From the NCBI RefSeq assembly GCF_963921235.1, contig NC_086108.1, positions 25,234,001 to 25,298,000 on the forward strand: 64,000 nt of DNA, written 5' to 3'. Of this stretch, positions 1-64,000 are shown in pieces. The DNA comes from Mobula hypostoma (taxonomy: Eukaryota). Both the position numbers and the translations under genes were made by a program. Under the pieces are notes generated by a model, which did not search any database, was not told where the DNA came from, and saw only the letters and a program-made list of their open reading frames with translations. Position 1 is the stretch's first letter. The number at the start of each line of letters is the position of its first letter.

Positions 1-1944
1 ATCAGAGATCCCCACCGCCCAGTCCTTTCATCATCAGAGATCCCCACCGCCCAGGCCACCCATCATCAGAGATCCCCACCGCCCAGGCCTTTCATCATCA
101 GAGATCCCCACCGCCCAGGCCACCCATCAGCAGAGATCCCCACCACCCAGGTCTTTCATCATCAGAGATCCTCACCACCCAGGCCTTTCATCATCAGAGA
201 TCCCTACCGCCCAGACCACCTATCATCAGAGATCCCCACCGCACAGACCATCCATCATCAGAGATCCCCACCGCCCAGACCACCCATCATCAGAGATCCC
301 CACTACCCAGGCCATCCATCATCAGAGATCCCCACCACCCAGGCCACCCATCATCAGAGATCCTCACCACCCAAGCCACCCATCATCAGAGATCCCCACC
401 GCCCAGGCCATCCATCATCAGAGATCCCTACCGCCCAGGCCACCCATCATCAGAGATCCCCACTACCCAGGCCTTTCATCATCAGAGATCCCCACCGCCC
501 AGGCCATCCATCATCAGAGATCCTCACCACCCAGGCCTTTCATCATCAGAGATCCCCACCGCCCAGGCCACCCATCATCAGAGATCCCCACCGCCCAGGC
601 CTTTCATCATCAGAGATCCCCACCGCCCAGACCATCCATCATCAGAGATCCTCACCACCCAGGCCTTTCATCATCAGAGATCCCCACCGCCCAGGCCACC
701 CATCATCAGAGATCCCCACCGCCCAGGCCTTTCATCATCAGAGATCCCCACCACCCAGGCCTTTCATCATCAGAGATCCTCACCACCCAGGCCTTTCATC
801 ATCAGAGATCCCCACCGCCCAGGCCATCCATCATCAGAGATCCCCACCGCCCAGACCATCCATCATCAGAGATCCTCACCACCCAGGCCACCCATTATCA
901 GAGATCCCCACCACCCAGGCCTTTCATCATCAGAGATCCCCACCGCCCAGTCCTTTCATCATCAGAGATCCCCACCACCCAGGCCACCCATCATCAGAGA
1001 TCCCCACCGCCCAGGCCTTTCATCATCAGAGATCCCCACCACCCAGGCCACCCATCATCAGAGATCCTCACCACCCAAGCCACCCATCATCAGAGATCCC
1101 CACCGCCCAGGCCATCCATCATCAGAGATCCCCATCGCCCAGGCCACCCATCATCAGAGATCCCCACGTCCAGGCCACCCATCATCAGAGATCCCCACCA
1201 CCCAGGCCTTTCATCATCAGAGATCACAACCGCCCAGTCCTTTCATCATCAGAGATCGCCACCGCCCAGGCCACCCATCATCAGAGATCCCCACCGCCCA
1301 GGCCACCCATCATCAGAGATCCCCACCGCCCAGGCCATGCATCATCATAGATCCCCACTACCCAGGCCATCCATCATCAGAGATCCTCACCAGCCAGGCC
1401 ATCCATCATCAGAGATCCTCACCTCCCAGGCCATGCATCATCATAGATCCCCACCACCCAGGCCAACCATCATCAGAGATCCTCACCACCCAGGCCACCC
1501 ATCATCAGAGATCCCCACAACCCAGGCCACCCATCATCAGAGATCCCCACAACCCAAGCCACCCATCATCAGAGATCCTCACCACCCAGGCCACCCATCA
1601 TCAGAGATCCTCACCACCCAGGCCATGCATCATCAGAAATCCCCACCGCCCAGGCCATCCATCATCAGAGATCCCCCCCACCCAGGCCATCTATCATCAG
1701 AGATCCCCACTGCCAGACCATCCATCATCAGAGATCCTCACCGCCCAGACCATCCATCATCAGAGATCCCCACCGCCCAGGCCACTCATCATCAGAGATC
1801 CCCACCGCCCAGGCCACCCATCATCAGAGATCCCCACCGCCCAGGCCTTTCATCATCAGAGATCCCCACCACCCAGGCCATCCATCATCAGAGATCCCCA
1901 CCCCCCAGGCCATCCATCATCAGAGATCTCCACCACCCAGGCCA
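1..1944 (+). repeat. 32-bp minisatellite (~60 units in window, runs off the left edge), unit ~ATCAGAGATCCCCACCGCCCAGGCCA(C/T)CCATC
   Basis: ATCAGAGATC recurs at 1, 33, 65, ... with no spacers. Variant units (GGCCACC, GGCCTTT, AGACCATC, GGCCATGC) are interspersed. Confidence 0.97.
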
Positions 1945-2339
1945 TGCTCTGTTCTCACTGCTGCCATCAGGGAGAAGGTACTAGAGTCTCAGGGGTCGCA
2001 CCACCAGGTTCAGGACATTTATTACCCCTCAACCATTAGGCTTTTGAACAAAAAGGGATAACTACACTCCTTTGCCCCATCATTGAGATGTTTCCCACAA
2101 CCAATGATCTCATTTTAAGGACTCTTTATGTCATGGTCTCATTATTTATTGCTACTTACTTATATTTGCATTTGCACAGTTTGTTGTCCTCTGTAATCTC
2201 GTTGATTTTTTCATCAATCCTGTTATAGTTATTAGCCTATAGATTTGCTGAGTATGCCCACAGGAAAAAGAATTTCAGGGTTGCATATGGTAACTTTTAT
2301 GTACTTTGATAATAAAATTTACTTCAAACATTGAACTTT
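1945..2339 (+). mobile_element. 3' end of Rex1/Babar-clade LINE, contiguous with the minisatellite
   Basis: Encodes ...PGHALFSLLPSGRRY, followed by a 3' UTR ending AATAAAATTTACTT...TTGAACTTT. The same segment occurs at ~36720-37188 and ~53540-53946. Confidence 0.85.
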
Positions 2340-4010
2340 CAAATCCAGATTTCAGGAACTAGAAATGGGACTAATCAACTTCTGATTGGGAAATCGCATA
2401 TGACTTTGATAGGGAGAAAAAGAAAAATGGATGTAAGAGAAGGAACATCACAACTTGGGGATTTATCTAAATTATGGTATAAAAAGAGCACGTAATATTA
2501 TGATGGCCAATATCTCATCTTGTGAGTGCCAGTATTGTCTTATCTTTGGGGTGTCTTAGTGAGACAATGCATGATGCAGAGCGGAATAGGATATTTCACC
2601 ACAAACAACTTGAAGGCAGTGAAACATTTCAACATGCTTTACAGAAACATAATTAGAAATAAATAATGACAGAAGCAAAGGAGAGCTAAAAAAAAATGTC
2701 CAAGGGCTTGCACAAGCTGTTAGACATCAGAGGATGAAGCTGGGAAATTGATAGGATAAGTTTCAGAACATTAGATCATGATATGGAGACCTAACTGCCA
2801 ATAAAGTCCAGAGTAACTCAAGGATGCTCAAGAGTCCAGGTTTGGAGGAATGCGGAGGTTTTCCTCAAAGCAGCACAGTTAGCAATTACTGTCTCACAAC
2901 AAGCACATGTGCAGCTGGCAGATTCTCTATGACCACGTAGGTTTCCTTCAGTTGTCCAAGTTTCCTCTGAAAGATGTGCTGATGATTTAACAGGCTGCTG
3001 TAAATTACTGTTTCACTTAAATAGATAATAGAAGAGATAGGGAGGAGATGGGGAACTGGAGAGAAAAGATAGAGGTTGCAGCGAGACAAATGGGGTAATA
3101 AGACCAGTGAGAAATATGCGAAGACCAGCACTGAGCAGCTGGATTGAATGGCCTCCGATCAGGTGAAAAATGTAATACAAAATCTTAGATAGTTGTGGCA
3201 CTTGTTAGAGCAGGAAGAGCTTAAAAACAAAAAGAGGGGAAACATTTTAGATCTGCAGTCTTGATGAACAGGTGACCAAAATGAATCAATGAGTACATTT
3301 GGCAGAAAAAGTAATCTTGGTTTATGATGAAATGCAGATTTTTAGATAAACCTAATGAGCAAAAACTGAAAGATTGCCTAGGCATTACTTGAATAGTCAA
3401 GTCTACATGGTCAAAATGTGTTGAATGTGGGTTCTGAAGTAGATGGGAAGAGGCAGGAACAGAAGTATTATCGATAGAAAGCATGTGTGGTCAGAAAGCA
3501 TAGCTCACGCTCGCACAGTAGCCAGAGTAACTGATTGTGTTTGTGGTAAAGTTTGAAGACATTGGAAGTATAACTTGATTAACAAGTTTTCTATTCTGGA
3601 TCCCTCCATCGCCATCTCAGGAGATGAACTAGCTATAAACATTGATATATACCTATAGACTCCCACGGCCATCTTGACTACAATCCCCCACCTTACTTGC
3701 AACTAAAATCTAACGTTTTTCTCTCTTCACTAGTTGTCAGGCAGGCTCTTAAACTATTCTCTTTTCACAGATGCTGTCTGACCTACTGAATGTTTTCAGC
3801 AATTCTTATCAATATGACTGGACATTGGAAGTTGGCTTCACTATGTTTTATTGAAATAAATAGTTAGTTGTCTCATACAGGATGACAGCCACAAAAGAGA
3901 GACAGTTGAATCTTGAGACATAAAATTGCATAATCTCATGTCCTGTTAACAGGTCAGTGTAAATGATGGGCAACATGTAAATAAGAATTAGGAGGGGCTT
4001 TTGAAGATTC

Positions 4011-4390
4011 CTGGGTGGCTAGGTGGAGATATGTCTCTACTAAAGGAGATGTAAGATACTCCTTCCCTCTACTAGCCTGCAGGTCACCCTTGGGCAAGGC
4101 GTAGCACCAAGTTAGCCCCCTGATCAGGATCATGTGAAGCCATGGGAACAGGTGGCGGATGGTCATATGAGCAGCTAGTGTATATCGTGTCCAATTTATG
4201 CTACCACTGATGCCAGGCAGACAATCTCTGAAGAGTATTGATAATGGCTGGAGCCATTATCTTGTAAAGACACTGCCCAGAAGAAGGCAATGGCAAATCA
4301 CTTCATAGAACTATTAGCCAAGAACAATCATGGTCATGGAAAGACCATGATCAGGCATGTCATACAGCATGCACAAAACAAATGAATGAA
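4011..4390 (+). mobile_element. RTE-related SINE-like non-autonomous repeat
   Basis: A second copy lies in reverse at ~40210-40595. Contains AGAAGGCAATGGCAAA, a motif seen in RTE/BovB-associated SINEs, and ends in an (AATG)-type tail. Confidence 0.55.
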
Positions 4391-6822
4391 TATTGAAGAT
4401 TCCACAGGTATCAATGAGGAAATAGACGGCTCCCCAGATATGACTAGAAAGATGATAACATTTGGTTTAGGTGGCTACAGTCAATGGTCTAGGATGTTAG
4501 TGCAGTCAATCACTCATATGACTCAAGAGGGATGAGAAGTCTGTGTACCTGTTTATGCTGCAGACAAGGGTGATACTTTATGCATATTAAGAGGACCATT
4601 TCAATGCAAGGCAAGTCAGAACAAAACTGGCTGGAGATGTAGGAAAGATAGACATAGTCAAAGCAGAGAAAAAGATGTGAAGAACAGGGCAATGAAAGAT
4701 GCAGAAAAGGCTGTTTCTGGGTACTTTGAAGACATGGGTTCTGATGAAGATGGCAGATCTCAAAAGGACTTTATAATCACTCAGCTACTTTTGCTTCTGT
4801 TGTATCTGCTCATTCATTCAACTAGCATTGTTTTCATTTTGATGCCATAAAACCAGTCTCTAACTTCGGTTGTTAATGCAAGATTGTTTCAAAGGTAGAG
4901 AAAATCCGAAGACAAGATGACTGATTTAATTGACCACTTGAGACCTGGTCAAAATGGATGGAACAATTCCACACTTCATCAATCCAGATAATTAACTGGT
5001 GAATAAATTGTCCTCATTTATTACAGTAAAACAGAATTTTTAAAAAAAATGGAATATCAGTTGAGGAAAACCAGTTTAATCATCAAACTCATTTTGACAG
5101 AAAGCAATTATCCAATGAGAAATATTAATTTAGTCTTGAAAGCTTCCAGAGATTTTACCTCAACATGTCTACCTACTCTGAAACTTATTTTTATTTATAC
5201 GGTAGTTACTCTGTGCAAGAAGTTACTTCCTTTCCTGTCCAGAATTTTGTCATGTTGCACCTCTGCCCTCTTGGCTTAACTTTGACAAAAGATTAATGTT
5301 TTTTATTCTACTTCGTACCTTATATATTGCTTATAAGATCAGTAGTCATTCCTCAGATTCTGAGCCTTGGATGAAATCTTCCAAACATTTCTCTCAAGTC
5401 ACATTTATAACACTGCATCTGTCTTCCTTTGAAACTGACATTTACTTCTGCTTAAACCACCTGCATGAACGTGGTACTGGCTCAGCAAGGAGGTCTCAAA
5501 ATTATACCCTTGAGTTGGAGGCACAAGAGGTTGCAGATGGTGGAACATAGAGCAACGAACAATTTACAGCAAGAACTCAGTGGACCAAGCAATAGGTACG
5601 GGGGAAGGAATTGTTGATACTCTGAATCAAAAAGCTGCATCAGAATGTAACTTGCATATATATTTAATTTGTCTGGATAGCTTATGCATGCCTCTTAGTA
5701 AAGAACATGTGTACATACTGTTCATGATACAGTTTCTGATTCTGTTTTAGTTGTACCTGGATGAATGGTAACATTCTGTAGGAATCCTGGCCAACTGCAT
5801 AGTTATTAATTCATAAAGTTCCAGGTGACTAATTTGTGATAGCCCAAGATAATGTGAGAAAGGGTCGCATTGCAAGGTTGATTGACACCTGGCATAGTTA
5901 TGATTCTCTGGTAACATTGACACTTACGGTGTGGAAATAAGTAATTTGTCTATCATATTTATTCCAGTCAATGAAGTCAAGTTAGCCCAGCTTTCACAGG
6001 CTAGTATGTAATGGACCTACCAAATATTTCATAAATGCATTGAAAGTTTCTGCTTCTAAACTTTGAGGTTGTAATTCCCAACTCCTATCTTACATGCAGA
6101 ATGTTTTTGTTCCTCACATCCCTATATTTTCTGAAATTACCTTATATAAATTAAAACAAAACATTGTGCTAAGGGAAATAGAATCTTCCTTTGCAATAGA
6201 CAGTCTGCTAGAGGAAAGGGATTGTTAATGATTTGGGTCAAGCCTCTGCATCAGGGTTAGATATGGGATCTGATGCAGTGTTTTGACTCAAACCATTGAT
6301 ACTCTCTCTTAAAATTAACAGAAGTCCTTCACCCCCGAGATCCTTATTCTTTGTAGACTTGATCAACTTTGAAAAACTTTAGAAACCACCTAAAACTTGC
6401 AGAATCACAGCAGCAGCCAATTAGTACTGCTGTCTTGCAGCTCCCAGAATTCAGATTTGATCCAGATATCTGGTGCTGTCTGTGCATACTTTGCAATGCT
6501 TATGGAATGTGAGAGAATGCTCTGTAAGCCATCATAGACTCCATGGGCCAAATTATTTATCTCATTATGACTATGTAGTAGGAAATTAAAACAGCAAACT
6601 ATCTGCAAGTAACTAACAAAGCTTCCGTTTTGCACTTGGAGTATCTTTTTCTGCTGCTGAATATATGTTCAAGTGAATGAGGTCAGAAGAGGCCATTAGT
6701 TGAGTCACTCAACCCCGACAGAATAGTCCTGGTCTCTGATCATCATTCCAATGATGAAAACCACAGTCTTCCAGGACTGCAATCATCCAGAAAGCTCCAT
6801 CTGGAGGTCTGCCAGATCCCTC

Positions 6823-7506
6823 TCAAAGTTCAAACTAAATTTATTATCAAAGTACATATATGTTTGCGAAGAAAAAGGATTTCAGGATGTATATTGTATA
6901 CAATCTGACATTAAATGTACCTATTGATATACTAGTCTGAGATTCACCTACTTGTGGGCATCCACAGTAAATACAAAGAAGCGCTATAGAATCATTGAAA
7001 AACCAGACACAAGGTGGACAAACAACCAACATGCAAAATACGACAAACTGTGCACATACCAAAAGAAAAAAAAAATATCGAGAACATAAGTTATAGAGTT
7101 CCTGAATGAGAGTCAATAGTTTGTGGAACCAGTTCAGTGTTGGGGTGAGAGAAGCAGAGTGAAGTTATCCTCTCTGGATCAAGAGCCTGATGACTGAGGG
7201 GGAATAACTGTTCCTGAACATGGTATTGAATGACCTGAGGCTCCTGCACCTCCCTCCTGATGGTAGCAGCGTGAAGAGAGCATAGCCTGGATGGTGAGGG
7301 TCTTTGATGATTGATGCTGCTTTCCTGTGACAGCACTCTGTATAAATGTGCTCTGTGGAAGGGAGAGCTTTACCCGTGATGGACTATCCATTACTTTTCA
7401 TAGGATTTTGCTATCAAGGGTGTTGGTGCTTCATACCAGGCTGTGATTCAACCAGTCAGTATGCTCTGGCATGCCAAATCTTTGCAGACTTCTCAGAAAG
7501 TTGAGA
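6823..7506 (-). mobile_element. Rex1/Babar LINE 3' fragment
   Basis: Reverse complement of the AATAAATTT...TTGAACTTTGA tail and of the KAASIIKDPHH-type coding segment. Confidence 0.8.
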
Positions 7507-7879
7507 CTTGCATGCTGACTGTTACATCTACCATGAACACAGGTCTTGTGTAAACATGGCCATTCACCCCTCCCCCACTTCAAAAATGTTCCATGTCGTC
7601 TTTGTTGCTTTTCAATATTATTACCATATCCCAGTGTTGTCAGCTTTAATGCGGAATTATATGTCACACCTCTCTGGTTTCACTCAGCCTTTAAAAGGAT
7701 AAATGCACTAGCTCATTCTGGGAGTATGTGCCTTAATTCCAAGTAGTCCAATTTCAAATTAGGATGATGTAAAGGATATTGAACCGGGCACCCAGGCAAG
7801 AGTATCACAAACTTGATTCACTCAACCTTCCTCTCTTCTAAATTGCAATTACCAAAACGTTCACAGTCTGCTGCAAGAT

Positions 7880-8512
7880 TTTCAGATTCAGATTGATTTA
7901 TCACATGTACGTGGAAACATAGTGAAACTCATCATTTCCATTAACAACCAACACACCTAAGGATTGCTGGGGACAGCCCGCAAGTGTCGCTACATATTCG
8001 GGTGCCAACATAGCATGCCCACTGTGCTTGGCTGAACAACACAGAGCACAACAGCAAAATAAGCTCCTTTCCTCCCTCTCACATAGACAGTCTTCCAGCT
8101 CCAGGACAGTCCTCCAGCATTCAGTCTCCAGCTTTCATGCTTCAACTTCAAATCAACCTTTAGTATTGACCCTCAGAGTAGCCAACGATGGGACTGCAAA
8201 CTCTAGAATCAATCTTCGGGACAGCAACTGATAGACCCTTATGCTTCCTGCTTGCACAGACATCTAAACTTGAGACCCACCAACCTGGGACAGGCCAGCA
8301 TCCATGGATGTCCTTCATCATTAGACCATGTCGCTGGACTTGGACTGTGGAGTGGAAGCCTGACCTCTCACTCCTCCACATCCCTGTCCCTAAACCCTAA
8401 CTTGACCCTTAAGTCTCTTCTTTGTCTACAAAACTATCCCTACAAACATCAATAAACAAGTAAGTCTTAGCTACGATCTTGAAGACTGCAGCTCAGTGCA
8501 ATCTTGACCTAA
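7880..8512 (-). mobile_element. Probable non-autonomous Rex1-tailed repeat (degenerate)
   Basis: On the minus strand it ends ATAAATCAATCTGAATCTGAA and begins GTCAAGATTGCA, similar to the CAAGATGGCG 5' ends at ~15644 and ~34045. Confidence 0.4.
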
Positions 8513-8699
8513 AGTCAAGACGCTTTTGTTGAAAATAAATTTACATTAGTTTCTCATATGATGGCACCTAACTTGGGAATTATATTGAAGGGAAGAATTG
8601 TTTCTCATATCAGGCTACAGAATATTTTGCTCAATATTCCAGTTATGATAAGAGGTTCTTCAAAGTTTTAAAGGTACTTAAGAGCAAGGGACTTAAGAA

Positions 8700-11269
8700 A
8701 TCTGATTCTTTCACCAGACAGCCGATACTTCCCTGTGAAATAAAATGCATCAACAAATAATTCAACAGCATCCCTGAGTGAAGTTATTTCTGTACGATAC
8801 ACACCCGATTCTGAGGAATCATCCTCAGGGGATTGTTCAGGTGTAGTTGCAACACCCAAGCGAGTTGAAATCCCCTCAGTCTACAAGAATTTTGAAGGGG
8901 TCTTCAGCAAGGGAAAAGCCTCGACTCTTCCACCACACTGACCCTACAACTGTGCAATTGATTACTGTCTGATACTTGTCCTCCATGGAATTGATTGTAA
9001 GCACTCTCAGGCCCGGAGAGATGTGCTATATAAAAGAGGCACTTGTAATGGGATTCATTTGGCTCTCCATCTGTGCAGACTTCTTCTTTGTACAGAAACA
9101 GGACGGGAGCCTGCAGCCATGTCTTGATTATAGAGGCCTGAATGACATAATGGCCAAGAATTTGTTACCCCCTTCCTCTCATGAACACAACCTTCAAGAT
9201 TCTCAGAGGGGCAAGAATATCCTCAAAGCTAGACTTGTGGAGTGCATGCTATCTGCCCTGCATTAGGAAGGGTGAAGAAAGGAATACTGCATTCAACGCA
9301 CTGACAAGGTACTATAAACACCTGGTCATGCTCTTCGGCCTTGCTAATACACCAGCAGTTTTCTTGGTCTTCATAAATAATATGCTCCGGGATGCTTTCT
9401 ATGATTATGCATTGTCTACTTGGACAGCATCTTAATTTTCTTAAAGTCCATGGAGTAGCACATCACTCATGTCAGAGGTATTTCAAAGAGGCTTTAGATC
9501 ATTAACTTTACGTCAAGCTGGAAAAATCTAAATTTCATGTGACCACAGTTTCATTTTTGGGTTTTATAATCTCCAGTGGCAATCTCAAGATGAATCCTAC
9601 TAAGACAGGCAGAGAATGGCCACAACCATCCAGTATGAAACAAGAACAACAATTTGCCAATGGGGATTTGTCAACTTTTACAGAAAGTTCAACAGAAATT
9701 CAGCTCAGTTGCAGCTCGTATGGTCTAAAAGATCCAAGGGCCCTTTTGTTTGGACGATGGAAGCAGAGGATGCTTTTGCAGAACTCAAACGGCGGTCTCG
9801 CCTAACCTAATTCTTTCCTTCGTCATGGAGGTGGGCATCCTAAACATTGGAGGGGGTACAGTTTTGTCTCAATAGACACCCTCAGACAATAAGCTGCGCT
9901 CGTGTATGTTCTTCTCCAGGTATCTATCCCCATCGGAGGTGAACTATGATATTGGGATATAGAGCTGCTAGTGTTTAAATTGGCATGGAAGAGTGGTATC
10001 ACTGGTTTGAGGGGTCAAGAACCCTTTTATTGTGTGGACAGACCACAAAAACCTGGCATACTCAGGAGGCCAAAAGACTGAATTCCACACGGGCCAGGTG
10101 ATCACTCTTCTTTAACTGATTCAATTTTGTTCTGACCATTTTACCAGCGTCAAAAACTTGATACCTTGTCTTGACAGTTTGACAATCCTAAATAAAAGAG
10201 AAACAGCCTACCACCATTTTGCCCCAAGCTACGATGATTACGCACATTCGCTGGGGAACCGACATGCTTGCTCGCGAGACCCACCCAGGCACAAAGGGAG
10301 ATTCCCAAGACAGTCCTCCGGATTGCCTGTTTGTCCCAAGTTCTGTCAGATCTAAGGTTCTTCAAAGGGAACAGGCATCCAGAATGACCAGTAACTCCGG
10401 GGCTGCCAGAACTCTTAAGTTCACTGAGATGAGATACTGGTGGCCTGGAATATGTAGAGAACTCCAACAATATATGCAAGCATGTGAGACATACACCCAG
10501 AGCAAGGAGCCCTGCATCCAACCTCAGGGGCTCCTCACCTTCTACCTGTTCCAGGCAGACGATGGGTGCACATCTGCAGGACTTACTCAGTCTCCATGGG
10601 TTTTCTGCTTTCGAAGGTGAAGACCATCATCATGGTGATTATGGATTGCTCCTCGAAAGCCTGTAAATTAAAGGTGTTGGACAAACTACTGCCAGATTCA
10701 TTTATGGAGAACAGGTTTTCACCGTAAAGAGAATTCTAGATTCATGAACTGTTTGAGGTTCAACAATGCCTCATTAACTGGACATGGTTCGCACCCATGG
10801 AACAGTGTTGGTTTCCACCCTGGAAACATCCTGGACCTGGCTCGCATCTACAATTATCATCAAAGTCATTCCAAGCGGCTAGGGTCATCAGGAGTCAGCC
10901 GTAGGGAATGGGGTCCTGTTACTATATGCACCTGACCACACCAGTTCCTGGGGTTTAGACACTCTATTTCTCTGGAGTTTGAAAAGCTGGTGTGGCCTCT
11001 TTACAGATTTAAGTCTGCTCCGATAATTGCCGACCATATTATGGCTCCAGGATTTTAACATCTAAAAAGCACCTGAACTCGCTGCTCAATCATCAGCTGA
11101 ATTTTAGTTCAGTCTGCAATTGCATTTTGGATTACTGTCATTTGGATTCTTGTCTAGCATCTAGTCAAGAACTCTGTTCTCGTCTCAATCTCAAAATAGT
11201 GTCTCACGTCTAGTTTCAGATATTCCAGCACTTGGGTCCTTACCATCCTTGCCCAGGCCTCTCGTCACA
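8700..11269 (+). mobile_element. Degenerate Ty3/Gypsy chromovirus-type LTR retrotransposon (pol remnant plus 3' LTR; 5' part missing)
   Basis: RT motifs [53 protein letters not shown]. RNase H VWTDHKNL. Integrase zinc region RYWWPGICRELQQYMQACETY. Chromodomain-like LINW...QCW...NILD. Many stops and frameshifts. Confidence 0.9.
10917..11269 (+). mobile_element. Putative 3' LTR of the Gypsy element
   Basis: Purine-rich PPT-like AGGGAATGGGG just before TGTTA at 10917; ends TCACA at 11269. Confidence 0.55.
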
Positions 11270-11814
11270 ATTTCTAAGACTTGCTTTATCTTTCTCTCAT
11301 TTTCTTATGCTGGCATTTTGACATCAGTGGAAAATCCGCCTGACACGAATCAGAGTGAGTAAATGAAGCCCATATCCCTGTCTTGATTCCAGTGGCAAGG
11401 CAACTAACATGCTCTTTCTTCCAAAGTCTTAGCAATTGATTTCCTTCAGATTGTTGCTCATTAACAGTGTGAGCTTCCTCTCGACACTTCTTACATAACC
11501 TGCATCAATTTGTATTGATTTCACTTCCAAGTGCAACATGATTCCATCTACTTCCCCCAAGCTACACTAATCCTCCTACTCTCTCCAATGTTTTACTTTT
11601 CATGGGTTCCGAAAGCAAGCTGAAGCTCTTTGCTGATATGTGCCTCTCCTTACGGACAGGTCCCATTAAGTTCCAGGGAAGAAACACGAGCAGAAAGTAG
11701 TAGTTATGATTGGCAAAAGGAATGACAAAAGCTGCAATCACCACTGTTCCACAAAGTACCTAACAATTCACTTCAGAATCAAAAGTACAATTGCAACGTG
11801 AATCAAGGAGAACA

Positions 11815-12075
11815 GCTCTAGCAACATGGATTCAATCATGACCTCTGATGCTGTCTGTGTGGAGTTTGTACAATCCTCCTGTGAATTTCTAGGTTTCCCC
11901 GGGTACTCCAGCGTCACCATACATTCCAAGATGGTGCTGGTTTAATAGGTTAATTTGTGACCAGTGTTGGGGGATGGATGATTGAGACTGGGTTGCAGAG
12001 AAGTGAGTGGGAAATGGGATTGATAGGGCAACTCTAAGAGCTGGGAAAGACTCGATGGGCTAAATGGTCTCCATG
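11815..12075 (+). mobile_element. V-SINE-type tRNA SINE (degenerate)
   Basis: V-domain-like GTCTGTGTGGAGTTTGTAC...GGTTTCCCCGGGTACTCCAG...CATTCCAAGA, followed by a CR1-like tail. Confidence 0.6.
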
Positions 12076-13105
12076 GGTATGGAAAATGAGGTACTAGATT
12101 ATATTAAGCATTGTAATTAACATAACAGACGAAGGAAGCAATATAAACATACAGTGTGCCAAATGGAAATGCTTTTGGCTCAAGGCATTACACACAGGGA
12201 AATGTGAGCTAATGCAAATTACACGCAGAAATAAAGGAGTGCAGAATTTCAAAGCCTGACATGGGTTGAGTGTGAAACAGTGGGATTAGAGGTACCTTAG
12301 CATCTGTTATTGGAGATATGGACTTTGCCATTACCTAAGCAAAGAACCAAAGATCACAGCTTCAGAGTTAAACAGCACTCAGTCATGTTGGCATAAATTC
12401 TACACTTGGCTTACACCATTACGAGAATGAAAGTATATGAATGTAGTACAGGAACATGGCATTAAAGTGAAAAAAAAACAGCCATAATCTTTTGAAAGGT
12501 AGGGAAGGCACAAGAGGATTAATAAATTCCTTTGCTTCTATTCCTTATGTTCACAATAAATTGCAATATCTTAGAACTGCCAGAAGCAGCAGTCTGCTGG
12601 AGAATGGGTTGAGCAAAATTGTAGGTGTAAAGGATGTCTGCGTATAGGGTTTTGACTCAATACACTGACAACTCCTGCCTCCACATCACCCCACACAGAC
12701 TTTCCTGGACCCATTGAATCCTCCAACAGATTGTTTGTTTCCCCACATTCCTCCATCTGCAGACTCTTGCAACTCCATCTTAAAACTGCTACTACTCATT
12801 CATGTCCTGTAAATTCTTTCTGCAACAGCCTGAAAACCCAGGAGACTGAAAGCCTTGTGGATGAGAATGCCAAAGGATCTGAGCTCCAAGAGTTCTCCAT
12901 CCCATGAGTTGCAGAAATCCTGTACCAGTTCAGACTGTCACACCTAGCTGGCTCGGATAGGGATTTACGCACAGTAAACAGAAGGAGCTTCTGTTTTTTT
13001 TAAACAGAGTGGCACATACGGCCAGTGGTGGTAGTGGAAGAAGATACAATAGAGGCATTCAAGCAGCTTTTAGATAGATACATCAATACACAGGGAATGT
13101 AGTGA

Positions 13106-13605
13106 TACAGAGTGCTGTGCAAAAGTCTTAGGCACAAATATATAGCTAGGATGCCTGAGACGTTTGCACTACTGTATTTGTCAAAATGGAGCAGAAACTA
13201 AGTTTGTAAATCTGGCCGGAGCAAAGAATGTTGGGAATGGTGAGGGTGGAGCACCGCGGGAGTGCTGTGGGACAGGTGGCAGACAAAGAGTGCCAGAGAT
13301 GGCGGGGGGATGGTAATAGGGTCACTAGTGCAGACACATCCAGCCCCAAAACACCAGGCAAGGTAATTTGATTCCTAACAATTGGTTTATTGATCATTAA
13401 TGTCTCTCTGGTACTTTCCAATCTCTCCCCTCTCCCTTCCCCTTTTCCCAACTATGATTCCCCTCTCCCTGCCCCTTTCCCACTCTCAGTCCAGAATATG
13501 GACCCATATCAGAATCAGGTTTATCATCACTCACATGTCATGAAATTTGTTTATATTTGTGGCAGCAGTACAGTGCAATATATACAATTATTACAGTACT
13601 GTGCA
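13106..13605. mobile_element. Composite repeat: Tc1/mariner-like TIR hairpin, internal sequence and reversed Rex1-type tail, inside a CR1 3' relic
   Basis: TACAGAGTGCTGTGCAAAAGTCTTAGGCAC...ATGCCTGAGACGTTTGCACTACTGTA forms a ~70-bp hairpin (13106-13176). TACAGTACTGTGCA recurs at 13592-13605. ATCAGAATCAGGTTTAT (~13508) is the reverse of the tail at ~52630-52655. Confidence 0.5.
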
Positions 13606-14299
13606 TGTAGAAGGGACTAGTTTAATTTGGCATCATAGTATTTTGGGCTGAAGGATCTGTCCCTGGGCTGTATTGTTCTACGTTCCACGATAAACACCCA
13701 AGAAGAATCAAAAATACCTTTGCTAAAACCATGTGATATATGTGAGCTGCACAGCATAACCAAACCACAAAATCCTATATTTCAACACGCACCCATACTA
13801 CTTGTGATGAAGAATTCCTTTTTCTTTTAGAAATCAGAAATTAAGAAAATTCAAAAACAAATTTATATTGTTTTCTGGAAGATTAACAAGCTTATAAAGT
13901 GACTTCAAACCACCTGATCTCAGGTAATTAAAACCACTGAAATATTGCAAATTGGAAGACTATGATTCTTCTTGAAAGGAAACATCGAGTAAGAGATCTA
14001 ATTGAAAATTTAACATTAAGAACAGGTTGTGAATTATAAGCAGGAATTTGTGCAATGGATGTGAGGGAATTCAGCTAACTGCTGTGAGGTCGTATAGATG
14101 CTTTTCACCATCAACACAAATTGCAACATGCAAAGAGGCCATTCTGTCCACTGGCTCCTAGCACTACAATTCTTTCAGTCCTACTTTTCCATTCTGTTTC
14201 TGCAACTTATTCCCTCTTGCAGGCCCATATGAATCTTGTCTTGCCAATTACACTTTGAAACAGTCAGGGACTTTGTGATTTCTACACTTGTTCCATCCT

Positions 14300-14965
14300 A
14301 ACCCGACGCAGGCTGGGAGACTGTTTCGCTGAACACCTACGCTCTGTCTGCCAGAGAAAGCAGGATCTCCCAGTGGCCACACATTTTAATTCCACGTCCC
14401 ATTCCCATTCTGATACGTCTATCCACGGCCTCCTCTACTGTCAAGATGAAGCCACACTCAGGTTGGAGGAACAACACCTTATATTCTATCTGGGTTATCT
14501 CCAACCTGATGGCATGAATATTGACTTCTCTAACTTCCATTAATGCCCCACCTCCCCTTCACACTCCATCCCCTCTTTATTGAATATATTTTTTACTTTC
14601 CCCCCTTTTTTTCTCTCTCTTTTTTCTCCCTTTGTCCCTCTCACTATAACTCCTTGCCCATCCTCTGGGCTTACCCCCCTCCCCCTTTCTTTCTCCCTGG
14701 GCCTCCCGTCCCATGATCCTCTCCCTTCTCCAGCTCTTAGATCCACCCCTCCCCTCCTGTCTTCTCCTATCATTTCAGGTCTCCCCCTCCCCCTCCCATT
14801 TTCAAATCTCTTATTATCTCTTCTTTCAGTTAGTCCTGACGAAGGGTCCTGGCCCGAAATGTTGACTGTACTTCTTCCTATTGATGCTGCCTGGCCTGCT
14901 GCATTCACCAGCATTTTTTGTGTGTGTTCCTTGAATTTCCAGCATCTGCAGATTTCCTCGTGTCT
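14300..14965 (+). mobile_element. Penelope-like element 3' fragment (GIY-YIG C-terminus, pLTR, tail)
   Basis: Encodes TRRRLGDCFAEHLRSV...DLPVATHFNS. Highly similar to 50231-50869. Confidence 0.9.
14832..14867 (+). ncRNA. Minimal type I hammerhead ribozyme motif in PLE pLTR
   Basis: AGTC-CTGACGA-A-GGGTCCTGGCCC-GAAA-TGTT-GACT: helix I AGTC/GACT, CUGAnGA and GAAA cores, helix II GGG/CCC. Confidence 0.7.
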
Positions 14966-15396
14966 ACATAAATGTGAAGTCACCCAAGTGGCAACGAAAA
15001 TGGTATAAATGTAACAGAGCAGTCAGCCTTGTTAGGAATGGCCAATAAACATAAAGAAGAATGACAGAAAGATTGGGTAAACTAGAATCCAATCCTCTGC
15101 ATTCGATTTCTGTGATGGATGATTTGTTTGTTTGCAACTCACTAGTATGTTTTTTTAGCTTACAGGAATTGCATCTGTGTTTTGAAAATTGTTTGTAATT
15201 TGGAAGTCTTTTATAAGATAGAAATCCTCTTTGAGTTTTAAATGCACTTTAAGAATTTTGTTTACATTAAGCATGTATCACTAAAAATAAAAGAACGGCT
15301 CAAATCCTGGGTATTGGCAGCTAAGCTCGCCATGCAGGATAAATCATGGAAGTGAACTAGTCTTTGAAGATTGGGTGGCTACACTATAAGATTTAA

Positions 15397-15626
15397 TCAC
15401 AAAGAAGAGAAAATCTGCCGATGCTGGAATTCCAAACAGCACACAAAATAGTCGAGAAACTCAGCAGCCCAGGCAGCATCTATGGAGAAGATTACAGTCG
15501 ATGCTTCAGGCCAAAACCCTTCAGCAGGTGTGCTGATGAAGGGTCTCGGCCTGAAACATCAACTCTATTCTTTTCCATAGGTGCTGCCTGGCCTCCTGAG
15601 TTTCTCCAGCATTTTGTGTGTGTTTT
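15397..15626. mobile_element. Palindromic mini-Penelope insertion (two pLTR ends back to back)
   Basis: Minus arm with tail 15397-~15528; plus arm without tail ~15530-15626. Exact TSD TAAGATTTAA at 15387-15396 and 15627-15636. Confidence 0.8.
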
Positions 15627-15639
15627 TAAGATTTAAAAT

Positions 15640-16567
15640 GGTTCAAGATGGCGGTAGTGAATCTCAGTGATTAAAGAAACAGGCAAGACAACTAAATACT
15701 TTGATAATCACTTCTTTTTTGGTAAACAATCATTGCAAAAAATAGTGTCCAACTACCCTTTGGACTTGGAGGCAATTTGATGAGGCAGAGCCGAGGCAGC
15801 AAATCCTTCACCAAGAGCGAGGAAGACCCGAGGTTTGATCGATTTAAGTGCCGGGCTGAATTGGAAATGCCGGGTACAGGCTGAATCGAGGCGGCAGAGT
15901 CCAGGCCTCAGAATGTGTTGAAGTGACTGAACCTGATGTTTGGGTAATGATTTAGGCGCTAGGCTAGATTGGAAAGGTCAGGGTGTTGGGGCCCTGAACC
16001 GAGGGATAGGTTTGTTCAGCTCACTGCTCCACGACATTTACTCAGCCCTGCGCTGAACTATGGGTCTCCGACTCTCTTCATGGACTTCAGTTCAGAACTC
16101 TATTTGCTGTTTTAAATATACTCTTTTCCATGGATGCTGCCTGATCTGCTGCGTTTCTCCAGCATTTTGTGTGTATTGCTTGGATTTCCAGCATCTAATT
16201 TTCTCTTCTTTGTGATTAAATCTTAAAAGGGATGTTATACTGTAGCCACCCAATCTTCAAAGACTAGCTCACTTCCATGTTTATCCTGCATGGCGAGCTG
16301 AGCTGCCAATACCCACGATTTGAGTGGTTCTTTTATTTTTAGTGATACATGCTTAAATTTAAACAAAATTCTTAAAACACATTTAAAACTTAATAGGCTA
16401 TTGTCTGCATGATTTGTTTTTCTTTTCTCGACACGTTGTGGTGTTTGATGGTCTTTTTTAAAAATGGGTTGTTTTGGGTTTCTTTGTTTTGCAGCTGCCT
16501 GTTAGAAATCGAATCTCAAGCTTGTATGATGTATACAGGCTTTGATGATAAATGTACTTTGAACTTT
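15640..16567 (+). mobile_element. Non-autonomous Rex1-tailed repeat, interrupted by a duplicated segment at 16121-16393
   Basis: Starts TTCAAGATGGCGG and ends GATAAATGTACTTTGAACTTT, like the Rex1 at 34044-37188. Confidence 0.55.
16121..16393 (+). repeat. Inverted duplicate of 15231-15491 (PLE 3' end plus ~165 bp of flank)
   Basis: The reverse complement aligns throughout, e.g. GCATGTATCACTAAAAATAAAAGAAC and CTAGTCTTTGAAGATTGGGTGGCTACA, including the PLE/flank junction. Confidence 0.9.
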
Positions 16568-16734
16568 AGGGAGGATACCAATAGCTGTCTATGTCGGACA
16601 GGGCTTAAGGATTTCATGGTCAGCAAACGTTATGCTGTCACAGGATATTGGAAGAGTGAATTAAACACAGAAAATGGGGTCAGGTTGTATCCAGGGAGAG
16701 ATAAAGAGAGTTATTGCTTCAAGTCAATGACTGT

Positions 16735-17225
16735 TCATAGAGTCAAAGATTGTGCAGCATGGAAGTTGGCCCTGCAGATGACCACACTAATGATGACTTT
16801 TTGACCCATCTACACAAATCCTATCTGCCTGCATTTGGACTGCATCGTACTATCTCTTGTCTTTTAAAGTGTTTTCTGAATGTCTCTTAAATATAATAAA
16901 TGCACCTGTTTATACTACCTCTGATGAAACTGCATTCTAGGTATCAACCAATCTTTGTAAAATAACGTACCCCTCAGATCACTTTTAAAACTCCTACTCC
17001 TTATCTTGAAACTATACTTTCTTGTTTTGAAATCCCAATGATGGAAAAAAATATTGACTGCCCATCCTATTTATGCTCTTATAGCATTATATACTTTTAT
17101 CGGGTCTCCCCTTAGCCTTCTGTACTTCAGTGAAAGCAAACCTAATTGACCCCATTACTAATGTCCTCCAATTCGCTCAACATCCTGGTGAATCTTCTCT
17201 GCACCCTCTCCTGTACGATCACATG
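16735..17225 (-). mobile_element. Old CR1 LINE 3' fragment
   Basis: Reverse of the VQERVQRRFTRM-type motif (CATCCTGGTGAATCTTCTCTGCACCCTCTC) and of a CR1 3' UTR. Confidence 0.65.
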
Positions 17226-17649
17226 TTTCCTCACTCATCAGAACTGAGAGAAGTTAAAACTTTGTTTACATATTTAATGGTTCCTGTGAGAGTTCTTTAA
17301 TGAGATTGAAATAAGATGATGTCACAGCTGCTGCATTCTAGAGAAACTTTGAAATGATTAAAACCAGCGGAGCAAGCAAGTGATTAAAGGAGAATCTGAA
17401 AATATAAAGCTTTCAAAAACAAAGACAAGATTTTAATCTTAAAAACTCAAAGGACAGTAGGCATTAGAAAGATCAGGAAATTCTTGTCACAGGGATCACC
17501 ACTTATAGGGAGGTGTCTATATGGTCAACGGTGTAGGCCATCACACTATATATCAGGGCAAGATCTGGGCCATAAACCTAACAGTAATATATCGGAACAT
17601 TATTCACAAAATATATCTCTATCTTTAGCAGCACAGCAACTGTTGTTAC

Positions 17650-17853
17650 TTAGCTTCCTCTATCACATTACTGCTAGCCTCCTTCCCCTCCCCCCACCTT
17701 TTTATTCTAGCATCCTTCTGCTTTCTTTTCTGTCCTAAAGATGGTTTTTGGCCTGAAATATCGACTGTTTATTCATTTCCATAGATGCTGCCTGACCTGC
17801 TGAGTTCCTCCAGCATTCTGGATTTCTAGCATCTGCAGATTTTTTTTGTGTTT
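17650..17853 (+). mobile_element. Degenerate Penelope-like 3' end
   Basis: Decayed hammerhead motif (GGCCTGAAATATCGACT), then ATAGATGCTGCCTGACCTGCTGAGTTCCTCCAGC and the GCATCTGCAGA tail. Confidence 0.75.
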
Positions 17854-20719
17854 ATTGTTACAGCTGTTTATGTCATAACATGTGATAGCTGTTGGCAATT
17901 CATTGCAGATGGAGATTTGCCATATTTCCAATAAAATGCCATTGGCAAGTTACCACATCATACAGATTTTTTGTTCCCAAGAAGGCAAAGGAATCTAAAA
18001 CTCAGATATCATATTTTAGTTGTCACCACTCTATCTCGGTCTTTGGATTAACGTCATATCTCAAAAATCCTTTTTCCAATATCATGAATGTCTTACACAT
18101 TTATGATTGAGAAACCATGGAATGGATACAACATAGAAGGCAGTTATCCAGCCCATTGTATTTATTCCAGATGTAATTTAGATCACCTGATGGAAAGTTC
18201 AGAGGAGTAATTAAACAATTCATTTATCCTATACTTAGGTTAACTCCATTACATGCTGGTCCTGAAGCAGTATATCAGTTTGTAAAAATTAATTCTTTAT
18301 ATTTATATGTTGTACAGAAAAAGGCTGATAGAATGTAATCCAATAAAGATATCCAAGTGATTTATAAAAAGAGCAATTCGTCCCTCAGAGTGAATTACAA
18401 TGTATTATTTCACTGACATAGTCAGGCAATTTTCCACAAAGAGCAATGGATTCTTGGATCAACTGCATGTTATAATCCAATTCAAAGGCCTTTATGTGGA
18501 AAAGAAGATATGGGAAATGAATTACAGCCTGCAATCTAATTTATATGGTATAAGTCTAAAGTTACAACTACTCAGAGGCCCACACTGGGAGGGAAATAGG
18601 GAGGGGCAGCAGAGTCATGAAAGGTTGTAATTCAATTGAATGATTTGAGTGACATAAAGAAAATAATACACCTCCAAGCTATTACAAAGCATTAATCATA
18701 TTTTAAGGGTCCGATTACTTCATAAATCATATGCTTGAGATGAGGCAGGACTCTGAAAACAGGTTCAGTTGATATACTGATGCCTGTGAGGAAATGCTTG
18801 AGGACATTTCCAAGAATGCAATTAATATTAATTTTATAAAACATAATAAGCTATTAAATACAGTCAGAGGGAAACACGCATGGCTTATAGAAGTAATGGA
18901 ATTCTTCAAAAAGAATCGTAAAAAGTTGTACAACAAAATTATAAAAACACTCTGCAATTATACAGAAATAGCAATACTTCAGTATCTGACTCATTGGAGC
19001 TGTTAAACTTTTCAGAACCACATTTCCCACAACTCCCTTCAACACATTAGGGCCCTGGTTCCTACCCTCCCTTTAAACATACTGGTGCCAACTCTTCCTT
19101 TGAACAAACTAGGGTTCGCAGATCCATGCTCCCTTGAAATTCACCAGATTCGCTGAAAATTTGATTGTTCTACTACACCTAAAAAAATTAAAGTGTGCAG
19201 GGTATTACGTGAATAACAACCAAGTGTATGGAAAATCTGACAGTTTGGCACCACCAAGGTGATTAGGCTGCTGGATTAACAAAGTTTTATAATATTCAGT
19301 TTCTAAATGAATTCAATATTAAGCAATATTCAATATTAATACCGAATTCAATATTAATTGAATGCCACAAAATATCTTCGTAACAGCAAGTTGATGACAA
19401 GGCTGAGTAGAGAATAACATTTTTAATGAACTGGACCAAGTAAGTCATTGGACTAGCACTTTAAATAGCAATAGCACTTTAAATATAACTATACATGATA
19501 ATTGTGCTTGATGAAAGATTAATGAAGGATTTTTACTTAAGAAATCTATTGGCAAGTTTGGAATGCCATAAATGAATTGAATGTGATTACAAGACATGAA
19601 TGGGGCTAATTTTGCAATGAAAATTTGGGTCTTTCACATTGTGGACTCAATGCTAGAATATTTAACTTTATTACTGTCTCATGACACACCTTGAATGCTA
19701 TATTAAAATAAACCATTTGCATCTCTCAATGGTGAAGAAAAACATGGGTTCAACCAAGATCAACATGATGGTTCTGGGACCTGACTACGAAGGACAACAG
19801 AATTCACTATTAAATAAGTTTTTTATTAGCTTTCCAAAAAATAAAGGGAGTTCAAACCAGTAACCAGTTACTTATCTGATGTGATCTCTCTGTTCCCAGT
19901 TAATGAAAACTGAAACAAAATATCTAAACCTAAATAGGATACTTCCTTTCTCCACTACAACAGAACTCAGTTTACATCAAAGACACCCAGCAAATTTCAA
20001 TTTTGACTTAAGCTATTTAAATAATGCAAATAAAGCATACTTGCTTTATGCTGATTGTGTTAAATGCTCAAACCATGAGGTTATATTCGAAGAAACTGAA
20101 CCTACTTTTATTTGCAAAAGTAACTTCAGATCTACGGTATAACTTTCATTTATACCTTGAAATTCGTAAGTCCTAAAATCACAGCCATGTTTAACAATTG
20201 CAAGAATTCTTAGTTCAAATTGACAGAGATGTAGATTGTGATGTTTTGAATGCTGGAAGCATAAAACACTGTATTTAGATCAAAGGTCAAGAATCAAGGG
20301 TCAACAATGTTGGGTGCGGCCTCAAAGGCTCACTTTTTTTCTGATTTAACTTGGTGATAGATTGGTACTACAGAAAGTAAATGAATTGAACACTGTTCAG
20401 AAGGAGCCAAATGTCTGATACCTTATCTAAAGTAATTACCATGATTTCTCTGCTATAAAGAATTCTGCAGAAACATTTTGGCAATCTATATTGCAACATG
20501 CACTATATTTGCTTCATCCGTATTGTCTCCTATTTCTTCTGAGGATTCTGTTAAATCAGCCTGTTGTGATTAGACTGTAAGAAATCCATTCTTTCTTCTC
20601 TTAACTAACTTCAAAATGTGTGTGGATTATTTCTTACATTAATATCTGTTTGCATAATCACTGACTGATTGACAAAGCTGCAGTTCTCCATTTCTGAACG
20701 GATTGATTTGACGGCAACA

Positions 20720-20766
<47 letters not shown>
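20720..20766. repeat. (CT)n microsatellite
   Basis: Near-perfect CT dinucleotide run. Confidence 0.95.
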
Positions 20767-20769
<3 letters not shown>

Positions 20770-22098
20770 CAATTTCAGATTTATGTTTGCATTAATAAGA
20801 GGAATGGGCTCAAATATCTGCCATTATAATATTATGTATTGTCTCCTTGGAATGTCACCTCTCTTTCAGTACCATTTACTTGTCTATGATTATATCACTG
20901 AGTTGGCTCACTTTATTGATAGTTTTTTGTGCCACGAGAATTTTGTACGAAAGACAGTATACATTAATCATTTAATGATTTGCCTTTATTTTGCATTTAT
21001 ATTAAAATATCAGATATACTACTAATCACAGTACACTTTCTTTAGTTGTGCTTCTATTTTATTCATATTTATCTTTTCCATTATTGAGAAGATGCTCTGC
21101 ATTCCCAGATTTCTCTAAATTCATTTTTCTACATATTGCTTTCAGTCTCTGGATTTTATGCTTGGTTTCATTTTCTTTTGTAATTAGAACCTTTGAATTT
21201 ACCGATTACAAACTTACATTTCTATATTTATTGGGCTTCTGTTGCAAAGCCTATACATCTTGTGTGGGTATGACTAGTCAGGTCAGAAGCATCTTTGATA
21301 TGAATATTTCCCATTGTTTTATTTATTAATAACATCAAGGTGAGTCCCAGATTTATCCAAATTGCTTTTTTCTGTGGTAAGTGCCTTTAGTTCTAAACAC
21401 ATGAGGCTTTTTGATATTTAATTAGCTATATATATATACAATTATTCTGACCATCACCTTAAAGCCATAATTTCCTTTTTGTGTCATAAATTCTTGAATA
21501 TAAAAATCATGTTAAAAATATGAAACTGTATTTTGCGAGAAATACTTAACAACATTTCTTCCAATTGGTAATAAATGGGTTTACTGCTCTTTCCCATCCT
21601 TTTACTCATTATGACTTCACAAAGAATCCAATTCTAATTCTTCTGGTATTTAATATCTGTCCTGTGCTATATGACCTCTGATCGTGGTTCTCTGAGGCAT
21701 TTATTATTTATCCATGTCTGGCCACATCTCTGCTCATACACTGAATTTCCTTGGTGATTGGCTGTAGCTTTGCAAGAATGTGATCTCAGGTCTAACCTCA
21801 GGCCACCTTTAATTTGATATTTTTTTCTGCTTCAGGATCAAACTGCACTTTTTATATATAAAGTGCATACTTCCTTGCTGATGATTATTTATTTTTTCCT
21901 TGACATTATTCTACCATGATGGGTTTTCATGTTTTACCATTCCATAGATTTGATCTTGTTTTCCTTTGCTATCTTCCTCCTAACAGGTCCAGGTTTTATA
22001 GGCATTTAATACTTTCATTGTGCTCTGAGCTCCATGTGGTTTAGTGTGAAAAGATATCTCTGTATAAAATGTAGGTGAAAGGATATGTAGTGATTTTA

Positions 22099-22588
<490 letters not shown>

Positions 22589-22849
22589 GAACTCATGTTT
22601 GTAAGGAAAATAGCAACAGCATTTCACAGAAAGGTATTTATCTTCAAGTGAGCTTGGAAATTAAAGGCTTTTTAGACCGGACGGTAAAGAACAGAAGTGG
22701 TGAAAGACTAAAAAGGCAAAGGCATCTACTCTCATTCCAACTTTCCTTACCTGACCTTTTCAACAAAGCATTAACAATGACACACACTCATTGTAACCAT
22801 TGGCTATTGTCTATGGCAGAATGATACAGACACAAGAAAGCTTTCGTAA

Positions 22850-25800
22850 ATAGAACATCGAACAGTACAGCAATAGACAGTTCAGCCCACAAATGTCTGT
22901 GCTGTGAATGATGTTGAATTAAACTAAATCATCTCTTCTGCCTGTATAGGATTCTATATCCCCTACATTTCCTCTATGTTCCTGTATCTTTCTAACAGCC
23001 TTTTAAATGGGACTATTGTATCTGCTTCCACCACTGCATCTGAAAGCCCATCCCAGGCACCTACCATTCTATTTAACAAAAAAAAAATCATGCCCCACTC
23101 ATCCCTTTTAACCTTCCCCTTCTCACCTTAAGTGCATGTCCTCTCACATTTGACATTGCTGTCACAGGAAAAAGGAGTTTATCTGTGCCTCTCATCATTT
23201 AATAAACTTCCATCAGTTCTCTCATCATCCAATTCTCCAAAGGAAACAACCAAGTTTGTTCAACCACACCTTGTAGCTCATACTGTCTCCTTTCTAATCC
23301 AGGCAGCATCCTGCTAAACTCCTTCTGCACCATCCAAAGCCTCCACAGTCTTCTTGTAATGGGCAACCAAAGTGGCATACTCAAAACCGAGGTTTTATAT
23401 AGCTGTAACTTGATTTCTATAGAGAATAAGACATGGGAGCAGAATCAGGCCATTTAGCCCATCGTTCAATTGTTCTGTCATTCAATCATGGTTGATCATT
23501 TTCTCCCCTCCTCAGCCCCATTCCTCGACCTTCTCCCATAACCTTTCAAACTCTGCCTTAAATACATCCAGTGTCCTGGCCTCCACAGCTGCCTGTGGTA
23601 ACAAATTCCATAAATTCTCCACCCTCTAGTTAAAGAAATTTCTCTGCATCTCTGTTTTAAATGGACAGCTCTCTACCCTGAGGCTACGCCCTCTTGTCCT
23701 GGACTCCCCTACCATGGAAACATTCCTTCCAAATCTACTCTGTCTAGGCCTTTCAACATTTGAAAGGTTTCAATGAAATCCCCCCTCATCCTTCTAAATT
23801 CCAGCGAGTACAAACCCATCAAACGTTTCTCATAAGGTAACCCTTTCATTCCTGGAATCATCCTTGTGAACCTTCTCTGATTCTCTCCAACACCAGCACA
23901 TCTTTTCCAAGATGAGGGGCCCAAAGCTGTTCACAATAATCAAGGTGAGGCCTCGCTAGTGCCTCATAAAGCCTCAGCATCACATCCCTGCTCTTATATT
24001 CTAGACCTGTTGAAATGAATGCTAACATTGCATTTGCCTTCCTCAGCACTGACTCAACCTGTAAGTTAACCTTTAGGAAGTTCTGCATAAGGACTTCCAA
24101 GTCCTTTTGCATTTTAGATTTTTGGATTTTCTCCCCATTTAGGAAATAGTCTGCACATTTACTTCTACAAAGTGCATGAACATGCATTTTCCAACATTGT
24201 ATTTCATTTGCCACTCTCTTGCCCATTCTCCTAATCTGTCTAAGTCCTACCGCAGCCTTCCTGTTTCCTCAGCACTACCTGCCCCTCCACCAATATTTAT
24301 ATCAACTGCAAACTTGGCAGAAAAGCCATCTATTCCATCATCTAAATCATTGATATACAGCATAAAAAGAAGCAGCCCCAACACCGACACCTGCGGAACA
24401 CTACTAGTCACCAGCAGCCGACCAGAAAAGGATCCTTTTATTCCCACTCACTGCCTCCTACAAATCAGCCAATTCTCTAACTATACTAGTAACTTTCCTG
24501 TAATACCATGGGTTCTTAACTTGGTAAGCAGCCACTTCTGTGGCACTTGTCAAAGCCCTTCTGAAAATCCAAATATACAACATCCACTGCATCCCTTTTT
24601 TCTGTCCTACTTGTAATTTCCTCAAAGAATTCCAAAAGTTTCATCAGGCAAGATTTCCCTTAAGAAAACCATGTTGACTTCATCCTATCTTGTCCTATGC
24701 AACCAAGTACTCCATAACCTCATCCTTAACAATTGACTCCATCATCTTCCCAACCACTGAGATCAGGCTAACTGGCCTATAATTTCCTTTCTGCTGCCTC
24801 CATCCTTTCTTAAGGAGTGAAGTGACATTTGCAAATTTCCTGTCCTCCAGAACCATGCCAAAGTCCAATGATTCTTGAAAGATCATTACTCATGCCTCCA
24901 CAATCTCTACCGCTACCTCTTTCAGAACCCTAAGGTGCAGTTCATCTGTTCTAGGTGACTTATGCACCTTTAGGTCTTCCATTTTTTGAGGCATCTTCTC
25001 CCTCGTAGTCGTAACTGCACTCACATCTCTTCCCTCACATCTTTCAACATCTGGTACACTACTAGTGTCTTACACAGGAAGACCGATGCAAAATATTCAT
25101 TTAGTTCATCTGCCATCTTCTTGTCCCCGTTACAATTTCTCTGGCCTCATTTTCTGGTGGTCCTGTATCCACTCTCAACTCGGTTTTTTTTAACTTAAAC
25201 ATTTTTTTCTCTCCATCTTGATATTGTTTGCTAGCTTGGTTTCATATTTCATCTTTTCTCTCCTAATGATTCTTTTAGTTGTTTTCTCTAGGTTCTTAAA
25301 AGTTTCCCAATCCTCTATCTTCCTGCTAATTTTTGCTTTGTTATATGTTCTCTCTTTTGCTTTTATATTAGCTTTGACTTCATTTGCCTGCCACAGTTGT
25401 GCTATCTTGCCATGTGAATTTTTTTTCTTTGTTTTTGGAATACATCTATCCTGCATGTTCTTCATTTTTCCCAGAAACTCAAGCCATTGCTGCTCTGCTG
25501 TCATCCCTGCCAGCATCTCCTTCCAATTTAATTTGGCCAACTCCTCTCTCATACCACTGTAATTTCCTTTACTCCAGTGAAATACTGCGATGTCAGACTT
25601 TACTTTCTGCCTATCAAATTTCAAGTTGAACTCAATCATATTGTGATCAGTACATCCTTCGCGTTCCTTTACCTCCCTTATCACCTCCAGTTCATTACAT
25701 AACACCAAATCCAGTATAGCTGTTCCCCTAGTAGAGTTAACAACAAGCTACTGTAAAAGGCCATCTCATAGGCATTCACTGTCTTGAGATCCGTTATCAA

Positions 25801-27170
25801 CCTGATTTTCCCAATCTACTTGCAAGTTGAAATTTCCCATGACTATCATAAAATTGTCTTTTTGACACACTTTTTCTACTTCCCATTGCATTCTGTAGTC
25901 CACACTCCAGCTATTGTTTGGAGGCCTATATATAACTGCCATCAGGATCTTTTTACCTTTGCAGTTTCTTAGCTCAACCCTCATGGATTCAACGTCTTCT
26001 GATCTTATGTCATTTCTTTCTAATAAATTGATGCTATTCTTTACCTGTAGAGCCACACTACCCCTCTGTCTACCTTCCTATCCCTCCGATACAATGTGTA
26101 ACCTTGGACATTCAACTCCCACTACAACCATCCTTCAGCCCCGATTCCGTCATGGTTACAACATCACACCCGCCAATCTGTAAAAGTGCAACAGGATCAT
26201 CCACCTTGTTTCTTATACTCAGTGCATTGTGATATAATACTTTGAGTACTATATTTGCTACCCTTTTTGATTATGCATCTCTAATGCACTGATACTCACC
26301 TCGCTGGCTGCAATTTTGTCTTATCAATTGCCTGCCTTTCCTAACAGTCTGATTGCACGCTATCTTTGCTTTTTTTTACCATCCGTCCTATCCTGAGTCC
26401 CATCCCCATGCCAAATTAGCTTAACCCCCCCCCCCCCGCAACAGCTCTAATAAAACTGCCCGCCAGAAAATTTCCCCTTGGGTTCTGCTGCAACCCGTCC
26501 CTTTTGTACAGGTCATACCTCCCCCAGAAGAGATTCCAATGATCCAAGAACCTGAAGCCCTGCCCCCTGCACCAGCTTCTCAGCCACACATTTATGTGCC
26601 AAATTGTCCTGTTTCTACCCTCACTGGCACAAAGCACAGATAGCAATCCAGAAATGACTACCGTGGAGATCCTGCTTTCTGCCTAGCTCTCTGAATCCAA
26701 TGTATCAGTATGAAGTAAGAGATCTGGCTGCTCCCTCTCCCCCTCCACAATGCCGTGGATGCAGTCTGAGATGTCCCTGAGCCTGGCACCTGGGAGGTAA
26801 CATACCATCCGAGGGTCCTGTTCAGGTCCACAGAATCTCCCATCTGTTCCTCCGACTGTTGAGTCCCCTATCAGTACCACTCCCCTCTTCTCCCTCTTTC
26901 CCTTCTGCACTCTGGACCCATGCTCAGTGACAGTAACATGGCCTCCGTTGCATTCCCCTGGGAGGTCGTGCACTTACACTTACTGCCCGACTGATGAAGA
27001 AAAGCATGAAATTCCCTTTTTTACCACCTATCAACTTGTGTGGCCACTTTCAGTGAGATATGGACTTGGACATCAAGATCCCTGTGTATGTCAATGTAGT
27101 TGTGGGTCCTGCCATTAAGTGTATACTTTCCTCTTACATTGAACCTTCCAAAGTACAATGCCACATACTG
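22850..27170 (-). mobile_element. Older CR1 fragment, split (22850-~23418 and ~26985-27170) by a younger CR1
   Basis: CR1 3' UTR and VQKEFSRMLPGLE segment on the left; upstream RT continuation (DLDVQVHISLKVATQVDRW) on the right. Confidence 0.55.
23420..26970 (-). mobile_element. CR1-clade LINE, degenerate: ORF1 SGNH-esterase end, APE, RT and 3' UTR
   Basis: VLIGDSTVGGTDGRFCG, WLRSWCRGQGFRFLDHW, VIYRPPN, TDHNMIEF, NYRPVSLISVVGK, VPQVSVLG, LYINDLDDGI, RPHLDYCEQLWAP. Confidence 0.92.
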
Positions 27171-27557
27171 TATTTCTAGCATGTGCTAGAAATCTGAAAT
27201 AAAAGTAGGAAATGCAGATCAAGCAGTTTAAGTCCATAATCCTTCAACAAGGGTGAACAGGGAAAAAGGATCTGACAGGTATTAAGTTAGAAAGCAGAGG
27301 AGAACCTCTTCCAGTTCCACAAGAGAAAAGCATGGAAACTCCCCTTGGCCCTTAATATTAGGATGTGACAAATAGTCAGAGCTTCGAAAAGCAAACTGTT
27401 GGAGGAGCATCAGAGAATGGAAATAGACAGTCAGTGTTTCAGGTCAGTGCCCTTCATTTGTCTCACTGAAAACTAGTTGCAAGTATGCCTAAGTGAAGAA
27501 AGTTACAGCATAATTTCTTGGAACATAGAACATAGAACATAGAACATGCCTATCTAA

Positions 27558-28485
27558 GGCTATATCCACACTAGACCGGATAATTTTGAAAACGCCGGTT
27601 TCGCATAAAAACAACTGGCGTCCACATTAGGTGTTTTTAAAAATACCTCAGTCCACATTAAAATGGATGTTTGGGCGAATCTCCTCCTACTGGGCATGCG
27701 CAGGACACACAGAAAACAAGCGAAGAGGAAACTGTATACTTGGTGCGCGTTTGTCCAGTTACAGACTAGAAAAACTTAAAAAGAAATTGGCAAAAGAAAG
27801 ACTTGGTGCGCGTTTGTCCAGAAGCATTTCCTACAGCAATAGTCTTTTCACTGATGAAAGGGACGACAGCTACAACTAGATGCAATAAGGCTTGTTACTG
27901 GGCAAAAGTGAAATTTGCTGTTAGCTCAAACAACAGGAATTCTGCAGATGCTGGAAATTCAAGCAACTTTGCTGTTAGCTCATTTGTTTGCCTTTACTTT
28001 TGCCATGTCTTTGTGTATTATTTTGCTGTATTTAATATGTACAATAAAACGAGTTACTGGACAAGAGTGACAATTGCACCTATTGAATGTTTGCACAAGC
28101 AATACATTAATAAACCACCTTGTTAAATGTATAAAACATGTCTGCATCAGTGTTATCTTGTATTTCCATACAATGTTACATTAGGATGTTACACATCTAT
28201 TGTCAGATATTGTTGTGGTGTTGGAGGTTGCGTTGCAGAAAGCAATGAAATGCCGCACAGCCGCCACCATTTGTTCCGGCACGTCATGACAGCGGTTTTA
28301 AAAATAGCCAGTTACCCCATACACACTACGCCGCATATTAGGCATTTTCAGACTTATTCACTCTGGAGAGCGTTTCTGAAAATCTCCATTTTCGGGGGAG
28401 GAAAACGACGTTTCAGTGTGGACGGATCAAAACGAAGAGAAAAAGCTTCGGTTACGGATTTACCTGGTCTAGTGTGGACGTAGCC
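27558..28485. mobile_element. PIF/Harbinger-type MITE
   Basis: TIRs GGCTATATCCACACTAGACC and GGTCTAGTGTGGACGTAGCC; TAA on both sides (27555-27557, 28486-28488); no recognisable transposase sequence. Confidence 0.85.
27929..27967 (-). mobile_element. Solo 39-nt Penelope tail insertion
   Basis: Reverse complement is identical to 50831-50869. Exact 15-bp TSD TTTGCTGTTAGCTCA at 27914-27928 and 27968-27982. Confidence 0.9.
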
Positions 28486-30465
28486 TAACAGACTCTTAAA
28501 TGTTCCTAATAATGTTCGCCGAGAGTGTTCAATGCATTGTCCACAAGCAGTACTTAAGTACTAGAATTTACTAGTGGAAGAAGAATGATTATTATTCTCC
28601 ATTGCACTGTCTCCAGCAGCAGAGAAAAATGAAATAAAATTAGAAAAAGGAACTTGTATAACACCTGAAAAATCATTTGAAAAAGAAGATTGGTATGGGA
28701 GCCACATATCATCAGTCTGCAGTGTGAAGTTTTGAAGACCAGACCAAAATGGTATTCTGGTGACTGTCCATGTTCTAAATGGTGAAAATATGGAAAGGCT
28801 CCTTGAGAATACCGCACAAGGGTGCTTTAAGTCATCTTGCCCCTTCACATGTCGCCTTCTCCACAACAACCAAAGCAGATCAGTGAGCTGATGAAAAATG
28901 TAATGACTTATAAATTATTTTTAATTCAAAACTCTGTGAAAATCTTACACCCACGCAAATGGCATATTGCTGGGCTTTTAGCTGAATGTTAAATCAAAAA
29001 TAAATTATTCAAACCTGTTGTCTGTGTCTGTGTTGCTTCACTTCGCATGTCTGGTAACCTTAACGTCAATATGCATTAAATATCAGGATATGCGTTTTTT
29101 TTGAGTAGAGAAGTAAATGCAAACTAAAATCATAGGGCTTGTAATTACAAGTGTAATACAGTAATATAGAGATTTAATATGGTTCAGAAACCGAAAATCA
29201 ACCTTCACTAAAACAAGATCTTACTTCTATAAGTTTGCAAGTTCTGAGGCAGATTTTAAAAACTTTGAGTTGAATTGTATTCATTCACCTTTTGTCATTA
29301 TCCTCCTCTGTCAATTAATCCAACCTTTCTGTCTTATAGAATCACTGAATCATCAAAACATACAGTGGAGAAAAGGTTCTTACATAAAACGTGGTCCACG
29401 CTGTCCATGATGTCTATTGACTCCAATCCTATAAACCGACATTAAGCCAGTACCACTCCATACCTTCTCATCCACGTAACCATCCAAAGGCCTTTTATGG
29501 TGAGTTTCAGCTCATTCATGGGACTGAGAGAGTGATAGACAGGAATTGCAAGGAGGCAGTCACACTTAATTTGCAGGAACCAGTTAGCTGGATGACTGTC
29601 AGGAGTGAGAAAGGGAAAAGACAGCCAGTGCAGGTAACCCCTGTAACGTACAGCATACTACTTTGAATACTGTTGGTACTGTGGTGGTGGGGGTGGTAAT
29701 CAACCTGCTGGAGCAAGTCCATAGCAGACAGGTCTCCAGAACTGAATCTGGCTCTGTGACTCAGAAGGAAATGGAGAAGAAGAGGAGATTGGTGTGAAAG
29801 GGATTCAATAGTCTAGGGACCACACAGGAGATTCTGTGGACGTGAAAGAGGCTCCTGGATTGTATGTTTCCTCCCAGGTTCCAGAGTCAGGGGTGTCTTG
29901 GATTGGGTCCACAGCATTCTAAAGGAGGAAGGTGAATAGCCAGAAGTTATCATGTACAATGACAAAACTATGAAAAGAGATGAATGCCTGAATAGCAAAC
30001 AGAGGGAGCTAGAAAGCAAGACTTCCTGGGTAGTAATCTCTGGATTGTTTTCCATACCACATAGTGAGTGCAACAATAGGATGATTTGGCAGATGAATGC
30101 ATGACTGAAGAGTTGATGCAGGGTGCAGGGTTTCAGATTTGTAGATCATAGGATGTCTCCTGGGGAATGTGCAATCAGTACATAAGAGAAAATTACACAT
30201 GAACTTTGGAGGGACCAAAGTCCATGTGGCCAGGTTTGTTGGAGCTATTGGAGAAGGTTTAAACCTTGTTGGCGGAGGATGTAAACCAGAGTGTTAGGTC
30301 AGATGATAGGGCAGCTGTTGTAAGGGTGCAGGCAATTTGCAGTGACACATTGAGGAAGGAATTGGCAGCAGATAGCATGTAAGTACAGTCAGATCGATGG
30401 GTAGATCAATATGTTGAATTAGGATGTAGCCATTACAGACAGCTGCCAGTCACAAGGGCAGGATT

Positions 30466-30956
30466 ACAAACAAGAGAAAATCTGCAGATGCTGGAAACCC
30501 AAAGCAACATTCACAAAATGCTGGCCAGGCAGCATCTGTGGAAAAGAGGTGAAGGTCCAACCTGATGGCACGAACATTGATTTTTTGAACTTCCAGTAAT
30601 TGCCTCCCCTCCTCTCCTTCACCATTCCCCATTCTCATTCCCCCCTTTCACCTTACCTCCTTAACTGCCCTCTGGTGCTCCCGCTTCCCTTTCTTCCATG
30701 GCCTGTCCTCTCCTATCAGATTCCCCCTCTTCCAGCCCTTTATCACTTTCACTAATCAACTTCCCAGCTCTCTACTTCATCCCCTCCTCCTCCCAGTTTC
30801 ATTTATCATTTCTTCCTCCCCTCTCCCCACCATCTTACTCTGAATCCTCTCCTTCCTTTCCAGTTCTGATGAAGGGTCTCGGCCCAAAACGTTGAGTGTT
30901 TACTCTTTTACATAGATGTTGCCTGGCCTGCTGAGTTCCTCCAGTATTATGTGCTG
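30466..30956. mobile_element. Inverted Penelope insertion: short tail-bearing minus arm plus longer tailless plus arm
   Basis: Minus arm 30466-~30551. Plus arm has a hammerhead motif at 30862-30897 (CTGATGA AGGGTCTCGGCCC aAAACGTT). Imperfect TSD CAAGGGCAGGATT/CAAGGGCAAGACT. Confidence 0.8.
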
Positions 30957-31006
30957 CAAGGGCAAGACTGGGTGATTGATGTTCCAGAGATTTAGTTATT
31001 TCAATT

Positions 31007-31218
31007 AGCAGCACAGTAGTGTAGTAGTTAGTGTAAAACTATTACTGCACCAGTGAGGTGGGTTCAAATCTGCCACTGTCTGCAGGGAGTTTCTATGTCC
31101 TTCACATGACTGTGTGGGTTCCCTCCAGGTATTCTAGTTTCCTCCTACATTCCAAAGATGTACAAGTTATTTAGTTACATGGGTATAATTAGATGGTTGC
31201 GGCTCATTGGACCAGAAG
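31007..31218 (+). mobile_element. V-SINE-type tRNA SINE
   Basis: A-box/B-box-like head (GTAGTGTAGTAGTTAG; GGTTCAAATC), then V-domain GGAGTTTCTATGTCC...TTTCCTCCTACATTCCAAAGA. Confidence 0.7.
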
Positions 31219-31848
31219 GCAAATGCAATGTTGGCATTTATTTCAAGGGGAATAGAATACAAGAACAAGGAGATAATGGTGAAGCTTTATAAGACACTAG
31301 TCAGGCTGCACTTACAACATTGTCAACAGTTTTGGGCCCCTTATCTCAGAAAGGATCTATGATCCTTGGGGAGAGTCCAGAGGAGGTTCACAAGGATGAT
31401 TCCGGGAATGAAGTGGTTAATTTATGAGGAGTGTTTAGCAGCTTTGGGCCGGCACTCACTGGAATTTAGAAGAATGTGTGGGGATTTCACTGAAACCTAC
31501 CAAATGGATAAGGTGGATGTGGAGAGGATGTTTCCTCTGGTGGGATCTCCAGAGCTAGAGGGCAGAGCCTCAAAATTGAGGGGCGACCTTTCAGAACAGA
31601 AGTAAGGAGGAATTATTTTAGCCAAAGAGTGGTGAATCTGTGGAATGTTCTGCCACAGACTGTGGTTGAGGCCAAGTCGTGGGTGTATTTACTGTAGACA
31701 TTGATAGATTCCTGATAGGTCGGGGCATCAAGGGGTATGGTGAGAAGGCAGGTGTATGGGGTTCAGTGGGATCCGGGATCAGCCATGATGAAATAGCAGA
31801 GCAGACTCGATGGGCTGATTGGCCTAATTTTGCTCCTATGTCTTACTT
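31219..31848 (+). mobile_element. CR1 3' fragment
   Basis: ANAMLAFISRGIEYK, RVQRRFTRMIPGM, and a 3' UTR ending GCTCCTATGTCTTA. Confidence 0.85.
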
Positions 31849-31886
31849 CTAAGTACCTGTTACCATTGCCGTATCTGTAATTGGGG

Positions 31887-32400
31887 GTGATAGAGTGTCC
31901 AGGGAGGGGTAGATCCTCTGGTGAAGGAGCTTGTTTTGTCCATTTTAGAGAGCTCACTCATCTTTAGTCCCCACTGGATACTCAGCTCTTACCTGTGGCA
32001 CTAAGTAGCTCTTCGCATGCGACAGCGGCCACACCCCTGTACACCTCTTCAACAGATGGGCCAAACCAGGTGAGGTTAGCCAGTTGCCTCATACCCAGTG
32101 TTCTAGGGACAAGCCTGTCCCAGCATGCAAAAACAGCTTCGGCGGACTGGGCGGATGAAATCTACAGTGGGATCCAACGCTCAGGGAGGCAGTACTGCAA
32201 CGCTCTATGAAGAGCGAAGGGTATGTCAAGGCACAGAAGGTGTCATGGTCATCCACTGCAAGCAAGGAAGACCCCAGCTTTTGACAATGGACTCCTGAGA
32301 TTAAGAGAGTGGAACTGCCCCAGTGCAATGACTTTTCCATTTTAAAAACTCTCCTGCACAGGTTTCCTGTCATCATTGGACACAACATATAATTACCATC
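31887..32400 (+). mobile_element. Probable RTE-associated non-autonomous repeat
   Basis: Non-coding block interrupting the CR1, ending GTCATCATTGGACACAAC...ACCATC, which resembles RTE-type 3' ends. Assignment from memory only. Confidence 0.35.
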
Positions 32401-34043
32401 TCTACCTAAAAAAATAAAAGGGGTAGAGAGGTAGCGCAGGGCTTAAAAGAGGGGTTGAAGTGGCATTGTTAATCAAGGATAATATCACAGCTGTGGAAAG
32501 AGAGAATATCACTGAGGGATTGTCTAATGAGTCAGTGTGGATAGAAGTTAAACAGGAAGGGAGCAATCACTCTATTGGGAGTATTCTGTAGGCCCACCCA
32601 ATAGCAACAGGAACACTGCAGAGCAGATAAGTAGGCAGATTTGGAAAAATGCAAAAATAACTAAGTTATTGTCATAGGTGACTTCAACTTCCCTAATACT
32701 GACATAGTGCAAAATGGTTCAGGTACAGCAGAATTTGTTATGTGTGTCCAGGAAGGATTCCTGACAAGTTTGTAGACAAACTAACTAGAAGAGAGGCCAT
32801 ACTGGATCTAGCACTTGGTAATGAACCTGGTCAGGTGACAGACATCTCAATGGGCAAGCATTTCAGAGATAGTGACCTTAACTTCCTGTTCTTTAGCATA
32901 GCCATAGACAAGGATGGTAGCAGATAGTATGTGAAAGTATTTAATTGGGAAGGGATGATTATGAGAATATTAGGCAGCAACTTCGGAGCAGATCTTCTCA
33001 GGTAAATGTACAATAGAAATGTGGATGTTGCTTAAGGAGCATGGGACTCTGGACAGGTTTGTCCCAATGAGGCAGGGAAAGGATGATAGGATGAAGGAAG
33101 CATGGTTGACCACAGAGGTGAAACTCTTAGACAAGAGGAAGAAAGATGCATACTTAAGGATGGACGTACATAACAAATACCTTGCATCAGTTTTCACAAG
33201 GGAGAAAGACCTTGATGAATGTGAGATCAGTGTAAGACAGTCTAAGGTGCCTGAGCACATTGAGGTTAAGAAAGAGGAAGATGTTAGAACTTCTGGAAAA
33301 CATTATGATTCATAGATAAGCCCTGGGGCCAGATGGGATATGCCCTAGGTTACTATGGGAAATCCAAAAAATAATGATTTTTGGATTCTCACTGGCCACA
33401 GGGGTGTACCAGAGGACTGGAGCATAGCAAATTTTCTACCTTTGTTTAAGGAAGGCAATAGAGATAGCCCTGTGAATTATAGATCACTGAATCTTGCATC
33501 AGTGATGAGTAACTACTAACTAACTCCTTCTAACTACAGCCCCGCACTTCAAGCAGCATTCTCATGAATCTCTTCTGCACTTTCTATTGCTACCAGATCC
33601 TTCAAAACTGTGGCATCTAGAATTATACATAATACCCCGTGCAGTCTAATTAATATTTTGTACAGCTGCAACATTGCATCCCAACTCTCATACTGAATTT
33701 CTCAGCCTCTACCAAATATCTTTCTCAAAACCCTATCCACTTGAATTGGCACTTACAGGGATCTACAGCATACATCTCTGTTTATTTCTTTTTCTACATC
33801 TGATTTAACATTGGATTTAAATTCATTCTCATGCTGAGAGAATATCTTGGTGCAGCTCTGTTCATTTGGGTCCATATTGTTCTAAAGCACTCAGACTGCA
33901 GCAGATGAAAGCCATGGCTCTAAATGTACAGAGCAACACTTCTTTCCATGGCAAATTTCACATTTGAAAGTTCCCCAGGATGATTCTGGACAGGAATATT
34001 ATTGGCTGGATCAATGGTGGTGAGTTATCATTGACATTGTTAT

Positions 34044-37000
34044 GGAAGATGGCGCCGGTGAACCAAGACAATATTCTGCAGGTTATATATAAAACTTCTA
34101 AATATACCTCTTTTGAATTTCTCTCACTGCAATCTGCAGCATGTAATATCCCCTTAAGCAAAGTAGTTTTGAATCCCCTTAATGAACTTAATGAACTACA
34201 GATTGCGCAATCTTCTGAAGGAGCCGGTGAACTTAACTCCCAAGCATGCAGGAGCAACAGCTGGTTGGACAAAGGTTCATTGCCATGGGAGGAAGTAAGA
34301 CAGGAGGGGACTCCAAGCGAGGCTGAAATGCAGAGGGATGAGGCCCCCTCTACTTAGCATCTTGTTAGCAAATGTGCAGTCACCGGAGAACAAAATTAAG
34401 GATGAGGGCAAGATTGCCGTATCATAGGGAAATGAGGGATTGTTGTTTTCTGTGTTTTACTGAGACATGGCTTACTCGGAGTATGGCAGACACAGCGATC
34501 AGACCCGAAGGCTTCTCAACTACACAGGATGGACTGAACTGCCAATTTGGAAAAGGCAAAAGGTGGTGGCGTGTATTTCATGATAAAGTTGTGTTCCAAG
34601 AAGACAATTCCCCTGACCTCGAGCACTTTATGATCAAGTGCTGACCGTTCTACTTACCAAGAGTGTTCTCCTCCATGAACTTGACCTCTGTTTAAATACC
34701 ACCAGCAGCCAACCAGAAACAGTCCATCCTGACACATTACAAAATCATAGTCGGGGATTTCAATGAGGTTTGTTTGAAAAACTCCCTGCCTAGTTACCAT
34801 CAACATATAATCTGTAGCACCCGAGATCTCAACACATTAGACCACTGCTATACTAAGATAAGCAATGCCAACTGTTCCAAGCCCAGACCATATTTTGAGA
34901 AATCTAATCACTTGGCTGTTCCTCCAACCTGCATACAGGCAGAGGCTAAAAAAAGAAGTCTTCAGAGATTAGTACAACAAAGAGCTGGTCATGAGAGGAG
35001 GAGGAGCAGCTCTGGGATTGCTTCAAATTAGTGGACTGGGCTGTGTTCAAGGACTCATCTGTAGATCTGAATGAATACACCACAGTTGTTACAGACTTTA
35101 TAAACACAGTTGTAGACAAGTGTGTCCCCACAAAATCATTCAGAGGCTTAGCCAACCAGAAGCCCTGGATGAACCATGGGATCCACAATCTGCTGAAGGT
35201 CAGATCAGTGGCATTCAAGTCTGGCAACCAAGAAAGTTAAGGGGCCCAGATATAATCTCCAAACAGCTATCTTGTGGGCAAAGTGACAATCCTGGATTAA
35301 ACTTGAATCAATGAAGGATGCTCAACAACTGTGGCAGGGCTTCAATGCTATCACATCTTACAAAGTGAGATCAAGCAACATAGGTGACAACGGGGCTTCA
35401 CTTCAAGATGAGCTTAATGCCTACTATGCTTGCTTTGACCATCAAAACATGGAGGAACCATCATAAATTCCCACATCCCCCAATGACCCTGTGATTTCAG
35501 TCTCTGAACCTGAAGTTAGAACATCCTTCTGGAGGGGGAACCAATAGAAAGCATCCAGCCCTGATTGGGTACTTGACTGGGTATTAAAGACCTGTGCTGA
35601 TCAGCTGGCTGGAGTGTGCACTGAGATCTTTAAGCTCTCGCTTTGGCAGTCTGAGGTACCCATCTGCTTCAAGCTGGCTTCAGTTGTACTGGTGCCCATA
35701 GAAGAACATGGTAACCTCCATCCATGACCATCATCCAGCAGCATTTACATCCACCGTGACAAAGTGCTTTGAGAGATTGTTCATAAAACACATTAGCTTT
35801 TGCCTAAGAAGCAACTTGGATCCACTCCAATTTGCCTACCAGCTCAACACATCCACAACAGATGCTCATCAGCTCTTCTCTCAACCCAGGAACATCTGGA
35901 CAGCAAAGGTGCATACATCAGGATGGTTTTTATCGACTACAGCTTGGCATTCAATTTTATTATCCCCTCAAAACTGATCAATAAGCTTCAAGACCTTGGC
36001 CTCAATATCTCCTTCTGCAATTGGATCCTTGATTTCTCCACTTGTAGACCCCAGTATTTTGGATTGGCAACAACTTCCCCTCTACAATCTCCATCAGCAC
36101 AGGTGTACCACAAGGCTCTGTGCTTAGCCCTTTGCTCCACTCACTTTACACTTATGCTTCTGTGGCTAAGCACAGCTCCAAAGCCATATTCAGATTTGCT
36201 GATGACACCACTGTCACAGGCCAACTCAAAGTTGGTGATGAATCAGCATATAAGAGGGAGATTGAAAATCCGGCTGACTGGTGCCATAACAACAACCTCT
36301 TAGTCAATGTCAGAAAGACTAAGCAGCTGACTTTGACTTCAAGTGGAGGAAACCGGAAGTCTACGAGCCAGTCCTCATCGGGGAATCAGGGGTGGAGAGG
36401 GTCATCCACTCTAAGTTCCTCAGTGTTATCACTTCAGAGGGTCTGTCCTCGGTCCAGCACATAAGTGCCAATATGAAGAAAGCACAACAGCCCCATTACT
36501 TAATTAGAAATTTGCAAAAAATTGGCATGACATCTGAAACTTTGACTAACTTCTGCATATGTGTGTTGAAGAATATATTTACTGGCTGCATCACAGCCTG
36601 GTATGGAAACAGCAATGCCTTTGAATGGAAAATCCTACAAAAAGTAGTGGATATGGCCCAGACATCACAGGTAAAGCCCTCCACACCAGTGAGCACACCT
36701 ACATGGATCATTGTCACAGGAAAGCAGCATCCATCATCAGGGACCCCACTAACAGGCCATGCTTTCTTCTTACTGCTGCCACCAGCAGGAAGGTACAGAG
36801 CCTCAGGACTCACACACTGGTTCAGGAACAGGTATTACTCATCAACCATCAGGCTCTTGAACTCATGGGAATAACTTCACTCAACTTCATTCACCCCAAC
36901 ACCAAACTGTTCCCACAATGGACTCACTTTCAAGAACTCTTCATCTCATGTTCTCGATACTTATTTCTTATTTCCTTATTATTATTATTTCTTTTTTTTT

Positions 37001-37188
37001 CTTTTATATTTGCCCAGTTTGTTGTCTTTTGCACACTGGTTGTCACCCCTGTTGGGTGCAATTTTTAATTGATCTGTTATGGTTATTGGATTTATTGAGT
37101 ATGCCCATAAAAAAACAAATCTCAGGGTTATATATGGTGACATATATGTAACTTTGTTAATAAATTTACTTTGAACTTTTGAACTTTG
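34044..37188 (+). mobile_element. Near full-length degenerate Rex1/Babar LINE
   Basis: 5' GAAGATGGCGCC. APE motifs CFTETWL, VGDFN, LDHCYT. RT motifs LDPLQFAYQ, FIDYSLAFN, LSPLLHSLYT, FADDTTVTG. Tail AATAAATTTACTTTGAACTTTTGAACTTT. Confidence 0.92.
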
Positions 37189-38544
37189 GACTCAGACATT
37201 TGCTTTTAAAATCAGTTATAATATATACAGAAGTTACTGCAACTGATGGCTGATATACTTGCACATGTTTAGTATTAGTGACCAAGGTCAAATTCTGTCT
37301 CCAAGCATCTACTTATAAATCCAAAAATCCTGTAGCTTTATTAACTGTCCGGATAATGTCTCTTTTCACCTCTAAAGCCCTGTGTGCAAAAACGTGTGAT
37401 GTTGCCTCCTGTTTGCATCCAGTTTGAAATCATGTTGTTTGGCATGCAGTGCCTCTTCCTTCTTCAATCTAAATACATAACCCCCAGCTAAGCTGCATCA
37501 AATTTTCTTCAGTATTTGTCTGTCCTTTCTGACCTTACTAATTCTATTTCTATCTTCCTCACTTTTCACAACACTTTCGGGTCTTAGCTCATTTGAAAAT
37601 GTGAAATGTATACCTGCATCCCAAGTAGAAATTGTTGTCTCTTTTAGGATGATGGAATATCCATCTCCCCTGCCTGACTCCACCCGAGTGTCCAGTTGGT
37701 ATTGCACCCAAGGCTGGCCCAGATAGTCCCTGCTATTACTCTGACTCTGTTCTCTGCAACAAGGATATCTGTCTAAGATTGTTGAACATAGTCAGCTCAA
37801 ATACCAGTAGGAAATATGTGCAGACAATTGTAGTATGCACTTTGCCAAATCCAGTGATGCCAAAATATATAGGAATTTTTGTCTCATAAGCTTATAAGGG
37901 CGAGATGAAGTATAGCTGTCCGTTTGCAAAGTAAAAGTCCGATACCAGCTGTGTAACATTATGGATAGCATTCTGATTGTTGCTGATCCCATCTGTTACA
38001 GCTTGGAATGACCAAGCAGTAGAAATGAAAATGATGGGTGACCCTTGCATCAAGTGCCGGTGCTGTGATTTCTGCTGAAAAGGTGATGTAGGTCACTAAG
38101 TGTTCACCTGGTCAAATAATCATGGAGAGATACAATCCAGGAAGAGGCTCTTCAGTCATAGAGTGAACATACCAAGGCTCATTCGTGCACAACTCTTACA
38201 CAAGCTTGCTCTATTCTTCCCACATTGCTGATCTGATGACTCCACAAGCTACAGGCCTCTGTTTGGTTCAGCTCTGGCCTTCTGAAAGCATAGTTCTGAA
38301 GAGTAGAGTCTAATTTTTGTCACAGCCTCTATAGCTCTGTGCCACTAGTGTAGCAACTGCTGTCTCTGTGTCTGGCATTGTGGGTGATTTCAATGACAAC
38401 CAGCCAGTGAAAAAAGCAGCCAACAGTAGGATCATTAACAACTGTGCAGAGCCAAGATCTTCCTAATCTCAACATACAGTCAAATAATGACTCAAAAATC
38501 CCTACAGTGGCAGGCTGATGGCTTATCTTCTTGAGGATGCATAA

Positions 38545-39898
38545 CATCATAAGATATCGGTACAGAATTAGGTTATTTGGCCCCTCGAGTCTGCTCTTCC
38601 GTTTCATCAAGGCTGATCATTTTTTTCCTTTCAGCCCCAGTCTCCTGCCTTCTCCCCATATCCTTTCATGCCCTGATCAATCAAGAATCTAGGAACCTCT
38701 ATATTAAATATACATAAAGACCACCTTCACAGCAAACTGTGGCAATAAATTCTACAGATTCATCATTCTGTAGCTAAAGAAATTCCTCGTCATCTTCATT
38801 CTAAAAGGATGTCACTCTATTCCGAGGCTGTATCATCTGGGTCTAGACTCTCCCACCATTGGAAACATCCTCTCCACATCCAAGGCCTTTCCACATTCAA
38901 CAGATTTCAGTTATGTCACCCCTCATTCTTCTGAGTTTCAGTGAATACAGGCCCATATCCATCAAACGCTCTTCATATGACAAGTTCTTTAATCCTGGAA
39001 TCATTTTTGTGAACCTCCTTTGAACTCTCTCCTGTGTTAGATTAGATTAGATTAGATTCAACTTTATTGTCAGTATGCCAAGTACAGATACAAAGCCAAT
39101 GAACTGCATTTAGCATCTGACCAGAAATACAAAGAATAGCGTTATTTACAAAATAACTGCAAATAAAAGAAATGCTACAGCACACAATTATAAAAGTACT
39201 GAGACAGTACAATACGGATGCAATACTGTTTAGCGCTGTGATGAGAGGTTCAGCAGTGTCACAGCCTCAGGGAAGAAGCTCTTCCTGTGACTGCTGGTGC
39301 GGGAGCGGAGGCTCCTGTAGTGCCTACCGGATGGGAGGAGAGTAAAGAATCCATGGTTAAGGTGAGATGCATCCTTTATAATGCTTTTCACCCTGCCCAG
39401 TCAGTGTTTATGGTAGATGTTCTCAATGGTGGGCAATTGGGTGCTGATAATCCACTTAGCACATCCTTTCTCAGATATGGAGCCCAAAACTGCACACGAT
39501 GCTCCAAGTGAGGCCTCACCAGTGCTTTATAAAGCCTCAACATCACATCCTTTTTTATATTTTCTAGTCCTCTTGAAATGAATGCTAACATTGCATTTGC
39601 CTTCCTCACCACAAATTCAACCTGCAAATTAACCTTTAGGGAATCCTGCACAAGGACTCCAAATCCCTCTGCACCTCAGATTTTTGCATTTTCTCTTCAT
39701 TTAGAAAATAGTCTACCCTTTTAATTCTCCTACCAAAGTGTAGGACCATACACTTCCCAACACTCTATTCCATCTGCCACTTCACAGCCCATTCTCCTAA
39801 TCTGCCAAGTCAGCTGTAGCTTCCCTAATTCCTCAAAACTACCCGCTCCTCCACCTATCTTTGTATCATCTGCAAACTTTGCAACAAAGCCATCAATA
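38545..39898 (-). mobile_element. CR1 3' fragment interrupted by a Rex1 3' end
   Basis: FVAKFADDTKIGG, RPHLEHRVQFWAPYLRKD, and a CR1 3' UTR. Confidence 0.85.
39037..39455 (-). mobile_element. Rex1-clade 3' end with (TCTAA)n tail
   Basis: TTAGATTAGATTAGATTAGATTCAACTTTATTG; reverse of the LPSGRHYRSL segment; the CR1 resumes at TTAGCACATCC. Confidence 0.75.
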
Positions 39899-40209
39899 CA
39901 GAAGGGTCTCTTTCCATACACAAAGCACTGTCTTCTTCCTCGGAAGTACTAAATGTGCTTTTCAGAGTGGACTTACGATAGATAGAATCAAACCGTAAAA
40001 GCAACTAATTACCCAGAAATGGTCCTTCTTTAAAAGCAGGATACCTAGATACATAATTCAATTCATTTAACATTGGATTTTAGGAAAAACCAAAGTCTAA
40101 GCTATGTCTTAACCTACATTATACTCACTGTGAGATATAAATACACTAAATGTCCACTGTAGACCTGAATATGTTCGATTGGATTAACATATGTAATAAA
40201 ATTGCATCA

Positions 40210-40595
40210 TGATACATCATAATCATCATTATGCACTGTGTCATATGACATAGGCGATCGTAGTCTCATGACCATGACTGGCTTGGCAAATTTTTCTACT
40301 GAAGTGGCTTCCCATTGCCTTCTTCCAGTCAGTATCTTTACAAGTCAGGTGAACCCAGCCATTATCAATACTCTTTAGAGATTGTCTGCCTGGTGACAGT
40401 GGTCACATAACCAAGATTGGCGATATGCACCATCCACCACCGGCACTCATGGATTCACGTGACCCTGATCGGTTGGGGGGAGGGAGTTGCTAAGCAGGTG
40501 AAACACCTTGCCCAAGGGTGACCTGCAGGCTAGCAGAGGGAAGCAGAAGCTTACACCTCCTTTGGTAGAGACATACCTCCACCCTGCCACCCAGT
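40210..40595 (-). mobile_element. RTE-related SINE-like repeat (same family as 4011-4390)
   Basis: Reverse complement aligns with 4011-4390 (CCTGCAGGTCACCCTTGGGCAAGG; GAGTATTGATAATGGCTGG). Confidence 0.6.
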
Positions 40596-40704
40596 CATCA
40601 CTGTTGGTATCTAAGAAAATGTATAAAGGATAAATGATTCCCTTTGTTCAATAAATAAGTTATCTGGGATGTTCAGCAGCTTGCTCCGCACAAGTGTAAA
40701 CAAT

Positions 40705-42592
40705 GTTCAAAGTTCAAAATAAATTTATTATCAAAGTACGTATATGTCACCATAGTCAACCCTTAGATTCATTTTCTTGTGGGCATTCACAGAAAATACA
40801 AGAACCACAATGAAATCAATGAAAGGCCAACCCCAACAGGATGGACAAGCTATCAATGTGCAAATATAATAAATTAGTAGATAGATAGATAGATAAATAC
40901 GTAAATAAACATGGAGAGCACGAGGTGAAGAATCGTTGAAAGTGAGTTCATAGGTTATGAGAACAGTTCAGTGATGGGGTGGGTGAAGTTATCCTCTCTC
41001 GTTCAATAGCTTGATGGTGGAGTGGCAATAAATATTCCTGAACCTGTTGGTGTGAGTCCTGAAGCTCCAGTACCTTCTTCCAGATGGCTGCTGTGAGAGG
41101 AGAGCATGTCCTGGGTGACAGCAGACAATAGACAATAGGTGCAGGAGTAGGCCATTCAGCCCTTCGAGCCAGCACCGCCATTCACTGTGATCATGGCTGA
41201 TCACCCGCAATCAGTATCCAGTTCCTGCCTTATCCACATAACCTTTGATTGCGCAATCTTTAAGAGCTCTATCCATCTCTTTCTTGAAAGCATCCAGAGA
41301 CTTGGGCTCCACAGCCTTCTGGGGCAGAGCATTCCTTATATCCACCACTCTCTGAGTGAAAAAGTTTTTCCTCAACTCCGTTCTAAATGGCCTACCCCTT
41401 ATTCTTAAACTGTGGCCTCTGGTTCTGGACTCACCCATCAGCGGGAACATGCTTCCTGCCTCCAGCATGTCCAATCCCTTAATAATCTTATATGTTTCAA
41501 TAAGATCCCCTCTCAGCCTTCTAAATTCCAGAGTATACAAGCCCAGTCGCTCCAATCTTTCAACATATGACAGTCCCGCCATCCCAGGAATTAACCTTGT
41601 GAACCTACGTTGCACTCCCTCAAGAACCTTGTGAACCTACGCTGCACTCACTCAAGAATGTCCTTCCTCAAATTTGGAGACGAAAGCTGCACACAGTACT
41701 CCAGGTGTGGTCTCACTGGGGCCCAGTGCAACTGCAGAAGGACCACTTTGCTCTTATACTCAATTCCCCTTGTTATGAAGGCCAGCATGCCATTAGCTTT
41801 CTTCACTACCTGCTGTACTTGCATGCTTGCTTTCAGTGACTGATGTACAAGAATACCTAGATCTCGTTGTACTTCCCCTTTTCCTAACTTGACTCCATTT
41901 AGATAATAATCTGCCTTCCCGTTCTTACCACCAAAGTGGACAACTTCACATTTATCCACATTAAACTGCATCTGCCATGCATCTGCCCACTCGCGCAGCC
42001 TGTCCAAGTCACCCTGCATTCTCATAACGTCCTCCTCACATTTCACACTGCCACCCAGCTTTATGTCATCGGCAAATTTGCTAATGTTACTTTTAATTCC
42101 CTCATCTAAATCATTAATATATATCATAAACAGCTGCGGTCCCAGCACTGAACCCTGCGGTACCCCACTAGTCACCACCTGTCATTCCGAAAGGGAGCCG
42201 TTAATCGCTACTCTTTGTTTTCTGTCAGCCAGCCAATTTTCAATCCATGTCAGTACTCTGCCCCCTATACCATGTGCCCTAATTTTGCCCACTAATCTCC
42301 TACGTGGGACATTCTCAAAGGCTTTCTGAAAGTCCAGGTACACTACATCCACTGGCTCTCCCTTGTCCATTTTCACAGTTACATGGTGGGGGTCCTTGAT
42401 TATGGATGCTGCTTTCCTGTGATAGCACTCCATGTAAATGTGCTCAATGGTGGGGAGGGCTTTACCTGTGTTGGACTGGGCTGTATCCATTACTTTTTGT
42501 CAGCTTTTCCATTCAAAGGCATGGGTGTTTCCATACAACCAGCCAATATAGCCAATATAGCTTTAAGTGACATGGCAAATCTTTGCAAACTT
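40705..42592 (-). mobile_element. Rex1 3' fragment split by a CR1 insertion
   Basis: Tail at 40705-40735. HPGHALL segment ends ~41117 and KAASIIKDPHH resumes at ~42384. Confidence 0.8.
41118..42383 (-). mobile_element. Relatively young 5'-truncated CR1 with (CTATTGT)n tail
   Basis: VVYLDFQKAF, SGVPQGSVLGPQLF, KFADDIKLGG, QRRFTRLIPGM. Internal 32-bp tandem duplication at 41593-41656. Confidence 0.92.
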
Positions 42593-44139
42593 CCACTTTT
42601 GTTGATTAGAATGGATCTGGTTGCACCGGCAATCCCTTTCCTATTTACCATTGAGAGTTTGATGGTAAGCTACCTTCTTGAACAGTTCTTTTAGTGTCAG
42701 TACTCCCATAGGATTTCAGCATTTTGGCCCAGTGAAAATGAAGTGTAGGCAATTTATTTCCAAATACGGATGGTGTAAACCTGGGAGAAGTTGCGGTTGG
42801 TGGTAATGCCATCACCTTCTCTCCTTACCTTTCATGTTGACTTTGGTAATTGCTGTCAAAATAGCCTAGGCAAGTAGCTACTGTGATTTGTAGATGGTAC
42901 ACACTACATCCACAGTGCACCACTGCTGATGGGAATGAGTGTTTCGCCTCGTTGATAGGCTGCCAATCAAGCAGCCGGTTTGCTGTGTAACGTGCTGGGT
43001 TTCTTGAGCGCTGTTCAGTCTTCTCACTATTGTTACTGCTGCTATTTCCTAAAAATTCCCTGAGGGTCACCAGAATAAAATTTACTTCAGTAAAGGTGAA
43101 ATCCACAGAGGTCGCTGTATCCTTGTGCTCATCATTCTTCCAGCACACCACCACAAAACCAGAGCTTTTCATATCTCTCATCCTGAAAGTTACAACTCGA
43201 TGTGCTAAATGTGAATGTGTTTCTATCCAATTACCACCGCATTCCATTAAGAACTAATTTAAAATAGCTAGAAACAAATTCTCAGTCAGTAGTGTTCAAT
43301 GTGCAACATAATCACGTCAGTGCTTGTACGTTTCCTCCAAAATTCATCCACTAAACTGAGCTGAGACTCTATGAAGATTATTTAGTGCATTTTGTCTGGA
43401 TTAGATTCTAGATGTAGTATCAGTTAGCAAGTTTCATCTGTGCATCTATTTCCAACCATTGATACCGGCTACGGACTTGATTATATTCATTTTCATATTC
43501 CCATGTAACAGCTTTAACTTTCTACCTTTGATTTGTGAGTTGGAATTCAATTGTTTGCCCATAACCATTAATGTTGTATCAAGAGTCAATACTTTCTCCA
43601 AAAGTGAAGCAATGCAACCTGATTTCAATTCAATTCAAGTTTAATTGTCATTTAACCATCTATGAATACAGCCAAATGAAACAGCATTACTCAGGGGTCA
43701 AGATGCAAAGACATGTTACCAACAGTCACACACAGTAAGCACACATAAGATTGCAATTCCATAACAAGAGTCATGAGGCCTACCTCCCTCCCCAAACCCC
43801 CCATGACACCACAGCTTGATGCATACAAGTCCACAAACCCACAAAGAATATCAGTAAAAATATAACAATGCAAAATATGTATAATATATAGCAACCAGAG
43901 TGCAAAGTTTATACATTTTCCAGAAGGGGAAAGAAGAATCCTCTTCAAACATTTATTTCTGCTGAATATTTAGCACTCCTGATATACTTTAAAATGTTAT
44001 TCAAGAGAGTTTGTACATCTCCACTGCTATGGAGATCTGACCATTGGTTGTGGTGATACCGTATTAATTGCATCAGTACCAAGTTCAGTAAAAATGGCAA
44101 TCCTTTCTTATGGAGGAAAAATTCTGGTTTGGCTGCATT

Positions 44140-44640
44140 GAAGTACTGCATTCATTCTGGCCATCCCATTAGAAGAAAGATATGGCAGCTTTTGAGAGGG
44201 CATGGGAGGTTTATCAGGGTGCTGCCTGTATTTGAGGGCATGAGCCGTGAGGAAGGTTTGAACAAGCAAGTGTTGCTTTCTCTTAGGTAGCACAGGCTGA
44301 GTGGGGAAGTTTACAAAATTATGAGAGTTATAGATAGGCTGCAAGTATCCTTTTCCTGGGGTCAAAAAAGTCTAATTTCAGAGACTATGTATTTAAGGTG
44401 AGAGAGGGCAAGTTCAAAGGAGATGTGCTGGGCAAGTCTTGTGTACAGGGAGTAGGAACCTGAATGCACTGCCGAGGTTAGTAGTGGAGACAGATACAAT
44501 ATAGATATTTAAGAGGCACATGAATATGCTGAGAATAGAGGGAATGGACAATACATGGGCAGAAGGGATTATAGTCTCAATCTGGAATCATTAGCTTAAT
44601 TAGTTCAGCACTGAGGGCCAAAGGAGCTGATCTATTTTAT
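44140..44640 (+). mobile_element. Old CR1 3' fragment
   Basis: Decayed LKYCIHSG/RKIW segment and CR1 3' UTR (TTTAAGGTGAGAGAGGGCAAGTTCAAAGGAGATGTG). Confidence 0.6.
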
Positions 44641-46017
44641 GCTCCAAGAAGAAAGGAACATTCATCTTTACTCTTGTGGAGTAATTCATCACAGAGATGC
44701 AAAGCCACATAATTGTTTTATTCACTTACACAAGAGTATACACACCATGGATCAATCAACCTGTGCACGTGAGAGTCTTAAGCAGTCACTCTTATTCCAA
44801 TTTGATAAACAAGGCTGGAGCAGTAGAACCACAATGATATTCCATTGGTTCGGTCAGACTGGGTATTCTCATGGCTCACGGCACAAAAACAGCCACGTTG
44901 AAATGAAAGTCAGATGGTGTTATATAATTATAAATGAACAACCCATTAACAGGATATAGGAACACAGTTCAATGGAGTAATTTAACTCACCAAACCTGAT
45001 ATAAAGTAAAAGAATATCAGCAGTTGTGTCTCATTTCTTTTCCTCCTCAGTACACAGACCATATCCAGGTTAAAGTTTCAGAATAAGAATTCATTAACAT
45101 AATTAAGCTTTGTCCTTACCCATATACAAATAAACTTCAAAAGTTCACTAACTCTAATTGCTCATGTATCCAGAGGTGTGCAGGCTGCAGGTTATGATAT
45201 GTTTGGAACTGTAGAATGGAGAATCCACATTCTATGCAACATATTGGGAAACTTTGTGAACAACCATAAAGGTGATAAAATATAATGTTAGTTTATTACC
45301 TTGACTACTGATTGAGTAGACCTTATGTGCTGTCCCCATGGCAACATTGGTTTCTTTAGGTATTCTGGTTTCCTGCCTCATCCTAATGATGTGCTGATTG
45401 GGCAATTCGCCACTTAAATTACCTTAGTGTGGGTAATTGGCAAAATAAATATGGGGAATTAATGGGTATGTGAAAGAAACTTAGTTGTAGTAGGATTATA
45501 CCAAAAAGCTTCAAAACCTGAGCCTTTGTACCTTCCTCAGCATCTGGATCTTTGACTTCCTTAGGGGAATACCTCATCCTATATGGATTAGAAATCGGAA
45601 ATAACGCCTCCAACTAACTGACAATCAACACTGCACACCTCAAGGATGTGTACTTAGCCCACTACTCCACTCTGTCTCCACCCATTACTGTGCGGCTAGG
45701 CACTGCTTAAATGCCAGCTATAAAATTGCTGATGACACAACTGTTGTTAACAGAATTTCAGATAGTGACAAAAAGGCATACAGGAGTGAAATGAATCAGC
45801 TAGTTGAGTGGTGTCACAGCACCAAACTTGCACTCTGTGTCAATAAGACCAAAGAACTGAGTGTGGACTTCAGAAAGGATAAGATGAGGAAACACATACA
45901 CCAGTCCTCATTGAGGGATTAGAAGTGGAGAGAGTGAGCACTTTCAAGTTCCTTGGTGCCAATATCTCTGAGGATCTAATCTGGACCCAACATATCATGA
46001 CAGTAAAGGCATGACAG

Positions 46018-46149
46018 TGTTTTGGTGAAGGGTCTCAGGCCGAAATGACAACTGTACTCTTTTCCATAGATGCTGCCTGGCCTGCTGGGTTCCTCCAGCA
46101 TTTTATGTATGTTGGTTGGATTTCCAGCATCTGCAGATTTTCTCTCTTT
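46018..46149 (+). mobile_element. Short Penelope 3' end (from the hammerhead to the tail)
   Basis: TGAAGGGTCTCAGGCCGAAATGACAACT...CATCTGCAGATTTTCTC. TSD AGGCATGACAG/AGGCATGTCAG at 46007-46017 and 46150-46160. Confidence 0.8.
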
Positions 46150-48075
46150 AGGCATGTCAGCAACTATATTTCATTAGGAGTTTGAGGAGATTTTGTATGT
46201 CAAAAAAGGCACTCACAAATTTCTATACATGTACTGTGGAGAGCATTTTAACTGGCTGCATCACTGAAAGGACTACTGCACAGGATTGAAGGAAGCTGCA
46301 GAAAGTTGTGAACTCAGTCAGCTTTATCATGGGCACTAGTCTCCCTAGCATCGAAGTCATCTTCAAGGAGTGATGTCTCAAAAAAGGCAGCATCCATAAT
46401 TAAGGACCCCAATCACCCAGGACATGCCCTCTTTTCATTGCTACCAACAGGAAGAAGGTACAAGATCCTGAAGGCACATACTCAGTGATGGGGAAGGGAT
46501 GTGCTCAGACTGATGGTTTGAGATGTGTCTATTTTAATGTAAGAAGTATCATAAACAAAGCAGATGAGCTTGGAGTGTGGATCAGTACTTGGAGCTAAGA
46601 CGTTGTAGCCATTACAGAGACTTGGATGCATCAGGGGCAGGAATGGCTACTTAGCGTGCCAGGCTTTAGATGATTCAGAAAGGACAGGGAGTGAGGCAAA
46701 CGAGGTGGGGGCATGGCACTGTTGATCAGAGAATGTCACGGCTGCAGAAAAGGAGGAAGTCATGGAGGGATTGTCTACTGAGTCTCTGTGGATGGAAGTT
46801 AGGAACCGGAAGAGGTCAATAACTCTACTGGGTATTTTTTTATAGACCACCCAATAATAACAGGGACATCGAGGAGCAGATAGGGAGACAGATTCTGGAA
46901 AGGTATAAGAATAACAGGGTTGGCATGGTGGGAAATTTTAATTTCCCTGATATTGATTGGCATCTCCCTAGAGCAAGGGGTTTAGATGGGTGTGGAGTTT
47001 GTTAGGTGTGTTCAGGAAGGTTTCTTGACACAATATATAGATAAGCCTGCAAGAGAAGAGGCTGTACTTGATCTGGTATTGGGAAATGAACCTGGTCAGG
47101 TGTCACATCTCTCAGTGGGAGAGCATTTTGGAGATAGTGATCACAATTCTATCTCCTTTACCATAGCATTGAAGAAGGATAGGAGTAGACAAGTTAGGAA
47201 AATGTGTAATTGGAGTAAGGGGAAATATGAGGTCATCAGGCAGGAACTTGGAAGCATAAATTGGGAACAGATGTCCTCAGGGAAATGTATGTCAGAAATG
47301 TGGCAAATGCTCACGGGATATTGGCGTGGCGTTCGGCGTAGGTACATTCTAATGAGACAGGGAAGGGGTGGTAGGGTGCAGGAACCATGGCGTACAAAGA
47401 CTGTTGAAATCTAATCTAGTCAAGAAAAAAAGAAAAGCTTATGAAAAGTTCAAAAAACTAGGTAATGATAGAGATCTAGAAAATTATATGGGTAGCAGAA
47501 AGGAGTTAAGAATGAAATTAGGAGAGTCAGAAGGGGCCATGAGAAGGCCTTGGTGAGCAGGATTAAGGAGAACCCCAAGGCATTCTGCAAGTATGTGAAG
47601 AGCAAGAGGATAAAATGTGACAGAATAGGACCAATCAAGTGTGACATGGAAAAGTGTGTACGGAACCGAAGGAGGTAGTGGTGGTATTTAATTAATACTT
47701 TGCTTTAGTATTCACTATGGAAAAGGACCTTGGCAATTGTAGGGATGACTTAATTGCAGACTGAAAAGCTTGAGCATAGAGACATTAAGAAAGAGGATGT
47801 GCTGGAGCTTTTGGAAAGCATCAAGTTGGATAAGTCACCAGGACCGGACAAGGCTACTGTTGGAGGTGAGGAGGAGATTGCTGAGCCTCTGACAATAATC
47901 TTTGCATCATCAGTGAGGATGGGAGAAGTTCCGGAGGATTTGTTGCAGATGTTGTTCCCTTATTCAAGAAAGGGAGTAGAAATATCACAGGAAATTATAG
48001 ACCAGTGAGTCTTACTTCAGTCAACACACATCAAACTTGCTGGTGAACGCAGCAGGCCAGGCAGCCTCTCTATAC

Positions 48076-48111
48076 AGTCGACATTTCGGGCGGAGACGCT
48101 TCGTCAGGACA
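48076..48111 (-). ncRNA. Minimal hammerhead ribozyme motif (helix II mutated)
   Basis: Minus strand TGTC-CTGACGA-A-GCGTCTCCGCCC-GAAA-TGTC-GACT. Confidence 0.6.
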
Positions 48112-50736
48112 GACTGAAAGAAGAGTTAGAAAGAGATTTGAAAGTGGGGGGGGAGGGGGAGATCTGAAATGATAGGAGAAGACAGGAAGGGGAGAGATGG
48201 AGCCAAGAGCTGAACAGGTGATTGGCAAAGGGGATGTGAGAGGATCATGGGACAGGAGGCCCAGGGAGAAAGATGAAGGGGGGGGGACCCAAAGGATGGG
48301 CAAGGGGTATAGTCAGAGGGACAGAGGGAGAAAAAGGAGAGTGAGAGAAAGAATGTGTGTATAAAAATAAATAACAGATGGGATACGAGGGGGTGGTGGG
48401 GCATTAGCGGATGTTAGAGAAGTCAATGTTCATGCCATCAGGTTGGAGGCTACCAGATGGAATATAAGGTGTTGTTCCTCCAACCTGAGTGTGGCTTCAT
48501 CTTGACAATAGAGGAGGCTGTGGATAGACATGTCAGAATGGGAATGGGATGTGGAATTAAAATGTGTGGCCACTGGGAGATCCTGCTTTCTCTGGCGGAC
48601 AGAGCGTAGGTGTTCAGCAAAGCAGTCTCCCAGTCTGTGTCGGGTCTCGCCAATATATAGAAGGCCACATCGGGAGCACCGGACGCAGTATATCACCCCA
48701 GCCGACTCACAGGTGAAGTGTCGCCTCACCTGGAAGGACTGTCTGGGGCCCTGAATGGTGGTAAGGGAGGAAGTGTAAGGGCATGTGTAGCACTTGTTCC
48801 ACTTAAAAGGATAAGTGCCAGGAGGGAGATCAGTGGGGAGGGAGGGGGGGGGTATGAATGGACAAGGGAGTCGCGTAGGGAGCGATCCCTGCGGAAAGCG
48901 GGGCGGGGGGGAGTGAAAGATGTGCTTAGTGGTGGGATCCCGTTGGAGGTGGCGAAAGTTACGGAGAATAATATGTTGGACCCGGAGGCTGGTGGGGTGG
49001 TAGGCGAGGACCAGGGGAACCCTATTCCTAGTGCGGTGGTAAAAGGATGGAGCGAGAGCAGATGTGCGTGAAATGGGGGAGATGTGTTTGAGAGCAGAGT
49101 TGATGGTGGAGGAAGGGAAGCCCCTTTCTTTAAAAAAGGAGGACATCTCACTTGTCCTGGAATGAAAAGCCTCATCCTGAGAGCAGATGCGGCAGAGACA
49201 GAGGAACTGCGAGAAGGGGATGGCATTTTTGCAAGAGACAGGGTGAGAAGAAGAATAGTCCAGATAGCTGTGAGAGTCAGTAGGCTTATACTAGACATCA
49301 GTGGATAAGCTGTCTCCAGAGACAGAGACAGAAAGATCTAGAAAGATCTAGAAAGGGGAGGGAGGCGTCGGAAATGAACCAGGTAAACTTGAGGGCAGGG
49401 TGAAAGTTGGAGGCAAAGTTAATAAAGTCAAAGAGCTCAGCATGCGTGCAGGAAACAGCGCCAATGCAGTCGTCGAGGTAGTGAAGGAAAAGTGGGGGAC
49501 AGATACCAGAATAGGTACGGAACATAGATTGTTCCACAAAGCCAACAAAAAGGCAGGCATAGCTAGGACCCATACGTGTGCCCATAGCTACACCTTTAGT
49601 TTGGAGGAAGTGGGAGGAGCCAAAGGAGAAATTATTAAGAGTAAGGACTAATTCCACTAGATGGAGCAGAGTGAAAGAAGCGGAGAGCTTTGAGACCTTC
49701 TTGATGGGGGTTGGAAGTATATAGGGACCGGACATCCATGGTGAAAATAAAGCGGTGGAGGCCAGGGAACTTAAAATCATCGAAATGTTTAAGCGCGTGA
49801 GAAGTGTCACGAATATAGGGAAGAAGGGATTGAACAAGGGGGGATAAAACCGTGTCGAGGTATGCAGAAACGACTTCGGTGGGGCAGGAGCAAGCTGAGA
49901 CAATAGGTCTGCCAGGACAGGCAGATTTGTGGATCTTGGGTAGGAGGTAGAAACGGGAAGTGCGAGGTGTGGGAACTATAAGGTTGGTAGCAGTGGATGG
50001 GAGATGCCCTGAGTGGATAAAGTCGGTGATGGTGTGGAAGACAATGGCCTGGTGCTCCTTAGTGGGGTCACGATCGAGGGGTAAATAAGAGGAGGTATCC
50101 GCGAGTTGTCACTGTGCCTCGACAAGGTAGAGGTCAGTACGCCAGACTACAACAGCACCCCCCTTATCGGCGGGTTTAATAGTAAGGTTAGGATTAGTGC
50201 AGAGTGAGTGGAGAGCAGAGCGTTCGGAAGACCTATGCTCTGTCCGCCAGAGAAAGCAGGATCTCCCAGTGGCAACACATTTTAATTCCACATCCCATTC
50301 CCATTCTGACATGTCTATCCACGGCCTCCTCTACTGTAAAGATGAAGCCACACTCAGGTTGGAGGAACAACACCTTATATTCCGTCTGGGTAGCCTCCAA
50401 CCTGATGGCATGAACATTGACTTCTCTAACTTCCGCTAATGCCCCACCTCCCCCTCGTACCCCATCCGTTATTTATTTTTATACACACATTCTTTCTCTC
50501 ACTCTCCTTTTTCTCCCTCTGTCCCTCTGACTATACCCCTTGCCCATCTTCTGGGTGTTTCCCCCCCCCCCCGGTCTTTCTCCCTGGGCCTCCTGTCCCA
50601 TGATCCTCTCATATCCCCTTTACCAATCACCTGTCCAGCTCTTGGCTCTATCCCTCCCCCTCCTGTCTTCTCCTATCATTTCTGATCTCCCCTCTCCCTC
50701 CCACTTTCAAATCTCTTACTAACTCCTCCTTCAGTT

Positions 50737-50772
50737 AGTCCCGACGAAGGGTCTCGGCCTGAAACGTCGACT
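50737..50772 (+). ncRNA. Minimal hammerhead ribozyme motif (core U4C variant)
   Basis: AGTC-CCGACGA-A-GGGTCTCGGCCT-GAAA-CGTC-GACT; palindromic ACGT helix III; predicted cleavage after GTC (50768). Confidence 0.65.
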
Positions 50773-52305
50773 GCACCTCTTCCTAGAGATGCTGCCTGGC
50801 CTGCTGCGTTCACCAGCAACTTTGATGTGTGTTGCTTGAATTTCCAGCATCTGCAGAATTCCTGTTGTTTGAGTCTTACTTCAGTGTTTGGTAAGTTGAT
50901 GGAGAAGATCCTGAAAGGCAGGATTTATGAACATTTGGAGAGGGATAATATGATTAGGAATAGTCAGCATGGCTTTGTCAAAGGCAGGTCACGCCTTACG
51001 AGCCTGATTGAATTTTTTGAGGATATGACTAAACACATTGATGAAGGTCGAGCAGTAGATGTAGTGTATATGGATTTCAGCAAGGCATTTGTTAAAATGC
51101 CCTATGCTAGGCTTATTGAGAAAGTAAGGAGGCATGGGATCCAAGGAGACCTTGCTTTGTGGATCCAGAATTGGCTTGCACACAGAAGGCAAAGAGTGGT
51201 TGTAGATGGGTCATATTCTGCAGGGAGGTGTGCTCAGGGATTTGTTCTGGGACCACTTCTCTTCATGATTTTTATAAATGACCTGGATGAGGAAGTGGAG
51301 GGATGGGTTAGACAATTTGCTGATGACACAAAGGTTGGGGGTGTTGTGGATAATGTGGAGGGCTGTCAGAGGTTGCAGTGGGACATCGATGGGATGCAAA
51401 ACTGGGCTGAGAAGTGGCCGATGGATTTCAACCCAGATAAGTGTGAGATGGTTCATTTTGGTAGGACAAATATGATGGCAGAATATAGTATTAATGATAA
51501 GACTTTTGGCAGTGTGGAGGATCAGAAGGATCTTGGGGTCCGAGTCCATAGGACACTCAAAGCTGCTGCGCAGGTTGACTGTGTGGTTAAGAAGGCATAC
51601 AGTGTATTGGCCTTCATCAACCATGGGATTGAGTTCAAGAACCGAGAGGTAACGTTACAGCTCTATAGGACCCTGGTCAGACCCCATTTGGAGTACTGTG
51701 CTCAGTTCTGGTCACCTCACTACAGGAAGGATGTGGAAACTATAGAAAGAGTGCAGAGGAGATTTACAAGGATGTTGCCTGGATTCGGGAGCATACCTTA
51801 TGAGAATAGGTTGAGGGAACTTGGCCTTTTCTCCTTGGAGTGACGGAGGATGAGAGGTGACGTGATAGAGATGTACAAGGTGTTGAGAGGAATTGATCCT
51901 GTGGATAGTCAGAGGCTTTTTCCCAGGGCTGAAATGGCTAAAACGAGAGGGCACAGTTTTAAGGTGCTTCGAAGTAGGTACAGAGGAGATGGCAGGGGTA
52001 AGTTTTTAACCCAGGGCGTGGAATGGGCTGCCAGTGACAGTGGTGGAGGTGGATACAATAGGGTATTTTAAGAGACTTTTGGATAGGTACATGGTGCTTA
52101 GGAAAGTAGAGGACTATGGGTAACCCCAGGTAATTTCTAAAGTAAGTACATGTTTAGCACAGAATTGTGGACCGAAAGGTCTATATTGTGCTGTAGATTT
52201 TCTATGTTCTATGCTCACTGATTCAAGAGCAGCTTCTTCTCCTCTGCCATCAGATTTCTGAATGTACCTTAAACTCATGGACAGTACATCACTACTTTTA
52301 TTTTG

Positions 52306-52520
52306 CCACCGTTGCAGCAGAGGGGGCCTCAAGATGGCTGTGGCTCAAAAGAGGGAAGCCATGGAGTCATAAGTAGCTAGCCATCTGGACACAAGCTGGG
52401 GTCTGATCAGCCCTGGCTGGGTCACCTGGAGGAGGGTGTTTGATGTTGAAAGACCCGAAACACCCGATGATTCCAGGAACATCACTGAAGATGTGTCCAG
52501 AAGCATCAATAGATGTATGT
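52306..52520 (+). mobile_element. 3' end of a Hero-like (RLE-type) non-LTR element
   Basis: Encodes TVAAEGASRWLWLKRGKPWSHK*, followed by a structured 3' UTR (GGGTGT...ACACCC). Family assignment from memory. Confidence 0.55.
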
Positions 52521-55094
52521 ACACAGTATTTTAACTATTTTACAAATATATACTTTAATAATTAGTTTTTATTATTATATATTTACAGCTACTGCAAAGA
52601 CAAAAAAAAATGTCTTGACATATGCCAGTGATATTAAACCTGACTCTGACTCTGAAATTGGGACGAGAATGGAAGTAATAAGCTTGCACAGCTGAGATAG
52701 CAGGGTCTTGATGTAATGAACAGCCTCCTTCTGTATCGTAAGTAATAAGAAAGAAATAGATGCAGAGTGTCAGTGGGGCAGAAATGAATCAGCAGTATAG
52801 TTTGATTTATGGCAAATGATACGACTCAGTGGTGAAAAATGTCATTCTTTTTACTTTGGAAGTAACAAAATAAATCAAAATCCCAAAGTATAATTTTAAT
52901 GGAAAAGATACAGCCATAATTACAAAGTTTCGTAAAAATCCTAAGAAAACCAGTTGGATCCCACAAAGAGAAACACGATATAAAAGCAAAGATCTTAAAT
53001 ATGTGTAACACCTGAATTATGCCTTAGTTTATATACTGTCTTTGCAAACTCCAAACAGGAAAAAAATCCTAAAAGGTACAGAAATGTTTGGCTGCAAGCT
53101 ATGTATTACAATGAGTTGAGGAGAAAATTGAGATTTTTTTTTTAACCCACAGCTGAGAAGTTGAGAAGCATGATAAGAGAGTTCCATGAATTTGAGAGAT
53201 TAAAATAAAATAGTGAACATAGTGTCTCCCCCACTGAACGAGATGTAACAAAAGAACATGTTTAAGATAACTATACTAGAAAAGTCAAAGTAACTTGCAA
53301 ATAAAAGTGCCTCGACTTCCTTAGGTGTTTGCGGAGATTCGGTATGACATCTAAAACTTTGACAAACTTCTGTCGATGTGTAGTGGAGCGTGTATTGACT
53401 GACTGCATCATGGCCTGGTATGGAGACACCAATCCCTTTGAATAGAAAATCTTACAAAAAGGTACTGCATTCGGCTCAGTACATCATGGGTAAAGCCCTC
53501 CCAACCACTGAACACATCTACGTGAAACACTGTCTCAGGAAAGCTGCATCCATCATCAGAGATCCTCGCCTCACAGGCCATGCTCTTTACTCGCTGCTGC
53601 TGTCAGCTAGAAGATACAAGAGCCTCAGGATTCACACCACCAGGTTCAAGACCAGTTACTACCCCACAACAATCAGGCTCTTGAACAAGGAAGTTAACAA
53701 CACTCACTTGCCATCTATTGAGATGTTCCCACAGCCAATTATCTCATTTTAAGGATTCTTTATCTTCTTATTTCATATTTTCATTATTTATTACTATTTC
53801 TTTATATTTGTATTTGCACAGTTTGTTGTCTTTTGCAGTTGATTGATCTTTTATTGATTCTGTTTTAGTTACTATTCTATAGGTTTGCTGAGTATACCCA
53901 CAGGAAAATGAATCTCAGGGTTGTATATGGTGACATATATGTAGTTCTAGGGACTCCAGCTCCGGACTTGTCCTCAGGGTTTACACCCTGTTTGGCATCT
54001 TCTTCGCAGTCATGCTGAAGCACGCCTTTGGAACATCAACTGATGGTGTCTACCTCCACACCAGATCGGATGGGAGGCTGTTCAGTCTGTCTCAGCTAAG
54101 GGTGAAAACTAAGGTTCGTGAAGTACTCATCAGGGACATGTTGTTTGCAGATGATGCAGCACTGGCAACACACTCTGAAGAGCAACTGCAACGCCTCATG
54201 GACAGCTTCTCAAAAGCCTGCCAGGATTTCAGCTTGACCATCAGCCTGAAGAAGGCCAACATGTTGGGCCAAGGCATTGAGCACCCTCCCTGCCATCACC
54301 ATCAACAACTACGAGCTGGAGGTAGTCTACGAGTTTACATACCTTGGCTCCACCATCATGGACAGTCTCTCCCTAGACCCCGAGATCAACAGACGGATAG
54401 GACGAGCAGCCTCAACATTCGCCAGGCTGAGAAAGAGAGTCTGGGAGAACAGAAAGCTGACGACGCACACCAAAGTTGCAGTCTACAGGGCCTGCGTCCT
54501 CAGCACACTGCTTTACGGCAGCGAGACCTGGGGCCTCTACTACAAACAAGAGCGGTGTCTTAACGCCTTCCACCTTCGCAGCTTGAGACGCATCCTGGAC
54601 ATCATGTGGACTGACCGAGTCACTAACAATAAGGGCTTGGCCCATGCCTATATGCCCAGCCTCTTCACCCTGCCCCAACAATGCCGTCTCCGCTGGCTGG
54701 GCCACGTACACCGCATGTCAGACGGGAGGATCCCGAAAGACCTGCTGTACGGGGAACTGGCCTCTGGCAAGAGAGCACAAGGGTGGCCCCATCTTCGTTT
54801 CAAAGACGTTTGCAAGAGAGACATGAAGTCACTGAAAATGAACGTCGAGAGGTGGGAAGACATCGCAAGCGATCGCTCTCACTGGAGGCTGGAACTACTC
54901 AGAGGTTTAAAAAGAGGAGAAGAGAAGCTGAGGCTTGAGAGACTTCCGGTAGCGCTCATGGAGTGAAGTCGCGTTCTTGACTCGCTCCATTACCTCTGAG
55001 TTTTTTTTTCTCTATGGTCAGCTATACTTTAATTAACCATTAAGGCATCAATTTTTACAATACTTTGAATTAAACTGAATTCTCTGACAATTGG

Positions 55095-55994
55095 ATGATA
55101 CTTAGATCTGCTATGTCTAAGAACGGGAAAAACGGCAAGGATGGTAAACCTCCGGTTAAACCGAAAGCTACGGATCTCCCCCCGACTGAATCACCGGTGA
55201 CTTTGAAAGCGATATCGGAGTTAATTCAGAGGGAAATTTCAACCTCTGTTAGGGAGATGATTCGTACGGAAATTGCAGGCTCTGTTAAAGACCTGATTCA
55301 TACGGAAATCTCAACTAATTTCCAGAAAATTGCCGATTTAATTGATAAGATGCAAACATGTATTGCGGAACATCAGTCGGCTATATCTGATCTTCAAAAA
55401 TTCGCACAACAAAGTGAGCTTAAGATGGGGAAAATCGAAGAAACAATTAATGTAATGAAGAAGAAACTTGACTTTTTGACTTTTAAAAACTCTGACTTGG
55501 AATCTAGAATGCGACGGCAGAATTTACGAATGATTGGCGTGAGGGAAGCTGTTGAAGCCAACAACCCCATGAAATATTTCTCTCAACTTTTAAAAGATGC
55601 ATTCCCTACTGTATTTCCTGACCAACCACCGCTACTGGATCGTGTTCACAGAATCCCATCATACTCGTCTAGGTTAGATAGACCTAGGCATGTTATTTTA
55701 CGTTTTCATTATTTTCAAGACAAGGAGAGACTGTTTCGATTCGCTCGATCTAAAGGTTTCATTGATTTTTCGGATCTTAAGTTCCGATTCGTGGAAGATT
55801 TCAGTAAACCAATCTGGGACCAACGGGTCTGTTACAGATCCGTGATGTCGGAATTCTATAAGATGGATTTAAGACCAGCGCTGCTGTACCCTGCACGTCT
55901 AAGGATTCGCATGTTAGATGGAGCCCTTCGTTTTTTTGATTCTCCATCGGATGCCCAGAGTTATCTGGATCAACTTTCATCTTCAACATCTTAA
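55095..55994 (+). CDS. L1 ORF1p (coiled coil, RRM, CTD), 299 aa
   Basis: Heptad-rich N-half; LESRMRRQNLRMIGVRE; DRVHRI...PRHVILRF; LLYPARLRI. Confidence 0.92.
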   Translation: MILRSAMSKNGKNGKDGKPPVKPKATDLPPTESPVTLKAISELIQREISTSVREMIRTEIAGSVKDLIHTEISTNFQKIADLIDKMQTCIAEHQSAISDLQKFAQQSELKMGKIEETINVMKKKLDFLTFKNSDLESRMRRQNLRMIGVREAVEANNPMKYFSQLLKDAFPTVFPDQPPLLDRVHRIPSYSSRLDRPRHVILRFHYFQDKERLFRFARSKGFIDFSDLKFRFVEDFSKPIWDQRVCYRSVMSEFYKMDLRPALLYPARLRIRMLDGALRFFDSPSDAQSYLDQLSSSTS

Positions 55995-56713
55995 TTGCCT
56001 TTTTTTAATTATCTCCGTTGATCGGAGGCTGTGAATTGGTTGGTTTTAACTTTTCTGTGCCCTATTTGGGCAGAAAAGTTTACTTTTGATTTCTTAATAT
56101 GGCTGCTAAACTTTCTTTTTAACTGCGTCATTTCTTTCTTTTCCCAGGGGATTCTGGGTGGTTACTTCCCTTTTGTCATCTTACGTATTTCCTGTGCGGC
56201 CTTAAATTTTGTAGTTTTTTTTTAAATTTTATTCTGTTTTGCTTTTTATAATCACTTTATGTTAATAATCCTATTTTTTTTTGTTGCTGTGTCTATTCAT
56301 GAGTTTGAGGTTTATTGTGGGTTTTTTTTAATATATATTTTCCGGCTTTTGTTCTGTTCTGTGTGTATTTTAATTGAGCTAACTTTTTTTTACTTATTTT
56401 TTTACTGTTTTACAATTAGCTGATCCTTTTCATATTTATACCTTTTTTTTAGGGAGCGTATACCGGAAGTCATGGGGGTAGTTTTAGCGCTTGCTTCTTT
56501 CTGGCGGGTCTGCTTTAGATTTTGCCTTGAGGTCTTGGGGTGGGGGGTGGTGGGAGGGGCTTCACGTTTTAGTTTGTTTCTCTTTGGGCTATATACATTA
56601 TTGAAGTACTGGTTGCGTCCTTTTCCCCGGTATCTTTTGTATGTTCTGTTTCCTCTCCGGGTTTGTGGGTCGCGCCTATTGTCAATCCTCCTTGTGGGTT
56701 GACTTTAGGATTT

Positions 56714-59700
56714 ATGGAGTCTATTATTAATTTTGTCTCCTGGAATACTAATGGTCTTAATCATCCTATTAAAAGGAAAAAAGTTTTTAAAGTGTTCCGG
56801 AGACTTAAAGCACAAATTTTATTTTTACAAGAGACCCATGTACGGAGGGGGGACAGACTATGTTTTTTCAAATTCTGGAAGGGTCAACAATTTCATTCGA
56901 ACTCCAATGCTAAGATTCGAGGCGTCTCTATTTTTATAGATTCCTCAGTTACTTTTATACAACAGGATATTATCTCTGATCCGAATGGTAGATTTTTATT
57001 GGTTAGTGGTTTACTATTTAATAAAAAAGTAGTTTTGGTTAATGTTTATGCTCCTAATATGGATTGTCCGGAATTTTATAAATCATTGTTTGATCAGTTT
57101 CCGAATTTGAACGAGTTTTCATTGATTTGGGGCGGAGATCTTAATACCTGTTTATCTCCAGCTTTGGACCATTCGGCTCCTTTACGGACTTTACCTAATA
57201 AATCTGCAAATTTGATTAATTTTTTCCTTTCTGATTCTGGGTCGATGGACATTTGGCGTTTTCTGCATCCTCAGGAAAAAGATTTTTCCTTCTTTTCACA
57301 TGTTCATCATTCCTATTCAAGAATTGATTATTTTTTCATTGATTCTCGTCTCATTCCTTCAGTGATTAAATGTGATTATGATTCTATAACCATTTTGGAT
57401 CATGCTCCACTTAAGCTTTCTATTAAAATTATGGCCAATATACCAAACAATAGACAATGGCGTTTTAATTCGCTGTTGCTTCAGGACTCGGACTTTGTTA
57501 ATTTTATGAATGAACAGATTGAGCTTTTTTTTACAATTAACCATACAGAAGATATTTCGGTTAACACTCTTTGGGACACTTTTAAAGCCTATATTCGGGG
57601 TCAGATTATTTCGTATTCCGTTGCTTTGAGGAAGAAACAGAAGCAGGAGGAGATGGTAATTGTGGACAAGATTAAAGAAATTGATAAGAAATATGTTATG
57701 GCTCCTTCTGAGGAGCTATACAAACAAAGAACTGAACTTCAAATGGAACACAGTTTACTACTCTCGTCCTCGATTGTAAACCAATTAAAGAAAACAAGAA
57801 GTGATTTTAATGTTCACAGTGATAAAATTGGCAAGCTGCTGGCTAATCAATTGAAATCTAATTATGTTAAATCTCAAATCAATCAGATTTATAACCAAAA
57901 TGATCGATTGATATTGGATCATGTGGGGATTAATCAAACCTTTTGTGATTTTTATTCTTCTTTATATCAATCAGAGTCTCCTCGAGATTCTAAATATATG
58001 AATGATTTTTTAGATAAGTTAGACTTCCCTCAGATTTCACAGGATATGTCTTCTTTATTAGATACTTCCATTACAATGGATGAGATTAAGAATGTTATTT
58101 TTTCTATGAATCTGGGGAAAGCTCCTGGCCATGATGGGTTTACCGTTGAATTTTATAAATGTTTTGCTTCTTTATTGATTCCTTGGCTCTATAAGGTTTT
58201 TGAGGCTTCTTTGAAACTTGGTAAACTTCCGGAATCTTTTAATAGAGCATCAATTTCTTTAATACTAAAGAAGGATAAAGACCCTGCTCAATGTGCATCT
58301 TATAGACCAATATCTTTATTAAATGTTGATTCTAAAGTTTTTTCTAAGTTATTAGCAAATAGACTAGAAAAAGTACTTCCTTCTATTATTTCGGAAGACC
58401 AAACGGGTTTTATTAAAGGTCGTTACTCTTTTTATAATATTCGTACATTGTTAAATATTGTTTATACTCCCTCACAAAATGTTCCTGAGTGTGTTATTTC
58501 TTTAGATGCCGAGAAAGCTTTTGATAGAGTAGAATGGCCTTATTTATTTAAGGTGCTTGAAATGTTTAATTTTAGCTTGAAATTTATATCCTGGATTAAA
58601 CTGTTATATCACTCCCCTGTAGCCTCGGTTCGTACTAACTCTTTAAACTCACCTTTTTTTCCTCTCTTTCGTGGTACTCGACAAGGCTGTCCTCTTAGTC
58701 CCCTATTATTTGATATTGCATTAGAACCTCTTGCAATTGCTATTCGAGAATCTTCAAATATTACTGGGATAACTCGGGTATTAAAGTCCCATAAATTATC
58801 ACTCTATGCTGATGATTTACTTTTATATATTTCTAATCCTGAGAGATCCATTCCTGCTGTTTTAGAGTTATTAGCACAATTTGGTCTTTTCTCAGGTTAT
58901 AAATTAAATCTTAGTAAGAGTGAACTTTTTCCGATTAATAAACATCTTCCCTTATATTATAAATTTCCATTTAAATTGATTAATAATTACTTTTCATATC
59001 TTGGGATTAAAATTACTTGTAAACATAAAGATTTATTTAAGACTAACTTTTTACCATTAATAGACCATATTACTCAACTTTCATCTAAATGGTTTCCCTT
59101 ATATTTAACTTTGATTGGTCGTATTAATGCAGTTAAGATGTTTTTTTTGCCAAAATTTTTATATGTGTTTCAGGCATTACCAATTTTCGTTCCTAAATCT
59201 TTTTTTGATAAAGTTGACTCTAAAATTTCTTCATTTATTTGGCAGAATAAGAATCCGAGACTGGGTAAAATACATTTACAGAAAGCTAAGAGAGATGGAG
59301 GTTTAGCATTACCTAACTTTAGATTTTATTATTGGGCTATTAATATTCGACATATGAAATTTTGGTTACTTGACCGGGACATACTATCTATTCCTAAATG
59401 GGTAGCATTGGAATTACAATCTGTTCAGGGTTATACACTTGGTTCTATTTTAGGTTCCTCTCTTCCTTTTGATTCGAAACGCCTTAAGCAGGTCTCTAAC
59501 CCGATAGTTAAATATGCTTTGCGCATTTGGTTTCAATTCAGAAAATTTTTTGATCTTAATCAATTCGGGTTAGCGATTCCTATTTTAGGTAACATATTTT
59601 TTCCTCCCTCTTTTACGGATCGCGCTTTTCAAACTTGGAAGACTAAGGGTATTTTACGGTTTTTGGATTTATTTTTAGATGGTTCCCTTATGTCTTTTGA

Positions 59701-60490
59701 ACAATTATCTAATAAATATAAGTTATCAAGAATACATTTTTTTAGATATTTACAAGTTAGAAATTTCCTAAGTACTATACTTTCTTCCTTTCCAATGCTT
59801 CCTCCTATATATATTTTAGATTCGATAATTAACCTTAATCCATGTCAGAAAGGTGCATCGGCTATGATTTATAATATTATTATGAAACTTAGGAAAGCTC
59901 CATTTGATAAGATTAGGGTAGATTGGGAACAGGAATTGGGGCTTACCATTTCTGTGGATGATTGGGGGCAGATTTTACAATTAGTTAATACTTCCTCTAT
60001 TTGTGCTAAACATTCCCTAATTCAATTTAAAGTGGTTCATAGAGCGCATATGTCCAAAGATAAGTTAGCGCGTTTTTACTCGCATATTAATCCTTTCTGT
60101 GATAGATGTTCGGGGCAGATAGCCTCTTTAACTCATATGTTTTGGTCTTGCCCTACTTTGGAAACTTTTTGGAGAGATATTTTCAATATTATTTCTAAGG
60201 TATTAAATATAGATATCTCTCCTCACCCTATTACTGCTATCTTTGGACTACCTAAAATTTCTAGTAATCTTTCCCCTTCAGCCCGTAGAATGATTGCATT
60301 TCTTACTTTAATGGCGAAAAGATGTATTTTACAACATTGGAAAGAGCTTAATGCTCCAACTACCTTTTTTTGGTTTTCTCAGACGATTTTATGTTTGAAT
60401 TTGGAGAAAATTAGAAGTAACCTTTATGATTCTTCATTTAAATTTGAACAGATTTGGGGACCTTTTATTCGATATTTTCATTTAATGTAA
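56714..60490 (+). CDS. L1 ORF2p (APE endonuclease, reverse transcriptase, CCHC), 1258 aa from the ATG at 56714
   Basis: SWNTNGL, LQETH, GGDLN, SRIDY, LDH; YRPISLLNVD, DAEKAFDRV, GTRQGCPLSPLLF, LYADD, YLGI; CDRC...HMFWSC. No internal stop. Confidence 0.96.
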   Translation: MESIINFVSWNTNGLNHPIKRKKVFKVFRRLKAQILFLQETHVRRGDRLCFFKFWKGQQFHSNSNAKIRGVSIFIDSSVTFIQQDIISDPNGRFLLVSGLLFNKKVVLVNVYAPNMDCPEFYKSLFDQFPNLNEFSLIWGGDLNTCLSPALDHSAPLRTLPNKSANLINFFLSDSGSMDIWRFLHPQEKDFSFFSHVHHSYSRIDYFFIDSRLIPSVIKCDYDSITILDHAPLKLSIKIMANIPNNRQWRFNSLLLQDSDFVNFMNEQIELFFTINHTEDISVNTLWDTFKAYIRGQIISYSVALRKKQKQEEMVIVDKIKEIDKKYVMAPSEELYKQRTELQMEHSLLLSSSIVNQLKKTRSDFNVHSDKIGKLLANQLKSNYVKSQINQIYNQNDRLILDHVGINQTFCDFYSSLYQSESPRDSKYMNDFLDKLDFPQISQDMSSLLDTSITMDEIKNVIFSMNLGKAPGHDGFTVEFYKCFASLLIPWLYKVFEASLKLGKLPESFNRASISLILKKDKDPAQCASYRPISLLNVDSKVFSKLLANRLEKVLPSIISEDQTGFIKGRYSFYNIRTLLNIVYTPSQNVPECVISLDAEKAFDRVEWPYLFKVLEMFNFSLKFISWIKLLYHSPVASVRTNSLNSPFFPLFRGTRQGCPLSPLLFDIALEPLAIAIRESSNITGITRVLKSHKLSLYADDLLLYISNPERSIPAVLELLAQFGLFSGYKLNLSKSELFPINKHLPLYYKFPFKLINNYFSYLGIKITCKHKDLFKTNFLPLIDHITQLSSKWFPLYLTLIGRINAVKMFFLPKFLYVFQALPIFVPKSFFDKVDSKISSFIWQNKNPRLGKIHLQKAKRDGGLALPNFRFYYWAINIRHMKFWLLDRDILSIPKWVALELQSVQGYTLGSILGSSLPFDSKRLKQVSNPIVKYALRIWFQFRKFFDLNQFGLAIPILGNIFFPPSFTDRAFQTWKTKGILRFLDLFLDGSLMSFEQLSNKYKLSRIHFFRYLQVRNFLSTILSSFPMLPPIYILDSIINLNPCQKGASAMIYNIIMKLRKAPFDKIRVDWEQELGLTISVDDWGQILQLVNTSSICAKHSLIQFKVVHRAHMSKDKLARFYSHINPFCDRCSGQIASLTHMFWSCPTLETFWRDIFNIISKVLNIDISPHPITAIFGLPKISSNLSPSARRMIAFLTLMAKRCILQHWKELNAPTTFFWFSQTILCLNLEKIRSNLYDSSFKFEQIWGPFIRYFHLM

Positions 60491-62550
60491 TATTTACCCT
60501 TCTTGTTTTTTTTTCACTGTTTTAATGGAGGTAGGGATTGAGGACGTGATTTTAAGTTTAACTCTGTTTGGTTTCAAGTTAGCCCATTGCTTTGCCTTGC
60601 TTTTAGTTAGCTGCACGGTGGGTTTTTTTTTGGGGGTTTTTTTCTCTTTTTTTCCCATTGATATATATAAAATTTAGTATACTATTATGTTATCTTGGTT
60701 TCTTATGCTTAAATTACATTGTTTGTAGTATTTTCTTTTTGGTATTGTTATCTTTTGGAATTTTATTATACTTTAACATTGTATTAATGTTTATATGGCT
60801 TACCTTTTTTGTATACTTACTCAATAAAAAGATTTAAAAAGAAAGAGAAGCTGAGGCTTGCTGCTGAAGAAAAGCGCACTCGTCAGAAAAACAGCACCAA
60901 GACAACACTGGAGGACAGCGCCTTCAAGTGCAGTCACTGCAGCCGAGACTGTCACTCTCGTGTGGGCCTCTGCAGCCATAACAGACACTGCTCTAACACA
61001 GACTGAAGCAAGACCTTCCAGACGCAGATCCATGGTCTCGCGAGACTAACGGATGCTACCACCATATATGTAGTTTGATAATAAAACTTACCTTGAACTT
61101 TGAAGTTATGGGGAACAGACTGCCATAGATTATATGGTTAGAAAGCCATTAAGATTCTATGATGGAGATAGACATCACTATCCACTTAGGTGCGATGAAG
61201 TACAGAATATATTTAGCCATATTATATTCTGTAAGGATTAAGGACTGAGTGACACAGTTGTCACTATAACCAACATGTGCAGCATGTATTCTGGTGAGCT
61301 GTCAAGTAATAAAATAATTTCTCTATTCAGCACATAAACATAACTTGAACTTTCATTACTGCAACTTAATTTGCAAATGATTGAATTATTAGATTGCTCG
61401 GTGACAGGTATACGTAGAGAAGCTCGAAGTACCACAGCAATTAATTCAATATCATGATAGGACACTGGTTAATTGGAGACTTCAAGCAGTGGTTCTTCTG
61501 GTTTCTACCATCAGAACCAGAAAGTGTGAAAATGTTACATAGAGCAAAACGAATCAATCCACATGACGGTGACTTTCAGAACAAGAGAGTCCATCCACAT
61601 TCGGCAAACTATGCTATCAAGATTACTCTGAAATGATCAAACTACCTTGTTCGACGAACAATTTTTTTGCTTCCTTCATTTAAACATTACATTGTTTATT
61701 CAGTTGAATCTTTATCTTTTCTTCCAGACTTATCACTTTGCTGTCGTGAGTTTCTCATAGTGTGCTCTTTTCCATGAAGATACAAGTAAATTCCTTGAAG
61801 ATACAAATAAATTTCTGTTATGTACATTGGGTTATCTATTTTCTGATTAAATTAATTTTTCTTCCTGATAAAACTAATAGCATACCTTCCATGAATAAGT
61901 TAGCACTTCCGCTGGCTGGCTCCTCTATTGCCCAGTCGAGTTAATACATGTCGCTGGGTACTGATCAATGCAACAGGATTTTACATGTGCAGATTTAACA
62001 CTTGCAAGCTTCTTGAAATTAATGAGCTAGAGATGAAAGCCCAGAGTATATCTCACAATTTCAGGGCACTGTTGAATATACTTGGAAAAATAATGTGTAA
62101 ATTACAATGATACTATAGTCATGCTTTTGGCTGGAGTTATCCACTGAAGCTGTTTTTTTTTTAAGTTATTCATCTTTCAGGATCTGGGCACATTTGCCAA
62201 GGCCTGTATCGACATATCATTCTACTTACCAACTTCTTATAGAGATTTTTGGGTTTAGGTCATTTACATTTAGCAAATGGATTTGGCTACCAGTCTTCTG
62301 TTCCTTGACAACGTACTGTGGATTTAATTTGGAACAATGCATTCCTAAGAGCTGTGAATCCCAGTCCAGACGATGCTGGTGTCTGTGGGATGGATGCAAA
62401 TCAGAAGGTGTGAAGTTTGTATGTAGTTTCAAAAGAAAGCACTGTCTATACTTTGTAAATATGAAATTGTCCTTTGTGTTTAGTACATAAATATCGAGCC
62501 CCGCCTTGGGCCAGCAGACCTTTCCACCGAAAGTGTCTCCATATGATACC

Positions 62551-63720
62551 CCTTACCTTAAAGCCGTGTCCTCTTGTATTGAGCAGTGGTGCCCTGGGGA
62601 AGAGGCACTGGCTGTCCACTCTATCTATTCCTCTTATTATCTTGTACACCTCTATCATGTCTCCTGCCATCCTCCTCCTCTCCAAAGAGTAAAGCCCTCA
62701 CTCCTTTAATCTCTGATCATAAGGCTTACTCTCTAAACCAGGCAGCATCCTGGTAAATCTCCTCTGTACCCTTTCCAATGCTTCCACATCCTTCCTATAG
62801 TGACGCGACCAGAACTGGACACAATACTCCAAGTGTGGCCTAACCAGAGTTTTACAGAGCTGCATCATTACCTCGCGACTCTTAAACTCTATCCCTCGAC
62901 ATATGAAAGCTAACACCCCATAAGCTTTCTTAGCTACCCTATCTACCTGTGAGGCAACTTTCAGGGATCTGTGGACATGTACCCCCAGATCCCTATGCTC
63001 CTCCACACTACCAAGCATCCTGCCATTTACTTTGTACTCTGCCTTGGAGTTTGTCCTTCCAAAGTGTACCACCTCACACTTCTCCGGGTTGAACTCCATC
63101 TGCCACTTTTCAGCCCACTTCTGCATCCTATCAATGTCTCTCTGCAATCTTTGACAATCCTCTACACTATCTACAACACCACCAACCTTTGTGTCATCTG
63201 CAAACTTGCCAACCCACCCTTCTACCCCCACATCCAGGTCACTAATAAAAATCATGAAAAGTAGAGGTTCCAGAACTGATCCTTGTGGGATACCACTAGT
63301 CACAACCCTCCAATCTGAATGTACTCCCTCCACCACAACCCTCTACCTTCTGCAGGCAAGCCAATTCTGAATCCACCTGGCCAAACTTCCCTGGATCCCA
63401 TGCCTTCTGACTTTCTGAATAAGCCTACAGTGTGGAATCTTGTCAAATGCCTTACTAAAATCCATATAGATCACATCTACTGCACTACCCTCATCTATAT
63501 GCCTGGTCACCTCCTCAAAGAACTCTATCAGGAGTGTTAGACACGATCTGCCCTTCACAATGCCATGCTGACTGTCCCTGATCAGATCATGATTCTCTAA
63601 ATGCCTATAGATCCTATCTCTAAGAATCTTTTCCAACAGCTTTCCCACCACAGACGTAAGGCTCACAGGTCTATAATTACCCAGACTATCCCCACTATCT
63701 TTTTTGAACAAGGGGACAAC
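62551..63720 (-). mobile_element. CR1 RT fragment lacking its 3' UTR
   Basis: NYRPVSLTSVVGK, YMDFSKAFDK, GIPQGSVL, KFADDTKVGG, RPHLEYCVQFWS. Confidence 0.92.
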
Positions 63721-63990
63721 ATAGAGTGGATAGTTGGTATCTTATTCTTTGGGTAGAAACGTGTAATACTAGAGAGCAAGCATTTAAGGTGAAAGGGAAT
63801 AAGTTCAAATGTAATGAGTGGAGCAAGTTTTTTTTTAAACACAGAGTGTTGGGTACTGTAGAGTGTGATGGTGGAAGCAGATACCAAAGAGGTGGGCAGG
63901 CACACAAATATGCAGAGGTTGGAGGGATTTGGGCCATATTCAAGTGGAAGAGATTTAGCAGCATCGGCTTAATTCATTTGGCATAATATT
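63721..63990 (+). mobile_element. Old CR1 3' UTR fragment
   Basis: CATTTAAGGTGAAAGGGAATAAGTTCAAA...ACACAGAGTG, similar to other CR1 3' ends in the window. Confidence 0.55.
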
Positions 63991-64000
63991 GTGAGGCATA

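What the first reader, a model, noticed from the sequence alone, without database searches (positions are those of the whole stretch)
14832..50772. Family of minimal hammerhead ribozyme motifs dispersed by Penelope-like elements
Seen: at least seven related motifs (14832-14867, ~15496-15528 minus, ~15530-15564, 30862-30897, ~46022-46053, 48076-48111 minus, 50737-50772) give the consensus AGTC-CTGA(C/T)GA-A-GGGTCTCGGCCC-GAAA-CGTC-GACT, about 100 nt upstream of the element's 3' end. Established: this fits a type I hammerhead (helix I AGUC/GACU, helix II GGGU/GCCC with a CUCG loop, GUC cleavage triplet). Its helix III is only the palindrome ACGU, the minimal dimer-dependent form reported in Penelope pLTRs. 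Inference: minus-strand copies would be transcribed within ASTN1 pre-mRNA. Every copy here carries substitutions, many at CpG.
Basis: partly seen in the sequence, partly recalled or inferred. Interest (0 to 1): 0.72.

Follow-up and report, generated by a model that had tools for sequence, protein, structure and literature searches.

The report
Penelope transposon hammerheads in shark-ray intron
The seven motifs are real but damaged copies of an already described tiny self-cutting RNA motif that a hugely amplified Penelope-type jumping gene carries in its end repeats; here they sit in ASTN1 introns as likely inactive debris, so the finding is mostly ordinary.

Summary
Real, correctly read, and of a known kind. 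All seven motifs are present. They are minimal type I hammerheads (min-HHR, Cervera and De la Pena 2014) in the pseudo-LTR of an endonuclease-positive, Neptune-like Penelope element of a cartilaginous fish. Near-intact elements elsewhere in the genome read pLTR(HHR) - 1015-aa RT/GIY-YIG ORF - pLTR(HHR), with the two motifs 3.5 kb apart. Two exact 31-mers alone give 46,104 copies; sampling suggests about 475,000 HHR-derived copies, about 70,000 fitting the descriptor. The seven motifs come from about five insertions. Only one passes the descriptor, and it is antisense to ASTN1. ASTN introns show no purge of sense copies. Copies show no excess core conservation or covariation; only subfamily consensuses keep the motif. 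Details: the dominant young subfamily has a G10.1-U11.1 wobble (precedented), an older one amplified with core change A6C, copies pile up starting just before the motif, and no peak starts at the cut site. Cleavage is untested and may be weak or dispensable. This scan found the same thing before: 77 notes in at least 23 genomes, several in this one.

The parts
14301..14963 (+). 5'-truncated Penelope-like element end: last 79 codons of the endonuclease, pyrimidine-rich 3' UTR, hammerhead, tail
   Evidence: tblastn 92% to P0001 aa 937-1015; blastn 82% to the intact unit; profile hit
14832..14867 (+). min-HHR copy 1 (C3 at 14836): core intact, helices I and II paired, GUU triplet; the only window copy passing the descriptor; antisense to ASTN1
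15405..15529 (-). short pLTR end with min-HHR copy 2 (15496-15528): A6C core, A15.1G, 5' arm of helix I lost; likely of the A6C subfamily; sense to ASTN1; back to back with copy 3
15531..15638 (+). short pLTR end with min-HHR copy 3 (C3 at 15533): core intact, U11.1, helix I and the 15.2-16.2 palindrome broken
22221..22328 (-). ASTN1 coding exon (108 nt, AG...GT flanks); shows that the window lies in ASTN1 introns on the minus strand
   Evidence: PF19441 positions 244-279, E 1e-7; sequence; neighbouring exons outside the window; paralogue test
22406..22588 (.). old back-to-back pair of pLTR ends (22406-22485 minus without hammerhead; 22485-22588 plus, decayed hammerhead), about 80 nt upstream of the ASTN1 exon
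30556..30953 (+). older-subfamily element end with min-HHR copy 4 (30862-30897): G12A core change, helix I broken
46023..46144 (+). short pLTR end with copy 5: the CUGA half of the core is lost
48022..50230 (-). minus arm of an inverted insertion: frameshifted RT, linker and GIY-YIG remnants (aa 401-1016 of P0001, 84-94% identity), 3' UTR, min-HHR copy 6 (48076-48111; core intact, helix II mismatch), ending at the first tail site; sense to ASTN1
50227..50869 (+). plus arm of the same insertion: endonuclease end, 3' UTR, min-HHR copy 7 (50737-50772; U4C core change, U11.1), full tail
48006..48021 (+). left copy of a 16-bp target-site duplication (right copy 50870-50885); the target is a LINE-type RT sequence
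   Evidence: sequence; RVT_1 hit E 4.6e-25 for the frame that continues at 50870

Best explanation
The motifs are decayed copies of a minimal type I hammerhead that a very abundant Penelope-like retrotransposon carries in its pseudo-LTR, spread as passive cargo; the motif would likely cut only slowly and only in the parent element's RNA, and the copies in ASTN1 introns are likely inactive. Shown: the motif sits about 300 nt after the stop codon and about 170 nt before the ATG of a 1015-aa RT/GIY-YIG ORF, once in each pLTR, 3.5 kb apart; most genomic copies are 5'-truncated or inverted end pieces. Inferred from published relatives: reverse transcription starts at two internal sites about 95 and 130 nt downstream of the motif, so almost every insertion copies the hammerhead. 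With no helix III of its own, the motif would need a second copy (ACGU pairing with ACGU) or the element's protein to cut after GUC. As a monomer it is predicted to fold into an inactive rod in which core bases G5-G8 pair with C15.2-C17. Genomic copies were mostly made from uncut RNA, and cutting is probably not needed for each round of amplification.
For: Descriptor match. Two same-strand motifs 3506-3516 nt apart around the ORF in 4 of 20 long-ORF loci, pLTR pairs 95-99.6% identical. ORF: RVT_1 E 3.8e-6, GIY-YIG E 1e-3 (both under the curated cut-offs), DKG, YIDD, CX4CXXC. Nearest named homologues are Chiloscyllium proteins at 71% and 68%. Among the six largest subfamily consensuses, 5 of 36 motif columns vary (non-CpG) against 32 of 32 upstream and 13 of 16 in the linker just downstream. 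Bimodal 3' ends as in the anole element PAc. Monomer fold is the rod; the dimer with open cores is about 9-10 kcal/mol less stable than two rods by nearest-neighbour energies. No start peak at the cut site: 9 of 90 breakpoints over 13 positions, 1 of 16 among host-joined ones. No strand bias in 400 kb of ASTN introns: 56 sense vs 60 antisense hits, 6 vs 4 descriptor-intact. Published min-HHRs: monomer inactive, dimer weak; PAc motif cuts only with protein and is not needed for insertion in vitro.
Against: No cleavage was measured. Rfam finds no hammerhead in the window. Genomic copies show no excess core conservation (67 of 750 vs 152 of 1406 in helices and loop, p 0.18) and no covariation above expectation. 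The block downstream of the motif is also kept across subfamilies (9 of 33 columns vary), so conservation alone does not single out catalysis. Folding z-scores of the isolated motif are unremarkable (-0.7 to -1.3 for the better copies). The clade call rests on the linker motif, with no tree against named references.
Confidence: 0.82

Rival explanations
1. [quoted passage not shown]
For: A subfamily amplified with A6C: 4,093 copies with non-A at position 6, and 73 of the first 100 are C against 13 G and 14 T; it forms its own cluster on downstream columns alone. The youngest, largest subfamily carries U11.1 (36 of 45 young copies, while four other CpG sites stay intact in 35-36 of 45), as do 20 of 20 long-ORF loci. 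5' ends pile up just before the core: 18 of 66 start within -13..0 of C3 and 20 of 54 within -33..0, against 4 of 34 in the next 34 nt (p 0.013); second sample 23 of 60 vs 2 of 37 (p 0.0002; some loci overlap or are two arms of one insertion). A branch-point-like heptamer, pyrimidine tract and CAG end 6 nt before C3, as the Drosophila Penelope intron ends at helix I.
Against: Most subfamilies, including the youngest, keep the full catalytic core (76,737 copies with A6 vs 4,093 without). G10.1-U11.1 occurs in published PLE motifs (cichlid, Xenopus, Clonorchis, Schistosoma), so it need not mean loss. The A6C subfamily could have been mobilised or complemented in trans. No spliced genomic copy was seen in either breakpoint sample (60 and 66 copies, partly the same loci).
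Confidence: 0.3
2. Cleavage at both pLTR motifs releases a unit-length RNA that is ligated into a circle, and copying round the circle makes the pLTR-ORF-pLTR copies; cutting is then essential for full-length, autonomous copies though not for short ones.
For: Proposed by Cervera and De la Pena. Full-length copies have 5' repeats of variable length (about 340-720 bp) that reach hundreds of bases upstream of the motif and are nearly identical to the 3' repeat, which needs a more-than-unit template. The core is kept in the ORF-intact subfamily.
Against: Tandem read-through transcripts explain the same structure. No genomic peak at the cut site. For PAc no reads began or ended at the cut site and core mutants still inserted.
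Confidence: 0.25
3. Sense-strand copies cut or regulate the ASTN1 pre-mRNA.
For: The window is inside ASTN1 and descriptor-intact sense copies exist elsewhere in the gene (6 in 400 kb of ASTN introns, 5 of them in ASTN1).
Against: No depletion or excess of sense copies. Density in ASTN introns (116 per 400 kb) is close to the genome sample (136 per 600 kb). Solo copies are predicted to fold as the inactive rod.
Confidence: 0.03
4. The resemblance to a hammerhead is chance, and the sequence is just a repeat end.
For: The motif is short; Rfam is silent; no covariation among copies.
Against: All 11 core bases, the extra base, helix I, helix II and the palindrome sit in the same place in the element as in published PLE motifs; the Acropora Neptune motif has the same CUGACGAA start, 4-bp helix II and CGUC end. 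The descriptor gives 0 hits on reversed sequence against 12, 10 and 1 on real sequence.
Confidence: 0.02

Closest known systems
Minimal type I hammerheads (min-HHR) in pLTRs of metazoan Penelope-like elements (Cervera and De la Pena 2014, PMC4209133; read main text parts 1-2 of 4 and supplement file 2 parts 1-2 of 3; file 1 could not be searched)
   Same: CUGANGA + one base, G10.1, GAAA, palindromic 15.2-16.2, NUH, short helix I, no helix III; one copy per pLTR; mostly dispersed solo copies. The Acropora Neptune motif is nearly the same design.
   Different: No cartilaginous fish in the tables I saw. Copy number is far higher (about 70,000 descriptor-fitting by extrapolation vs about 9,000 in Xenopus and 4,000 in coelacanth). 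Helix II is 4 bp, shorter than most listed. An A6C subfamily exists.
Neptune (or Nematis) clade EN+ Penelope-like elements (Craig et al. 2021, PMC8557442; 12 passages read)
   Same: Single ORF with RT, CX2-5CxxC linker and C-terminal GIY-YIG; DKG motif; partial tandems, inverted 5'-truncated arms, 30-40 bp tail, hammerhead near the 3' end.
   Different: Clade not confirmed by a tree; Nematis not excluded. No microsatellite target preference was tested.
PAc, Poseidon element of Anolis carolinensis (Frangieh et al. 2024, PMC11167929; parts 1-2 of 4 read)
   Same: Two internal RT start sites that define the tail; hammerhead in the pLTR; no sign of copies or reads starting at the cut site.
   Different: PAc lacks the Zn-finger linker and its ORF starts inside the hammerhead; here the ATG is about 170 nt downstream. 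Protein-assisted cleavage is shown for PAc, untested here.
Animal non-LTR retrozymes (bioRxiv 10.64898/2026.07.22.740005; part 1 of 5, passages and Discussion read)
   Same: Type I hammerheads related to PLE pLTRs; reported in one Chondrichthyes genome.
   Different: Retrozymes are head-to-tail tandem arrays, reported as excluded from introns in Xenopus; the copies here are dispersed, solo or inverted, and common in introns.

Membership tests
min-HHR (type I) | Core CUGANGA and GAAA | tested here: met
   46,104 exact copies of two forms; intact in ORF-bearing elements; intact in 3 of the 7 window copies
min-HHR (type I) | One base between A9 and 10.1; G10.1-C11.1 pair | tested here: met
   Extra A present; G-C in older forms, G-U in the dominant young subfamily; G-U also occurs in published members
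min-HHR (type I) | Helix I closing the motif and helix II with loop | tested here: met
   5-bp and 4-bp helices in the folds; descriptor 12 hits per 600 kb vs 0 reversed
min-HHR (type I) | No helix III; palindromic 15.2-16.2; NUH triplet | tested here: met
   ACGU followed by C17 in the main forms
min-HHR (type I) | Covariation among families in one genome | tested here: not met
   Double changes no more than expected at 9 pairs in 165 copies; subfamily consensuses keep the motif but show no compensatory swap. All copies belong to one closely related element group.
min-HHR (type I) | Site-specific self-cleavage as dimer or with protein | not testable with these tools
   Only assembled contigs of guessed RNA runs were available
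EN+ Penelope-like element | Single ORF with PLE-type RT and C-terminal GIY-YIG | tested here: met
   1015-aa ORF; RVT_1 and GIY-YIG hits below cut-off; 303 homologues, the 120 listed all with PF26215
EN+ Penelope-like element | pLTR partial tandems, inverted arms, tail | tested here: met
Neptune clade | CX2-5CxxC linker between RT and EN | tested here: met
   CX4CXXC at aa 883-891; shared with Nematis
Neptune clade | RT phylogeny with named Neptune references | not tested
   No named reference set was available through the tools
Non-LTR retrozyme | Head-to-tail tandem array of short non-coding units each with a hammerhead | tested here: not met
   Window copies are solo or inverted; no genome-wide search for arrays was made

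The most novel reading that the evidence does not exclude
This genome holds a natural mutation series showing that the Penelope hammerhead is a switch that is mostly off: it sits at the very start of the element's RNA as a self-inhibiting rod, subfamilies with a weakened (G10.1-U11.1) or broken (A6C) ribozyme amplified to tens of thousands and thousands of copies, and slower cutting may itself have favoured the latest burst. With about half a million derived copies it may be among the largest hammerhead loads in any genome, and intact ORFs make the open question of what the hammerhead does for Penelope elements directly testable.
Probability: 0.2. Interest if true: 0.55.

Novelty: new member of a known kind. 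Interest (0 to 1): 0.25.

Why it matters
The motif class and its link to Penelope elements were published in 2014, so the finding as stated adds one more host group. What it offers is material: the role of the hammerhead in endonuclease-positive Penelope elements is still called unclear (PMC8557442), and this genome has ORF-intact young elements, three natural motif variants (C11.1, U11.1, A6C) with very different amplification, and a sharp record of where copying stops. That would let one test whether cutting helps, hinders or is irrelevant to transposition. There is no sign that it matters for ASTN1.

Tried and rejected
Rfam scan of the window at E up to 1: three chance-level hits, no hammerhead. 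Pfam on five frameshifted window fragments of the element: 0 of 5 hit; the intact ORF was needed. Peak of copy starts at the cleavage site: not found (the first 90 distinct matches of 2,458, all on contig C1; microhomology blurs ends by 1-3 nt). Purge of sense copies from ASTN introns: not found (37 stretches in ASTN1, 3 in ASTN2; low power for intact copies). Excess core conservation and covariation among copies: not found (the comparison with the downstream block is biased because that block was used for detection and clustering, and truncated copies add noise to the core columns). Splicing to the acceptor-like site before helix I: no GT..AG joint to it among the joints shown in two read layouts (many rows not shown), and no spliced genomic copy; inconclusive. 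Sequencing runs: no RNA holder listed, RNA status only guessed, contigs only, so nothing on expression or RNA ends. U11.1 as something unprecedented: rejected. Folding the U and C forms in longer context was not a clean comparison because the flanks differ. Literature: 'hammerhead ribozyme' + Penelope + cartilaginous gave 0 papers; a six-term shark/ray/Neptune search gave 0; Penelope + Chondrichthyes + transposable elements gave 12 listings, none on this motif by title except the retrozyme preprint; passages of PMC2837043 and PMC544870 gave no rate data for G10.1-U11.1. The preprint's supplements were not available and may name the chondrichthyan motif.
Full report
Observation. The seven motifs are in the sequence at the stated places. 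A 25-nt core pattern finds five with up to three mismatches, against none in 100 shuffles. A profile built from genomic copies finds 16 repeat ends in the window, 11 covering the motif, and none in reversed control sequence. Rfam reports no hammerhead, which is unsurprising for damaged copies of a form without helix III. The window is G000:C50:25234001-25298000 of a 3.48-Gb assembly.

What carries the motif. Upstream of the copy at 48076-48111 lie frameshifted remnants of an RT, a cysteine linker and a GIY-YIG endonuclease. A genome search with one fragment gave 26,181 candidates, 150 scored, many in long open frames. I fetched 20 with the longest frames. Four carry two same-strand motifs 3506-3516 nt apart around the ORF, in direct repeats of 440-680 bp that are 97-99.6% identical. 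The ORF is 1015 aa from the ATG, with RVT_1 and GIY-YIG hits below Pfam's cut-offs and DKG, YIDD and CX4CXXC motifs. The linker marks Neptune or Nematis elements (PMC8557442); I made no tree. The nearest named homologues are bamboo shark proteins at 71% and 68%, so the host is a cartilaginous fish; 'ray' comes from earlier notes and was not tested. The motif is about 300 nt after the stop codon and about 170 nt before the next ATG. Element ends fall at +92..97 (17 of 60) or +128..136 (25 of 60) from C3, matching the two internal RT start sites and tail shown for the anole element (PMC11167929).

Fit to the known motif. Cervera and De la Pena define the min-HHR by the core, an extra base before helix II, G10.1-C11.1, and a palindromic 15.2-16.2, and report it in Xena, Poseidon and Neptune elements of fishes. 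The motif here has each feature. Their Acropora Neptune example is nearly the same design. Their tables, as far as I read them, list no cartilaginous fish; a 2026 preprint reports type I hammerhead retrozymes in one. My searches found no paper on this family.

Abundance. Two exact 31-mers give 6,207 (C11.1) and 39,897 (U11.1) copies; a CpG-tolerant pattern gives 76,737. Sixty 10-kb stretches at round coordinates on 22 large contigs hold 136 repeat ends, 82 covering the motif and 12 fitting my descriptor. That extrapolates to about 475,000 (378,000-590,000) and about 70,000 (36,000-121,000), against about 9,000 in Xenopus.

State of the window copies. Only 14832-14867 passes the descriptor, and it is antisense to ASTN1. 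The others have A6C with A15.1G (15496), broken helix I and palindrome (15530), G12A (30862), a lost CUGA (46022), a helix II mismatch (48076) or U4C (50737). Copies 48076 and 50737 are the two arms of one inverted insertion with a 16-bp target duplication inside a LINE; 15496 and 15530 are back to back.

ASTN1. Astrotactin exons flank the window on the minus strand, one lies inside at 22221-22328 (I first located it with recalled peptide words), and the paralogue on C67 is the one closer to human ASTN2 (62.8 vs 24.8 bits on pieces of 52 and 45 aa). In 400 kb of ASTN introns there are 56 sense and 60 antisense repeat ends and 6 and 4 descriptor-intact motifs: no purge and no excess.

Selection. 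Among genomic copies the core decays like its neighbours (67 of 750 vs 152 of 1406, p 0.18) and no pair covaries beyond expectation (165 of 210 copies, long-ORF loci left out). Across the six largest subfamily consensuses the motif is kept (5 of 36 columns vary) while upstream (32 of 32) and linker (13 of 16) columns change; a downstream block is kept as well (9 of 33). Two subfamilies depart from the ideal core. U11.1 is fixed in the youngest: 36 of 45 young copies have it while other CpG sites are intact in 35-36 of 45, and so do 20 of 20 long-ORF loci, which were however picked by likeness to the window's RT. G-U at this pair is already in the published alignment. A6C marks an older subfamily: 73 of the first 100 of 4,093 non-A matches are C, 13 G, 14 T.

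Folding. The isolated motif folds with helices I and II but also with G5-G8 paired to C15.2-C17, which hides the core; z-scores are weak. The open-core dimer is -11.9 (U form) or -17.1 (C form) kcal/mol against -22.4 or -26.2 for two rods (nearest-neighbour terms only). This predicts little activity without a chaperone, in line with inactive monomers and weak dimers in Schistosoma and protein-assisted cutting in PAc.

Where copies begin. Of 91,728 young copies anchored downstream, 2,458 lack both A13 and A14. Of 90 such breakpoints, 9 are at the cut site, with 13 positions available; 53 are inversions, several through the stem repeats of the motif itself, and 1 of 16 host-joined ones starts at the cut. 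In contrast 18 of 66 copies start within -13..0 of C3, about 20 times the per-base rate further upstream, and a second sample agrees. Read layouts could not decide: no run is on record as RNA and all are contigs.

Verdict. A new member of a known kind. Identity as a PLE min-HHR is well supported; activity is inferred and probably low; an effect on ASTN1 is unlikely. The scan has reported the same family many times (77 notes in at least 23 genomes; several in this genome); these are unchecked notes and I count only what I tested. Interest 0.25, for the copy number, the natural core variants and the breakpoint record.

Noticed in passing
window 1-~1900: Tandem array with a 32-bp unit, about 55 overlapping matches, strong GC skew.
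   Followed up: no
L064 6715-6739 and window 50715-50735 (just upstream of helix I): Branch-point-like heptamer, pyrimidine tract and CAG end 6 nt before C3; older subfamilies also end in a pyrimidine tract and CAG right before helix I. Possible PLE intron acceptor; no spliced form found.
   Followed up: partly
L064 3270-3350; window 50787-50860: The block downstream of the hammerhead is conserved across subfamilies and is predicted to fold as a multibranch stem with two hairpins next to the two 3' end sites; candidate protein-binding or RT start structure.
   Followed up: partly
window 22406-22588: An old back-to-back pair of pLTR ends lies about 80 nt upstream of the ASTN1 exon acceptor.
   Followed up: no
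window 47700-48021 and 50870-51843: LINE-type RT sequence split by the inverted Penelope insertion; the frame after the insertion stays open for over 300 codons. Related LINE pieces at 62555-63665 (inverted, about 75%).
   Followed up: partly
L064 6138-6384: Several contig joints and loose ends start near 6138-6145 in the endonuclease region (a GTGAGT word) in two studies, with unknown bases between; may be diverged or internally deleted subfamilies rather than splicing.
   Followed up: no
window 36107-36214 and 45637-45744: Two copies of a hairpin-like repeat; one gives a sub-threshold mir-27 match (E 0.055).
   Followed up: no
G000:C50:23.65-25.86 Mb: ASTN1 spans at least 2.2 Mb in this genome; ASTN2 on C67 at least 1.4 Mb.
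   Followed up: partly
window 27404-27457 (minus); L140 5563-5635: More diverged hammerhead-like ends with a different helix II, possibly older Penelope families that could supply real covariation.
   Followed up: no
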